Shown here: positions 1 through 64,000 of the stretch, in pieces | How positions within the stretch are numbered: position 1 is the first letter of the stretch | How the letters are laid out: the number at the start of each line of letters is the position of its first letter | Assembly (NCBI GenBank): GCA_008632985.1 | Contig: QPGO01000107.1 | Coordinates: 186,001-250,000, forward strand | Reading direction: 5' to 3' | Source of the DNA: Psammoneis japonica | Lineage: Eukaryota | Length of the DNA: 64,000 nt | The notes under the pieces: model-generated | Told to the model about the DNA's origin: nothing | The model's database searches: none | Seen by the model: only the letters and a program-made list of their open reading frames with translations | Translations under genes and position numbers: made by a program

Positions 1-347
1 AGCAGATGAGGGCGTTACAAGGTGTTTTTCAGAATTGCTGTCGTGCGGGCCTTGTGGATAAGGATGTCTTGAATACCTTTCGGGAATCTGTGAGCAGCGA
101 TGTTTACAATGAATTGGTTACTGCCGCGAGCGTAGAGAATGACGGCGCTAGTTCGAACAGTGCCAAAATGGTTCCGGAGGAGTGGACGAGAAATCTGTCG
201 TATCGAGTTTTGACTGTAGACGGACACAAGCCACCTCCTCTGAGCGTGGAGGGTCTGTTTGTGATTACCCCAGCCATGTATGAACACAGAATGAGGAACT
301 TGCGTAAGCGCAAGAATCAGCGTCTGCTTCGGGGCGGGCGAATGTAA
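1..347 (+). CDS. 3' end of a probable PPR-repeat protein (partial, runs in from the window edge)
   Basis: Open frame from the window start to TAA at 345-347. 'VFQNCCRAGLVDKDVLNTFR...VPEEWTRNL' resembles the C-terminal signature of diatom PPR-like proteins. Confidence 0.55.
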   Translation, partial: QMRALQGVFQNCCRAGLVDKDVLNTFRESVSSDVYNELVTAASVENDGASSNSAKMVPEEWTRNLSYRVLTVDGHKPPPLSVEGLFVITPAMYEHRMRNLRKRKNQRLLRGGRM

Positions 348-439
348 CAGTGGCACTTTGTTGTGTAGCAAGTATCAGTCAGACTTGCACCAGAATGACA
401 CCAAAAGCAATTTGATAGACTACACTTATACAACATTCA

Positions 440-2263
440 TTACCCTTTCTTTGGAAGCGCAGATTGGAATCCAGCATTCTCCGAAAACCACTTTCGATTC
501 GCCTCTCGCACTCGGTCCTTGTTTGCATCGGGATTCACAAGCTCCAATCCTTGAACTGGCGTAAACACCATGCTACTCGCCAATCCATTGGTAGTTCCCG
601 AACTCATCTGGATGGCTCGTTTTCGAGACGCCTTGGTGTTGGCTTGTTTCATCTTGCGCTTTTCTGTCGTTCGCCGAACAGCTCCTCCACCTTCGGCTGT
701 ATCCAGCATGCCCAAGGTCAGACCCATAGCATCATCACCATATTCCCCGGTACCCTGTGAGAACGCTCGCGTGTTTGCCTGTTTCATCAAGGCTGTCTCC
801 TGAAACTTCTCCTTAATGGCCCGCATCCTTCTCCCTCCTCGTCTCTTCTTGACGGTCAAATCGGGCCTGAAGATCAAGAACAATTAGAAAATGAAACGAA
901 AATGTCAGAACCAGATTTCGCTCGACAGAAAAACAGGTAAAGAAAAACAATAGATTGTCATCAAACGCTATGACGCGGTCACGCCATCCTTCACTTTTTT
1001 TCCGGCATAAAGGGGAATAGTACAATGCAATTACAGAAAAACGACAGACAGCAATTCAAACGAGACAAATGCCATCACACCCTCCTTCACTTTGTTGCCA
1101 CAAGGAGTGATACAAAGTAAACGGATGATTGTTTCATCCTGGATGGAGGTTGTGGGCAAGGGCGTTAGAAGGCAGTTCTCGGCAATCAAGTTCTCTTTCT
1201 TTTCTGGGTAAACTTACTTTGGCAATGCCTTGAGGACGCGTGCCTTATCAGGCTCTTCCCACTTTTGAATCTTCGTTTCCAATTCATGCCGAAACTTGAG
1301 TCCTGCTTCGGCACTGCGTGTTCGTCCCGTGTCAACATTGACAAAGTCACACCGAGCTGCCAAGACGACCTTGGCTGCGACCGCCTTGAGTGCCTTCTTC
1401 TGAAGATAGCTCGGGCACTGTTTGACTAAATCACACTCCGCTAAAACTCCCATGTGTGGCTTGGTTGCCATGTTGGAGAGACCAGCTCGTGAGGCTGCAT
1501 TCTGCTTTACCTGTCCTAGTACTTGGAGATTGCACGAGGGAATTTTGGAAAGCTCCGCCAAGCCCCCGGCAAGGCCAATTAGCTGTGCGGCACTGCCAGA
1601 CCCAATGAGAGCGCAGACACTTGGAGCCAGACTCTCCATGCGGCTCTCGACGAATTCAGTCAGTTCTTTTCGAACCTGCAGCACCCGCTCCATATAAGCT
1701 GCAGCCTCCTCGACCGCCTCCAGCTCTGTCTTGGAAAGCGGCCTCCCAGACGTTGTGCTCCCCGCCACGGTGATTGTAATAATTTGATTGGAATTGAGGA
1801 TTTTGTTCAAACCGTCGTTCACCTTGGTGATATCCATCTCGTTTCCAATAACGCGGACGGCGTTCATGTAGCTGAGCGGATCGACAATGAGTTCTTCGAG
1901 TTCGGGAAACTTCTCGTGATATGCGGTGCATAACTCCCCGTGAGCGCGACTCAGTTCGTTTGCCAAGTTCGCCAGGTGCTTGTTGGATTGAAGAATAAGT
2001 CGATTCTCTTCCTCTTCTTGCTTCTTTCTCGAATTTCCCGACGACGTGGCGGACGGAGCGCTGTTTCGGATCGCCGCAAGGTGAGATTGAAGTTTAGCGT
2101 CATCCAACATGCGCTTTCTCTGTAGCGGCGGCTTATTCGTTGCTAATGCCGCGTCACCAACAACATCTTTCTCGTCATTTTCTTCTTCTAAAGGCTTCTC
2201 TTCGACGTCGGAGAGGTCGTCGAGATCGTCTAGCAACGAGTCGGCAAGCGTCGTGGGCTCCAT
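440..2263 (-). CDS. PRP31: U4/U6 snRNP protein Prp31 (2 exons: 2263-1218 and 866-440)
   Basis: NOSIC/Nop domain motifs (YHEKFPELEELI, APSVCALIG, AGGLAELSKIPSCNLQVLG, AARCD) and C-terminal KKRRGGRRMR...GLASSMVFTPVQGLELVNP. A GTAAGT...CAG intron at 1217-867 joins LPK|PDL in frame. Confidence 0.95.
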
Positions 2264-2588
2264 GGTGGACAGTCAATGCTCATTACAAAAAACAAAAATA
2301 TACGGTGTATTGTACCGTAACAAAGAGCGGAAAGCGACGAAGACGCTCGACGCTCGTGATTTCTATGGTTTTCGCAAATTTTCGTGTGGTTGAGAAGACT
2401 TTGATGTGGTCCACGTAAAATCATACAGGGCTTCAGTATCGTATCTCGCTCGTTTTTAAAAGAGCTCGTATGAATCTTTCAACATTTAGAAATTTCTCAA
2501 GAAATACGACGGAAAAGGGCAATCATACCGAAATCAATACGAAATTGAGAATACCTCTAAGATCCATCCTAAAGATCTTTCAATGATT

Positions 2589-2841
2589 TTCATCGTGAGA
2601 CCCCACAAATACGGAGGGACCCTCCTGTAGAGCTCTACGCGAATTTTTGTATGTGGTACTGAAACATGTAGCCTACATACGCAAAACTGGTACAGTTTCT
2701 ACGACAAAAATCCGAAAAAACGCCTAGTTCGCGAGATAGCTCTGGTACAAAACCTACGTGAACAGTCCCCATACATTCACGTAGAACTCTACACATTTCC
2801 GGGTTGCGGGTCCCTCCGTATTTGTGGGGTCCCACGATGAA
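2589..2841. mobile_element. MITE-like element with 34-bp terminal inverted repeats
   Basis: 2589-2622 TTCATCGTGAGACCCCACAAATACGGAGGGACCC matches the reverse complement of 2808-2841 at 33/34 positions. Non-coding interior of ~185 bp; no clear TSD. Confidence 0.7.
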
Positions 2842-2885
2842 TTTCACATCACATGATTTCAGGTCGAAGCTTGGGTGTGTCGACC

Positions 2886-3825
2886 ATGGCGGCGAGCAAT
2901 CCACCAGAATGGACCGTTCTATACCACAACGGGCCCTTTAAGGGGAGAGGTGAATTTCTTCGTCTAATGCTTGAAGATAAGGGCGTACCTTACGTCGACT
3001 CTGGTGCGGGTTTGTACGGAGCGACGGGCAAGATGGATTGCTTTCGAGAGGTAAGAAACTACCGGCATTGATTTTGTCAATGTTTTGCGCTGTTTCCAAA
3101 TCACCCATGTGGTTTCGTATTATTTGGTTTAGTCACCAGAGCAGATTACAGAATTGGACGACTTATCGTTCCCCGTTTTCTTTCCTCCAGCAATCTGGCA
3201 TCGTCCACCTCAAGGCGAAGAAGTGTTGATCAATCAGGTCTGTGCCTGTACATCGTACCTCGGTGACGTTTTGGGATATGCTCCACAAACTCCAGCGGAA
3301 CGAGCCCGGGCCAATTGCGTTGCACAAAATGCTGCGGATTATATTTCCGAAGGACGATTGTCCTTTCATCCCGTCAAGTCCACGGCGAGTTACCACGAAC
3401 AAACCGAGGAGGGAAACCGCGTGTCAAAGGAGTTTTCCAAAGGTCGCATGCTCAAGTGGTTGCATCATTTTGAAAAGGTCGTTTCAAAACATGGCGGACC
3501 CAAAAGTCCCGTGGCTGGTGGACCCGACGTGACGTTTGCCGACTTTTGTCTGTTTCATGTGCTGGATGCAACAGTGGCTCAGTTCAACACTGATTACTAT
3601 GAGAAGGCATGGGACAAGGCCAATGTACCCAATCTTAAGGAGTTTCATGCCTGGATGTCGAGTCGTCCGAACCTCGCGGCTTACTTCAAGTCTGATAGAC
3701 GAAAGCGTAAGTGTGGTGCTGCAAAATTTTGATTTATTGATACAAACTTGTGACGAGATTGCTAATCCGTTGCCTTCACTTTTGATTCTTGCAAAATAGC
3801 CTGGGCTGGAGACTCAATGATGTAA
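2886..3825 (+). CDS. Glutathione S-transferase family protein (3 exons: 2886-3050, 3133-3706, 3800-3825)
   Basis: N-terminal Y...FKGRGEFLRLMLEDKGVPY and C-domain 'VTFADFCLFHVLD...RPNLAAYFKSDRR'. GT-AG introns 3051-3132 and 3707-3799 restore the frame and end in PWAGDSMM*. Confidence 0.88.
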
Positions 3826-3996
3826 TAGGTCCGTTGATTCGTCAATGGGCTGCCAACATCATTGAACGATGTCTAGTGATCATGGTGGAATACTCTTGTT
3901 TCCTGGTTTGTTCCCGTTCGTTTCCTCCTCTTTTGATAAGCCCAACCCAAACCAACGCGATAAAATAAAATACTTGCACCAATTCATCCCCATGTT

Positions 3997-4486
3997 CTAA
4001 ACCGCCATGACATTTATACCCGACTTTTGCTCATCATCCATAAAGAGTAGCGTTTCTTCTTCAGGCCGTGTTCGATGCCGCGGGTTCTGCAGTTGCTTCC
4101 GAAAAACATTATCAAAATTTGGTGCACCACCACTACTGCTACTCATGCCTCCGACGCTCCCCGCCAACAAATGTCGATGTTCGTCACTACTGTAATGTGA
4201 CGCCGCCGATGAGGATCCCGAGTAGTGCGATCGCGGTGAATCATGGATACCATGTGCAGATGCCAGTCGTCGTTGTCGCTGACGTTCCATTGCTTTTTTT
4301 GCTCTATAGTAGTTCCCAATACAAAGCACAGCCACAAAACCAGTCAGAAATCCCATAAATACTGCCGCCTATGCCAAAAGAGGAAAAAAGTGTGTAAGAC
4401 AGGACGCAGGACGACGGCGCAAGACCGATTCTGGAACATGCGCTTACCAGAATGACCTCTGTCGTTGATCGACCTCTCCAGATCAT
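3997..4486 (-). CDS. Small single-pass membrane protein of unknown function (probable intron ~4447-4369)
   Basis: ORF 3997-4356 has a hydrophobic segment followed by a basic/Ser-rich tail. An upstream GTAAGC...ATAG intron would add an N-terminal exon; the start is uncertain. Confidence 0.45.
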
Positions 4487-4835
4487 TTTGACCCCACTTT
4501 ATTCTTTCAATCTTCTTGAGAAGGCTTGCACTGAATGTTGGTAAGCATCAAATGGACCTGCTTTGTAACCAAGCCTACGTATTGCCATTCACACCAACAC
4601 TGACAACAACTCGAAACTGACAACGAGCGAGGAGCACAGCGATGCTGTGAGCGATAATGAGCGACCTACATCTCGCTCGAACGGTTCGACTCAAAAGCTA
4701 TTTTTTTCGAAATCGGAACGTGGCGCGCCATTTTGACGTCAGCAGACACATCGCGTCGTCGGCGGCAACTTTCTTCTCATTGCGCGGAACATCACAACAC
4801 AAAACGCACTCACAACCAACACGGTGTGAATAGCA

Positions 4836-5894
4836 ATGAAGTTCAACGCTGTCTCTCTTTTTGCCCTTCTTGGAGGCGCTTCCGCCTTTACCACTCCCTC
4901 TACGGATCGCTTTGGATCAGCACTCTTTGCTCGGAAACCTTTCATCACGGGAAACTGGAAGCTCAACCCATCAACGAAGGATGAAGCTTTGGCGCTTGCC
5001 GAGGGCATTGCGGCTGCCGTGAAATCCGAAAACGACTGCGATGTGGCTCTCTTTGTTCCATTTCCATATATTGAGTCTGTAATGGAGGCTACTGATGGAA
5101 AGATTTCCATTGGTGCTGAGGTACGGAGAAATTGTGAGCATTGTTGTGAAAAGGCAATCCACACCAGATCCATTTTCGGTGCTTTGCTAAATCGTTTATT
5201 CTTTGTTCTTCCGATTCTTTTTATATCACAGTCCTCTACTCCGGAACTTGGCGGTGCATTTACCGGTGGTATTTCTCCGCCCATGCTTGAAAGCATTGGA
5301 GTAAAGTGGGTTCTTGCTGGCCATTCCGAGCGTCGTACCATTTTCAAAGAAGATGACGACTACATCAACGCACAGTGTGTCAAAGTATTGGAACAGGGAA
5401 TGAATGTGATGCTGTGTATTGGCGAGACCCTCGAGGAGTTTGAAAAGAATCTGGTTGGTGACGTTTGCGAAGTTCAACTCAAAAAGGCTCTTGCCGGAGT
5501 CGCTCCAGAGGACATGTCTCGAGTAGCCATTGCCTACGAACCAGTCTGGGCGATTGGAACCGGAAAGGTTGCCACACCCGAAATTGCTCAGAGTGTGCAC
5601 TCTGTTTGCCGCAACATTCTTGTCGATATGTACGGAAAGGATATTGCCGACGACACGAGGATTCTTTACGGTGGAAGTGTCACTGCCGATTCGGTCGACG
5701 CACTCATGAGCCAACCTGACATTGACGGCACTCTTGTTGGAGGAGCCTCTCTCAATGCCGAAGGCTTTGGTCGCATTATTAACTTCCAGCCCTTGGGGGA
5801 TTCTCAGGCGAGCGATGACGAATCGAGCGATGAGAAACCTAGCAAGATGTCAAAAATCAAAAACAAGGTCAAGAAGGTTTTGACTGGAGCATAA
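4836..5894 (+). CDS. TPI: Plastid-targeted triosephosphate isomerase (intron 5121-5231)
   Basis: Motifs FITGNWKLN, GHSERR, AYEPVWAIGTG, ILYGGSV and LVGGASL. Signal peptide ends in ASA-F (heterokont bipartite plastid targeting). The 111-nt GT-AG intron happens to be in frame. Confidence 0.96.
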   Translation: MKFNAVSLFALLGGASAFTTPSTDRFGSALFARKPFITGNWKLNPSTKDEALALAEGIAAAVKSENDCDVALFVPFPYIESVMEATDGKISIGAEVRRNCEHCCEKAIHTRSIFGALLNRLFFVLPILFISQSSTPELGGAFTGGISPPMLESIGVKWVLAGHSERRTIFKEDDDYINAQCVKVLEQGMNVMLCIGETLEEFEKNLVGDVCEVQLKKALAGVAPEDMSRVAIAYEPVWAIGTGKVATPEIAQSVHSVCRNILVDMYGKDIADDTRILYGGSVTADSVDALMSQPDIDGTLVGGASLNAEGFGRIINFQPLGDSQASDDESSDEKPSKMSKIKNKVKKVLTGA

Positions 5895-6274
5895 AGAAGG
5901 TGGAGGCCAGTTCAGGGCAACAAAATATTTTCAATTTTCATAATAGTCAATCAGCTAATGACGCGTATTACTTTCCGTGTTTTGTCAGAGCCATTGGAAA
6001 GTGAATAGGTATGTCCTGCATCATTTCGATAGAAGACAAATAAAGCAGCTATTCTAGAAAGCAAACTTCGCTACCGTTTCAGCATTCGGTGTTTGCTAGC
6101 AATGCAGAAGTAGAGACGAAGTCGTCCCTTTGTATCATCTTGTGTATCTACTTTATCATCTCTTTAGATCATTGCAGAGTCGTGTCTCTGCTAGTCATAG
6201 AAACGTATGAATTTCGATTCATTGGTAAGGCCGAGTGCCCTAGTCCAATGCTGAAATCACCGCGTATATATCAT

Positions 6275-8166
6275 CTAAACCATGCCATCGTATTGGTGTT
6301 GTTGCTTCGTCGAAGACAAGAGACTTTGTCGTTCACTGTGACGAGGAGGTGCAAAGTTCACCTGTCGTGAATTGCCAACCTCGCTCTGCTTGGAACTCAT
6401 AAAGTCTGTGGTTGGAGGGGAAGAATTTCGGTCGGATATTTTCCTTACAATGTTCGCAACAGGTGTAAAGAAACCAGACGGGGCCGAGGAGACCGAATTC
6501 TCTTCCCGATGTAGCGATCGGTCATCCGTGTCTGACATTGAGGTGGAGCGGCTGATGGTCTCCTTGGCAAGATTCTTGAGAGACTTCATGTTTTTGGTCC
6601 TGTTTAAAACACTAGCTCTCGGCATATAAATCGGGCTTTCCACGCTTTCCTCGTCTGACCAGGACTCCGGAGGCGTTGGTGGGGGGATCCCGTAGAGTAA
6701 GCGGGCGTCGCTGTCGTCTTGCCACTCCGTTTGAAGTTTTACTGACTGCCGATGTGACAACGGACGCCTCGAACTAAGGATCGCTCTCCTGTTGGACCTA
6801 TCCTCGATTCCCTCCTTTCGGTGCACTCTCTGCCCGGTCCAATCGCTGGTGACCTCGCTCGTGTCAGACTTCTTTTCGTCATCATCATGAGAAAGCCTCG
6901 TACCGCACCCCCCAAGGTCGTCAAGCTGTAAGCTCAAGTCAGACTCCTCGGCTGTAGCACAAGAATCATCACTAAACTGTAAACTAGATGTACTCTCCTC
7001 CTGGCTGATTCGAGCATAAGAAGGCGAAGGAGTAGGAGCATCTGGATGAAAGTTTCCAGTTTCCAAGCCACTGCTCCTTCCAGAGAGCGTTTCAGCTGTC
7101 ATCATGATGAGCCTCTCGTCATCTGGAGACAGCTGTCCACTCTCATGGAATACCTGAATGGGACCGGGGCAATTCTTTCCACGGCGGTTCCCGGGGCTTT
7201 CTCTCTGTTTCCTCCTCGAGTCGTTGCTTTGAGAACTCTCACATTCACGCCTCATGGGTCTACGGTACTGCGTAGTGACACTCGTCCTTCGGTGCATCTG
7301 ACTCGTGGCCTTGATCAAAAGACTCGCGTGAAGACCGCTGGGCAAAAGCGAGCGCTCGAGTTCTGGATCCAAAACCTTGCTTCGTCCCATGGCACCGGTG
7401 TGGATGATGAGACGGCCAAAAGCACTGTAGGCGATGATTAGCTGCGCAAAGAGGAGCGCAATCACTGTAAAAAGAACGACGCAGAGCGGCCCCGACAGCA
7501 TATCTACTAGAAAGAGCATCATCCACAGCAAGAACGAGTACAGCGCCGCCACGATAAGACGAGAAGGAAGATGCGTAACGTACTGTCCAATTGAACTCCT
7601 CAGAATGCAATGCGCATTGGCTGGCGATACTGCGGACACCATCCTCCACGCAGTGAAGGTGCCCACGAGAGCCGTGATTGTGACAAAGACCGACACCAAA
7701 ATAACAACTCCGATCCAATACTTGAGTTCACCGTACTCTTGATTCTGCATGGATTTGCGCATGTCTGTCGTGAGACTCGACGAGTTGAAAAGGACATTGA
7801 GTTCGGCTCCCAACAACAAGGACATGAAAACCATGTTTGTCGAGAACTGTTGTGTCGTGTGCTTCTGTAAGTCATCTCCTTCCGTCTTGGCCCAAGCCAA
7901 GTGACGTCTCCAGATCGGAAAGTGGTCGATCGTTACAAAAAATTCCGACGGCCGCAACAGTTCCAACAAGGACAACCAAGTGTCCTGTGAAAAATCACTG
8001 GGCTTTTCGTCTTTGCAGCGCATCATGACTTTGATTACAAAGGAAGAGTCGAGGTGCGGTAGCAGTCCTATGAAGCAGTCCTCTCAACAACAATAGTGTA
8101 TGTGCCTTCCGAGTTTGCAAAAGGATTGATCGATGTTCCTCTATCTGTTCTCTTTCCTCTTCCCAT
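6275..8166 (-). CDS. Multi-pass membrane protein with long disordered C-terminus, unknown function
   Basis: 583-aa ORF (8026-6275) with about 4 hydrophobic segments. The frame is open further upstream (EDCFIGLLPHLDSSFVIKV) and joins an ATG at 8166 only through a 1-nt frameshift near 8085. Confidence 0.7.
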
Positions 8167-9099
8167 GTTTGAAATCCTGTCACGCGCAATTTCACGTGAA
8201 ATAAACAATGTAGCGGTTAAAACGGTAATAATAAAAGCTACATGAACAGATAAAAAGGATGTAAATTCCAACCAAAGACAACGTATACACGTGAATAAAC
8301 GACCATCCATGTTGAAATTTCCATCGTGGATGAGGACACGATTCAAATGTACACAGATGTCAGAGTGCGAAAATATATTGTATAAGCATACGTAGTAAAG
8401 CAATTGCTCAACTCCGACGTCGACCGTTCTTCGCGCGCGCGCTAGCACGCACCCGAAGGTCTCTACACGATGAGAGTGTGTCGGACGCACGCAATGGTGT
8501 CGAGTGTGCTCCATGTGCTGCCAGGGGATGTGATCCACTTGTTCGCTTGCTTTGATTGGCCTCTTAGACATCCATCTGTTCATTTCATCTGCTCCATTTG
8601 ACCTGGATCAAACAGCTCCCGTGCTCCAGCTCTGGGTGGGACCTCGCACCACTGAGCTGTGACATCAACAGTTTTTTGGACCACACGCGCACATTTCTGT
8701 GTGTGATGTTCTATGAAATCGTTCCATGCTCCCTGTTTTGCGAAGCCAAAGGCTTTCTGTTTTCAACACTCATGAGAATGAAAACATGCGCTGGGTGCAT
8801 TCTTCAATGTCTGAAAAATGCACCCGGGCAAAAACTGTTCTTGTTGACAATGTGCTGCAACTGTGAAAGAGGAGATGTGTTCACAAAATTGCCTCTTTTT
8901 CTGTTGGTGATCATTTGCATTTTCATTGCTTGACAAATTTGCTGCGGAGCTCACACACAGAATTCCATGGGCCAAATGTCACACGGAGTCCCACCTGGGG
9001 GACTGGAACCCGTCTCCCAGCCAGCAAGCCCTCGCCCAGCTTGCTTGGTGCTTTTTCAAGCTCTCTTCTCCCACCACACTGGGCTGGCACACAGAGCAG

Positions 9100-12000
9100 A
9101 GCAAGTGGGTCTGCTTCTTCTCACTGCATGGGGTGGGTAGAAGCCCCAAGGAAAACTTGATGATCAAAAATTGACAATGATTTCATTGTGTCACTCCAAG
9201 AAGCACAAAGTGCCCACATGCTTGTTGACGATGCACACAAGATGACGACACATGCCACAGCAGCATGCCAGGCTGCAGTGTGAAAAATGACAGTTTCAAC
9301 AATTTGTGTGTTCTCAGCAGCTGCAACTTACAATCACAAAGTTTGGCATCAAACACATCAAATGTCTCATGCATTCTCCAAGGTTGTGATTTCCTTCACT
9401 CACCACCATCTGCACTTGCAGGACATGCTGAAACTTCTTGGCTTTGATGGATTTTTTGCAAAATGAGAAGTGATGAAGAAAAACATGCCGCAAAAAAAAC
9501 ACTGTTGCTGTGAGCTGTGAATGCAGCTGTTGTCATTGAGCATTGAACAAGTTGCAGTTGTTGCCAGATGAAAAGAATGTTGAAAAGCAGCTTCACATTT
9601 TTTGTGCACACAAAATCATGCCAAGGACAGTGGAAAGAAACAAGCAATGATCAGGAGGAAGAAGTGCAAGGCTGGGGCTGGACACAATCCTGCAACACAA
9701 AGAAACTGCAAAATTTGCCAAAAAGGTGGGTGACTGTCTCTGTCAGAGAAAGTTTGCTTCGACAGCAGTTTGGATCATGATGGTCCAGAAAGCCTTGTTT
9801 CTGATGGTTTTGAAACAGCTTTAGAGGATGTGGTGGGCTTGGTGATGGGCCACAATGAAGCTGGTGGCCAGCAAGCTGACATTTCAAGCAGAGCAGAGTG
9901 AGCAGCAAAGCTTTTGACACTTTGGAACCTGAAGCTGATGACTTGAGTGTGTGGGCATTAAAGAGAGGGTGGCTGCTGCTGTTGGCACTTTGGAAGAAGC
10001 TGTGAAGCCAATGATGCAATGAGTGGAAATGTTGCAGATGCCACTGGAGAGAGTGTCATTGAAGAGAGTGTTGCTGCCAGCAATGGCATGGAATCTGAAG
10101 GTGCAACATTTTGGGCAGAGGGTGCAGCTCAAGTGTGCAAATGTTGCAGCTGACAATGCAGTGATTGCAGATGCAACAAGTGGAAATGTTGCAGGGGAGA
10201 AGGTGCTGGAGAAAGTGTTGCTGGAGAATGTGGCTGGCTGCTGGCAATGGCATGGAATTCAAAGGTGTTGTTCCAAGCAGAGAGTGCAGGTCAAGTGCAA
10301 ACAATGTGTCTCATCACAAACACAAATTGTCAAATGCTTTGCCAACAATCAAAATCAATGAAAAGACACCTTTCTTGCAGAGAGCTTGATGGCTGTTCCA
10401 GAAACAAGCAAGCAACCAAAAGGCAAGACAGTGCGCCCCACAAAGAGTTCAGTTAAAACTGTGAAAAAGTCAAAGGCAGAGGAAGAACATGCTTTGGTGA
10501 CAAGAAAGTTTGCCAGCAACAAAGAGACATCACCACACGCAAAAGCAGCAGGGTTGATTCCAACAAAGAAAGAGATGCAGCAGCTGCGCAAATCATGTTG
10601 CACCCCAGCAATGTGTTGCCAGCCAGTTGAAGCAGCAAACACCAAGAAAAACACAAAAGAATGCCCTGACTGTGACAGGAGCAATTGGTGGTGGCCAGCA
10701 GATTGTGCCTCCCACAGCTGCAGTGACTCACCCCCCATGTGCCATGCTGATGGCCCTCTTGCCAGCAGTCAAAGTCCTTGGCATTTGTGTGCACCATGCT
10801 CACAAGATCTGCCACCACTTGAACTGGCAAGTCAATGTCTTCAAAAGGGAATCCCATGATGTCTCCTGAGCCGTTTCTTGTTGCACTTGCCATGGCAGTC
10901 TGCAGCAGCTGTGGTTTGCCTTGGCATCAATGCAAGCTGCACAGCTGCTGGAACAACAGGTGCCTCTTGATGCTGACTGACAATCATGCAAACCAAATGA
11001 TTTGCTCCAAAGAGTGAGAACAAAACACATGCAAAAGAACTTGGTGATGGTCATGATCTCATTGGAGAAGGTCACATCAGCTGACCACGTCATGATCAAT
11101 GTCTTTCTCATTCAATTTATCCGGGTCACATGATGTGATGTCTGGGTCTCTCATCTTGACATTCCAACACACTTCTGCTGCTCACATTGATGATCTAATG
11201 TCCACCAGCTTTGCAATTGCAATCAGGCTTGGCATTGCCCCTTGGCATGATGGACACTCTCACAGACATTGTGGTTCCTCTAAAAGTGAAGAACTTGCAG
11301 TTGGCTTCAAACCACTTGGCTCATCACAGCCATTGGGCACAGGAATCTTTCACCCACATGCATCAGAATTCTTGTCTGACATCACAAACAGCTCATGCAT
11401 TCTTCACACTTGCCTTCTCCTCAGCAGCCACAACAGCTTGCTTTGCTTCTTGCCCTGCAGGGGCTTGGTTGTGAAGCCCCCCAACATGCCATCTTTTGGA
11501 CAGCACTGCACCTTTGGGTTGCCTTTCTCAACCTGATCTGTTGCAAAAAATTTGTTGGGTGATGATCACCCTGGACCATTTTCCTGCATTCTTGCACCCA
11601 TTTGTCTCCAGTGGGACAGCACTCTTGTTGTCCTGATGCAGAACAATCCTGTCAATTGGGTGATCTTAGTGCTCCATGAATGACTTGGTCCACAGCATTG
11701 TGGTCATTGCATCATTGACTCCAACCAGTTCAGCTTTTCAGTGCTGCTTTAGGTGCTCAGCTTCTGGCATTTGAAAACAGCTTGTGCTGTGCCTTCACCC
11801 ACAGTCATTGCACCTCCAGCATGGCTCTTAAAATCTGGGTGCACCACAATGCCACTTGATGACTCGGAGGTCTTTTTTGCTCAGTGCAGTGACTTCATTT
11901 CTTGTCTGGTTCAGGTGCTTGAGATGCAATGGACTGGCTTTCCCCAATCTTTGATGGCTGGTTCTCTAACTCGTGTGCACAGTGCTTAAATTGCAGGGTG

Positions 12001-12590
12001 CACATCCATGTGGCCTCTCTTGCACAGGAACAGTCCCTTGGCCACCCCCACATGTGGAGTGTCTGTGCCTTGCTGGCTGGCAATCTAGTGCCACCTGTGT
12101 CAAACAGGTTCACTGGTGCAATGGCAGTGCCAGTGCTCTTGATCTTCTCCAGGAACTGGTCAACCATCTTGTGCATGCAGCTGGTCATGTTGATCTTCAC
12201 CTTGTCCTTTTTGCTGAAGTCTGGGCTTCATTCCACTTGCACCTCACACACGTGCACACAGCTGCACAGTCTGATGACACCATGCACTGTGTGCGTGAGA
12301 TGACACATTGGTTGCTCAACTCCGATTGAGAGGAAACCAAGCTGTGCACTGTTCCAAAGTTGCACGTTGCTTGCTTGACCAGCAAGTCCTTCCTGCTGGC
12401 TTGCTTGGCACTTTTTTTAGCCTGCTCTCTCTGCTCCCCCCCCCCCCTCCAGCAGCAGCAAAGCAAAAAAGTGACTCTGCTTTTTCTCACTGCACAGAGT
12501 GAGCCAAAGCCCTGAGGAAAACTTGATCACAACAAAATTTGGCAATGATTTCACCATGCCACTCCCAAGAAAAGCACAAAGGGCCATTTT
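9100..12590 (+). repeat. Diverged dispersed repeat pair (~9100-9220 and ~12470-12590)
   Basis: Shared runs TTCTCACTGCA...GGAAAACTTGAT...AATGATTTCA...CACTCC(C)AAGAA(AA)GCACAAAG. Confidence 0.5.
10817..12300 (-). mobile_element. 5'-truncated Ty1/Copia relic: RT end, RNase H and 3' LTR (~11169-10817)
   Basis: Minus strand reads HPDFKSHAGGAMTVGEG...QKLST...ELVGVNDAMTTMLWTKSFMEH...LHQDNKSA. The LTR starts TGTTGG after a GCAGAAGTG purine tract and resembles the LTRs at 20749 and 28081. Confidence 0.75.
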
Positions 12591-15500
12591 GTTTTGTGAT
12601 GCACAAAACAAGTGAGGAGAAGGGCAGGCAGAATGCCACACAGCTGCTGCATGGTGGGGATGGGGTGGGGAAGGGGGGTCCATGCAGGGTCCATGCTTGC
12701 ACTGCATCAACAAGAGGGCATTGAGGCAAATCATGTGGGCCTTGGAACACAGATCACTTCCTGGCAAATGATGCAAGAATGTTTCAACAAGCAAATGCCC
12801 CAGAAAAGCACAGCAGGACAAGAGCCCCCACATGCCAAGTGCTGGTGGCAACTTGCAGCACATTTTGCACCCACAGCTGCAGCAACTCACCTGATGCACC
12901 ATGCCAATGGCTCACTCACCAGCAAAGTCTTTGGCACCTGTGTGCAGAAAATGCTCACAAGATCCACCACCACCTGCCAGCCACCAGCTTTGCTTGTTCT
13001 TACACAAGAAGCTTGCTCTGCTCTGCTTGCCCACAGTGCAGCCAAACCCTGCTCATGCACAGCACAAACTTTGCTCAAGCATGCTCCACCTGCAGAGCAC
13101 AAGCTCTGTTGAAAGAAATGGCACAATGTCTGTTTGCTGATGCAAACAGAGGCTCATCTCCTGCTGCCTGCTCACACACACAACAAAGGAAGAAGATTGA
13201 CTTTGCAAGTGTCATTTCACCAACCACATGATTGGGGCATTGACCAGGAATGCCACTGAAGCCAGCTCTGCATGCCTGCCAAGCAAGAGTTGAGCTTGCT
13301 GTTGGCTGCACTTTCTGACAACACTTGACAGCTGGGTGTTGTTCATTGACAAGAGCTGGTCCACTTTTGCCACTGCTGGGCATTTTAGCACATGTGAGAA
13401 CAAAAAATTCATTGGCCACATTTTGGCAACTTGATGCCAACAAAAAGGTTTTTTCATCCAGCAGTGCCAAGAGAAAGAACAGCCAACTGCACCACTGCAC
13501 ACACATGAACACACAATCATGGTTGAGTGAGGAGTGCAAGACCTGAGCAAGAGGAAAAACATTTTTCAGAAGTTGTGGCAGCAGGTGTGTGGCAATGCTG
13601 CTGTCCAGCACAACCAGCAAAATGGCTGTTTGATCCCTCTGCACTTTTCACAAATGGCACACAGCACAGGGTCCATTCTGGGCTTTCCATTGAATCTGTG
13701 TCACTTTCTCCACAAAGTTCTTCCAGAACATTTTGCTCTCATTTTCTGGTTCTTGGGGAGGGCCAGGGCACTCTTGCCCTGATGCACAAACACCCAAGTC
13801 ATTGCCGAGCATTGCATCAGAGGTGAGCACTTTACTTTGCCATCTCTTTTGTGCAACTGCTTTGCTCTTGCTCCAAACAATGATGCATTGATGAAGCCAG
13901 CAGTCTGCCCCCCCCCCCCTCTTGTCTCTCCATGTGGGTTGTGGTGCAAGATCTCAGGCAGCTGTTGTTGTTGACAGCATTTGGTGACTTGCTTGTTGAT
14001 GTTGTCAATGACTGCAAGAGTGACATCACTGTCTTGGCAACAAGAACTCAGCAGCCTGCCCCACTCCTCTAGATCTTTTTTTTCATTTCAACATGCCTTG
14101 AACCTTTGCAGCACACAGCACCACCAGCTTGACCACTCTTTGTCAGTTGAGGGTTTGTGCAGGACCCACACCTCCTGCTTGCAAAGTGGGTTCATTTTTC
14201 CTTTTCACTGGCTCTGGCCAAATGTCTCAGAAATCACTGATGAACACACAATGTTTGGACCTCCACAGGGCTTGCCCCAATTTGCTTTTTGATGAAACCA
14301 GACTCTCTTGTGAAGCTTTTTGCTCTTTTTACATAAAGTCACAGGTGAGCAGCATGGCTGAGCACTTGTGTGCCACTGCACACATCATGAACACCACATG
14401 CAGTGCCTTTCATCATCGTCCACTTGGTGATTGGTGATTCCAGACTTTTTCGTGTCAGTCAGCTTGTTGGCCAGTTTGTTGGTCAGTCAGTTTGTCAATT
14501 TGTTGCCACTTTGAAGCATGTGGTCAGTGAAGCAGCAACAATGCCAGCAAGGGCATTGTTGTGGGAAGGCAATGGGGATGATGGGGGCAACAGCACCACA
14601 GCAGAGTTGATGTCATGAACATTGTTTTTGCAGCATGCAGAAGAAATGCAGAATTGTTTTTCTTCACAAAGGGTGGAATGAAGATGAGCAGCTTTGGTCT
14701 TGCCATCTGAGCATGTGTTGGGGGGCAAGTTGGGGGCATGGAAGCACAGAAAAAAGTTGGGTTCCTGGTGCTGTTGGTGGGGCCCACTGGCTTCAGTTGG
14801 CTGCAGTGTCCAAAGAGAGGTTGAGAAGCCCACAAAGCCACAGAACATGATGTGTTGGGATGTTTGCAGGCAACAGGAGGCATGGCCCCATTTGCCCTCT
14901 GACCTCAAAAAGTTTGCAGAGCAAGATTTTGAGGGTGACTGAAGGTGAGTGGCCAAGAAGTGCCAACACACTCTCATTCCAGGTCAGGCATGTTGCCCAC
15001 TGCTCCTCAAAGTCATGGTTTGTGAAGTGGCAAACATTTGAGGTGCCATCACTCCAGCAAGTGTCTGCATGGCACACAGCAATTTGCAACTTGTTAAGCA
15101 CAATGAAGGTCATCATTTGTTGTGCAGACTGTCAATTCCCAAAACTTCTGTGCTGAATGCAAGATGTGATCTCAAGTCTCACAGCACAATGCAGGTGTTC
15201 CACAACATGAGTTTGAATGGCTGGCGCAGCTTGGCATGTTTCCAATTGGTTGGTTGCACCATTGACTCTGCCCATGCCAACAATCTGTGCAAGAGATGCT
15301 CTGCTGCTGCCATGGGCTGTGCAAATGCACTTGCTGGTGCAGCCACTTCTTCTCACCATTGCAAACATGTGCGCACAGAGGTTTGCAGCTGCAGGTTGGA
15401 CAGAGGCCAAATTTCCTGCAAGTGTTGCAAGGTTGAAGAATGTTCTCTGCAATCAATCTGTGCTGGAGGATGCTGCAATTAAGATGACAAATCAGTGAGT

Positions 15501-15693
15501 CCCAGCAGAGGGATTGCGACATGTTGACACATTTGTCAGCCCCATCTACCGGAATTCAAACATTTGAAGCTCACAGCAAAAAGCTTTTTGTTTGCTCTGC
15601 TGCAGTTTTCATTGCAACACATTCTGACCTGCCAAGAAGTTGAGGACTGCAAGGGAGTTCTTTTTCTCATTTCTCTGAGTTCTTTTGTCACAA

Positions 15694-18335
15694 TTAACTT
15701 GAGCAGCATGCTGCAGCATTTGTGCAAGTCCAGGTGTCTTGAAGAACACCCTGCTGTGCTGCCTGCATGCTCGCTGCAGCTGACTGCCCAAACCAACTGC
15801 TCGTGGATTTCCCACTTGAGTTTTTGGCAGGCCTGGCTTTGTTTCTGAGTTCATTGGAAAGAGCCGTCAAAATGCTCTTTGCTTCTTCATTTTTCTCCCC
15901 TTGCCGGAGAGCGAATTGGGGTTCAAGCACCATTGGCACTCCAATGTTTGCACGAATGTAAGGATGTGACGCCACAACCTCACCAACCGCTGCTCCGCCA
16001 GATGCAAGCTTGACAAAAGCATCCGTAACCCCAAAAGAATCATCATCTGGGATGCGAATGACACAAGCCACAGGTTCATTTCCAACGACTTTTTCAGCCA
16101 CACACCCATTGAAAGCACAGTCCTCATCGGTGGATGACGGCGGCGACCCAGATGCAGTGAGGAGACACAACGCCCGCGTGCAGCCACTCTCGGCAGCCTT
16201 GTCCAACATCTTTTCACATTCTTGTTTCGCTCGCTTTGGTGAAAAATGGTGATGTGATTTGATGGAAATGAAAAGCGGTGCAAAGAACATCTCACTCGTG
16301 ATTGAACTGGAAATTCGGATGGCACCGGCCATGTCTGTTAAAGGGCAGCCTCCAAAAACATAAAAAGCGGTGACGGATTCGTGTGGGTGCTTCAAGAAGC
16401 CTTGGTCCTTCAAACCCTCCCAACTGACTCCGTAAGAACAAAGGTAGTTGTGACAGACTTGAGTGAAGTTAACCGTCACCCTGGCATTTGAGGAAGGCAC
16501 AACGGGCTTTTTGGGGCGCCCTCCGCACTGCAAAGCACCAAGCCAATGTCCAATGAAACAGAGAACGTTTCTTCTTGCATGGATCGACGCAACTCATCCC
16601 CACAGAGCAACAAGTAAAAGGCAACCATCACTTCACCAAAATTGCCCTTCTCGGGAATGCAGATGCCCCGAGAGAATGATTCAGCTATTTTCCCAACCCA
16701 CCATTGTGGTTTCTTCCCATTGAATGGCCCGCATGTGAACTCTGGATCCATCAATCGCACAGCAAGACGGGCGCACACGGGATCGGTCACAAAGCAAATT
16801 CTGGCGGAACCTGATGAGACTGAGACAAGGTTTGCATGTCCGTTGGCAACGAGATTGGAAGTGATTGAAAAGGTCGTTTGGCCCGTTTGCATCCCAGTGG
16901 CAAGAACACTGAGACATGTGGGCAAGCTGTTCTCCCAATCCAACTTGCTTGAGAGCATGTGACCAACAACATTCTGCAGCTTTGCTTCAAGTGCATTGTT
17001 GGCATCCAAAACTGCAAACAGAGGGCGCCCGCAACGAGTTGCCTTCTTGCATTCGCTTCCTTTGTTCGTCTTGCTGATGCACCCCACAGTGGTCGTCACT
17101 GTGAACACCGGAAAAACCTCAGATCCTTTTTTGTAGAAGCTGGCATCCTCAGCTTTCCATTCCCTTGAAGGAACTGTGTTCATCAATCTTTTGTTGTCGT
17201 CAAACTCAAAGCGAATGTTGTTCAGATTTGCGGTGGTCCCGGCAAAGCAAGCAACAATTCTTGAGCCATCAGATCGTTGCTTTCGCAGCCACAAACAAAT
17301 GATCCTAAAAAGCAGTGATGGGTGCTCTGTTTTCAATGGTTTGTCTTCACTTGTCTCGTTGAATGAGCCCAAGCAATCTTGGGCTTCATCAAAGCAAAGA
17401 AAGACATTTTTGGTGGGCTGCTCCTTTCCTTCTGCAGTTTCATCCACGAGCCGATCCAGTGCTTCAAAGCCTCGATCGACTGTTGCGCCAACAGGTGTGT
17501 TTGATGCAAGAGTTCCTTGAAGGTCAGTTTGCTTTTTGAAAACTCGGTGTGCATTTTCTGGTGATGCATTGCCCGTCTTCATCTGACTCGGGAGCACCAG
17601 GGAGCACCGCCACCCGCAGTTGCTCTCTAATTCCTGACAGGCATGACACATGATCTTTGTCTTGCCCATTCCACTTGATTGCATCAAGCAAAAATGCGGG
17701 GCGTCCTGCAACTGGTTGTTCTCTTCACACCATTTAGACACCCTGACGGCTTGTTTCAAAAACTGGTTGACGTCATGAGTGTGCGAAAGTGCGATCTCTT
17801 CAATTTTGCAGTCCAGAGTCGCCACGCGTTTTCTCCACTCAGTTTTTCTACTTTCTTTGATGGCATTCACAAAGTGAATGGATGCGTCAATGGCCGCGTT
17901 TCGTGGCAGCTGCAGCGTGGCCAACAAGCATGCAACGGACTCGGCAAGGTCTTTTTCATTCGCTGGTGACGCCAAACCTTCAATCATTTGTTGCTGCTTT
18001 TCTTCTACAGCACTCTTTGCGGCTGGGTCTTTCACGTCCTTTGACCATTCCTGCACAACTTCAGAGGCAATGACTGTGGTCGAGTCACGTGCGGCGCTCG
18101 CGGCAGTGTCCACCACGAGCTCTGTCGATTCCGGTGCACTTTCTTCACCGTTTTCGATTGAGACCTGCTGCATCATTTCAGATGGATCCACCTCTTTGTT
18201 CCTTTTTGTTTGCCAAGGACAACTGGTTGTTTGCTCATTCGTAAGAGGGTCAGCCAAGAGAATGTCGGCAGCATGGGACCGACATGAAAAAAGTGGCCCA
18301 TCGTGATGACTTTTGTAAAAATTCGACAAACACAC
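15694..18335 (-). pseudogene. P-loop NTPase of the QSSGxGK (Crinkler/CR-NTPase-like) type, frameshifted near 16530
   Basis: Walker A QSSGMGKT, Walker B LCFDEAQ, then ACFAGT, GRPLF, DPVCARLA and KGNFGEVMVAFYLLLCGD. Only 3 Tyr in 619 aa; His/Cys stand where Tyr is expected (APHFCL, RCGRPLF, NGHANL). Confidence 0.65.
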
Positions 18336-21153
18336 AAACGATGAACATTTTGAGTCTGATCAGTCAAAATGTGTTTGTCAATGTGTCGCTTTCCGACCCC
18401 TTCCAATGCAAATGAAAGACAAACATCGGCAGGCAGCAGTTTGAATTGCTCAAAAACACATTGTTGTGCACGCATGACAATGTAAATTTTTGAATCTTTT
18501 TGTGTTTGTTCGTGTCATGTGCTCAAGACATGACGAACATTTCTGTTGGCACAAATGATTGTGTGCATCATAAATGTCATTTCGGCTGGCGGGCGGTTTG
18601 TTTGTCCATTTTGTTCATCTCTCGAGTTGTGGCAGCGATTCGATTTTGGTGCCACAGTGGCATTGATAAAGACAAACAAATGAACACTTCACAACCCAAA
18701 TGACTGACAAGACTCAAAATGTTTGTCGTTCATCGTTTGTCAAAAATTTACAAAAGAAACCGCCCAAGTGAGCGAGATCGAACAATCGCAGTTGCGGTCT
18801 GTCTGTGCGGCAGTTTGTGCGCACATTTGTGTGTGGGACCCTGCTGCCGGCAACTGTCGTCCTTCCCTGCCACCTCCAGCTGCGGCAGCCCAATCCAGTT
18901 TGAGTTGGGCTGGTCGGGATCGGGCTGGAGGTGGTGGGGGACTGACTCCAGCACAATGCATGCACAGAAAATGTCACACAGACAGACCACCACTGCCACT
19001 CTCCTCCTTCTTGTGAGTGGTGTGACACCCAGATTGGCGGTTCCAGAAATCATGGTTGTGAAGTTTGGTGGTGCAAAACATGCATTGAAAAATGCGCAGA
19101 TCATGGAGACTGGAAACACTGCCACCCACCACCATCACCCAAAGGTGCCACAGATGCCGCTGACTGCTGCACATGTCATGACGAGGATTCAAGGTTGGTG
19201 GGCTGGGGTGTCATCTCGAGCGGGTGTTGCGCTGTCTTGAGCAGCAAACGTGTGATCTCGAGTGGCGCTGTCTCCAGCAGCACATGCCCAGCCTTGAGTG
19301 GAGCCACTCTGTGGTGGAGTGGTGTCATTTGGCTGCTTCCAGCAGCTGGCTGGTTTTGAGTGGTGTCGTCGAGCAGCGACCATCCAGTTGACAGAGTTGC
19401 CTGTTGTGCGCGTGTCAGCAATGTGTGCCAGCCACCAGCGCTGGTGGTTGGGGGCATTTGGAAGACATTGCAGCCTCTTGCTGCCAGATCATTCTGTTGA
19501 GTGCTCTGCCAACCTCTCATTTTTCTTGAGTGCTGTGCTGAAATGCTCGAAGCACGGTGCTTGAAAACTGCTGGTCATTGCCACCATGTTTGCAGTGCCC
19601 GCTGGCACTGTCATTGCAGCCAAAGTCATCCACTTGAGGTGGAACAACAAATTTTTTGACAACACATTTTGTCAGCCCATCAGAGAGGTGACTGACATTC
19701 CCATTTTTGGCACTGGCGGCTGTGCTGCATCTTGTTGTTCTTGTCATTTTGTTCTTTTTCAGATGAGCTGCTTGAAGAATGATCTGGCAGATGAAAGCCA
19801 AAGTCTTCTTCAAAGCTCATCTTTTACAAGCAGCGCTGTCAAATCTGCAGGAGCAAATCAACAATCAATGCAGCAAGTGTGACAGCAAGAAATGTGCAAA
19901 GAACAGACTCCAAAAAAATGAGTGTCAGGCCACTGCAGGTGCTGGTCATTGGGGCGCAACAAAACATTGCCCCTTTGATTGACAATCAACAACAGCAATG
20001 CTTGTGTTCAATGGATTCCCTTGACAATTCAACAGATTCCCTTGGCAAAAACAGTTTCTGCACTGTTGCCATTGGACAACTCATGCCACTGGCACCATCT
20101 TCTGCACACTCTCCAATGAACTGAGTCAGTGCCCAAGCATGAAGTTGTTGGCAGCACCTGCAGCACTGCCATCTTTTGAACCTGCAATCTGTCAAAGTGT
20201 GATGTCAAGTGGAGTGATGCACCTGGCAAAGCTCCTCCACCAAGTTTGCCTTTGCAAGCACCCAGGAGTGCACCCAGTGTTCAGGCTCCATTGACTGCAC
20301 CACCCTCCACTCTTCTGTTGCCTTTGCTCTCAGCAGCCCAAGTGAGATGCCAAGTGATGCTCTGTCAAGCAAGCTTCCCTTTGTTGGCTCCATTTGCCAA
20401 TTGACAAGTGTGCCTGGCAAGGTTCCCTCAAAGGACTCAACCACACCTTCAAATAAATCAAGTTGGCATCCAAGCACACAGCCTTTGGCTTCATCTTCAG
20501 CGTCAATTGCAGATTGTCGTTGAGAGGCATGGCACTCTGAGCACAGCTCCTGGTGGTCTGAATGAGCCCTGTTCTGCAATTTCTTGAGTGAGCTTTGTTC
20601 TGCAATTTTTTCAAGGAAGCAGCACATCAATGTGCCACCCTGCAAGCAGAACAGAAGCAAAGGCATGCATGGTGTCATCCACATGGCTCAGCAAAACAAT
20701 GTGTGAGCAATGTTTCTGCAGACTGCTGCAGTGTCATGTCAGCTGAGGTGTTGAACCAGCAAGTCAATGTTGCCAAAAGGGAGTCCTGCAAGGCTTCCTG
20801 TGCTGCTTGCTGCACTTGCCTTGGTTTTTTGCAGCAGCTGTGGGGTTGCCTGGAAGTTGTCAATGCAAACTTCAAACTTGCAATGTGGCAGGTGCCCAGC
20901 AGCACCAAATGTAAAATCATGCAAACCAAACAATTCTCTCCAAAGAGTGAGATGAGCTGAAAGGTGAGAAAGATTGGTGATGAGATCTTGATCACAAAGA
21001 GTCACCAAATCTGCCATGTCATGAGCCACAGCATCTTTTCTTCAATGCACCCAGGCTTCTTGCATTTCCTGTCACCCACATGATCCAACACACTCCTGCT
21101 GCTTGCACTGATGTTCTGGCCAGATGGATCTAGCTGGCATTGAGGGGAAATGG

Positions 21154-21515
21154 CATTGGAGCATCTGGATGAGTGGGAAACATGAGAGACCCAAAAGTGT
21201 GTCTGTTGAAGTGAAGATGCTTTGGATCCTGAGTTGTGGTGGATTGGGTGACACCTGAAGAACAAATGTGCATTTGTCACTGATCTCACCAACCTTCTTT
21301 TTAGCTTGCTCTTTAGAGTGAATCATCTGGTTTGTGCAAAATGTGTTGTGGCACCAGTGTGCACCCTTTTGTTGCCTTTGCATTTGTGAGAACAAAATGA
21401 TTGAGAGCTTCCAGGCAAACCACAGCCACCACAGCAACCAGGACAAGTGCAACAAGCAGCACAGGAAACCTCAGAGGACTCCCTTTTGGTGACACATTGA
21501 CTTGTCAGTTCAGCA
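21154..21515 (+). repeat. 5' LTR of inner Copia
   Basis: Collinear with 28081-28443 over ~360 bp. Confidence 0.85.
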
Positions 21516-24500
21516 GTCACTCCAAAGAGTGAAGAGCACTGTGCTTGGTGCATGTGGCACTGACCTCCATTTAACCACTCAAAACAGCAAGCCTGCTTTG
21601 TGAGCAGTGAGGGAGGCAGACTTGGCACCAAAGGCTGAGATGGTTGCCAAGGCAGGGGCAGCATTGCTGCAACAAAAGAGCAAGAAGATGAACCCCTGAG
21701 AAGAGCTTCAAGCCAGAAATGAAGTTTCATCTGTCAACAATGAATGGCAACTTGCACAACATGATGTTCAAAGATGTCAAGGAAAAGGTCATTGACCACA
21801 TGCAGAAAGAGCACTGTCATGGCATCTGTCTGGCAAGGTCTCCAGAGAATGTGGGCTGTGTGGACTTCAATGCAGAGAGTTCCACACTGCAGACAGCCAC
21901 AACAGTTGTGCCAGCACCACCAGGCAATGTGGGCTGGCTGCCAACAAATGGTCAATGAAAGAGCTCAAGAAGAAAAACAACTTGAGCATGAGTGCAAGAT
22001 CTAACCACAAGATCACAATGACAAAGTGAAGAAGCTTGAAAAAAAAGACTGTGGCATTTGCAGGGATCACAGATGATTTCTCCAGCAAGCAAATGAAGCA
22101 AAGAGTGCAGGTGGAGCTGGTGCACATGAGTGTCAGGGATGACCTGATTGAGCCATTGAAGCTGATCCAATTGCTTGTGCTCAACTCTGTGAGAGGTCGA
22201 CACCCATTCCATGCACTTGCCAAGTGCCTGTTGCACACACTGGAAGTGAAACAACACAAGGACCAAAGAGACACCATTGGCAAAGGTCTTGGCAAGAAGA
22301 TGTTGGACAGATTCATCATGAATGCCAGCAAGGAGCACAAGGACTGCACCCACCCAGCAGAGAATACAGTGCTGACAGGCGCTGCATTTGAGACATGGAG
22401 CATGCATCCATTCACAGAGAACAGTGAGAACTGCCACTGCAAGAGTCTCAAGATGAGCCTTGTGAGAGACCACAGCCTGGGGAGGGATTTGCATCCTAAG
22501 ACCCTTGAGAAGGCAATGGATGTGCCACTGAATCATCCAAAAGACAACCCTCTGCACAAGAGGCAGAGCAAGAAGAAGAACAAACGTCCAAATGACAAGA
22601 CAGAGGACAAAAGGAATGACAGACCCAAGAACCTGCAAGACCAGAGTCATGCACAGAGCAGCAAAAATGATGCACCATTGTTGTGGTGAGCCAAACCACA
22701 ATTCCTCAGACTGCAGACACAAGGATGAGATCTCACAGAAGGGTTGGTTCAAGAAGACCAGCAGGAAGCCAGATGTCAGGGGACACAGTCATGCACAAAG
22801 AGATGAAGACAACTCATCAGTGAGCAGCAACAATGCCAGCATTGACGCCCAGAGGTCAAGTCGATCAGCAAGTTCTGGCAGAAAAAGCACTGTGTGGCAT
22901 GGGTTCCAAGCAGAGGAACAGGCTGAAGAGAGACTGGAGATGAGTTTGAGCCAAGCCAATGTTGGCATCAAGTCAGATGAGAGCATCCTTGACAATGGTT
23001 CTGCCCTTGGCATGGCAGCAAGCCGGAGTCTGGTGCACAATGTGCAGCCAGCAAGGACCAAGATTGATCTGTCCATGAATGCAGCAATGAACACTTTGGA
23101 CAAAGACTGAACCATGCCAGGATGGGGTGATGTAAAGCTTGGGTCATGCAATGTGACAGCAAACATCCTAAGTTTGAAGGATGTGAAAAGCAAGTGCTGC
23201 ATTGCACACGACAACAGGGCAGCAAAAATGAGCTCCATCTGCTGGACAAGAAGTCTGGCAAACAAGTTGTGGTGTTCAGAGTCAATGACATCAGACCACA
23301 CACATTTGCTCCAAGCCAGCAATTCCTCAACCATGCAAAAGAACTCCAAGAAGATGAGTTGCATGTGAGCATGCTGTCAAAGGAAAAGAAGGTTGCAAAA
23401 AAGACCAACAAGAAACACAATGGTGCATCGGGAACTGTGGTTCCAACTGTGAAACAGCATGTGAAAGGCTGCACCAAACAGGAGGCAGCAAGCACTGAGG
23501 ACATGATCAGACTGTGCTGCAAGGTGCTGGAATGCCCAGCGCAAGGGATTTCAAACTGTTTTTGTGGTCCAAGAACCTGTTCATCATTCCTGAAGACATG
23601 GACAGCATGGTGGCCACATTGGGGCCCACTGACCAATGCACTTGAAGGCAAGTCCAAGCATGTGCACCATTCCTGTGCAAGGAACAACAATGTTGTTGCA
23701 CTGCCACCTCAAATCTGCAAGAAGCAGAGAGAAGGCACGACCCTCTACATTGATGTTGTGGAAGTGTGTGGTGTCAAGACACTGCACACAGTTGACAAGA
23801 TGATCAAGTGCAGATTGAGTGTGCATGGCTGAGGTCCAAGAAGCATGAAGATGTTTGCAAAGCCTTGGACATGATTCTCAGACAGCACAACATGGTGTCA
23901 TTTGAGGTTGACTTTGTTGAATTCAAGGACATGCTGGCAGAAGTCGCGGATGGCATGAACCTGGAACTGACATCCATGAATGCCAAGGATCATGCTTCTG
24001 AAGTTGAGCAAAGCATCCAAACCATCAAGGAGCAAACCCGTGCTGCAGCAGCACACCATGTGTCACACAAGACTGTCAACAAGCTGATGTGCAAGCAAGC
24101 CATGATCAAGAACACTGTCATGTCCAACGCACATGTGCCCTCAAAAGGAAGGGATTTCTGACACTTGCAGTCCACACACTGTTGTGCAAGAAAGAAACCT
24201 TGACTGCAAAAAACATTTTCAGCTTGAATTTGGGGAACTTGTCATTTGTCACATTGAGAATGACAAGACAAATGCCATGGAAGTGCACGGCATTGACAGC
24301 AGCATCTGCCTGCAACCCCACTTTGACTTGCCCAAGGGTGGTCACTGCGCCATGAACCTGCACATGGGAAAGACATTGAGTCCCCACAAGTGCACCTCTG
24401 CACCTCTGATGGACGTGCACATTGTGGCCATCAAGGACATGGCCAAGAGTCAAGGCATCAAAGAGTTCAAGTTTGCAGCAAAATGCAGAGACAATCAGTG

Positions 24501-27500
24501 CAATGCTGATTGGACTGCAGGAGTGGACAACACCAAAACCAAAAGCAACAGCAACAGTGATGATGCTGATGAAAGTGATGATGAGCACTGTGCAACCAAG
24601 TCATAGAACAAAGACTGTGAAGACAAGCTCAACTCAGATGATGAGTGCAAGGAGGCCAGCAAGATGCTGGCCAACAAAAGGTCCAGTCTCAATCAACAGC
24701 ACAAAGCTCATGAGGAGCAAGAGGTCCAAGAAGACCCAGAAAACAATGATCACCATGCGAGTGAAGAGTCCAAGATGGACAAAGAACCCCAACACAATTC
24801 AAGATGGGAAAGTGAACGAACGGATGAAGAATCAAATGTTGTGCCAGGAAGAGTTGCAAGAGCAGGAACATTCTCCAACATGATGTCACAGAGACACAAA
24901 GAAAAGAAAGTTTGCTTTGCAGGAGTGGCAGACACTGGAAGGATGGCAAAGAAGCAATGCAAGCTCAAGCACTGCCATCACTTGCACACCAACATGAGCT
25001 CCAACCTGAAGGATGATCTGGAACATGAAGCAGAATTCATGTGTGAGATTGATGACTGACTCCACTGTGGAAAGGGCATGAGTTTTGCCCAACAACACAT
25101 CTGATCCACAAAGGCTCAAAAGCATTTGGCCAGAACAAGGGGCATGATGCCCCACAGAAAGAGATCAAACAATTGCATGACCAAGTGTGCTTTGCACCAG
25201 TGTCAGTCAAGGATGTGACTCCAACTGAGAGGACCAAGGTCATGGTGGCCTTTGTGTTCCTAACCAAGAAATGAGACAGTCGCACAAAAGGGCAAATGGT
25301 CTGCAATGGCAAACAGCCTTGAGAATGGCCAGACAAGGACAAGTGAGCCATGAGCCAGCCCTGCTGCATCCCTGGAAGGGATGTTTGTGACAGCAATGGT
25401 TGACACCACCCATGAAGGACATGACAAAATAAGCACCAATGTTCCCGGTGCATTTGTGCAGACTGTGATGCTGGAGCCTGGAGAAGGCAAAGACTGGATT
25501 GTGACAAAGATCACAGGAGCACTCATTGACATGCTTGTGAGCATCAATCCAAACCTGTGCAGACCTCATGTGTTTCTGGAAAAAGGCAAGAGAGTTCTTT
25601 GCGTCCAAGGCATTGGAGCCACATGTGGAATGCTTGTTGTGCTGTCTCTGCTGTGACACAACAAATTTCAAAAGGACTTGGAAAATGCAGGGTTTGAGTT
25701 CAACCCTTGCAATCCCTGCATTGCCAGTTGCACAGTCAATGGCAATCAGCACATGATTGGATTTCACAAGGATGACCCATTGTCTGGCCACAAGAATCCA
25801 AAAGGAAACAAGTTCCTGGACTGGCCAAATGACAGATGCATGGCAGCCATGGTGAAGTCATTTCCACACAAGGGAAGAGACATGACTGTCTTGGCATGAC
25901 CCTGAACATCAGCTCAGAAAGGAAAAGTAAAAGTCAACATGGCGGACTGTGTTCACAAGATGATTGACCAGTTTCCCAAAAATGATTGAGAGAGCATGGA
26001 TTCTGCTGTGACACCAGCTGGGGAGAAGATGTTTGACACTGGTGGAACAAGTTTGCCAGACAAGAAGGCACAGACCTTTCATGCATGGATGGCCAAGGGA
26101 CTGTTCCTGTCCAAAAGAGGCCAAATGGACATGCATCACACTGTCACTGCATCATGCACGTGAGTGAGAGCTCTTGCCAACAAGGATTGGTTGAAGCCAG
26201 TCTGTCATCTCGAGTGCCTGAACCGGACAAGAAACAAATGCAAAGGACCTCTGAGTTTTGTCAAGTGGCATGTGGACACATCATTTGCAGTGCACCCTTG
26301 TTTCAAGAGCCACACCAGAGGAGTCATGACAACAGGCAATGGAGCAGTGCAGGCCATCTTGAAGCACCAGAAGCTCAACACCCAAAGCAGCACACAAGCT
26401 GAGCTTGTTCAAGTCAACAATGCCATGACTGTGATGCTGACAAAGCTCTTCATGGAGCACCAAGGGCATCCAATTGACAAGAATGTCTCCTGAGCCAGGA
26501 CAACAAGAGTGCCATCCTGCTGGAAACTGACTGGTGGGTGCAAGAGTGTGGGGAAGTGATCACGGGCACTCAACATGCAGCATTTCTTTGTTGCCAATCA
26601 GATTGAAAAGGGCAACTTGTGAGCACAATGTTGTCCTGCCAACAACATGTTTGAAGACTTCATGACCAAGCCACCACAAGGCAAGAAGTTCTGAAAGTTT
26701 AAAAGAGCATCATGGGCTGTCAACTTCAAGCACAACAGGCATGAGACCCATTCTTTGTGACATCAGATGAGAATTCTCATGCATGTTGGTGACACGAACG
26801 TGGAGCAAGAAGAGCCCCAAAACCCTTGCACATTGATTGAGTCAAAGAAGAGTGACAATGGAGGGGAGATGCTTTGTGGAGGAATTTGTTGATGGACCTG
26901 ACTTGGTGCTGATCCAGGCAGTCAAGGACAGATGGCCCATTGATTGTTGGGCCTGGTTCTGTCTTTCAAGGCAGATGTCAGGACAGCCAATGACCAGGAC
27001 ACAAGAGCATGCTTGCTGTCTTGATGCAGCAATGTTGAGTTTCAATCTCATGAAAGATGAGCTCAAAACTTGGCTGATGAGCAACATGACAACCATGACC
27101 ATGGACCCATTTGAGAGGCAACATGCAGCCAATGCGTGTCAATTGAGGATTGACACAGATGAGAGGAACAGCAGAAACAGGCTGACAGAACCTGCAGAGG
27201 TTCAAAGTCTGATGTCAGTTTTGACAGAGACAAAGGCATTTTGCCATGACAGAATTGCAGGAGAGTGCATTGAGACATTGGACATGGGCTCAACTGAGGT
27301 GTGTGACCACTGGTGCACCAATGTTCTCCATGCACAATGACAAGAGCATCATGAACAAAGTGAAGTTGCTCAGAGAGAATGCACAAAAGAAGACCAGAGA
27401 GTGCTGGCAAGGTTTGCCTTTGATGTCATGATGCAAGGCAACACATGTTGTTGAAACTGCAACAAGGATGACAGAGCAGAGAGAGCTGCACCAGACCAAC

Positions 27501-28080
27501 ATGTTGCCAAAGAATCCCAGAACGGGAATCTCCAACTCACATTGGATGAGCAAGACATTCTTGTGCTGACAGACAAATCAAGAGTCAGCTCTCCTGCCTG
27601 TGGCATGGACGAACAAGTGGCATGTGGTCCACTTGGAATGCTCAGTTTGAAGTGCTCAGTTTGAAGGATGGTGAGTGCAGCAAGGTCTGCTGTGGACCAC
27701 TTCAAGACAAGAACAAGGCAAGGTCCCATGCCATGTGGACCTGCCAGAACATGGGATTCTTTTTGATGGATCCCAAAGTGGTCAACAGTTGGATCATGGA
27801 CCGGTTGGACAGTTCACATGAAAGAGACCCAGTGGAACAGAATTGCTGTGCCCACATTGCCAAGTTCATTGAATGTTCTCAAGATGTTGCCAGTGCATTC
27901 AATGGCATGTTGGATTTTGCTGACAAAGGACATCATGCCTGCTAGAGGTGTGCCAAAGTGCAAGACAATGGTGATGACCAAGTGGATTGGGCCAGCAAGT
28001 TTGTTGTGGAGACTCATGATGGAATTGCTGCAGCACATGAGGAAAAAGCATCCTGAACATTGATTGCAGTGACAGGACTG

Positions 28081-28443
28081 TGTTAGAGCATCTAGATGAG
28101 TGGGAAATGCGAGAGACCCAAAAGTGCATCTGATGAAGTGAAGATGCTTTGGATCCTGCATGGTGGATTTGGTGACACCTGGAGAATGAATGTGCACTCA
28201 TCACCCATCTCATCAACTTTCTTTTTAGCTCACTCTTTGGAGTGAATCATCTGGTTCACACAAGTTGTGTCACGACACCAGTGTGCACCCTTTTGTTGCC
28301 TTTGCACCACAAGAACAAAGTTGTTGAGAGCTTCTTCCAGGCGGGCAAACCACAGCTGCCACAGCAACCAGGACAAGTGCAGCGAGTGGCACAGGAAGCC
28401 TCAGAGGATTCCCCTTTGGCAACATTGACTTGTTGGTTCAACA
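28081..28443 (+). repeat. 3' LTR of inner Copia
   Basis: Runs TGTTAG...TTCAACA and is followed by the TSD AATGG. Confidence 0.85.
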
Positions 28444-31400
28444 AATGGCTCCCTCTGTTGCCTCATTGCCAACATCTTTCAAATGGGCAGCATGCAAGCT
28501 GGTGCACTGTCCATTGTCAGAATGGTCAACCATGTTGTCAAATGACATCATGAACACATTTCACAAAACACTCCATGAGGTTGCAATGAAGTCTCTCTTT
28601 CTCAATTTCACTGTCCTGATCTTAAACCAGGTCCACAATCCAACCATTGACTGTCTTGGGAGTCAAATGAAAGAACTCCATGTTGTTGCAGAACCACCTG
28701 TGTGAGGCACTTGCATGGTCAATGTCATGGTGGGAGAATGATGCTTGCTTCCTTGCATCACACATGGTGCCATCTGAGTCCCTTGTGAGTCCACAACAGC
28801 TCCTCACAATGTCATGATTGGGGCTTTCAATGAGCTTTGTGAGGGGACTGCACACCCCATTGTTGTCCATGCCATGGGTGGGGAAACTGACACTTGACTC
28901 CTCCCACAAGTTGTGAATGTCTCTTTCTTGCTCAGAGCCAAACTCAAATTGCAGCCTGATGATCTAGCAACATGCACATTTCTGATGTGCCCACTCTCAC
29001 CAGTTTGTCTCAGACAACACAGTTTGCTTTGCCTTGAGGCCAAGCTTCCAACAACTTGCCAATGTCTCTTGGTCTTGAGTGCTTCACCAGCTCATCATTT
29101 GGTCTCACAGACACATGCTCCCTTCCAGTTGTTGTGGATGGAGAGCATCAGCACAGCAGCAGACACATGCTCACACACTTTGGGGCTCAACTGTGCCATC
29201 TCTTTTTGTGTTTCCTTCCTTCATCACCTTGCACCCACCCAGCTGCAGGTGCAGGCCTTGCCACACGCCCGATGACTCTGCCTTCCCCCCCAATTGGAAA
29301 GTGCCTCCATGTCTGGATCTTTTTTCAGATCTGTGGCATCTTGGCAGAGATGTGGATCAAGAGTCAGCATCTTTTTCCCACTCTCATGCCATTTTGTCAT
29401 CTCTTCCATTGCTCTGTCACAATCTTCATCCATGGCTTCTTGCTTTCTTGGCCCACTCAAACCTGCAAGTCTCTCTTGATGCACAAGCCAGCAGTTTGAC
29501 AGCCACTGCCATGTTGTCAAGTCATGTGGCACAACAAAATTCATCATCATCGTTGCAGCTTGTGGTTGATGGTTGTTTTGAAAAACAAGTTGTGGTTGGT
29601 TCTTGAACTGCGTGGTGATTCATGGCCCTTTCTGGGTTGCAGGGATCTTTCACCCACACGTGTGTCAGAATTCTTGTCTGACATCTCAAAAAGGAAACGC
29701 TCCTGTCATGCTTGAAGTTGACAGCCCACAATGGCTTGTTTGATCTTTCAAGACTTCTGACCTTGCAGAGGCTTTGTCATGAAGTCTTCAAGCACGTCAT
29801 TGGCAGGACAGCTCTGCACTCTGAGAGCACCCCCTTCTCAATCTGATTGGCAACAAAGAAGTGTTGAACATTGAGTGCTCTGGACCACTTGCCCACTCCT
29901 GTGCCCATTAAATTCCAACAGCATGGTGTGCTTTTGTTGTCCTGATGCAGGATGTTCTTGTTGATCAGATGCCCCTGATGCTCCATGAACAACTTCATCA
30001 TTCACAGAGTTGCGGTCATTGGATCACATCAACTCCTGCAAGTTCAGCCTCTGTGCTGCTTTGGGTGTTGAGCTTCTGCCATTTCAACATGGCCTGCACT
30101 GCTCCATCACCCACGGTCACAATTCCTCCCATGTGGCTCTTAAAACTGAGGTGCACAGCAAATGATGCATTCACATGCCACTTGACAACTTGGAGGTCCT
30201 TCACGTTCAAAGCAGCAACTTTGTCTTGCACCCAGTTCAAGTGCTCAGACAATGGGCTGGCTTTCCTCAGTCCTTTTTGGCGGGCTCTCTGACTCATGTG
30301 CACAGTGCTGCCTTGCAACAGTGCGGCAGCCTCTTTTTGATGCAAACAGCCCCCCTTGGCACCCACACATGGAATGTCTGTGCTTTCTTGGTCAGCAATC
30401 CAGTGCTGCCAGTGTCAAATGTGTTCTCTCCAGCTGATGTCATGGCACCATCTGCACTTTTGATCTTTTCCAGGAACTGATTGATCATCTTGTGAGCTCA
30501 GTCAGTCACGTCAACCTTCACCCATTTTGGGACTGAAGTCCAGGGTCATGTGCTGTCAATGCCATGTGCACCCACAGTTTTCACTGGGTCATTCTCAACA
30601 TGAGAAAGCACAAATTCTCCAAACCTGAGCTGAAAGTGTTTGTCACAATCAAGGTTCCTTTGTTGCACAATGGTGTGTGGACTGCAATTGTCAGAAATCT
30701 CCTCTTTCTGTGAGCACCCATTCAACATGACAGTGTTTTTTTGCACTGTCTTTTGCATGCAGCAGCTCAACACCACATGCTTTCACAATGTCAACACAGA
30801 GGATCATTGCTTCTCTCTGCTCTTGTGTGTCTCAGAGGTGGTGTGGCCACAATGTCATTTCTCTCATGGAACAGTGTGCACACTTGGTCTTGCTTTTTAA
30901 TGCATCTGTCAGCAGACCCCAAATGTCCACCCTCCTTTCCATGCATTCAGGTTCAATGGACAAATTCTTGTTCACCTGGTTTGAATGTAAAAACAGCTTG
31001 AAATCCCTCACATGGGGCAACCCAGCCTTGCAGCACAGTCTGAGTGCTTGCTCAGCACTCGCCACCTCTCTTGGCGCAGCCTGTGGAGCTCTGTTCCACT
31101 GTTTGAACTGCAGCCAGAGATGCACTCCTGTGCTTCTTGCTTTGTCCAGGGTCTTTGGACAGGGTGTCCTTGCCCAGGCTCCAGGCTCCCACAAAAAACT
31201 CTTCTTTGAGCTCTTGAGGCAACAATTGTTGTTGTTCTCCATGAACAGAAATGTTGTTCATGAGTCAATTGCCACCTCTTGCAGCTCATTTTGAGCTGTT
31301 GCAATGCCTTCCTTGCACTCCTTTGCATTGGATGTAAATCCATCCAGCACTCTGTCTCCCAGACCTTTGCTTGCAGAGTGTCTTGTTGATTCTTGAATCT

Positions 31401-34099
31401 TGACAGACAGTCATTCAGCAACTTGTTCTCTTGCTGCTTCACTTCCAGCATGTTCTTCAGGGACTTGGCAAGTGCATGGAATGGATGCCACCCTCTCATT
31501 GAGTCAAATGCAAGGGATTGGATCAGCTTCAGGGACTTGGTCGGATCATTCCTGACACTTCTTGGGCAACTGGGATCACCTTGCACTTTCTGCCTCATTG
31601 GTTTGGCACAGCAGTCATCTGGGATCTTGGCAAATGCAGCAGTCTTGTTCTCTTCAAGCTTCTTCACCTTTTCATTGTGATCATGTGGCTTGGCCTTGCA
31701 CTGGTGCTCCAGGTCTTTTTCTTCTTGTTGCTTCTCTGTCAGCTTGGTTTGGAAGCCAGCATCTGACTTGTGGTTTTGCCATCATGGACAAACCCAATGT
31801 GGGTTTCTCAGAACCAAAGATCTTGCATTTCTCATGTCTTCCAATGATCTCTCCAAATGCATGCCTTGCTCACATTCCTTCTGCATGCAACAGATGATCT
31901 TTTCCTTGGCATCTTTGAATGTTGTGTTGTGAGCATTGCTGTTCAGTGATGAAGGATGGAACTTCATCTCAGGCTGAAAGCTCTTCTTCTGGCTGATCTT
32001 CTTCTTGCTTGTTGCAGGAAGACTTGTGACCTTTGTGACTTCTGCCTTGGTTGTGACCTCAGCCTCTGCCACTTGTTCCACCTCCTCCTCTGCACAATGA
32101 ACACAGTGCCAGTGACTTTTTGGAGTCAATTCAACATCGTTGAATCCAACAAGGCTTTCTGTGCTGTTCATTGCATTTGCCCTGGTTCCTTGTCATGGTG
32201 CCTGTGGGTTGCTTAGAAGTGGTGTCCACACAAACTTCAAACTTGCAACACAACAGGCACCTGGCGACACCAAATGCAAAATCATGCAGTCCAAATGATT
32301 CCCTCCAAAGAGTCGGACAAACTGAAAGGGGAGAGAGATCAGTGACCATGAGATCTTGATCACAAAGAGTCACCAAATCTGCCACACTAAAAGCAATGGC
32401 ATCTTTTCTTCAATGCACCTGGGTTTCTTGTGTTTCCTGTGATCTGTGTTCCATCATGAGATTGCAAACACACAGAAATCAACTGAGAAATGTTGTGCCA
32501 TGAGCCTTGTTGACACCAGCTGAAAGTGAGGAGGAGAGCAAGCTGTGGACTCCTGCACCATCTTTGTCAAAGTGCTGTGCCTGGTGAGGTTCCCTTGGCC
32601 ACACCTTCAAATGAATCAAGTTGGCATCCAAGCACACAGCCATTTGCTTTGTCTTGGAATGGCGCTCTGAGTGCAGCTCCTGGCAGTTTGAATGAGCTCT
32701 GTTCTGCAATTTCTTGAATGAGCTCTGTTCTGCAATGTCTTCAAGAAAGCAACACAACAACGAGCCACCCTGTTGGTGGCACAGAAGCAAAGGCATGCAT
32801 GGCATCATCCACATGGCTCAACAAAACAATGGGTGTGCAATGTTTCTACAGACCACTGCAGTGTCATGTCAGCTGAGATGGCAAACAGAAATGGATGTTG
32901 TGCCACGAGCCTTGACACCAACTCAAAGTGAGAAGGAGAGCAAGCTGCAGACTGCTGCACCATCCTTGTCAGAGTGTGCCTGGCACATGGTTCCCTTGAC
33001 CACACCTTCCAATGAATCAAGTTGGCATCCCAACACACAGCCATTGGCTTCATTTCCAGCATCAATGGAGGATTGTCATTGAGAGGCACACAAAAATCTG
33101 AGTGCAGCTCCTTCATGTGGGTCATGTGCCCAAAAACAAAATTCCAAATTTTCTCAAGTCAAAACTGTTCAGAATTTCATGAAAATCAATGCAAACCATG
33201 ACTTGCTCCTTTCTCTCCTTTGTGCAATGATCATGCCATGACACACCACTCTTCTCCTCCCATGTTCGCATTGGAGATTCGTGCAAGGAAGGCTGCTTGT
33301 GTGACCACTGGCATTTTTGTTGTTTTGCTGTGTGCTTTCAACCACTGGTTGCATGTGTTCCCCCCATTTTCTCACTTTTCTTGCTGTTGATGTGCTGTCC
33401 TCATTTGATGTTCAACAAGGCATCCCACAGGGACAATGCTGCACTTTACAGTCAATCTTGTGCCACAAAGGCAAGGTCTCTCTGTGTCATTTCATTCTCC
33501 TCACAGTGCAACTTGGATGCCGCCGTTGGAACTCTGCAATGACAAAGGCTGGCTGTGCTGGCAAGAGGAGCTCAGACACCAGTCCTCTGGAGAATGAGCC
33601 TGTCTGCTGCTCATGTGTTCAGCATGTGGAGCAATTTGTGCCACCTTCCCATGGTTTGGCTCCTTTTTTTGGTGGTTGATCTTTTGTTGGCAGTGGCTCT
33701 TTTTTGGGTGGTGTTGGTTCCTGTCAGCTGGGGAATCAGAATGCAATGCATCAAGGTGCTGCACCATTGCAGGCTGGCCCTGTCACAACACTGCACCTGT
33801 CTTTTGCAACCATCATGGTGGGGTTGTTGGCTTTGGTGGCACTCCCTGTTGTGGGCGGCACTTGTGGGGTTCCTGCATTGAGCGAGTGGTGTTCCTGGTG
33901 TTGTTTTTGGCATGGCTGCTTCAAAAGGTTGTTCCAACTGTGTTGGAGGTTTTTCCCAGGGTGACAACACTGCTTGCTTTGGTGGTGGTGGGTCCAAACT
34001 TGGTGATGCTGTTGATTCAGACCATGGTGGTGCCTCTGTTGGATTGGCCACAAGCACCGACAACTTTGCAATGTCTCACATGCAGTTGATGGACCAGAT

Positions 34100-35110
34100 G
34101 ATCTCTTTTCTTTTGTCAATGTCACTGAACTGGATGGCTTGGAGAATGTCAGCTGTTCTGGTTTGAGGGTTGCATGCACTGACCCTCTGCCTTTTCCAAT
34201 GGAAGACATCTCTTCACTGTCTGATTGCAAGGTGACTTGCTTTGGCCACACTTCCAGCAATGCGCAACAAAACAGCTGTGCCAAAGGAGCACATCAGCAC
34301 CTTCACCCGGTCCCTGCACAAAACCTTTGGTCCACATTTGGTCAGCAAACAAAATGTGGAGACTTTTGAACAGCCATTTTTTGTCCACAATTTCCTCCAT
34401 GGACTCAAAACCATGAAGCAATGAATGCTTGAAGTCCTCCTCAAGGCAAGCAAACACACTCAGCAATGGCGCGTGACCTCATCTCTCTGCATCTTTGTGG
34501 CGGGGCCAATGTGTGGCCAACTGGCCTTGTTGCACTGTTGTTTCTGTGCATCATGATGAACAACATCTCTGCATTGCTGAAGGTCTTGGTGCATCTCCAG
34601 CATCATGTGCAACAAAGCCTCCAGCTGACCAGTGTTGTTGCCCCGCTTTTCAGACAGAAATCAAACCGTTGGTTGCCCTCTTTCATCAACTCAAGAAAAT
34701 GAATTGCATCCCAAGTTGACAAGTCTGACTGCATGACCTGGTGAAGCATCTTGGACAAGTTCTTTCTTGTGATGGCAGAGTCGCCAAAGATGGGCTGATC
34801 CGCTGTGTTCTTGCAGCACCTCTTTGCCAGCTCCTGCTGGGCAAACCCAGCGGCGATGTGGCACTGAGTCTCGTCTGTGTTGACAAGCCAAACCTGGACA
34901 TGATGCTTGAAATTCTTGATGAAATTAGCATCCATGTCAGTGCACACTGGCGTGCACATCTGAGGCAAAGGTTGGCGATCCTTTGGCTCGACAGGTGGGT
35001 TCTTCCATTCTCCATTGTGGCGACAGCGGATTCTGTGGACAAGCAAGACTGGGTGGCACTGATGTCATCAATGAAGACTTCATTGCAAGGGGTGGTGCTG
35101 CTGGACATCA
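34100..35110 (-). pseudogene. Degenerate ORF, possibly a MULE-type transposase fragment
   Basis: Protein-like frames (LSTWDAIHFLELMKEGNQRFDFCLK; ECVCLLEED) loosely resemble the region before the MULE DDE domain. Catalytic residues are not securely identified. Confidence 0.3.
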
Positions 35111-35171
35111 TGAAGGGGGAATTAAAACAACAACAACAGCAGATGATGGTTCTTGTTGGATTGGAGTGCTG

Positions 35172-35538
35172 TGCAGTATGCGACTGTTATATGCATATCC
35201 ATAATTATATATTATTAATATGTCAATCGTACCACAGTCGTGGATGCGTACAAAGGACAGAACGATCACACAGAGTTGATCGGATGTCGAAAATTGTAAA
35301 TACGATCGATTGACGATGTTGACATCTTACGTGTCAACAGCAATCGTATCCGGACAATCTGTTGTCACGAATATATTCTCCGAAAGGCCTTTTGTCTGTA
35401 GAAGCAGTACAAAAGCTTTAGGCCATTGAGAAATCGTTCGGAGAAACCAAAAATCACAGAACAAAATTTGATCTTATAATTTTCACTTTTCGAACTTCGT
35501 TCTACTTTCGTTTACACTCGTTCTTCGAGCATAGTGCA
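35172..35538 (+). repeat. 5' LTR of Gypsy (TpA-rich copy)
   Basis: TGCAGTATGC...GCATAGTGCA near-inverted termini; ungapped match to 42881-43247. Confidence 0.95.
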
Positions 35539-38500
35539 TTGTGTATACACACCACAGAAGGTAAAAAGCACGGAAAATGAAAATTTTAACTAATGTGCCT
35601 TTGTAAATTCTTCTATAAACAGGGACGAATCGCATCAGTTCTGCTAGAAACGATTTCCGAGCGGAAGAAGCTCAATCCGAGCAGTACCTCAAGATGGAAC
35701 GCTGTTTTTCGTCTAGCAAATGACAAGATTCGTTCTAATACGATCCATTCCAAGTGTCTCAGGACCAAGGACTCTACAAGAGCACAGCATTATCGAAATA
35801 TCCACACCAAGTCATGGTTGGGTAGAATTTCAAGTCTTGAGTCGATCAGGTCCGAGAAATACGTCTGGTGTACAAGGAGAGACTATTGGAGAGTTTTTAG
35901 AGACCGAATCGACGAGCCTCGAGTCCAAAAGCAAGATGGAACCGTTGGAAAGTACCTCAAGAGTCTCTTATCTCATGTCTTTCCAAGAATTGCACTTCAG
36001 AATCAGAGTTATTATTTTCAAGACGATCTGAAGAAACCAGAGCTGCTTAACAGCAAGGAAGCCTCTGTTAGACCCAAGAGGTCAATGAAGAGAGTCTATA
36101 CGACCCTTCAATGGATTCTAAGTTGAATCTAGCGGGAAACCGAGTCGTGAGCTATTAGCTATCACTCGCACCGCAAGGATGGCAGCATCAGTCTACTGTC
36201 CAAAACAATCAACTATTGCAACTCATCCTTGATGAGCTGATTAAGTTTTGAGTTATCTAAAGGTCGTTCATGACGTCCGTGATGAAAAAACATATCAACT
36301 CAGGCTCTGATAGCGCAGTTGGTTCCGAAATAAAAAAGGTTCCAAATTTGGTTCCAAAAATGGTCTCCTATATGGTGCCAGAACAATCCAAAGTGAATGC
36401 AAGGTCTAATCTTTGAAAAAAGAATACCTGCATCACGGATTCAAGCTATTCTGAAAATGAACTAGTGAAAGAATGCCGTGGACACATTTAGCGTGATCCG
36501 AAACGGCGCCGTTCAAATGGCAATCGCACGTGGAGTCGCGATAACGAAAATGCCACTCGCAAAAAAAGAGTTGAACGTCATGATTGATCAGGCGGTTCAA
36601 AAAACACTCAAAGCGAGTTCCTCGAACAAAGAAAAAGAGCATAAGGGCAAAGAATTGGATTCTGATACCCTCAGTGAAGAAAATTACCAATTTGATCGGA
36701 TGATCCAGAGTGAATCCGAAGAACAATTTTGGTCCATTCACGAATTATATGCTTTACTGGACATTAGGAAGCCTAGAAAAAAGGCAGAAATAATTCATGC
36801 TAGTCCAGGAGTCATCATTCATATGAACACTTCCTTGGGAAAGGAGAGAAAAAAGCATCTACGTGTTCCTATCGATAACGGAACATCGTCACCATAATTT
36901 TGCGCAAATTCGTGCGAAAGTTGAGAACACAAGAATCCGCCACCAAAAACTTGGGAAACCAAGGGTGAGCTCTTTACGACTGATAGTAAACACCGAATTC
37001 AGTTTCTCACTATGCCAATTTAAAAGACATGCTATATTTTAACACAGTATATGTTGATAACACGAAATCTTCTTCAAGTTCATATGATGTGATCATGGGA
37101 CGCGACTTAATGTCCAGTCTTGTAATCACATTAGACTACGGAAATGAAGAAGTCAAATGGGAAGAAGCAATTACCCTATGAAGAATGTTCATACACTCTT
37201 CGATGCCGATGTTTTCAAGCTGAAAACCATCACATTGAAAAATGTGACGCCGTGAATAGAGTTAACAACGGAACCAATGGTCCTTGACTCACATTATCAC
37301 GCCATCGATCCTAATCAAGTGACAACTACGGCGATGCATCTGACCCAAATGAACACAACCAACTCAATCTTCTTCTTAAGAGGCCGAAATCTTTTTGAAA
37401 AGTTCCTCAGACGAATGTGTGGGAAGAACCAGTGGATCTCATCGTGGAAAATCTGACGCGATTCCACGATGCGTGAGAACCTTCTCCCATCACAGTCTTT
37501 GGAGGTGTCCAATCAAAAGGAGTTTGACCCATCATGAAAGATTGAAGTCTTAAAAATGAAATTGCTCTGAATCAGTCGCTCTGAGACTCATTGTCCAAAG
37601 AAAACAGGTCGAGTTTGACCGCACCCGACACTCAGAAGCTCAGCAAAAGGTTCACACACGTGGTGCATCCTTTACCCAATGTTCAGGAAATGCCATTGAA
37701 GCAAGAAAATTTCATGTGTGCAATCTATTTGACTCAAATGTGGAATGCCACCATGTCAAATGAAAAAAGCACACGTCGTGCTCACACGAAAATCATGCCG
37801 TGGGGAAAAAATGAGCACCACAGACTTCCAACGAGAAGCCACAGAGCCCCAGATGTTTTTGTGCAACACATGAGTGAAGTCATGGCAGGTTTGAAGTTGT
37901 CAGAACGACCACAAATGATTGTTCATGCCTGACAAAAAGTGACTTCAAAATGTCACCTGCACAAGTGACAGCTCAACACGGCATTCAAACGACTGGAACA
38001 GTCGCTTAGAAGGTCAACAACAAAAGTCCTTCACTGTTTGACTTGAAATGAACTGTCAAGACTTCCATGCGCAACGACATGCAATCGATTGCAAAGAAAA
38101 TGGAGGCGATTCAAGCAATCGCAACATGAGAAAAACGCAAAAAACACTGCGACATCTCGTCGTCACACGTTGCTGCTGTCGAGACATGTAGTCTCAACGA
38201 TCTCCTGTGCAATGCTGGGCAAATTCACCTCAACAAAGGTCAAACGGCAAAAGTGCAAGTACGGAATGAAAAGTCTCCGAAAATGTGGAGCGCATCAAAT
38301 CAAAAACTGTGTTGTCATCACACACGCATTTCAATGTCACACGTTGCAACAGAAAAAAGAACTTCTGTCCACAGTGAAAACACTTGTAAACTTCCGAAAC
38401 ACACTGTTTGGCCAACAGATTTGCATGTGTGCGGATCACAAGACACAACGGACAAAGTCACACGTTGGCGACTTACAACAGAAAACTTCAGTCCCGAATT

Positions 38501-39701
38501 AAAATGCAGCGAGGGCAAGGCGAACATCGTCGCGACAGACGCGATCAGCCGACTTACCACAGAAAATTGAATCCTGCGACAATGTCCTGCCGTTAAAACG
38601 GGGTGAAGACATTCCCTCCAAATTGTCAGACGCGACACATCATACGAACACTTTTCGTGGAGGCGAGCAAGATCGAAAAATGCTCATGTCACAAGGACAA
38701 AATCGCCTCATTTTAAAGGACAGTTAGAAAAAAAACTCTGTGATAGATTGGCACACGGTGTTACAGTGTCCACTTCACACTGGCAAAAGACAATCTCACA
38801 ACACCCGCACGGTTGCATTGTACAATGTGCGAGGCAAGACATTAAAATGTGCATCATGTCGACATACGAGATGTGCCAAAGATCTAGAAAAAGAAAAGAA
38901 AAATGGACATTTGTCCACTCAGTGCACGAAACCAGTGCCTTCGGAATGACAAAACAACACCGGCATGTCAGAAAGAAACGTCCAAATGATGATTAAAATC
39001 CAACTGACAGATGGTTGAAGCACAAAAAAAAATCCACAATGGAATTCATGACCATCACAGGATTGATTGTCAAGACGAAATGGTCACAACATCTTTGACC
39101 ATCGCCAATTGTTGCTTGTGAAACGTGGCAGTGCAGCAGAGCAACATGGCACACAGCAAGCCCGCCAAACTGCACGAAATCCACAAGCAAGCAAGTGAAC
39201 GCCAATTGAGTGCGCACATCAAGCACTGGGCAAAATGCCATGTACAATCGACACCATGAAAGAACAGCAGGACAATTGGTCCTTGTGTCCACATGAACAA
39301 AATGATGTCAGAGAGAATGCTGACACAATGCCACAGCACACTGTGTGAGACTGACTAAATAGAAAGGTCACCATTTGCCAATTTTGGGCCAAAAATTGAG
39401 TTTTTTGCTTTTGGCATTAGTGAAAACTAGAGCAAAAATGCTTTCAAACGATGTGTCGGTCATTTTGTGGGTCCGATTTCTTGAAAAATGGCACCAATCT
39501 TGGGGTTTCCATGGGATCGCATGCCGGACGCACGCACTCTTCAAAATGCACGTAAATTGCATGCCACGCACTTTGTCAGCCACGTAAGAAGCTGCTGTTG
39601 TTGCCGCTGGTGCACTTTTGGCAGCCATTTTTATTTTTTTCAGAAAATGGAACAGCACACCATTTTCCCGCAGCAGCAACTGTCTTTCGTCCACAATCGC
39701 A

Positions 39702-41994
39702 ATGGACGACGACGATGCCGGCAACAACCGGTCTGACTCAGTTGGCAGCCTGCATGCAAAGCTCAGAGTCAAGCCTCACCCTTCACGTGAGGATGCTCTT
39801 GAGATGTGCAAGGAATTTCTTCAAAATGCATTTGACAGCCCGAAGTGTGTGGATGTTCGGGGGCGGCCAACGAGGTGCGAATGTTTGCATGCTTTTCGGA
39901 CGCGGACAGAGTGGCTTCCCTGTGTTGCAAAGTTCATGTTGGATGAGGTGGCACACAAGAGCAGAGACGACAGGGAGAGCTGCATCCTGCAACAATGTCG
40001 GTCACACCAGTCCACGAAATTTCTTCCCGTTCCAGCTGCGGGCAAGCCACCGGGCTCCAACGTGTTGACATGCAAAAATGCTTTCAAGCACATTATGAAT
40101 GTACGTCAAAAAGCTGACAGAAGGGTGAAAGAGGTGATTCAATCAAACATGGCAACGTCGCATGGCAACAAGGGCAAACCATCAAATGCAAGAATGAAGG
40201 TGGACGTGGAAACGTCGTTGCACGTTTTTTTCAAAGACATGATGGAACTTGCTTCTCCTCGAGCCACAAGGTTTGTTCGACTAGAAGTCGGAACAGGGAC
40301 CAGGGATGATGATGAGGAGCTGCTGGAGCTCCCAACCCATTGGACGGCTCGCCGACTGTACGGCAAATGGGTTGGCGAACGAGGATGGAAAGCCAAGCTC
40401 AAGAATGACAAAGGGGTGATTGAATTGACACAAGCAGCAGAAGACGTGGAGCCGCAAAAGACAGTTGTTTTTGAAACTTTCCGTTCTTTCTGGAAGAGAA
40501 GCACCCAAAGCTAGTTCTTCCTAAAGCTAGGGAGGACATTTGTTCTGACTGCTTTGTGCTGTCGCACACTTTTCGTTGCTTCTCGTCGCCTCGTCCTTTG
40601 AACAGCAGTGACACTCCAGTGAATGGACATCTAAGGAGAGAGGAGGCAGTGGCAAAAGCTCAAATCCACATCCAACAGGCTGCTGCTCAGAGAGAACTGT
40701 TCAATTCTCTCACTGCCGAATGCCTTGAACAGGAACTTGTTGACGTGCTTGTTGGCGACTGTTCCGAAAACATGGACCTTCCACACCTTGGCAATGAGCA
40801 ATCAGGTGACACTCACTGCTTTTCTCCATTGAATGTAAATTGTTTTGGACTTGTCAACATGAAAGACAACTTGCTCCAAGCACACGTGTGCCACAAGGGC
40901 CAAGGTAAAAAAGGAGGCAACAACGTCGCATCACTCATCATGAAGCATCTAAAGGACAAAGGGCATTTGGAGGTTGATGATGATGGAACAGCAAAGCAAA
41001 TTCGAGCAAAGCTCACTGTTGTTGTGGACAACTGCTGGGTCAGAACAAGAACAGGATGGTTCTTCGGCTGGCCCTCTACTTGGTTGAGCGGGGATTCTGT
41101 CAAACCGCACAGTTTGTGTTTCTTGTAGTCGGGCACACAAAGAACCCTTGCGACCGGATGTGTGACATCTTGAAAAAGCCACACAGAGACTCCAATGTCT
41201 GTGCCTTCAAGCAAATGATGGAATTGTTGAATGAAAACGAGAACACCACCGCCGCCGCTGTGGACGAGGAAGACTTCCAAGACTGGGACAAGAAACTCGA
41301 TTCATTGTGTCGACGCTTCGCCCCCAGCACCATCCACAAGAGCCACATCTTTTCTGTGACAAAAGCCTCGCCAACTGACATGAAAATTCAGGTGTCTTGC
41401 CGGGAGGAGGATCAAGGTGAGACTGCCACAAGAGAATTCAAAAAGCCTGGGACCAACAGCAACAGAATGGAGCTCTTGCAGGCGGCACCCCAGGTCATTC
41501 CATTTCCTGGAATTCCCGACATCAAACAAACAGAGCTTGGGACAAAATGGAGGAAGCATGTTCCAGTGGAGTGTCAGGATGAGATTTGCCCCACACCACC
41601 ACAAGCAATGATCGACAGACACAACAAGTCAAAAGCAGACAAGGCCAAAAGGAGCAAAAAGACTGTTTCCAATTCAAGATCAGGACAATCTCCCACTGCC
41701 GCTGCTGCTGCTGCATCCACTCAACCCCCAGCTGTTCCTGCCACTCAACCACATTTTACAGCCCAGCAACCTGCAGCACCAGCTGCTGCTGCCGCCCCGC
41801 CGCCGCCGCATTTCGTCAACCCGAATTTCGTCAACCCGCATGGTCTGCAACAACAAATGCTTCTGATTGCGGCATTGCATCCAACTGCAGCTGCTGAAGC
41901 ACAACAGCACATGCAAACCCTTCACTCCACTCTTAACTGTTCTGCCATTGAGGAAATTTTGGCGCGTCCATGTGGTCCCCACTGGCACGGTTGA
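39702..41994 (+). pseudogene. DDD transposase (Sola-like), frameshifts near 40505 and 41040
   Basis: Motifs DCSENMDLPHLGNEQSGDTHCFSPLNV, KKGGNNVASL, VVDNC-(GQ)NKNRMV and FLVVGHTKNPCDRM. Expected Tyr positions read His or Cys. Confidence 0.8.
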
Positions 41995-42019
41995 TTGGTT
42001 GGAGCGATCACGTCGGCGG

Positions 42020-42512
42020 CACTGTCCATCTGAACAGAGTGCACGACAACAAAAATTTTAGACGACACCAAAAAGAAACACAACCATCACACTTGATGCA
42101 TTCACACCACCTTGTGTCCATGATGTTAATCATGTGACATTGACCCAGTGATGGTCGCTTCATTGATGCGGAGCACAGCCGAGTCACGTGGAAACCACAC
42201 AAAATCATCCAAGCAGAGTGCAGCAACAAGAATTTTAGACGACATCAAAAAACAAACACAACCATCACACTCGTCACATTCACACTGAGTTGTGTCCATG
42301 CTCTGCATCATGTGACATTGTTCCAGTGAGGGTCGATTCATGAATGTGGCCGAGTCGCAGAGAAACCACAAACATGCTGTCCATCTAAACAGAGTGTTGC
42401 AACAAGAATTTCAGACGACACCAAAAAACAAACACCACCAGCACACTCGACAGATTCGTGTTGCCTCATGTCAATGCTTTTAACCGTGTGACATTGTCCC
42501 AGTGACGGTCGC
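42020..42512 (+). repeat. ~177-bp subterminal tandem repeat, about 3 diverged units
   Basis: AGACGACA at ~42060, ~42237 and ~42413; GTGACATTG...CCAGTGA...GGTCG recurs in each unit. Confidence 0.8.
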
Positions 42513-42880
42513 TTTTTATGAACACAGCGGCATCTCCATGGTGCTGCTGCGGTTTGCGGTGCGCGTGATGGTTTTTTGCTTTTTTCTCAAAAGCAACCAT
42601 CACGTCTGTCTGTTTTCCATGGTTTCCTTTTTATTTAGTCAGTCTTAAATGTCTTTCGAGAGCATCGTGATTTGTCTCACGCTTCATGTGTGTGCACAAC
42701 GCTCTGTGTGCATGTGTGTGTGTTTGGAAATTGAAACGGTCCTGTGCTGGTCCATGTAAAACAACAACAGTCATTGCCAATGGCACAGTGCAGTTAACGT
42801 GGAGACATTGTTGACACTGTCAATGTCCGTCGAATCATTCCACTTAACGAACAACTCCAATGTGCAATTAGGGAGGCGAG

Positions 42881-43247
42881 TGCAGCACGCGACTGTTGTG
42901 TGCATGTCCACAATTGTGTGTTGTTAACGTGTCAATCGCACCACAGTCATGGATGCGCACAAAGGACAGAACGATCACACAGAGTTGATCGGATGTCGAA
43001 AATTGTAAATACGATCGATTGACGATGTTGACATCTTGCGTGTCAACAGCAATCGTGTCCGGACAATCTGTTGTCACGAGTGTGTTCTCCGAAAGGCCTT
43101 TTGTCTGTAGAAGCAGTGCAAAAGCTTCAGGCCATTGAGAAATCGTTCGGAGAAACCAAAAATCACAGAACAAAATTTGATCTTATAATTTTCACTTTTC
43201 GAACTTCGTTCTACTTTCGTTTACACTCGTTCTTCGAGCACAGTGCA
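42881..43247 (+). repeat. 3' LTR of Gypsy (TpA-eroded copy)
   Basis: Same length as the 5' LTR; 23 substitutions, no indels. Confidence 0.95.
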
Positions 43248-43608
43248 GCTGCGCAAGGCCGCGAGAAGAGGAAAAACTGTGAAGACAATGGCGCGGTGTT
43301 TGTCCTTAATGTGGGCGTTACAAAATGAGATTTTTCTTCAAGGATGAAGATTTTAAATTTGCAGGCCGGCGTTTCATCGACAATTAATATAGCTGACTAT
43401 CATATTTTTCCATTTTTATTAGGCGTTGAATATACCAATATTTAAAATTCTCGATTCAAATCCCAATGGCTCCCGCTTCCCGCCGAAAACCCGCCATCCC
43501 ATGATCAAAAAAATGCAAAAGCCATCGGCACTCATCAGTGTCGACGACTCGAACTCACCATAGCAGTGCACTCTGGACTCTTTCCGCTAGACACTCTTCC
43601 TCAAAACA

Positions 43609-46600
43609 ATGGATAAGAAAAGAAACGACGTTACGAGAACAACGAATGGTGGCATAAGTCAAGAACTAAGCGACTTATCGGGCAGAAGCGTTGACACAAC
43701 GTCACGGATCAGTGACATACCGTTGCTGCCACAGGTTTCAGATCTTTCGTCGCTTTCCCCGTCTCCAACTAACGTCCCAGTTTCGAACTCTTGTGATTTT
43801 GGTGTTTCGGACCGTCATTTCGGGACAGAAACGGAGCGCTCGTTTCAAGCAGATTCTTCACCAGTTCCGGGCAGAAATAATAATGGCGACTTTGTAGGAG
43901 GACCACTGAATCATCATCCTAAACCTCGCAATGCAATTCCTCGTGTCTCTCTAGAATCAAATTGCAGCAGCGCTGAATCAAGACCAACGAATAAAGAGCT
44001 ACACGCTGAGCACAGCGTTAATCACCAAAACGTCGAGATTGGCGAAAAGCGAAGAGAGCATCCGCCCAGGGATCGTGAAATTGCCGCAGTAGAGGTTTCT
44101 CTCGACGAACAGAGTTCAGACGTCACTTCCTCTAGCGATTCAGGTATCAAGACCGGTGATGTTGAAGAAACAGAGGACGAAGAGAAGAATTGCCGTTCAT
44201 ATTGCAACTCAATGAGTGCGAATTCATCAGAAAAAGGCTTCCCAGAGTGCACACTTCACGGTGTCCAAGAGGAGGTCAACGAGACGGAAGAACTCGTCAA
44301 AGCCAATGACGATCAAGTAGCCCCCTCTGTGCAGAGGGAAAGCCTCGCAAAAAGTACTTCTAAAAATATCGCCGCGTTACGTCCCAATTCGGAATTGCAG
44401 GGTACCACGAATCGAAGTCTAGAAGAAGAAGAAGAAGACTACGACGGCCGCGTGGATAAGTCAGCTCAGAACAAGCTTCTTTCCTCTTATGGGTCAAGGA
44501 ACAATGTCCGAGGAAGCGAAGCATTATTCGCAACCGAGACGAAGGAGGTAATAAAGCATGTGGATCCGAAAACAGTTATCGCTGATGGCAGCAGATTTCC
44601 CAACGACACCGAACTGCAGTCAGATCCTCATGGTCTTTCGTTTCCAACGACTCTTCGTAAAACAATGACTGGGGATATCGACGTGCTTGTCAAGTGGGCA
44701 GGTGCGTCCCGATTCATTGGCTCGTTTGACACTGTGGAAAAGGCAGTGCAAGCAGGAAATGCAGCGAAGAATGTGCTTTCGACCGAAAAGTCTTTCTCTC
44801 AAGACGAAAAGTCAAATCAGGATATCAAGGCTGCTGTAGAGTCGGCGAAACAAGCTGCTCGTAGAGCGGTAGAGGAGACTGTAATGCCCGAAGAAGAGCA
44901 GCAAGTCGCAGCGAAGAATGTGTCCGAAAAGGATTTCTCGCAAGAAGAAAAGTCAAGTCAAGATATCAAGGCTTCTGTAGAGTCGGCGAAACAAGCTGCT
45001 CGTAGAGCGGTAGAGGAGACTGTAATGCCCGAAGAAGTGCAGCACGTAGCAGCGAAGAATGTGTCCGAAAAGTCTTTCTCGCAAGAGGAAATGTCAAATC
45101 AGGATGATCATGCCGCTGTAGAGTCGGCGAAACAAGCTGCTCGTAGAGCGGTGGAGGAGACTGTAGTGCCCGAAGAAGTGCAGCACGTAGCAGCAAAGAA
45201 TGTGTCTGAAAAGTCTTTCTCGCAAGAGGAAAAGTCAAATCAGGATAATCATGCTGCTGTAGAGTCGGCGAAAAAAGCTGCTCGTAGAGCGGTAGAGGAG
45301 ACTATGTCCGAAGAAGAGCAGCAAGTAGCCTCTAGTAACTTGACAACGCTTCAAGTTTCGACATCAGATTTTGCCGGGAAAGAAGGCGCGAAGAAGGATG
45401 CTTTATCGTTGGAGTTAAGTAATTTGTCACAGGGTCTAATGAAAATGGGACTCGAAGAAGAAGAGGTGGATACGTCGGAAGAGAGTCGCGGCGATGTTAC
45501 TGAGGGACGAATCGCTTCGAATTCTGTCAACGAGTCGATTGCAAAGCGCGTTGAAGTCGCGCCTGCAACCAAGGATGACGATCAGTCAGAAGAACGTTGC
45601 AGCCTCGACGACAGACAGGCTAGTATGTCAAAAGAAGACAAGTTGGTTACCGTGACGGAACCAAGAGCGGCCGAGGAGGCTACCAAAGCGTACACGAAAG
45701 AGCATGTTGAAAATGGCGAGCAGGGACAGCCCGAGGGGCAGTCGTTACTCCAAGGTATCGGGAGTAGTTCTGATGGGGCAGGAAGTACCATGGGAATTAA
45801 CCTGTTGAGGGCCACCGCGAGTTCCAATGGTAATGTAAGTGAAAATGCTGAAAATGCTAACGCCGATGAGACAAAAAATATTGATAATGTGGATGTTGAG
45901 AACGCGGAGGTTTCAGTGCAGAGTGACATTTCTTATCCTACTTCTTTGACGCGTGCAAAGTCTACCGGTGCCAACGCGAACTCTGACTGTGATCATGAAG
46001 AAGAAGGAGAAGAACCGGGCAGTCTTGGCCTTGACAATAGACTCGTGCACACTTCGACTCGCATCATAATCCCTTCAATTTTTTCTGATGGGTCCACAAA
46101 CGTTAACGCGTTCGAAGCCGATGCTTGTAAAGTTGAAGAGGTCCAGCCAACTGCTGAAGCAGGTGCCGCAGAACGCAGTTCCGAAGTTGAGGAAAGAATC
46201 GCTCGAGAAACCGAATCAAAATCAATCAATATGTCTTCACTCCCATCGGGTTGTTGCACTGTAAGACATGGTAAGATAGTGGTGCGTCTTTATTGGGCTG
46301 GCGAGAGACGCTACATGGGCCTATTTAGCACTCAGAAGAAGGCGGTGGAGGCCAGAAATGCAGCGCAGAAGGTGTTCTCGGCTGCGAATCCAATCCCCCC
46401 GCAAAAGTCAGATCTTTATATCAAGGCTGTTGTAATGGCCGCAAAACAGGCTGCCGGTCAAGCGGCCGCCAACATATCTATCGACGGAGTGGAAGACCGG
46501 AATTCGCTTTCGATGGAGGGAACAAACGGCAGAGAGCATGCGCGTCACATGGAATCGATAAAAACAGCCCCTGAACCCGAAGACCACGCAAACAGTTATG

Positions 46601-49600
46601 CGTGGGAAGATGCAGATGCAGAACCCGGGGATCTGATTAACGGATCGACCCCCCAAAACAGTCCGCTCCTTCCTCCTGGTATAAGCTCCACACCGAGCGG
46701 AAATCTGATTGCAAGCGTTCAATGGGCAGGGAGAACACGCCAAGTTGGCGTATTTGATTCCCTACTGAAGGCAGTCCATGCTCGAGTTGTCACAGAGACT
46801 CTGTTACTAGGTGATCAACCTCCTCCGATAAAAGAAATGTCTGGACATGAGATCGATGACGTTTTTAAGTCAGCAAGGCAAGTTGCCGTTGCAGCGGCGA
46901 GCAACATGTCTGAGCAAGAGGCGTCAAGGGCAAAGGAACATCTTCAGGAAATGAGTCTTACGGTTGTCAGCGGCGACCAGGAAACTTCGACACCTGCGCC
47001 TGATGCGGAACCTGAACGGATTGGCTTCAGAAGCTATCCTCGCATCCCCAGGATTGGCTATACGCCAAATGGGTATCCGTCTGTGCGGCTTGAATGGGCT
47101 GGGAGATCAGTACACATAGGCGTGTTTGACACGGTGGAGAGGGCAGTTCACGCGCGAAATGTAGCAAATAAGGTGTTACTCGGTGGTGAAAATTATCCGT
47201 TGAAGATGACGAGATTTGAAATCGAGGACGTTATCGATTCCGCAAAGGAAGCCGCTCTTAAAGCGGCCACCCACATGTCTTACGAGGAAACATCAAGCAT
47301 AAAGAAGTATATCTTAGGCCTTCATGGGTCGAAAGAAGGCGAAGTTGGAACGCGTGCGTCAAAACGAATCGCTCGAAAGCGAAATGGGTTGATTCTAGAA
47401 TATGAAACCCACGCGAGTCATCCAGTTGGCATTGTGACGCAACATACGAGCGGTGAAAACGACCCTATCCAACCACAAAGCAGTATTGAAAAAACGGGGC
47501 AAGCCACTAATACCGAATCCCCCCGAATCAGGATAGCCAAAGGAAATGCTGGTCGTTGTCTAGAAGTGCGCATTAGGTGGGCACGACGGTATTTATACAT
47601 AGGCCGTTATGGCACTAGGAACGATGCTATGCAAGCTGGACAAGCCGCAGAGAAGGTGTTCTTAGCTAGAAACGAAACATCATTTCTGGACAAAGAAAAA
47701 TCAAATCCTGCGTTGAGAGCAGTGATGAACGCAGCAAAGGAAGCAGCTCGTCGAGCGGTTGCTAACAACATGTCCGAACAAGAGCCGCATACTTCCACCG
47801 GTACTGGCATTGGCATGGACGTGCATCCGATTTCGAGGAAGCGCGGTGTGCCGACTAAAGAGGGGAGTGCTACAAATGACGCCGCTAAAAGGAGATCTGT
47901 TGTATTCCCTCAAGGAAAGCAAACTGCTAATGATGTCCGATTGGAGAAGGCTTTCAAAGGTCCTGGTGATGAGGCGACCAGAGGACAATGCGACTTGGAA
48001 GATGAAACGGGTAAAATGCCATCCGATCTTTCGACAACACAGAAGGATGTTGCTGCTGTTCCACTGAAGGATGGAACGGGAGACAGCGAAGAAGCTGCTG
48101 AAGTAAAGGAGACAGAAAAACCATGCCACCTCCCAAGGGAAGAGCAGGACGATGTCAACACACGCCGTTGGGGTTGCGAAGATACGGGAGAGCAGCCTTA
48201 CCTTCTCTCGGGTGGCGGTTTAGGTGATCTTTCGATGACAGAAAGCAATGATGCGATCTCGAGTCAAGCAACTTCACCCAGTGATTCGCTTGAGGAAAAG
48301 CAAGAAACATCACAAAAGATTCGTCATGAATTGCAGAGTCCTGATGCTACAGAATACAACCGGCAGCAGGCAGAAGAAGGGGTGGCGTCCTCTGCCGTGA
48401 ATTCAATTGCAATACCAAAATGGAAGGCCGCAGTGAGTTCGCTGTGGATGGGTGCGAAGCGGTGCATCGGTGTCAACGACTATAAAGATTCTGCACAGGA
48501 CGCAGTCCGTGACATAGCCAACCCTGTCACGGAAGAGAGAAGCAACAGAAGAGAGCGAGACGGTTTTCTTAGTGGAAAACGAACTGTTGAAAACGAATCT
48601 ACAAATCCGTTTCAGAAGCTGCATCCCCCGATACGTATCCGGAAGGCAAAGTCGGGAAAGCAGGAAATGTATGTTACTTGGGCTGGTAAAGGTTGGTATC
48701 TTGGTGCTTTTGATACAGTGAAGAAAGCAAGAAAAGCTCGAGACGCTGCAGAGAGGGTGTTCCTAGCTGCAAAATCATCTCCACAAACACAACTGTCGAG
48801 GGATGGAATCATAGCTGTGGTAGCCTCAGCAAAGGAAGCGGCTCGTCACTCTGTCTCGAGCATGACCGATCACAATAACTCGGCACAGAGGTCGCCTTCT
48901 CCCTCCGGAGATGAAGCCACAGTCGTTGTAGCCTCTTCAAACGAAGCGGCTAGTCACTCCGACTCGAGCATGGCGGAACACAAAAATACATCACCGATGT
49001 CGCCTTCACCCCATGCTCATGGGCCTGTTCTCCGTCAACACGCTCAGTTACCCATGATATATATTTACCAGCAGGGGACAGCGGATGTTCGTGTTCCATG
49101 GGAATGCCAAACGCGCTACGTCGGCAGCTTTGACTCGATTGTGAAGGCAATCCATGCTCGAAATGTCGCTTGTGAGATGTTGCGCAACAAGGGCTTGTCT
49201 CTGGGGAAAAGTTCATCTGAGCAACAAAAGCAGATTATTTTCAATTCTGTTCGGAAAGCTGCTCACAAAGCTGCAGAGAACATGACTGAAAGCGAGAAGG
49301 CAAGTGTAAGAAAATATCTTGAGGAAGAGGAACAGAAGACGAGCGAAATCAGCAAACCCATTTCATCTTCCTCACGGGATAGTCGCAAGCGCAACGGATT
49401 GGTTGCTGGGGTAGCCACGACAGCAAATAAAGCGGACCACTTTGGCGGAGTTGGAGCTGGTGAGCGCCATCGCAAGTCACGGAGGATTGCTACCGAGGAA
49501 ACGAATCAAAACGGCAGACTCCGGAGCAGCAGAGGAAAACCTAAACCTGTCAACAGTCAACAAATCACCAATGTTGAGGGGGGGACGAGAGAAAGTAAAA

Positions 49601-51243
49601 CAGCAAAGGCAACGCGTGAGGACGTCTTAGTCAATCAGGAGAACCAGAGAGACATAGGATCTCGGGTTTTTTGCAAATGGAATAATAATGAATGGTATTG
49701 GGGGACGATCGAGAAGAAGACGCGTCGTGGGGAAACAGATCTCTTTTCCGTACGTCGAAACGGCTGCTCCTGTTGATGAACTATCATGCTCATTGCAATA
49801 TTCACACTAACTTTTTCTGCGCCTCGTATTCTGATTCATGGTATCTTCGGTCAGGTGCGATTTGATGACGGGGACTATCTGGAGGGTATGCTACCGCAAT
49901 TCGTTTGTACTGTGCAGTCTTACAAGAGAGTTTATGGAAAGGACCCTCCTCCACGGGATCGTGTTGAACCACGCCCATCTGCTTCAAGAAAAATATCCAA
50001 GCGGTCTACACGCTTGGTCGGAAAGGGCACCCTGCAACAATGGACAGATGTTGAGGGCCGAACAAAGGTTGTGTACGGAACCATCAAAGCCATTGAGATT
50101 GATGGAGACAAGGAGGTTGCAATGATCGAGTACGATGAGAAGTCAAGAGGCAATGCCAACTCCACCCGCAGTGTCTGTGGGACCAGCGTCCTAAAATCAC
50201 GCGCGATTCCCATCGAAGTAGCTACAGGGGCTCATAATGCATTTGCGAGCAGAGTGAATAAACCCTTCAACAATGCTGAACTTCCTTGTCCTAGCTTCAC
50301 GTGGTCGACGCCTGAGTTCCGAAGTGAAGAGATGCTTGAAATTGGCTATGCTGTTGCACTACCTCGGCTGACTCTCACTTACAAAGGCTACAATTTGGAA
50401 TTCAACGTAAAGGAGTCGACCATACCGAATTCTGGTTACGGTTTGTTTGTAAAGGCGACTCCGTCAATCGCCCTTGCAGAGAATTCTAAAGCTCACTTTG
50501 TTTTGAAAGTCGGTGAGTTTTTGGACTTGGGCGTTTACGCGCCATTTCGGAAGGAAGACATCAAGAAGCAGTGCGTCTTCTTCTTAAAAAATTACATCCA
50601 TGCATTCAAATGCGAAGAATGGTGCTACAGCGCAAACGAGGAGTACCTTGAGCTTGACATTACAGATGATATCTCCGGCGACGTGCATGAACTTGCGCGT
50701 CGGCACATTCCTTCGTACGTGAATGAGTGCGGAGCTGGAGAAATTCCGACGGTTCGAGCAGAGAGCGACCCCGAGGGGAATGTTCACTTCTTGCTTGGGG
50801 TTGTTGAAGGGGAGAAACTTAGTATTCCAGCGGATGGAACCGATACCGAGATCTTTGTCGACTATGGACCACGATACGAACCGGTTCGACTTCGAAAAGG
50901 TTACTCACAGTTGAATAAGAAAGTCCAAGCACAGAGGCTTCAAGAAATGGAGAACGCTGAAGAAGAATACTTGGGCGCTATTGCGAGTAGCGATTTCGAC
51001 GAAATTGGAGCCTGCGTGGGGTTCCTTCACGGTCTTTTTGGAAACGAACGCTTTCCAGAAGCATACGCGGCATTGCTGTTTGGAGCAGAGGCTGGGGAAC
51101 GAGCTCTTCGCGTTGCGGAGGTTTTCAAGCACACGTTGAGGACACTTCAGCAATCTGGAGAGCAAGTTCCATTGGGGCTGACTCAGAGCGTTACGTCGCT
51201 TGTGTCTCTTCTCACGAGAATGTTTGGCAAGGAACGCACGTAG
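43609..51243 (+). CDS. ~2500-aa protein with 7-8 AP2-like DNA-binding repeats, a Tudor/Agenet-like domain and a C-terminal SET-like domain (intron 49750-49854)
   Basis: Repeated V.W.G...Y.G.FDT...A..AR..A motif. IGSRVFCKWNNNEWYWGTI...LFS|VRFDDGD is joined across a GT-AG intron with a CTAAC branch site. SET-like motifs KESTIPNSGYGLF, SYVNE and EIFVDYGPRY. Confidence 0.8.
44761..45330 (+). repeat. Coding tandem repeat, 141 bp (47 aa) x4
   Basis: GAGTCGGCGAAA at 44839, 44980, 45121 and 45262. Confidence 0.92.
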
Positions 51244-51625
51244 ACGTTCTCAGATAATCAGGAAAAGTTGATTTTATGAGAAACTACTTTGTACGGATAA
51301 GGGGAATAAGTCAATTGATATGATAACAGACAGTCTCTTGCGTTGTTCGCATTTTCTTGGTCGTGTGGTCCCACCAATCTATATACCGTTGCTTCGGGAC
51401 TCGCCCAAGAATTCAGGCGAGCAAGTACCACTGCCTCTGGCGCTGGCTACCTATGAAGTCACTCGTCACACTTCTGAACCGGTTGTTTGGAAAAGAGCTT
51501 ACGAGTAGCACACGGTGTTTGGAGGAATGAACAAAGCTATTGTACTCTAGGGCCCTAAACAACTCTATACCACGCAAAAGAGCCGTCTAATACTGCGTAC
51601 TTATGTTTTGAGGCTGCGACCTTCT

Positions 51626-53209
51626 CTACATGTCATCAAAGTCGTAGTCTTCCGCATCTGCCAAATCGTCTGGTTTGTGTTGGTAATCCATAGCGCTGCC
51701 ATCGCTATCGTCCATTTCTTCATCATCAACCTCTTCTCCAGTTAACACAGCGACAGCTTCCTTGTACGATTGTTCGCCACCTTGCTGCTGTTTGTTTTGT
51801 GTTAGCTGCACAAAATCCATTTCATCCGTCTCCTGCAACGTGTTCATAATCTCGTCATCAAACTTGGACACATCAAATTCTTGACCAAATTGTGACACAA
51901 TGACAGCATCTTGGTGCTTGTCCACCGCGGCTCCTGCACTTTGCTGCAGCGGCGGAGGCGTGTAGTACGGAATCTTGCCGCTGTTCCAATCTCGCAGGAC
52001 CGTCCGGGCGGCAGCCATCTTGTCGGGAATTCCACCCTTGCGTACGCGTCCAAGAGACCGAGCCACCATGGCTAGAAACATCATCACGTCGTTGGGTGGG
52101 AATGCGGGAATGTTGTATGTCATAACGAGACTGGACTGATTGCACCGCTTGACAATGGCGGCTACCGGTGTGATTGGATCCTCCATGGTATCGGCATTGA
52201 CGCAATTCCCCATCATGGCGGAGGAGTCATCAAAGACAACCCCAGGACTATCCAACAAGCGAACGTTCCTGTCCAAGACGACTTCTTGCATGCAGGTGGT
52301 AAATCCCGGTGTGGGGCTAACACCCACAGCGCGGCAACGCTTGAGAGCGTTGATTATACTAGACTTGCCAACGTTGGGATACCCAATGATCCCAACCACA
52401 ATGGTCGACTTGTTGTTTTTCTTGTTGTTGCCAGCGGCTCCAGTACGAGCATAGTTTTTGAGCAATTGCAATAATCCCTCCATACCAACTGGAATGGCCG
52501 AATCTTCATTCACTGTACCACATGCCGCCGCTTTGTCATTGCTTGCCTTGATGGCAATGGTTGGATGAGACTTGCGCAACACAGTCAACCACTGTCCCAC
52601 CACCGTCTTGGGGACTAAATCAATCTTGTTGAGCACCAGCACCATGCGCTTGTCGGCGTGGGACAGCACCGCGTTTTCGACGGACGCATGAATTCTGGAG
52701 GAAATGGGATCGCGAGCATCCAACACTTGGAGCAAGACATCCGCCGAATCGACAACCTTTTTCAATTCGCGTAAATACGCTCTTCGTGATGACTGACCTC
52801 CGCCAGTAGCACTCGTTTCAATGGGATCCTCAGGGACAACTTTGTTTTCAAACGCTTGTCCCTCGTTTTGAGCTCGATCCATGAGTTCCTGAATCGTCGT
52901 GGCTGTTCCACCGGCTTGTTGGTGTTCTCTCAGACTCGCAAGCTGACTCCTTTTACGTTCTTTTGCTTCCGCTTGCTGCTGCTTGGCACGCTCCCGAGTT
53001 CGCTGAATTTCCTTGAGCAGGTCCTGTTTGAACGGCCACGAATTGGGAATGCCGGGATCTTTCTTTTTCTTGTCGTGACGAAAAATTCCAGCCTTGGCAT
53101 CACGCTTGGTTTGCTTTCGTTGCTTCCGGTGAGTCTCAACGACTCGTTTCTGGATCTTGTACTTGTCCTTGAGCGTTACACGCTTGGACTTGCCCTTCTT
53201 CTTGACCAT
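51626..53209 (-). CDS. GNL3: Nucleostemin/Nug1-family circularly permuted GTPase (60S biogenesis)
   Basis: Basic N-terminus with KDPGIPNSWPFK, then VLDARDP, LNKIDL, GYPNVGKSSIIN, LLDSPG and GRVRKGGIPD...DWNSGKIPYYT. ATG at 53209. Confidence 0.93.
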   Translation of the reverse strand: MVKKKGKSKRVTLKDKYKIQKRVVETHRKQRKQTKRDAKAGIFRHDKKKKDPGIPNSWPFKQDLLKEIQRTRERAKQQQAEAKERKRSQLASLREHQQAGGTATTIQELMDRAQNEGQAFENKVVPEDPIETSATGGGQSSRRAYLRELKKVVDSADVLLQVLDARDPISSRIHASVENAVLSHADKRMVLVLNKIDLVPKTVVGQWLTVLRKSHPTIAIKASNDKAAACGTVNEDSAIPVGMEGLLQLLKNYARTGAAGNNKKNNKSTIVVGIIGYPNVGKSSIINALKRCRAVGVSPTPGFTTCMQEVVLDRNVRLLDSPGVVFDDSSAMMGNCVNADTMEDPITPVAAIVKRCNQSSLVMTYNIPAFPPNDVMMFLAMVARSLGRVRKGGIPDKMAAARTVLRDWNSGKIPYYTPPPLQQSAGAAVDKHQDAVIVSQFGQEFDVSKFDDEIMNTLQETDEMDFVQLTQNKQQQGGEQSYKEAVAVLTGEEVDDEEMDDSDGSAMDYQHKPDDLADAEDYDFDDM

Positions 53210-53555
53210 GGTGTCTTCTAATAATGTTATTATGCAGACCGATTTGTTTGAAGGCGTGTCGATTTTGTGGCAGGAAATTCGTGCGAGCGTTTGGTTGGTT
53301 GGCGGCAGTTTTCGCGCGCAAATGTCTGTCATTCCTCCGATCGCTTTGCTCGGCGCCTACATACCGCCTGCGTGAGTGCGCGCTCGCCCGCGCGTCAACA
53401 GGCGGAGAAAGCACAACCACCCAAAACCCAATTAGTCTACAAGTAGAGAGAGGCCACGGCAATGGCGCTGCGCTGCCGCTTTGTCAGCCGTCTGGAATAA
53501 TCAAACGCTAAACACCATCTTCAACTCTTTTCTATTGTAGTCAATTCTTATCCGC

Positions 53556-54968
53556 ATGCAAGCAGTACAATTTTCTTTGGAGAAAATGTTGTCGTTGAAT
53601 GAAAAAACAAAGGCGTCGTCGTCATCACAAACTCAACTACTTCTACCCAATCCCGACGTTGTTCCAAACAGCTTGATTCCAATTGTGCAACCAGCACACA
53701 AGCACACGACAACGCAAACGGAAATTCGTCCCTTGCTTCTCGGAGAAGCTTCTTCTAATACTGAAGAATGTGAGATTTGTCGCAAACACCAAGCGCGATA
53801 CACTTGTCCGAGATGCAGAATATCGTATTGTTCTGTGGTTTGCTACAGAAATCATAATGACGACGGCCGTGGCTGTACCGAAGCATTTTATCAAGAACGT
53901 GTCACGTCCATTTTACAGCTGGAATCAAAAGAATCAGCCCAATCAATGGAATCTATTTTGCATAAATCACATCAGCAGCAAGTAGCAGTGGATCTGTTGG
54001 ATGAGGATGAATTGTACGAATTGGCACTAGCTTTGGAACAGCATGACGACGGTTTTGAAGAAGATGACGAATTGGTGGAGAAATTGTTGACACCGGAGCT
54101 CAAGGCAGCATTTGAAGAAGCGGTTCGTAGTGGAAGTTTGAGTCATGTTGTCGAGCCGTGGCATCCGTGGTGGATGCCCGAGCTCGTTCCTTCACAGCAG
54201 CAACAACAAGACGAGGACGACCAACCACTGACTGCGGACTACACGACGACATTATGCTTAGACGAACGACTCTTGTCTATTCCATCCTTTTCATCCATGA
54301 AAGTGAAAGCATCGCCGACACTACCCTTTAATTTGATTGACCTCTTGTACAGCATTGCGTATACTCTGCGCTTGTACCATGGTGCCGTGAATGCCAAAGC
54401 CATGGCCTGTCCCGAGGCTGCATTTTCGCTCTTGTCGCAATCGAGAGTCTTGAAGGACAATGCAAGATATGACACTACATCAGAGGCTTTGGTATCTTGT
54501 ACAAGTCAAGAAGGAAGCAATCGTGATGGTCTTTGTTGGACGACGTTGGTAGAAGACGTGGCAATAATGCTGTTCCATAATGATGCAGAAGAAGGACATT
54601 ATTTGTGGCGTCGACTCGTAGGACGCGCCCTCTTGGAAGCAACCGACATTTTACAACATGCGATTGCCTCTTTGAAAAAGAAGGATTCAAATCGTACAGT
54701 TCTCAAGAAGGCTAGAAAAAAGCTGGAGTTTTATCTTGCGTGGTCGCAAAGTGCAGATTTGCCTCGTGGCTTTTCTGCTCAAATTCGCGAACGGGCGAGT
54801 GACTGGAGCGCCGAGGACCATGATTTAAAAGAGTTGCGAATGCCCAGTCAAAGCTCAAGAGACAACAGGACTAGTACTGCTTCTTCTTCTCAAACACACG
54901 GACCTGCGTCGGAACAAGAAGATGCGTCCGCTTTGATGAAGGTGCAAAGTACGAGAATGCTAAAGTAA
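53556..54968 (+). CDS. ZNHIT2: Zinc finger HIT domain protein (ZNHIT2-like)
   Basis: CEIC...YTCPRCRISYCSVVCYRNH...CTEAFY, W.PWW motif and C-terminal ARKKLEFYLAW. Confidence 0.82.
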   Translation: MQAVQFSLEKMLSLNEKTKASSSSQTQLLLPNPDVVPNSLIPIVQPAHKHTTTQTEIRPLLLGEASSNTEECEICRKHQARYTCPRCRISYCSVVCYRNHNDDGRGCTEAFYQERVTSILQLESKESAQSMESILHKSHQQQVAVDLLDEDELYELALALEQHDDGFEEDDELVEKLLTPELKAAFEEAVRSGSLSHVVEPWHPWWMPELVPSQQQQQDEDDQPLTADYTTTLCLDERLLSIPSFSSMKVKASPTLPFNLIDLLYSIAYTLRLYHGAVNAKAMACPEAAFSLLSQSRVLKDNARYDTTSEALVSCTSQEGSNRDGLCWTTLVEDVAIMLFHNDAEEGHYLWRRLVGRALLEATDILQHAIASLKKKDSNRTVLKKARKKLEFYLAWSQSADLPRGFSAQIRERASDWSAEDHDLKELRMPSQSSRDNRTSTASSSQTHGPASEQEDASALMKVQSTRMLK

Positions 54969-55774
54969 GAATATAGGCTACAGCGAGCTTCCCGAGCAAA
55001 GAGGTTGTCGGTCAAGCTTAACATTTCGTGAGAAGATTGAAAAGTTCTTGAGGGTTCCGGACAACTCCCTGGAAAGGCAGTGGAACAGAAATAACCTCTC
55101 CGTCACTTGGTCTACGAATGGCACCAGAATATGTACCAGCTGCCGCTTGATGAAACTATTAGATTACAAGGCTAAGTTAGATGCATAAAGAGAAGATAAA
55201 CAAGACGAATACTGATGTGCCTGGGTCGGCATGGCGCGAGGAAGTACCCTAGTTTTCAATCTAGAAAAGTGTTGCACCTTGACGTAGATTTATGCGGTGT
55301 CTCTATGGGCCCTATTTGCATTTGAGTACCGGTAGCGCTTCAATGTGGGTGTAACGGTATCTTTTTGCTTTGCTTTTTTTCAGGTTGGGATTGTGAAGGA
55401 GTCGCTTGCTCTTCCGCAGTCGCAAAAAGCAAAACCTACACGTACAAATGGATGTCATTGCGTGGTTCGCGTGTTGAACAAAGGCAGTACGTGTAGTAAC
55501 CTTACCGTGTAGAAGGTGAAGTGCAAGTGCGCCCGTGAGTTTCGTCTTATGCTGCCTGCCTTCCATGCACGCCACAGATCAGGTTTACATGTAATTCGAG
55601 CTTTTGAAGAAAGCTAAAGAATCCTGCATTATTTACCTGTCATTGTTAATTAATCGGATATACACTAGGTAACGGTAACGGAGAAAACGTGTGAAGCGTT
55701 TGTGTCTCACACTGTATGTAGAGAACCTGTGATGCTGGATCAAGGGATACCTTGCTTGGGCTGGATGGAACGGC

Positions 55775-56773
55775 TCAACCAACATAATACTTGAGTTCAT
55801 TCTGAGCTTCGTGGGAGGACTTGTTTTTCTGGTATGGCCAAACATCGTAGACATCGTTGCTTCCACAAAAGCCATAAAGAGACGCCCCAGCAACTGTGTG
55901 GTTGCTCAGTACGACCAAGCAGTAGTCGAATCCCTCCGCATTGCAGTCCTTGTCGATAAACATAAGGCGATGGTTCGCCCCACCGACAAGACTGGGACTA
56001 TTTTTTGGTGCATGGCAATTGGCGCTGTTCAGAACTTTTTTGGGTATGGCGCTGACTCGTTTGCGCTCGTCCATGAACATCATGCCGTACTCCATTGTAC
56101 TACGAATTGCCTTCCAATGGGCAGCGGTCGAGATCGAAAACTCATGAGGCGATACGATATCTTTAACGAATTTCTCTGGCTTTCTCCCGTCTCGGTGATT
56201 TGCAAAAAGCGCCCAGCCACCCGTCAGTATTCTTCCATTCTTGGTCGTAATCGAAGTAGTTTGATCGCACCATACCTGAAAAGGCTCGATTCCAACGTCT
56301 GGTCCATCCGGATCAATTGTGTAGAAGCCGTTGTCTTTGAAGCCAGCTTCGTAGTGTGATCGGCACGAAGGACGAGCAAAGTTCCTATCGTTACCATCAA
56401 AGGAGCATGAACATTCACCAGCAACGCCGGGAGGGCCGCGTCTACCTGTGGGCCCCACCACAGATCCCAAGTTGCGCCTCGACTGCCTGCCGTCGCAGTG
56501 AAGAGTGCGGATCAGTTGTCCTGCCGCATTCACTCTATAGCTCGCCGAATCCAGACATTCAAGATCTGCTTCTAATTTTCTGTATGACCTTTCCAGGGCA
56601 GTGAGCCTATCAAGAAGACTCTTGTCGTTGACGACCTGCTTCTCGACTCTGTGGACTTGATCGGGATGGGCGCCTTCCTCAGAAAGTTCGCGTAACGTAG
56701 TCGTAGTGTTGTTAGCCTTGGTGGCTCCTGTAAGAGCAAGCAATGATATCAACAATAAGGAGTAATGGCGCAT
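55775..56773 (-). CDS. Secreted protein with coiled coil, short collagen-like G-X-Y run and fibrinogen C-terminal-like domain
   Basis: Signal peptide, GPTGRRGPPGVAG, and SCRSHYEAG...GFYTIDPDG...PFQVWCDQTT...GGWALFA. Confidence 0.75.
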   Translation of the reverse strand: MRHYSLLLISLLALTGATKANNTTTTLRELSEEGAHPDQVHRVEKQVVNDKSLLDRLTALERSYRKLEADLECLDSASYRVNAAGQLIRTLHCDGRQSRRNLGSVVGPTGRRGPPGVAGECSCSFDGNDRNFARPSCRSHYEAGFKDNGFYTIDPDGPDVGIEPFQVWCDQTTSITTKNGRILTGGWALFANHRDGRKPEKFVKDIVSPHEFSISTAAHWKAIRSTMEYGMMFMDERKRVSAIPKKVLNSANCHAPKNSPSLVGGANHRLMFIDKDCNAEGFDYCLVVLSNHTVAGASLYGFCGSNDVYDVWPYQKNKSSHEAQNELKYYVG

Positions 56774-57214
56774 GGTTTGATTTGGAATAAACTTTGTTGT
56801 CTGATTTCATAGAGCGGACAACGGAAGTTGTGACAGGTGACAGGTTGTGACAAAGAAAAGAGAGTGTGTTTCTGCGATGAGACCTCTTACCATGCGGTGA
56901 AGCGGAAGAAAGAGATTCCGACCGGGATTATCGCAGCACGGTACGAATGCACATTTGGTGATGCAAGAAGGGAATCTGGCTTTGCGGGTGTTCTGTTCAT
57001 GCCTCCCCTCCAGTTCTCATTCTTCAATAAATGTTGGTTTTGCGGGACTCACTCAACGGCCGCCAACGACTGAGACGACTCTACCGGCGCTGCTTGGGCA
57101 GAACTCGCCCTTTTCACCTCCAGTTCTCATTTTTCAGCAAGGAATGATGGTTTTGTGGGACCCACTCAATGGCCATCACTCTGACTCCACCTCTCTACAT
57201 GACTGGCTCTACCT

Positions 57215-58740
57215 GGTGTGCAGCATGATGTGCCACACTCTCGCAACACTGCTGGGCTGTGCAAGTGTCCCCCATGTGTGCACACGTGCCAGCAGCTCAG
57301 CGACTCCTTGGGCTTTTTGCAGGTTTTTGGAGGAAGACAGGTGAGGAACCATGCACACAACATGTGTGCACATTGACTGGCCATTGACAGAAGATGACAA
57401 CACACAAGGACAGCACTTGTGTGGTTGCACATGATGCACACAGCAGCAACACAACACGACCTCACACACAAGCAGGGTCAGGGAAACTTTGAGGAGGTGC
57501 GACCAGCCATGTGTGATCCAGGAGGGCACAAGCCAACAGGAGAGTTTGCGTGGCTCCTGTTCACATGCTCTGTTTCCATGGATGCCAGCTGATCTCATGA
57601 TTTCTGCAAAAGACAACTTTTGACAACCTGCTGTTTTTGTCACCTGCACACGTGAAGAAAGTGTGTGTGAGGTGCCAGCATGGTCAGAGCTCCCTTGCAG
57701 GGAGATCTCTTCAAGCTGCTTTCTTGAGCTCTGTGCACATGCAATGGTTGACAGACTGACCAAAAATTGTTGGCAAACGCTCTTTGTGGTCAAAAGTGGC
57801 AAATTTTGCAATGAGCCCAGCACGTGTTTCCCAGCTTGGAGCCATCCTCACTTCAAGTCAAAAGGAGGCAAGCACCAACAAGAAACAGGGGAGGAACATG
57901 ACCCAGCAGAACTTGCTTCTGCCCAAAACAAGCCAGAGGCAGTTGATGGGGGGGCAATGATTTGACACAAAAATCTGCTTGATCCTCTGAGAAAATTCTT
58001 CTGCGCCAGCGAGAAAAAAAAGTGCGCGAGGCACCAGCATGGTCAGAGCCCCTTTGCAAGGAGATCTCTTTAAGCTGCTTTCTTGAGCCATGTGCATGTG
58101 CAATGGTTGACAAACTCGCCAAAAATTGTTGGCAACAAACAAGCCATGCAGTTGATGACAGGACAATGGCTGGTGTGCTGAAATCTGCTTGATCCTCTGA
58201 GAAACTTCTTCTGCGAGCCAGCCAGAAAAAGAACAACAGCTTTTCTTTTTGACTTGAGGGGTGCACCCTGCTTGGTCCAGCCCACTGCAACTCTGCTGTG
58301 TGGAGTGCATTTTTTGTGACATCAGTTTGGCAACTTTTGGAAAGATGATGTGCGCTTGTTTGCCAGCGCTGGCCAAACTTTTGCAGCTGTCTCATTGCTG
58401 GAGGCACAGACATGCTTGCACAAGCGCAACTTCTGAGATGGAGATTTTTGCATCAATGGAGTGTGTGCTCCAGAACAAACAAATTGACAAAAGGACAAAA
58501 AATGTTTTTTTGAAATTGTTGCTGATGTCTGCTTCCTTTTCTCTTCACCAAAGCAAAGGCTGTGAAAAAATGTGCTTCAGGCCTCTTGCACTTGCAGTCA
58601 ATGAGACAAACAGCTGTTGCTTGGTGTGTGATGGTGGAACATGCCCCGTTGTGCTGCACAAGAAGCTGGAGTGTGTGTTGTTTGGTGTTCATGTGAGATG
58701 ATGAGAGGTTTGTTTTAGGAGAGTGATGTGAACAAAGACA
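57215..58740. other. Isolated TpA/CpG-depleted island, probable transposon relic with internal duplications
   Basis: Only a couple of TpA in ~1.5 kb. ~57660-57780 is duplicated at ~58020-58137, and AAATCTGCTTGATCCTCTGAGAAA occurs at ~57970 and ~58181. Abrupt switch to TA-rich DNA at ~58741. Confidence 0.7.
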
Positions 58741-59194
58741 TGTTTATATTTTTTATACAAATATTCATAACTTTATATGAATCTTAGTATCGCTTTGGAA
58801 AATAATGAACGATCTTGAGACTTGAACAACAAAACCGAATGAATATTTCAAATGTGTCCAGCTTTGAATAAATTTAAAGTGTTCTAAGTAAATTTGATAT
58901 ATCAGTTGCAGTATAAATTCAAGCTTATAAATACGTATAATTTAAATTACCTGAACGGGTTTATGTTTATATACTCATGGATATGTCGACAAAAATCTGA
59001 GTTAAATTTTTGGCGCGAAAAGCCAACACGCACTTTTCCTCAGTGTTGCACCAACAATAACGCATTGCATGTTTCCCGCTCACACAACGGGACTTCATCT
59101 CTGCTTTAGCCTTTAGAACGTGCAGAGAATAAGAGTATATTACTAGTGGTAAGAAAGAGCAGAGTGTCATCCTTGCAAATAATAGAAAAAAGTC

Positions 59195-60403
59195 ATGGTG
59201 TTTTCCGACGATCAGCCAGACGACGAGTATGCTGTTGTAACTCCTGAACGAGACGTTGTACCGATGGATGAACAACAACAATGGGGCAACGACTACGATT
59301 TAGTATCGGAAGAAGCGTCTGCCTACTTTTTGCGTCCCAGTCCAACGTGGCCACCGGCAGAAGACATGATTTCCGTCACGAGCGAATCTACTGGTCAAAA
59401 TAATAAGGCAGCAGGCAAGGACTCCTCGGTAGGTTCGCGTTCACTGCAAGTGTTGCCAGAGGAGGAAAGGTCTCCAAGTTTTGAAAGCACTGGTGGGGTC
59501 GGGGATGAGGAGTCATCACCAGGTCGCAAAAAGTTCTCTGACTCGGACACCTACCAAAGCTTGTTTGAGCTTGACGAATCTATTGCAGACTCGGCCGTTG
59601 ATGCAGAACCCTCCTACTCACCGTTGCGCAAGCTTCATCGAGAGTTTGGGCATCAAGCTCGTACTCAGCCAGTCACGCCACCAAGGCGAGGTGGTTCCAT
59701 TGGTGTGATGAATGCAGCGCATTCTCCCATACGCAGAAAGAAGAACGAGGTTTTTGAGGATGAATTTGATATGCCTCTGCACGATCCACTCGCGGCGGTC
59801 ATTTCAGCAAACCCAACGTATTCACCCATACGAAGTACGCAAGATGTGTATGGAGACGAGTTTGCACCTCAACCTTATGCGCCCCCGGAACAAGAATCGT
59901 TTGCTGTTACGGCAGCCGATACAGAACCGACGTTTTCTACCTTGACGAATTCCCTGGCTGTCACCGCAGGAGCCGATTCATCAGATCCAACGTTTTCCAC
60001 CATGACAGACAGCGTAGTCCGCGAGACGCCCGACTATAATGGCAATGCTGAAATGGCTCAACCAGTACTAGTCAACGATCCTCGCGATGACAGCATGCAA
60101 GAATCCTACGTTAGTATTTTGAGGAAACCACGAAAAGGAGGTTCAAGACCAAAGTCCAACAAAAAGAAACGTGTCACGATTCAAGCAGAAGAGCGTCAAG
60201 GTCGTTCCTATGGACGACGCAGTAGTAGTAGGCAACGAGGAAGGCATCGTTTCTGTTGTAGGACAGCTGTGGATGAAGTGGAAGGTACCTTTGAGGATTG
60301 CCTCGGTGCCTTTGATGAGATTTGCAGTGTCTTCACCTTGAGAGGCGTTGAGATTGACGCTGTCGCACGCCGAATCCAAAGGGCGAAACGCGAGATCAAG
60401 TAA
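59195..60403 (+). CDS. Hypothetical, largely disordered protein
   Basis: 402-aa ORF with normal codon composition; no recognised domain. Confidence 0.7.
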   Translation: MVFSDDQPDDEYAVVTPERDVVPMDEQQQWGNDYDLVSEEASAYFLRPSPTWPPAEDMISVTSESTGQNNKAAGKDSSVGSRSLQVLPEEERSPSFESTGGVGDEESSPGRKKFSDSDTYQSLFELDESIADSAVDAEPSYSPLRKLHREFGHQARTQPVTPPRRGGSIGVMNAAHSPIRRKKNEVFEDEFDMPLHDPLAAVISANPTYSPIRSTQDVYGDEFAPQPYAPPEQESFAVTAADTEPTFSTLTNSLAVTAGADSSDPTFSTMTDSVVRETPDYNGNAEMAQPVLVNDPRDDSMQESYVSILRKPRKGGSRPKSNKKKRVTIQAEERQGRSYGRRSSSRQRGRHRFCCRTAVDEVEGTFEDCLGAFDEICSVFTLRGVEIDAVARRIQRAKREIK

Positions 60404-60636
60404 CGAGCTCATGATACTCCAAGATTCGTATGCATTGCAGATTATGATGCCCCATCGTTAACTCTAGTAGGAGCACACATCATAGTGTACGGTAGATAGC
60501 ACGTTGCACCCTGTGTATGGAAAACCGTTGTTTCACAAAACAGTTCAAAAATAATATAGCTCATGATAATGTCTTTTCACAGGTTTTCTGACGTATTGTA
60601 AACCTAAAGGGAAGTATAACTAATATAAGAAGCCAC

Positions 60637-63600
60637 CTAAAGCGAACCTTCGAGGGCATCCTCTCCGTCCATGGACCAGTCCTGCTGAGAACCGGTTTGC
60701 ACCCTTGAATCATTCTGAATCGTCTCCAATTTCCGTCCAGTCGGGGGGCGATCGGATCCTGAACGAGACCGATTGACAGGAGGAGTCTTGGAGGAATCCG
60801 CCCTCTGTCCATCCTCATCGTTGGGCTCGTACATAACTTGCATGACGACAGACTGGAGTTCAGAAACCATCTTTTCAAGCCGCTGCTGAGAAGAGCTGAC
60901 TTCCATCAGCAAGTGAGCCTTGGAACGATCCGACATTTGGCGAATGCGTCCCTCCATAGCCATGAGTTCTTCGGTGAAAGCCATCTTGGTCTGCTCTTGA
61001 GAGGAATCGATCATGCGCTTCACATCGGAATGGATATGAGCAGCACTGCCACCCCACCTTTCCACGATATCTTGAGGATCCAACTTTTTCGGGTTGGGGT
61101 CGGACTTCCTGTGCATCGTGCCGTTTCCTTCGTCGTCCGAAACGCCCAGAATCATGAGCATGAGAGCACGAAATGGCCAAAAGATGCATCGAAACAAACC
61201 GCAACCGCTGAGCCTGTTGCAAAGGGTTGGATCAGTCGATCTGGTCTCGGTCAAGTCAAAGTAGGTCATGTGCGAGACAAAGGCAAGAATTCCAAAAATG
61301 GCAAACACAACGAGAGCCGCAAAGATCAATATGAGAAGAGTATCTCCGTAGAAATCGTCAAAGTGATCACGGATTTCTCGGAAGAATAGAACCATAATCA
61401 ACACCGAGGCGGCAAAGAAGAGAATGGCCGCAACGTATTGCATCAGGGTCCACTCTCCCTCAATCATGCGCCGAAAGGCACGGAGATGAGCTACATAGAC
61501 GAGGCGAGCTCGAGATCCATGCTCGGGACGTGCCGTACTGAAGCGAGCTGTCGTAAACTTGGCGTGTGCTTCCACAACCACAGCAATCAGCACATAAAAG
61601 AGTATCATGCCGACAAAGACAGTGAAGATCACAAAGAGCACCACAGAGAAGGCTGTCGTAAAGTCGTCCAAATTGAACTGGCCAAGTACAATGGAATACA
61701 GCTCCAGGTAGACATTCTTCTTGTCGCATAGGCCGGAAGAGCATTGGCCGTTGTTGTCGTAGAGTATAACGTAGAACATGTTTGCAAACGACAGGACTGT
61801 GATTGTCAGGATAAAGAAGAAGACAGTGCAGTCTTTCATTACCTGTAAAATTCGCAAGGAAGAGGAGAGGGAAAAGTTGAGCTCGGCAAAGATCGACAAT
61901 GAAGTTCACGTGGTGATTGCAAGTTACTTACCTGCCGAAGCATATCGATGAATGTGGTGACACCCCAATTGATAATGTAGAACCACCTCAGAACACAGAC
62001 CCAAAGCATGCCAATTGTGACAGCCAAGTACCCTCGAATATACTTGTCGTCTATAGGATCGCTGTTGCTCTTGTCGTTGACAATAATCTCCATCCAAACG
62101 AGTCCGCCAATAGTCATGCCTATCGAGAGCCAATCAATAAACAAATCCCCAACCGGAAATTGTTTGCCAGAAAGGCACTGCGGCTAATCTTAATCATGGA
62201 TGCCATTTGCGCCAATTTCCAACCAACACGAAAGATGATACATACGAGACTCACGTAAAAGGTCACGAGATAGCGATTTCCGTATTGGCCTCCTCCAGAA
62301 AGTAATTGGTAGCAACCGTAAAGCCCACCAAAAGCATAATGTGAAACCACAAATCAAAAAAGGCCATGAGCAGAGTCTGTCTCTGCACCAACTCTTGGTC
62401 CTGAATATGACGCATCAAGTGGGTCTTGGCAACCCGATCGACCATCTCGACATTTTCCAATGCCAAGACGGCCGGCAAGAGGTAGTCGAGACGAGACACC
62501 TTTTTGTATAGTCGTAGCCGCTGCTGCGACGTGGGCACGCCCTTGTTGGGAAATCCCTTGAAGGTTGCGTCGCCATAGGGGTCGGCGGTCTCGGGGTTGG
62601 ACGAGAGCATTTCGAGAAACTGCACTCCCCGTTCGGCAACATCGCTGTCAATGGCTTCGAGCATGTACACGAGCCAATTGCCAATGGTGTGTGGGTTATA
62701 AATCATGCGCTTGACAATCGTGAGATTGAAGAGCCTCTGTTTGGCGGGATTGGAGTCTTCCAGCAACAAGAGTGTCTTCATGAGCGAGGGAATGGACGAT
62801 ACGGCCGAAACAAGCGTATGGGCAATCCACTCGGCATCGTCGTGGGTATTTCCAAAGACACGAGTATCAGCTCCCGGCGTTGGCGGGCGTTCTCGGTGTC
62901 GCTGTTGAGCCTGCCACGCGCCCAAGACGGTACCATCCTCTTCGTCTTCGTCGCTTGCGTCTTGTGCTCCATTCTCAAAATACTCAACCATGTTGCTCAA
63001 CATTTTGAGACACCACTCCACAACGGGCGGGACGGGAATGTCTTGTGGAAAAATATCATCGAAACTGGCGCCGTCTGGAGCCGACGAGAAGGATCCCAAG
63101 GACATGTCATCTCGCGCAAAAAACACTTGCTGCTGCTTGGTTCCATCCCGAGACGTCCTTGTCGAGGTGGTTTGCGGCTCCTTTCTGCGCTTTTCTGGCT
63201 TGGCTTCTTCATCTTCCTCCAAATCGGTGTGTTCTCCGTCTTCCATGCTGGAGAGACTGGTGCCTCGATACAAGGCACGAGTACCATTGCCGGCAGCAGC
63301 TGCACCGCCGTGGTCACTTACAATACTGGTGGAGTAGACCGACTTGAAGGCGGACGGAAGGGACACATTGGTAATGTTGGTCCATACACTGCGAGATCCA
63401 ACCGTCCCCTCATCGTCTGAAGGCTGCGATGATCGACGTTTCTGCCTTGACGATGCGGATGCGTCTTGCACAACACGCTCCATTCCCTCCACGGGGGAGA
63501 TGTTGCTGACAACATCAGGACGAGAATAAGCTTCTGCTGCCCTGCCTTCTTCCACGTTGTTCAAGACTTGATTCATGGCGCCATCCGCGTCAATGGGAAG

Positions 63601-64000
63601 AATCCCCTTGGAAGCTAAAACGACCCAATCCTTGAGGACTTTAGCAAAAGGAATTAATCCCTCCACGTCCGTCATGACACAAGCCTTGGGATTGGATTTC
63701 ACCAAATCCAAGACGAACTCGTCTAGTTCCATGGGAGGAATTGTGCCGTTGGAAGTACGACTCTTTTTGATATTGTAGGAAATGAGCAATTCGTTGCTTC
63801 CCAAAATATGAAGAGGCAAACGCCCATCGTCATCGACGGCACGAACGTCTGGCGTACCTTGAGCACACAACAAAATGGCTCGTAGCATTTCCGTCGATGC
63901 ATTGACCTTGGCACAAATCGCGTGCAAGTCGGTAGGGTATCCCAGGGGCAAATCGTTCGTGGTGGTCGTTGCGTTGTTGTTGTTGGAGGATGATGATGAC
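60637..64000 (-). CDS. TRP-like ion channel / ankyrin-like membrane protein (5' end outside window; intron 61931-61843; two apparent 1-nt frameshifts)
   Basis: DDDGRLPLHIL repeat-like motif, several TM helices, and a pore-like segment followed by VLFVIFTVFVGMILFYVLIAVV. The frames connect only with shifts near 62280 and 62148. Confidence 0.7.

Follow-up and report, generated by a model that had tools for sequence, protein, structure and literature searches.

The window analysed here, a stretch of 64,000 nt from a contig of the diatom Psammoneis japonica, contains a succession of transposon-derived tracts flanked by host DNA (Table 1); the named relatives of one flanking gene are all from diatoms. 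The leftmost tract holds Copia-like remnants with paralogy to 25.9–26.7 kb and 29.6–30.5 kb. Among the nested elements further to the right, the first Copia region has 36 homologues (E ≤ 1e-10, 27–45% identity), with PF07727 in 36/36, and the second remnant is an inverted paralogue of 25,895–26,739 with 70% identity. The 627-aa ORF between the two old tracts has 356 relatives (E ≤ 0.001). The young LTR retrotransposon is flanked by a 4-bp target-site duplication (GCTG), and its 3' LTR is preceded by a purine-rich tract. In the public sequencing run X1, word depth is 7,000–24,000 in the bins 35,173–39,174 and 42,510–43,176, compared with ~69 for single-copy DNA, and the family matching the 5' part of the element has ~100–350 times the single-copy depth. 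The segment 39,322–42,854 has a word depth of 260–900, far below the 7,000–24,000 of the remainder of the element; in one X1 contig, 39,321 is linked directly to 42,855, with 3,533 nt omitted. All peptide motifs listed by the earlier note were located: NPCNPC at 25,702, WHVD at 26,266, WHVN at 30,169 on the minus strand, GKNEH at 37,804 and THCFSPL at 40,811.

Table 1. Features of the window (positions in nt; +/-, strand;., no strand assigned; O/E, observed/expected)
Feature	Position	Strand	Basis or remark
Old saturated tract, TpA and CpG both erased, Copia-like remnants	8,465-15,700	.	dinucleotide counts
RT/RNase H-like stretch, Copia-like	~11,340-12,213	-	in 8,465-15,700 tract
TpA-only tract, CpG mostly kept, frames still open	15,700-19,500	-	TA O/E 0.09, CG O/E 0.65
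299-aa ORF	15,697-16,593	-	in TpA-only tract
627-aa ORF	16,479-18,359	-	in TpA-only tract
Old saturated tract, nested Copia-type elements	19,500-35,171	.	dinucleotide counts and repeat pairs
Outer repeats of nested Copia-type elements	20,409-21,072 / 32,142-32,880		
Inner LTR pair of nested Copia-type elements	21,156-21,515 / 28,083-28,443		
Copia reverse transcriptase/RNase H region, stop-broken	25,078-26,736	+	served to polarise changes
Second Copia RT/RNase H remnant	29,640-30,550	-	holds WHVN (30,169-30,180)
Young LTR retrotransposon, 8.1 kb	35,172-43,247	+	LTR pair and target-site duplication
LTRs of young element	35,172-35,538 / 42,881-43,247	+	TG...CA ends
Unmutated 5' part including 5' LTR	35,172-37,377	+	internal reference
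Hypermutated tract of young element	37,378-43,130	+	ends ~115 nt short of 3' LTR end
Low-copy 3.5-kb segment	39,322-42,854	+	in hypermutated tract, with THCFSPL
DUF7869-domain ORF	40,984-41,991	+	PF25273, E 6.8e-12
Small separate depleted patch	57,211-58,715	.	direct repeats inside; outside earlier interval

Between 8,560 and 35,000, only 82 TpA are left (27 in 8,560–15,700, 21 in 15,700–19,500, and 34 in 19,500–35,000), whereas ~951 are expected from the flank rate (binomial P ~1e-298), and the TpA O/E per 1-kb window is 0.01–0.13 over 9,001–35,000 versus 0.36–0.78 in the flanks. The near-vanishing of TpA from the transposon block that the earlier note had described is therefore real, and its by-eye figure of ~25–30 TpA in 8.56–15.7 kb agrees with the count. 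TpG and CpA are raised to an O/E of 1.5–2.0 in the depleted block (~1.9 times expectation in 8,560–35,000), the summed share of TA, CG, TG and CA is constant across all regions (0.231–0.252), and AA, AT and the remaining dinucleotides are essentially as outside the tracts. CpG is co-depleted in 8,560–15,700 (35 CG, 830 TG and 852 CA; TA O/E 0.06, CG O/E 0.08) and in 19,500–35,000 (90 CG, 1779 TG and 1827 CA; TA O/E 0.03, CG O/E 0.10), and is far less depleted (O/E 0.65–0.73) in 15,700–19,500 and 37,500–43,130.

The borders of the depleted tracts are sharp, to ~100–250 nt, the left one lying between TpA at 8,464 and 8,565, and the depletion is confined to transposon-derived DNA. A second depleted tract runs from ~37,378 to ~43,108–43,184; within 37,378–43,130, 61 TpA compare with ~203 expected from the flank rate, or ~295 if the TpA density of the 5' part of this element is applied, corresponding to a conversion of ~80% of TpA sites with CpG mostly kept (TA O/E 0.16, CG 0.73, GC 0.471). 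The 5' part itself has a profile like that of the host flanks (TA O/E 0.60, CG 1.07, TG/CA 1.11, GC 0.405), and the interval 8470..43330 that had been proposed as one affected region is thus depleted, but not uniformly. Likewise, the label "repeat-localised" holds insofar as only transposon-derived DNA is affected, but no more than ~5.7 of the 8.1 kb of the young element were hit, and tandem repeats at 44.7–45.3 kb within a gene are untouched. Such a partial tract in one element is not predicted by a simple "mutate every repeat" model. A further patch (57,211–58,715), with direct repeats at 57,651–57,776 and 58,010–58,135, is also depleted, with 3 TpA in 57,150–58,700 versus 56 expected (TA O/E 0.03, CG 0.21, TG/CA 1.8–1.9).

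As repeats are hard to polish and the assembly platform is not on record, it could be argued that a modified base at TpA or CpG was miscalled in unpolished long reads. However, X1 contigs with a uniform word depth of ~69 rebuild the TpA-free sequence over 24.5–35.2 kb with 0–5 differing letters per 0.5–2.8 kb, which noisy reads could not do, although X1 possibly derives from the same sample as the window assembly, with an unrecorded library type, and is thus not a fully independent replicate. Furthermore, miscalls on the two strands of a palindromic modified site should often yield TA or CG in a consensus, whereas TA-to-CG was found at only 1/19 mutated sites, and the highly repeated 5' part of the young element is unaffected. 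We therefore regard a base-calling artefact, which the earlier note had itself raised as a possible refutation, as very unlikely.

The two LTRs of the young element differ at 23 positions, all of them transitions, with no transversions and no indels. At 20 of the 23, a TpA in the 5' LTR faces TG, CA or CG in the 3' LTR, and the reverse occurs 0 times; the others are 2 CpG-type differences, one per LTR, and 1 at ApA. The LTR pair by itself gives no direction, and the lower GC of the TpA-containing half (0.405) would also fit a reverse polarity, in which the elements were born TpA-free by UpA avoidance and then underwent a RIP-like CpA-to-TpA change, or the families are simply TpA-free. Conserved protein positions argue against this: in the Copia region, Tyr is kept in 0/15 conserved columns (7 Cys and 4 His instead), Arg in 3/19 and Ile in 2/12, and Phe in 17/21. 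The 627-aa ORF matches 127/176 conserved columns and keeps Arg in 8/11, and it retains Tyr in only 1/7 (3 Cys, 2 His and 1 Gln as replacements), its Tyr content being 0.5% as compared to 3.2% in homologues. Among the 141 mismatches of the Copia region, 53 are undone by one step (29 by TG/CA-to-TA and 24 by TG/CA-to-CG), with 16 in the control. Intact relatives are neither TpA-free nor Tyr-poor, a possibility that the earlier note had considered: the Tyr contents of the two sets of homologues are 2.6–4.4% and 1.6–5.2%, all 186 homologues examined having at least 1.6%, and TA O/E ranges from 0.37 to 1.09 across the 78 related Copia loci. In addition, the TpA-containing half of the young element is host-like, with neither a TA excess nor a TG/CA deficit. 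For the young tract, the polarity is likely the same, judged from this host-like profile, from the Tyr deficit of its ORFs (0.0–1.6%), and from a few family-contig rows, such as position 37,533, where family contigs (depth 3,437) read TA and the window, with C in place of T, reads CA. The direction from TpA to TpG/CpA claimed earlier thus stands, and the reverse is scarcely credible.

Old-block paralogues have TG in one copy and CA in the other at 176 of 1,065 aligned YR dinucleotides, the next most common tandem double change being found 12 times, and gene-internal repeats at 0/152. The inner Copia LTRs (48 transitions and 8 transversions) have 13 such discordant dinucleotides and the second Copia remnant with its inverted paralogue 32. 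Discordance of this kind implies that the ancestor was TA or CG, which again contradicts an origin without TpA; it reflects change after insertion, with each copy resolved independently. The change of TpA, therefore, is post-insertional and occurs in tracts.

Within the first 255 nt of the LTR, A-to-G changes hit 19/44 adenines preceded by T, 1/37 by A, 1/38 by C and 0/35 by G. The earlier suggestion of error-prone synthesis by a Y-family polymerase recruited to methylated DNA is contradicted by these numbers: Pol eta does yield A-to-G at WA, but WA includes AA, which is barely changed in the same 255 nt, and whose O/E is 1.12–1.35 in the tracts versus 1.10–1.23 outside. With an LTR pair lacking transversions and indels, we give this mechanism practically no chance. 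The 3' neighbor appears to matter as well: on the basis of 19 events and of composition comparisons across unlike sequence classes, TAT (13/21) was hit more often than TAC (5/12), TAA (1/9) and TAG (0/2), TAT is down 93% and TAA down 54% in the TpA-only tracts, where TGT shows the largest rise, and TTAA is 5.3-fold overrepresented among the TpA that survive, of which 0/146 lie in ATAT. From sequence context, the target would be T-A-Y if adenine is attacked, or equivalently R-T-A if thymine is, with the order TAT > TAC > TAG > TAA.

The 3' LTR has 13 A-to-G and 7 T-to-C changes interleaved on a single strand, and thus the change is not strand-specific. This speaks against an editing of retroelement RNA or cDNA before integration, be it by an ADAR-like enzyme on dsRNA or by a deaminase on single-stranded cDNA. 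APOBEC3G editing of retroviral cDNA is known to leave tracts that cover only part of an element. A 5' U/T preference is described as typical of ADAR in a recent preprint (bioRxiv 10.64898/2026.01.13.699255). However, the old Copia LTRs are also TG/CA-discordant, and the 3' preference is for T/C and not for G. The 3' preference of ADARs is for G, and to our knowledge these enzymes are restricted to animals. In Bigelowiella natans, moreover, the corresponding mutations arise in integrated single-copy DNA, according to the preprint. Editing before integration is therefore quite improbable.

As TpA is palindromic, an A-to-G change on one strand and a T-to-C change on the other result in the same sequence. 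A TET/JBP-type oxygenase or another enzyme might thus modify thymine in R-T-A, and a product such as 5-hydroxymethyl- or 5-formyluracil, mispairing with G, would give T-to-C, read as A-to-G opposite. 5-Formyluracil is mutagenic, 5-hydroxymethyluracil is located at TpA in dinoflagellates, and a thymine target in the order ATA > GTA > CTA > TTA fits the dinucleotide, LTR and context results equally well. Yet oxidised thymines yield transversions too, which make up 0/23 of the LTR differences, and our analysis gave no sign of thymine modification in diatoms. The authors of the B. natans study, also without proof, prefer adenine deamination (bioRxiv 10.64898/2026.01.13.699255). We consider an attack on thymine unlikely, though worth keeping in mind, and infer that adenine is the base attacked, with a DNA adenine deaminase as our leading guess. 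A-to-I deamination reads as A-to-G, and is carried out by TadA and ADAT2–ADAT3 on tRNA A34, by ADAR on dsRNA, and by engineered TadA base editors on DNA. A34 is always preceded by U33, so that a 5'-T requirement would be inherited, and TadA prefers a pyrimidine after A (UAC). The natural enzymes act on RNA, however, the 3' G preference of ADAR is not seen here, and we know of no characterised natural adenosine deaminase that acts on both chromosomal strands over kilobases. The B. natans preprint cites a case in which the ADAT2 of amphioxus edits DNA (bioRxiv 10.64898/2026.01.13.699255).

The closest known system is the chlorarachniophyte B. natans, where integrated DNA of NCLDV and virophage origin undergoes TpA-specific hypermutation; of the 231 mutations that two such viral regions gained in mutation-accumulation lines, 230 were A-to-G or T-to-C, without exception at TpA, and the rate was ~6e-7 per site and generation (Mettrop et al., bioRxiv 10.64898/2026.01.13.699255). 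The signature here matches that of these hypermutable viral regions. In both cases, changes are almost exclusively A-to-G/T-to-C at TpA only, giving TpG/CpA, they are limited to foreign DNA while adjoining host DNA is spared, and TpA is depleted and CpA plus TpG enriched in the long term, the B. natans clusters being rich in reverse-transcriptase and DDE domains. Neither process is constitutive, as only some lines are affected there and only some copies or tracts here. The differences are the host (a rhizarian there, a diatom and thus a stramenopile here), the targets (giant-virus inserts versus LTR retrotransposons and other transposon-like genes), the kind of evidence (a rate roughly a thousand times the background versus a signature read from sequence), and the extent of depletion (Rho 0.45 in the NCLDV region versus near-saturation over 26 kb here, O/E 0.03–0.09). 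Our case is also set apart by the 3' preference T > C > G > A, by a tract that ends within an LTR, and by a CpG decay that proceeds separately; the terms "CpG" and "diatom" have 0 occurrences in the text of the preprint.

Deamination of 5-methylcytosine explains the CpG loss in the two old tracts and the changes of Arg to Gln, Cys, Trp or stop, but it cannot remove TpA, it lags TpA loss (CG O/E 0.65–0.73 where TA is 0.09–0.16), and it accounts for one change per LTR as opposed to 20 versus 0 for TpA. That the TpA process is separate from CpG decay, as assumed earlier, is borne out by the two tracts that lost TpA and mostly kept CpG. Like RIP of Neurospora and other ascomycetes, the process is a local burst of dinucleotide-specific transitions by which resident transposon copies are ruined, and it leaves a sharp-bordered signature legible from paralogue alignments. 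RIP turns CpA/TpG into TpA, lowers GC and makes stop codons. Here the direction is opposite, with GC rising from 0.405 to 0.471 within one element, no stop codons are made, RID/DIM-2-type enzymes are not implicated, and, with one of more than 100 copies hit, and only partly, a dependence on duplication is not evident.

In summary, transposon DNA in this genome underwent TpA to TpG/CpA hypermutation after insertion, with defined polarity and site specificity and in tracts, and we hold it to be reasonably probable that this reflects defence by an adenine deaminase. The process converts TpA to TpG or CpA (A:T to G:C), and almost nothing else, tract by tract. One hit destroys the target on both strands, so that the final state of a site is either TG or CA, drawn separately per copy, and a tract can reach saturation with the background hardly changed. 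Stop codons cannot arise in this way, and genes are harmed by missense substitutions (Tyr to His/Cys, Ile to Met/Thr/Val, Leu to Ser/Pro); TA-containing signals would probably be lost as well. The decay of CpG to TpG/CpA in these elements is a separate and slower process, for which 5-methylcytosine deamination is the simplest account. The candidate agent, a TadA/ADAT-type or other deaminase-fold enzyme, may serve as a defence, being drawn to DNA that is foreign or silenced. A literature search found no report of TpA-specific hypermutation in diatoms, in line with the earlier note, which knew of none. With the 2026 description of TpA-only A:T-to-G:C hypermutation in B. natans, the process now has a precedent, and our findings suggest a genome defence whose direction is opposite to that of fungal RIP.

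The earlier note had claimed that TpA nearly vanishes from repeats between 8,470 and 43,330, and our counts confirm this depletion. In 1-kb windows, the observed/expected ratio (O/E) of TpA lies between 0.01 and 0.13 across 9,001–35,000, against 0.36–0.78 in the flanks, and 82 TpA are left in 8,560–35,000, where ~951 would be expected from the flank rate (P ~1e-298). The 25–30 TpA estimated by eye for 8.56–15.7 kb proved accurate (27 counted), and the peptide motifs that had been read as mutated were found at the places reported. The interval itself held in part, as it takes in a stretch of normal composition at the start of a young LTR retrotransposon and stops short of a further depleted patch (see the table). 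Altogether, four clusters of 1.5–15.5 kb combine a TG/CA O/E of 1.5–1.9 with a TA O/E of 0.03–0.16, and within this single 64-kb window all four depleted tracts fall within Copia, LTR-element or transposon-like DNA, with borders sharp to within ~100–250 nt and flanking genes at a TA O/E of 0.53–0.57. The shifts are limited to TA, CG, TG and CA, and secondarily to GC, which is slightly up in the depleted regions because GTA becomes GCA and TAC becomes TGC; AA, AT and the other dinucleotides are steady, and the summed share of TA, CG, TG and CA is constant in all regions (0.231–0.252). The depleted sequence has the look of one in which transitions swapped TA and CG for TG/CA and left all else unaltered.

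Features of the window and the remaining TpA and CpG in its tracts
Feature	Position (strand)	TpA and CpG	Basis or remarks
Triosephosphate isomerase ORF	4,830–5,891 (+)		~125 residues precede the TIM domain; profile match begins at position 54
Old tract	8,560–15,700	27 TpA remaining; TA O/E 0.06; CG O/E 0.08
TpA-only tract with multi-copy protein family	15,700–19,500	21 TpA remaining; TA O/E 0.09; CG O/E 0.65	356 relatives, without Pfam family
ORF of 627 aa in this tract	16,479–18,359 (-)		356 relatives at E<=0.001, 105 at E<=1e-30
Old tract	19,500–35,000	34 TpA remaining; TA O/E 0.03; CG O/E 0.10
Nested Copia elements			LTR-like repeat pairs
Broken Copia RT/RNase H region	25,078–26,736		PF07727 carried by all 36 relatives
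Young LTR retrotransposon	35,172–43,247 (+)		367-nt LTRs, TG...CA ends, 4-bp target duplication GCTG, purine tract ahead of the 3' LTR
Its 5' LTR	35,172–35,538
Its unmutated 5' part	35,172–37,377	normal; TA O/E 0.60
Second depleted tract (TpA-only)	~37,378 to ~43,130	TA O/E 0.16; CG O/E 0.73
Its 3' LTR	42,881–43,247
ORF of 2,061 aa	43,591–49,773 (+)		uninterrupted, without Pfam match
Tandem repeats in the 2,061-aa ORF	44,751–45,329	without TpA depletion	~145 nt, 86–90% identical
Third depleted patch	57,211–58,715		beyond the interval of the earlier note

The flanking triosephosphate isomerase places the window among the diatoms and not in Bigelowiella; to the diatoms all relatives among the named matches belong (56–61% identity; Cylindrotheca, Cyclotella, Ditylum, Conticribra, Thalassiosira, Trieres and others), and its N-terminal excess suggests a targeting extension, or an upstream intron or fusion. 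The family of the 627-aa ORF may be an undescribed mobile-element NTPase, judging from weak P-loop matches (ResIII, AAA_22) in two of eight longer homologues. Viral contigs were scanned for Copia relatives, and none were found there. Of the public runs compared with the window, one of DNA (X1) contains it and two others (X2, X3) cover almost none of it; no RNA run turned up. In X1, the 5' 4 kb and the LTRs of the young element stand at ~100–350x single-copy depth; its segment at 39.3–42.85 kb is low-copy and bears a DUF7869 ORF. One X1 contig at single-copy depth links 39,321 straight to 42,855, and therefore one or more other copies of the element lack this 3.5-kb segment, possibly cargo or a nested insertion. 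No relatives were retrieved with a read-through of 39,588–41,991 in a single frame, a poorly posed query as its three ORFs sit in different frames. Over 39,500–42,300, the main difference between the window and X1 contigs at 2–3x single-copy depth is TG facing CA in the same dinucleotide; 40 of the 259 rows of this comparison hold at least 7 such pairs, at least 5 of TA against TG/CA, to which 37,533 just beyond this span can be added, and at least 5 of CG against TG/CA. A few sister copies seem to have been hypermutated independently.

Conserved proteins and the LTR pair bear out the direction that had been proposed, TpA to TpG/CpA and thus opposite to RIP. In an alignment with 26 Copia homologues, the window matches 166 of 307 strongly conserved columns. 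Tyr is kept in none of its 15 columns (7 Cys, 4 His, 4 other), Arg in 3 of 19 and Ile in 2 of 12 (4 Met, 4 Val); the figures are 17 of 21 for Phe, 17 of 23 for Lys and 8 of 9 for Gln. Among the 141 mismatches, one TG/CA-to-TA step reverts 29 and one TG/CA-to-CG step 24, against 16 for a control dinucleotide pair. The 627-aa ORF keeps 127 of 176 conserved columns, including 8 of 11 Arg and a single Tyr of seven (3 Cys, 2 His), and its Tyr content is 0.5% compared with 3.2% in homologues. If the families had been free of TpA and poor in Tyr from the outset, their relatives should be so too, as the earlier note had recognized. No Tyr-poor relative was found among 36 Copia homologues (minimum 2.6%) or 150 homologues of the 627-aa ORF (minimum 1.6%), and related metagenome Copia loci have a TA O/E of 0.37–1.09 in 78 of 78, these being the best 78 of 575, found with intact-protein patterns and so selected for intactness; that no TpA-depleted copy is among them therefore says nothing on the occurrence of such copies elsewhere. 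In the young element, the TpA-containing half is host-like (TA O/E 0.60, TG/CA 1.11) with no RIP-like TpA gain, and at position 37,533 the family contigs have TA where the window has CA; the abnormal half is the TpA-poor one.

The closest view of the process comes from the LTR pair of the young element, since the LTRs of one insertion start identical and their differences show later change. This pair differs at 23 of 367 positions, all by transitions and without any indel. At 20 of these, the 5' LTR has TpA and the 3' LTR has TpG or CpA (CpG in one case), and the reverse never occurs; two others are of CpG type, one per LTR, and one lies at ApA. Read from the 5' to the 3' LTR, 21 of the 23 are thus A-to-G or T-to-C, the CpG-type pair being the exception. 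Within the first 255 nt, 18 of 22 TpA sites have changed, with one change outside TpA and CpG and no transversion, which puts the load per TpA site at hundreds of times the background. The final ~115 nt of the 3' LTR are unchanged, as are all TpA of the sister 5' LTR. As identical sequences 7.7 kb apart carry 20 changes and none, we are dealing with a local burst and not with slow decay. The core inference of the earlier note, a separate process that removes TpA in the sense opposite to RIP, is supported.

When neighbors are tallied on both strands of the first 255 nt of the LTRs, A-to-G change affects 19 of 44 adenines preceded by T, 1 of 37 preceded by A, 1 of 38 preceded by C and none of 35 preceded by G. 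The earlier note had also considered error-prone repair synthesis of the Pol eta type, whose WA-motif mutagenesis predicts A-to-G at TA and AA alike; the ApA tally and the unchanged AA O/E contradict it. The 3' neighbor matters as well, with 13 of 21 TAT, 5 of 12 TAC, 1 of 9 TAA and 0 of 2 TAG changed. ADAR prefers a 3' G, and its editing of a double-stranded RNA intermediate precedes integration, so that the LTR pair should share the edits; both the neighbor counts and the difference of 20 to 0 speak against it. Editing of RNA or cDNA is contradicted by the asymmetry of the LTRs and by the two-strand pattern. A-to-G (13) and T-to-C (7) events interleave along one LTR strand, which led us to reject strand-coordinated deamination of resected single-stranded DNA, and GC-biased gene conversion was rejected because it has no dinucleotide specificity. 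The 3' preference of the LTR pair is also seen elsewhere, in comparisons of transposon with host DNA that are supportive only: surviving TpA is overrepresented 5.3-fold in TTAA and 3-fold in CTAA/TTAG, with 0 of 146 in ATAT, and in the TpA-only tracts the strand-symmetrized trinucleotides fall by 93% for TAT, 80% for TAC, 74% for TAG and 54% for TAA, with gains per 1,000 of 12.3 for TGT, 9.1 for TGC, 4.1 for TGG and 3.9 for TGA. The process is transition-only, depends on TpA and acts on both strands, with a preference for a pyrimidine after the A, equivalent to a purine before the T. Its substrate is integrated DNA, where it works in kilobase tracts that can end elsewhere than an element does. 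A simple spread out of the older mutated DNA does not account for the tract in the young element, whose mutated half is the one distant from the old block; that this tract encloses the low-copy DUF7869 segment may hint at how tracts are chosen.

CpG decay is a second and separate matter, as the earlier note had held. In the two TpA-only tracts, TpA is mostly gone while CpG mostly remains, and the old tracts have lost both; deamination of 5-methylcytosine as the source of the whole signature is ruled out by TpA loss without matching CpG loss in 15.7–19.5 and 37.5–43.1 kb. The LTRs agree: each has a single CpG change, whereas their TpA changes number 20 and 0. Diatom transposons carry CpG methylation. 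On the simplest reading of the composition, the CpG loss to TpG/CpA in the old tracts, which is also visible in the Copia reversions, would be ordinary deamination of methylated CpG that affects all transposon copies and builds up with age.

A trivial cause, miscalling of modified bases as envisaged in the earlier note, is unlikely. Contigs built from X1 k-mers have an even word depth of ~69 on the single-copy gene flank and on the TpA-free block alike, and match the block with 0–5 differing letters per contig (5 in 32,407–35,247, 1 in 26,608–28,248 and 0 in 24,903–25,498). Such contigs arise solely from accurate, polymerase-read data, although X1 possibly comes from the assembly's own sample and its library type is off record. 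Furthermore, if a modified palindromic site were miscalled, TA or CG would be a frequent consensus, and TA became CG at only 1 of 19 changed sites of the LTR pair. In the single-copy old block, X1 and the window differ at six positions (27,135; 32,718; 32,848; 33,267; 33,506; 33,714), each at the full depth of ~69; in two of these the window has CpG and X1 TpG, and in one the window has TpA and X1 TpG. They may be fresh changes of the CpG and TpA classes, or assembly errors.

The old block also records when its changes arose. Its paralogues show TG against CA at 176 of 1,065 aligned pyrimidine–purine dinucleotides (from overlapping alignments, so that the counts are not independent), far more than any other tandem double difference, with 12 for the runner-up, whereas tandem repeats within the neighboring gene show 0 of 152. 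For TG to face CA at one site, the ancestor had to be TA or CG and each copy had to resolve it on its own, and the observed discordance of 16.5% lies close to the ~20% expected under fully independent resolution of ancestral TA and CG. The changes in the old block are post-insertion and occurred separately in each copy.

How might such a process work? Adenine would be deaminated enzymatically to inosine in DNA, which fits the transition-only spectrum and the obligatory 5' T. The natural target of TadA/ADAT enzymes, tRNA A34, always follows U33, and the sequence context of 5' T and 3' Y is compatible with a TadA/ADAT-type deaminase (deaminase fold, HxE-PCxxC center) that would act on DNA. As TpA is palindromic, a thymine-modifying enzyme acting at R-T-A fits equally well and accounts for the data as well as adenine deamination does. 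Building on adenine deamination, we offer a tentative and still rather doubtful proposal: diatoms may possess a dedicated DNA-editing defense in which a guided deaminase-fold enzyme would attack 5'-TAY adenines on both strands of newly recognized or silenced mobile DNA, in kilobase tracts. As a rhizarian alga shows this signature too, such a defense would be old and widespread among the SAR supergroup, and it would represent a natural chromosomal adenine editor and the mechanistic mirror image of RIP.

Fungal RIP makes C:G-to-T:A transitions, typically CpA to TpA, by which GC is lowered and stops are created; in the window the direction is opposite, and TpA is lost, not gained. RIP is triggered by duplication and mutates all copies above a threshold of length and identity. 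In the young element, the highly repeated 5' part is unmutated, and only 5.7 kb of the window copy are mutated. The kind of mutation is not unprecedented, as TpA-directed hypermutation was described very recently, in 2026, in Bigelowiella natans (bioRxiv 10.64898/2026.01.13.699255). According to that preprint, 230 of 231 mutations in its mutation-accumulation lines were A-to-G or T-to-C, all at TpA in integrated giant-virus and virophage regions, at ~6e-7 per site per generation, ~1000-fold over background, in some lines only; the genome holds 124 clusters depleted in TpA and enriched in CpA and TpG, its TpA-depleted coding sequences are enriched genome-wide in reverse-transcriptase and DDE-endonuclease Pfam domains, and an ADAT2-like deaminase was proposed (10.64898/2026.01.13.699255). 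Both cases share near-exclusive A-to-G/T-to-C change at TpA giving TpG/CpA, clustered depletion with CpA and TpG enrichment, and inserted DNA that is affected while host neighbors are spared; the window differs in its supergroup lineage, in being saturated and in its retrotransposon targets, and adds sequence context, tract structure and the relation to CpG decay. Diatoms and CpG are nowhere mentioned in the accessible preprint text (10.64898/2026.01.13.699255), and we found no diatom report of TpA hypermutation in full-text searches that take in few subscription journals.

A change of TpA to TpG/CpA cannot create an in-frame stop and eliminates TAA and TAG. The 627-aa ORF in its TpA-only tract remains open, stops in the old Copia stem largely from CGA-to-TGA changes, and inactivation is through missense change and, by inference, also through loss of TA-containing signals. 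All six frames of the depleted tracts are rich in long open stretches that overlap. With TAA and TAG removed, stop-to-stop ORFs of 100–280 aa overlap in several frames across 8,500–35,000, and a Pfam search of 148 stop-to-stop ORFs of at least 90 aa in 8–39 kb gave no credible match and only five sub-threshold chance matches. Gene callers may therefore annotate mutated tracts as spurious orphan genes, and repeat finders may overlook them. A candidate enzyme is constrained to an obligatory 5' T, a 3' order of T > C > G > A and action on both strands, in sharp-ended kilobase tracts, without transversions or indels and independently of CpG decay, and a natural adenine editor of chromosomal DNA, if true, would be of interest to the base-editing field. 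TpA-directed A:T-to-G:C hypermutation would not be the oddity of one chlorarachniophyte; it would also occur in diatoms, which are major marine primary producers, and on retrotransposons besides integrated viruses, with relevance to genome defense, mutation-rate variation and algal genomes.

Follow-up and report, generated by a model that had tools for sequence, protein, structure and literature searches.

A retrotransposon in the window (the whole 64,000-nucleotide stretch of Psammoneis japonica DNA that was analyzed) carries two LTRs that differ almost entirely at TpA dinucleotides. The best explanation is that, after integration, a host process probably converted TpA to TpG or CpA throughout the element's 3′ 6 kb, as well as in the adjoining zone. 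According to this model, the two LTRs of the retrotransposon would have been identical when it integrated and duplicated GCTG (target-site duplication, TSD). A host process acting on the chromosome would then have converted TpA to TpG or, on the other strand, to CpA, affecting the DNA from about 37.2 to 43.25 kb, including the 3′ LTR, while the 5′ LTR and the first 2 kb remained untouched. The TA-free, CG-free state of the adjoining 26.7 kb would be the result of the same process, nearly complete there and accompanied by a slower CpG loss.

The element and its LTR pair

The original prediction had placed an LTR at either end of the element, with a common GCTG TSD. This was confirmed: GCTG flanks both outer ends, a 4-bp match with a chance probability of 1/256, and both LTRs start with TGCAG and finish with GTGCA (Table 1). 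The ungapped comparison of the two 367-bp LTRs gave 23 differences, of which 14 were A in the 5′ LTR and G in the 3′ LTR, eight were T and C, respectively, and one was G and A; there were no indels and no transversions. The 5′ LTR thus had A or T at 22 of the 23 differing sites (one-sidedness p = 5.7e-6), and 20 of these 22 were within a TpA of the 5′ LTR, in which 54 of 228 A+T bases lie in TpA (P(≥20/22) = 4e-11). The counts of differences agreed with those predicted, and the example string that had been given matches LTR positions 30–51. Outside TpA were LTR position 8, a T within ATG, and LTR position 200, an A within AA. The remaining difference, described previously as CpG to CpA, was found at position 68–69, with CG in the 5′ LTR and CA in the 3′ LTR.

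Of the TpA dinucleotides in the 5′ LTR, 19 were altered in the 3′ LTR, to TG (12), CA (6) or CG (1), and all eight in the 3′ LTR were also TpA in the 5′ LTR. Under the preferred direction, the off-motif changes would be TpG to CpG at position 8, ApA to ApG at position 200 and a double change of TA to CG at positions 48–49. The warning that dating by LTR divergence would be inflated also held, because three of the 23 differences remain once those of the TpA type, 20 in all, are set aside. A search for the LTR pattern in public collections gave no match.

The label Gypsy fared less well. When every frame of the element was searched with Pfam, no RT, RNase H, integrase or protease was found, but a whole-library phmmer search revealed remnants of a protease followed by an RT, with 26 matches (E 9e-10 to 1e-3) to Ty3/gypsy-type polyproteins. 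The domains in these matches were RVT_1, RT_RNaseH, Integrase_H2C2, rve and RVP; among the 16 matches scanned, RVT_1 was present in 12, and integrase domains followed the RT in two. RNase H and integrase were not detected in the window's copy, where a low-copy insert occupies their place instead. As in Ty3/gypsy elements, the LTRs are direct and have TG..CA ends, the TSD is short and a polypurine tract precedes the 3′ LTR; no clear tRNA primer-binding site (TGG...) was seen in the sequence after the 5′ LTR. The Ty3/gypsy assignment is weakly supported. The interior had a contig depth of 6,600–12,700, compared to 66–115 in the unique flanks; for the low-copy insert, which is bounded by a contig joint from 39321 to 42855, the depth was 217–970.

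Table 1. Features of the element and of the TpA-depleted regions (positions in the window; o/e, observed/expected).
Feature	Position	Strand	Remarks
5′ LTR	35172..35538	+	367 bp, TG..CA ends; 27 TpA (o/e 0.76), CpG o/e 1.67; taken as unmutated state
3′ LTR	42881..43247	+	367 bp; 8 TpA remaining (o/e 0.27)
Left TSD copy, GCTG	35168..35171	.	Immediately before 5′ LTR
Right TSD copy, GCTG	43248..43251	.	Immediately after 3′ LTR
Interior of high-copy family	35539..39321	+	~100–300 copies, judged from contig depth
Protease remnant	~36559–37078	+	Broken by stop codons; phmmer
Reverse-transcriptase remnant	~37594–38058	+	Broken by stop codons; phmmer
Low-copy insert	39322..42854	+	~3–6 copies; absent from common family copies; TpA-depleted
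DUF7869 ORF in low-copy insert	40984–41991		Pfam E 6.8e-12; atlas clusters with DUF7869
178-bp tandem array in low-copy insert	42020–42457		TRF
Putative polypurine tract AGGGAGGCGAG	42870..42880	+	Directly 5′ of 3′ LTR; read from sequence, function suggested by position
TpA-depleted tract	~37200..43247	.	~6 kb; TA o/e 0.14–0.27, CA/TG o/e 1.4–1.9; includes 3′ LTR
End-state zone	8490..35171	.	26.7 kb, reaches insertion site; degenerate repeats
Sub-zone	15500..19000	.	TpA nearly gone (o/e 0.10), CpG largely retained (0.68)
627-aa ORF in sub-zone	16479–18359	-	3 Tyr
Second, small zone	57100..58450	.	TA o/e 0.04, CG 0.23, CA/TG 1.8

TpA depletion inside and outside the element

The changes had originally been described as confined to one LTR. 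This description was not wide enough: a mutated tract of about 6 kb ends with the 3′ LTR, and the same process appears to have nearly erased TpA from the adjoining 26.7 kb. The left edge of the tract is sharp, falling between 37191 and about 37300, and its right edge, at 43241–43307, is the end of the element. There are 33 RTAY sites in 35176–37191, followed by eight as far as 43247. The 5′ LTR and positions 35539–37500 had TA o/e of 0.55–0.76 and CA/TG o/e of 1.0–1.25, similar to the genic background (0.54 for TA; 1.10 and 1.15 for CA/TG), and CG o/e in the tract was 0.67–1.3. The tract takes in the low-copy insert and ends within the high-copy part. The element's first 2 kb were spared although they lie between two mutated domains, which counts against our preferred explanation.

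In the zone to the left of the insertion site (8490–35171), 83 TpA were observed versus 967 expected (≈91% lost) and 283 CpG versus 1596 expected (≈82% lost); CA and TG o/e were both ≈1.9 and GC was unchanged at 0.48. None of the 126 ORFs in this zone had a Pfam family, and no gene family was recognized there. A single RTAY remained in 10001–34000, compared to 14–32 per 2 kb in genic parts. Over the three depleted regions (8490–35171, 37200–43247 and 57100–58450), TA o/e was 0.03–0.27 versus 0.54 in genic DNA, with the neighboring genes spared, and where TA o/e had fallen to 0.03–0.05, CA and TG o/e were 1.8–1.9. There was no depletion of ApA in the zones (o/e 1.12–1.21). The loss of CpG lags that of TpA and, at either end of the TA-free zone, starts ≈300–400 bp in from the edge; CpG o/e reaches ≈0.1 in the old zones.

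The loss of TpA varied with the base that follows. In the zones, the fitted T-A-N loss exponents were 2.83 for T, 1.90 for C, 0.92 for G and 0.28 for A (LR 111.7, 3 df), and in the element tract they were 1.92, 0.92, 0.46 and −0.25, respectively (LR 54.2). In the LTR pair, RTAY was changed at 12 of 13 sites, versus seven of 14 for other TpA (p 0.033), and at changed sites of mixed context the altered base was the pyrimidine-followed A in six of six cases (p 0.031). The zones and the LTR pair thus obey one rule, with T-A-Y far above T-A-R; in the sequence, "A before Y" is the same as "T after R".

Direction of change and alternative explanations

From these patterns, we infer that the direction at the 23 sites was very probably TpA to TpG or CpA, in the 3′ LTR and in the chromosome. 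The predicted A/T to G/C direction was favored by every indirect test that was run (composition, paralogues, the T-A-Y rule and relatives), and the LTR differences likewise support the earlier suggestion that they reflect a context-specific process on both strands of integrated DNA rather than RT error or RNA editing. Ten paralogous pairs within the zones differed by 817 transitions and 345 transversions. Among their double mismatches, CA/TG occurred 173 times and any other type at most 18 times, the pattern left when an ancestral TA or CG is resolved independently in each copy. When the insert in the window was compared with other copies, all 34 of the differences listed (at least 34 in total) were transitions; among these, the window had CA/TG where the other copy had TA in ten cases, with none in reverse, and ten rows were CA/TG swaps at five dinucleotides. 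Since loss is the only route to a TA-free state, a process that removes TpA operates in this genome.

Metagenomic loci from the same RT clade had TA o/e of 0.43–1.04, and none of the 77 was below 0.43. Less than 1% Tyr was found in four of the 26 RT matches. The RT–RNase H protein P0011 (699 aa) has no Tyr, and at 16 columns that are Tyr in intact relatives it has His (8), Cys (4), Phe (3) or Lys (1). Conversion of TpA to TpG or CpA, unlike RIP, is unable to create a stop codon, and it removes every Tyr codon, turning TAY into CAY or TGY, so that the YxDD box of the RT is also broken. Polarization of codons in the window's RT remnant, a weak test, gave a TA ancestor at five of the 90 differing columns, a CG ancestor at two, the RIP direction at none and a fit to none of the three at 83.

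The alternative that survives best, although we consider it rather unlikely, has the same direction and takes place in situ, but by other chemistry: either error-prone repair at WA motifs, or a modified thymine in R-T-A that mispairs with G. Pol eta-like errors at WA motifs make up the A:T phase of immunoglobulin hypermutation, and a hydroxymethyl-uracil-type base is a candidate for the modified thymine. Attack on either base of the T:A pair would look the same in the sequence, and the domains of CpG and TpA loss nearly coincide, which would follow if an error-prone polymerase were brought in when deaminated 5mC is repaired. However, a WA rule predicts many changes at ApA, which is not depleted in the zones and accounts for one of the 22 changes in the LTR pair; the pair has no transversions; and TpA loss precedes CpG loss in young tracts, both in the element and in the sub-zone at 15500–19000. 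In the preferred explanation, an ADAT/TadA-type deaminase would act on the adenine of 5′-T-A-Y-3′ on either strand, converting A to inosine, which is read as G. We give about an even chance to such adenine-deaminase chemistry, as the preprint on Bigelowiella natans proposes (10.64898/2026.01.13.699255). Targeting looks domain-wise, toward silenced or foreign DNA, rather than by repeat homology. The differences between the LTRs most likely arose through a mutation process of the host, defense-like in nature, that changes TA to TG or CA where DNA is unwanted.

A second alternative is that the 5′ 2 kb were replaced, through gene conversion from a young copy or in a chimeric assembly, in which case the 3′ state would still represent TpA loss. 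The family has a very high copy number (100–300), there is a sharp boundary near 37.2 kb and the fresh portion stops exactly at the end of homology, all as replacement would have it. Assembly evidence falls on both sides. One contig covers 43221–44500 with one difference, and among the contigs listed none runs from the right flank into the mutated portion of the 3′ LTR; a contig from an independent assembler (run X1, possibly of the same sample), however, covers 34000–35247 with 0 differences, running out of the TA-free left flank into the 5′ LTR, whose start is TA-rich. The TSD is identical on both sides, and a conversion tract would have to stop no more than 5 bp short of where homology ends. 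Furthermore, the LTR pair has neither transversions nor indels, although 17% of the places that vary within the family are transversions (P for none in 23 = 0.013, a rough figure); the 3′ LTR is therefore not some other copy taken at random. Overall, replacement appears unlikely.

We consider it improbable that a RIP-like process acted in the opposite direction, with the 3′ LTR as the ancestral state and C to T changes at CpA (CA/TG to TA) in the 5′ LTR and first 2 kb. RIP prefers CpA, and this reading gives a clean spectrum, with C to T at 18 CpA, three CpG and one CpT, in which the off-motif positions 8 and 48–49 become ordinary CpG transitions. RIP is indicated by TpA/ApT >0.89 and (CpA+TpG)/(ApC+GpT) <1.03, but nowhere does the window show a RIP-like composition: the 5′ part of the element had values of 0.47–0.72 and 1.18–1.36, respectively, like genes, and TpA/ApT exceeded 1.0 nowhere in the window. 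RIP also hits both duplicates, over an extent that homology dictates, whereas here 22 of the 23 changes fall in a single LTR and the tract covers low-copy sequence. The founder would need a TA o/e of 0.14–0.27, seen in none of the 77 related loci, and a second process would have to reverse the TpA loss of 28 kb exactly, with the same T-A-Y hierarchy. Finally, old repeats in the window finish TA-free rather than TA-rich.

In the established scheme of LTR formation, a single template gives rise to both LTRs, and edits made in RNA would be expected in each. Editing before integration, by an ADAR-type enzyme on RNA or by deamination of cDNA during reverse transcription, is thus extremely improbable: ADAR-type enzymes favor U 5′ of the edited A (10.64898/2026.01.13.699255) and TpA loss is stronger toward the 3′ end of the element, but editing of single-stranded minus-strand cDNA would change one strand only, against 14 A/G and eight T/C differences in the pair, and the same signature occurs in non-LTR flanking DNA and between chromosomal paralogues.

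Comparison with known systems

Like fungal RIP, the inferred process is transition-only, dinucleotide-specific and active on both strands of integrated repeats, degrading transposons in the chromosome. Unlike RIP, which makes TpA from CpA/TpG and thereby creates stop codons, it destroys TpA without making stops; RIP indices are not reached, and whole domains that include low-copy sequence, yet just part of the repeat, are affected. It shares with animal APOBEC/ADAR editing the deaminase-type transitions clustered in retroelement copies, as well as the preference of ADAR for U before the edited A. Those enzymes, however, work before integration, on cDNA or RNA, and leave their changes on one strand or equally in both LTRs, whereas here both strands, a single LTR and also non-retroelement DNA are affected. 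The old zones, with their low CpG and gain of TpG/CpA, resemble the methyl-CpG decay of silenced repeats, but such decay is unable to remove TpA, and CpG loss trails TpA loss here.

The kind of signature is already known from viral inserts in Bigelowiella natans, described in a single preprint so far (Mettrop et al., bioRxiv 10.64898/2026.01.13.699255, April 2026), which reports hypermutation specific to TpA in viral DNA that has integrated. In mutation accumulation, de novo A to G and T to C changes occurred at TpA only, at ≈6e-7 per site per generation, and were restricted to the foreign DNA, with flanks that looked normal; the direct evidence comes from one giant-virus insert and one virophage insert, and genome-wide there are clusters that are TpA-depleted, CpA+TpG-enriched and rich in RT and DDE domains (10.64898/2026.01.13.699255). 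Similarly, given the inferred direction, 22 of the 23 LTR differences here would be A to G or T to C, with 20 of the 22 in TpA, and foreign or mobile regions show TpA depletion and CpA+TpG enrichment next to normal flanks. The frequencies of TA and CA+TG in the window background (0.036 and 0.142) are close to the B. natans CDS means (0.041 and 0.137), and the zone has a TA frequency of 0.003, compared to 0.0018 in the low-TpA set of B. natans (10.64898/2026.01.13.699255).

The two cases also differ. The B. natans changes are de novo by experiment, whereas the post-integration origin here is deduced from the LTR pair and the TSD; the preprint describes changes at TpA only, while three off-motif changes were found here. 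The terms "LTR", "retrotransposon", "CpG", "trinucleotide" and "tetranucleotide" do not occur in the main text of the preprint (10.64898/2026.01.13.699255). The present case adds an LTR retrotransposon as a target, dated by its own LTR pair, together with near-complete loss over 27 kb, the T-A-Y rule, a slower CpG erosion beside the loss of TpA and a sharp boundary within the element.

Differences between the two LTRs and their sequence context

The LTRs of the retrotransposon (the element) are listed in the table with the other features of the region. GCTG stands immediately before the 5' LTR and immediately after the 3' LTR, and a purine run, AGGGAGGCGAG, lies just ahead of the 3' LTR. All 23 differences between the two LTRs are transitions, with no transversions or indels: giving the base of the 5' LTR first, 14 sites are A/G, eight are T/C and one is G/A, the last corresponding to CpG in the 5' LTR versus CpA in the 3' LTR. 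The original prediction, made from the sequence without database searches, had given counts for this pair, and every one was correct when recounted on the gapless alignment. At 20 of the 22 one-sided sites the 5' LTR base belongs to a TpA; LTR positions 8 and 200 are the exceptions. The 5' LTR contains 27 TpA, 19 of which are altered in the 3' LTR to TG (12), CA (6) or CG (1), and each of the eight TpA in the 3' LTR has a TpA at the same place in the 5' LTR. Chance does not give this pattern: the probability of at least 20 of 22 sites falling in TpA is 4e-11, and that of the one-sidedness (22 of 23) is 5.7e-6.

Features of the window referred to in the text (TA and CA/TG as observed/expected ratios, o/e)
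Feature	Position	Size	Remarks
Large depleted zone	~8490-35171	26.7 kb	Extends to the insertion site of the element
Island	57100-58450	1.4 kb	Same composition as the large depleted zone
5' LTR	35172-35538	367 bp	Starts TGCAG, ends GTGCA; gapless alignment to 3' LTR
3' LTR	42881-43247	367 bp	Starts TGCAG, ends GTGCA; gapless alignment to 5' LTR
Spared stretch of element	35172 to ~37200	2 kb	Genic composition; TA 0.55-0.76
Depleted tract of element	~37200 to 43247	~6 kb	TA 0.14-0.27; CA/TG 1.4-1.9
Low-copy insert	39322-42854	3.5 kb	DUF7869 ORF over three frames: 39588-40511, 40475-41125, 40984-41991

The TpA sites that survive were compared with the genic background under a model in which the A of either strand can be hit. 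In the old zones, the fitted exponents for T-A-N were 2.83 for T, 1.90 for C, 0.92 for G and 0.28 for A (LR 111.7, 3 df), and in the depleted tract of the element they were 1.92, 0.92, 0.46 and -0.25, respectively (LR 54.2, 3 df). The same rule holds for the LTR pair, in which RTAY was changed at 12 of 13 sites, compared with 7 of 14 other sites (Fisher p 0.033), and at changed sites with T-A-Y on one strand only, it was that strand's A that was altered in all six cases (p 0.031).

Runs of same-strand changes among the 22, tested by hand, were not significant. LTR position 250 was considered as an apparent right edge of the tract and rejected, since the edge was not significant once context was allowed for (mixed-context sites, 5/7 versus 1/5); beyond position 236 there is no RTAY site. 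At 35433 and 35461 the element has A, the same in both LTRs, where the family contigs all have C (32 contigs) and G (25 contigs), respectively. These are private variants of this insertion's lineage, common to both LTRs at position 290.

Depleted domains and the direction of change

A sliding dinucleotide scan of the window, intended as a test for RIP, gave the opposite of RIP, and nowhere in the window was TA enriched. In the large depleted zone, TpA/ApT was 0.00-0.18 and (CpA+TpG)/(ApC+GpT) was about 2, with GC still at 0.48. The o/e ratios there were 0.03-0.05 for TA, about 0.1 for CG and about 1.9 for CA and TG, compared with 0.54 (TA), 1.0 (CG), 1.10 (CA) and 1.15 (TG) in the genic parts of the window; in numbers, the zone holds 83 TpA versus 967 expected and 283 CpG versus 1596 expected. 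The sequence is complex rather than made up of simple repeats. TpA ends at ~8470 and is back only with the element, at 35172, the last two TpA to the left of it, at 34926 and 35123, lying within TTAG and TTAA.

CpG is moderately dense until ~8830 on the left and returns from ~34780 on the right. CpG depletion is thus nested within that of TpA, setting in 300-400 bp further inward at either end, and the two erosions have slightly different domains. The element tract and a sub-zone at 15500-19000 combine TA of 0.10-0.27 with CG of 0.67-1.3, and both are near zero in the old zones, indicating that TpA was lost faster than CpG. Because TpA loss runs ahead and the CpG edges are set inward, we tentatively regard the erosion of CpG as a distinct and slower effect of silencing, probably through methylation.

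The boundary between depleted and normal DNA also runs through the element itself. RTAY occurs 33 times in 35176-37191 and just 8 times from 37191 to the element's end; together with the composition of the tract, this drop places the 3' LTR at the end of the depleted tract, and the 5' LTR belongs to the untouched stretch. To the right of the element, composition is normal from 43307, where the flank has its first TpA. The spared stretch thus has an affected domain on each side. Its sparing would be accounted for if a fresh copy had replaced it by gene conversion or if the assembly were chimeric there; in neither case would the inferred direction, or the chromosomal setting of the process, be affected.

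An ORF and a gene elsewhere in the window were also noted. On the right, 340 bp from the element, an unbroken 2061-aa ORF (43591-49776, + strand) with normal TpA and Tyr content contains a tandem repeat at 44751-45329 (copies 87-89% identical) and matched no Pfam family. On the left lies a triosephosphate isomerase gene (4830-5894, + strand), whose nearest PDB entries are enzymes of bacterial type (best 4y96, E 3e-64). Its product is extended by ~28 aa at the N terminus, and ~30 in-frame residues without a match (98-127) may represent a short intron.

From six indirect lines of evidence we infer that TpA changed to TpG or CpA in the 3' LTR. A TA-free state is reachable solely by loss, so that a TpA-removing process is at work in this genome. 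Between the members of ten paralogous pairs within the zones there are 817 transitions and 345 transversions, and the double mismatch of CA versus TG occurs 173 times, compared with at most 18 for any other double type. Since CA and TG are one step from TA or CG and two from each other, the ancestor at such sites was TA or CG. Other copies of the low-copy insert differed from the window by transitions at 34 of the 34 differences listed: the window had CA/TG for TA in 10 and for CG in 11, 10 further entries made up five CA/TG swaps, two were AG in the window for AA and one was CG for TG, and among these 34 the window never had TA for CA/TG. The insert also contains a tandem array (178-bp period, 2.5 units, 76% identity) with 3, 4 and 2 CA/TG swaps per pair of units, which was rejected as polarising material because it is too old and too transversion-rich.

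The 5' LTR and its neighbourhood match in composition both the host genic parts and 77 metagenomic loci of the same reverse transcriptase (RT) clade (TA o/e 0.43-1.04), and TA o/e in the 3' tract is outside both ranges. Transversions make up 17% of the variable places listed among the family copies, and the probability of none in the LTR pair is 0.013; the lack of transversions and indels argues that the 3' LTR is a mutated sister of the 5' LTR and not another copy. Self-BLAST found no third LTR copy in the window, purine/pyrimidine-coded BLAST gave noise only, and a 26-nt LTR pattern had no match in public viral contigs or in public metagenome contigs.

Three points speak against this direction. 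Taken backwards, with CpA/TpG becoming TpA in the 5' LTR, the pair yields a tidy RIP-like spectrum of 18 CpA, 3 CpG and 1 CpT. Three changes are off-motif if TpA was lost from the 3' LTR. A codon-level test of the RT remnant in the window against distant intact RTs was nearly empty, with 83 of 90 differing columns unexplained, five fitting a TA ancestor, two a CG ancestor and none of RIP type. The RIP-like direction is contrary to the outcome of the dinucleotide scan, and it would need TpA creation to follow exactly the same hierarchy as TpA destruction next door. We prefer the loss of TpA from the 3' LTR.

Identity of the element and coding consequences

Pfam searches of the element's ORFs and of six frames read through stops, widened to E 10 for the three forward frames (35539-39321), found no reverse transcriptase, RNase H, integrase or protease, and no other relevant match came up at the wider limit. 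The only Pfam family in the element was DUF7869 (40984-41991), and an Atlas search also returned only DUF7869 clusters (best score 0.87), apart from unnamed clusters for a 627-aa ORF considered below. A phmmer search with the read-through frame of 35722-39321 against 1.84 billion proteins gave 26 matches (E 9e-10 to 1e-3) to a protease-like stretch (~36559-37078) and an RT stretch (~37594-38058). When Pfam was run on 16 of the 26, RVT_1 was found in 12 and RT_RNaseH in several, two had integrase domains after the RT and two had retropepsin-type domains before it, an arrangement corresponding to the Ty3/gypsy order. There was no phmmer match in the PDB, and a homologous-protein search restricted to the 'near' length range returned no protein for either the RT stretch or ORF 35590-36123. 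The name "Gypsy" in the original prediction is weakly supported: RT and protease matches are in Ty3/gypsy order, and Pfam drew a blank on the element's own pol domains. After the 5' LTR, 35539-35561 reads TTGTGTATACACACCACAG..., in which the usual TGG start of a tRNA primer-binding site is absent.

In contigs of one public run, the LTRs and 35755-39264 had a depth of 6,600-24,800, versus 66-115 in unique flanks, corresponding to hundreds of copies. Depth over 39265-42774 was only 217-970, and one contig joins 39321 to 42855, so that the copy in the window carries a low-copy insert in a place where the common copies carry something else. The insert could stem from a DNA transposon or a captured gene, or it could mark a rare subfamily. 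As far as this evidence goes, the element is gypsy-like and degraded, with a foreign insert.

By the genetic code (TAA to TGA, TAG to TGG), the process cannot create a stop, and it removes every Tyr codon. Stops in 20000-35000 numbered 124-179 TGA per frame versus 3-10 TAA or TAG. ORFs of 150-280 aa are numerous in every frame of the zones, and TA-free DNA gives rise to long spurious ORFs whatever the frame. The Tyr content of ORFs in depleted DNA is 0-1.3%, and the fully depleted ones are raised in His and Cys. Homology annotation goes blind here: Pfam missed the RT, and it assigned a family to none of the 126 ORFs (95 aa or longer) of the large depleted zone. Two longer ORFs, of 627 aa (16479-18359, - strand) and 299 aa (15697-16593, - strand), lie in the TA-free zone, in the sub-zone where CpG o/e is 0.68. 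The former has three Tyr only and matched no Pfam family, its unnamed Atlas clusters scoring 0.94-0.95 with recognition below the mark; it may be a younger inserted gene whose frame was preserved since the process makes no stops.

Among the 26 related RT proteins, four have less than 1% Tyr, and several have His or Cys within the GYYHI, GKYEY and YIDD motifs. P0011, a 699-aa RT-RNase H ORF among these matches, has no Tyr at all; at 16 columns where intact relatives keep Tyr, it has His (8), Cys (4), Phe (3) or Lys (1). The His and Cys are explained by TAY becoming CAY or TGY, polarised by deep conservation. Four such gypsy-type RT ORFs (P0011, P0013, P0015 and P0018), with 0-0.7% Tyr and His or Cys at conserved Tyr positions, come from public metagenome-type contigs (NCBI, JGI/IMG, ENA). 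Judged from these proteins, the same TpA erasure seems to be recorded in environmental sequence.

A possible adenine-directed process and its relation to Bigelowiella natans

The transitions shown here are TpA-specific, affect both strands and occupy multi-kb domains that end abruptly, and the LTR pair with its GCTG duplication places them after integration. We tentatively suggest, with somewhat less than even confidence, that they reflect a general RIP-like but adenine-directed genome defence, specific for 5'-T-A-Y-3', which acts in situ on retrotransposons and viral inserts, domain by domain, leads with slower CpG erosion to a TA-free, CG-free and tyrosine-free end state, and is present beyond the one reported alga, as indicated by tyrosine-free gypsy-type RT ORFs from several public metagenome sources. 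As the likeliest route, held with about even confidence, an enzyme would deaminate the adenine within 5'-T-A-Y-3' on either DNA strand, giving a base that is read as G. Editing by tRNA-adenosine deaminases takes place at the A after U33 of the anticodon loop, and the natural site of the bacterial enzyme is U-A-C-G, which fits a T-A-Y preference. Targeting would be by domain. The large zone is evenly depleted, also between repeat units, and the element tract spans the low-copy insert and ends inside the high-copy part, so that repeat homology alone does not set the limits.

The LTR pair serves as a built-in before-and-after experiment, placing the changes after integration, on both strands, and in retrotransposons besides viral inserts. 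Any mechanism must explain the T-A-Y hierarchy, the loss of TpA before CpG and an end state without Tyr codons or TAA/TAG stops, and the preference for T-A-Y over T-A-R narrows the search for the enzyme. If the proposal is true, the rate, tract length and targeting of the process could be read from LTR pairs across the genome, each pair supplying its own calibration. LTR-divergence dating is unreliable in such a genome, as had been predicted: 20 of the 23 differences are of the hypermutation type, an inflation of at least ~8-fold (23 versus 3 differences).

Full-text literature searches found one relevant paper, a preprint by Mettrop et al. (bioRxiv 10.64898/2026.01.13.699255, April 2026). According to its main text, 231 of 302 nuclear point mutations in B. 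natans mutation-accumulation lines fell in integrated giant-virus and virophage regions, at ~6e-7 per site per generation in the viral regions; nearly all were A to G or T to C, all of those at TpA (10.64898/2026.01.13.699255). The low-TpA gene set was enriched for RT and DDE domains, and the authors propose an ADAT2-type adenosine deaminase acting on DNA (10.64898/2026.01.13.699255). If the rates in this text applied here, the inflation of LTR dates could reach orders of magnitude. The finding is real, and the original prediction was largely right in its interpretation. It is not a new kind of phenomenon, since the same mutational signature is already in the preprint's main text. The words 'LTR', 'retrotransposon', 'CpG', 'trinucleotide' and 'tetranucleotide' do not occur in that main text; figure 2B and the supplements may hold a sequence logo and the mutation list.

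The likeness extends to composition. The CDS means reported in the main text for B. natans are 0.041 for TA and 0.137 for CA+TG, compared with 0.036 and 0.142 in the window background, and TA is 0.0018 in its low-TpA set and 0.003 in the window zone; such close figures do not show that the organism is the same. To the reported signature, the present analysis adds a clean instance on a new target class, the LTR retrotransposon, together with the T-A-Y rule, a near-complete end state, CpG erosion that lags behind and a boundary that falls within a single element.
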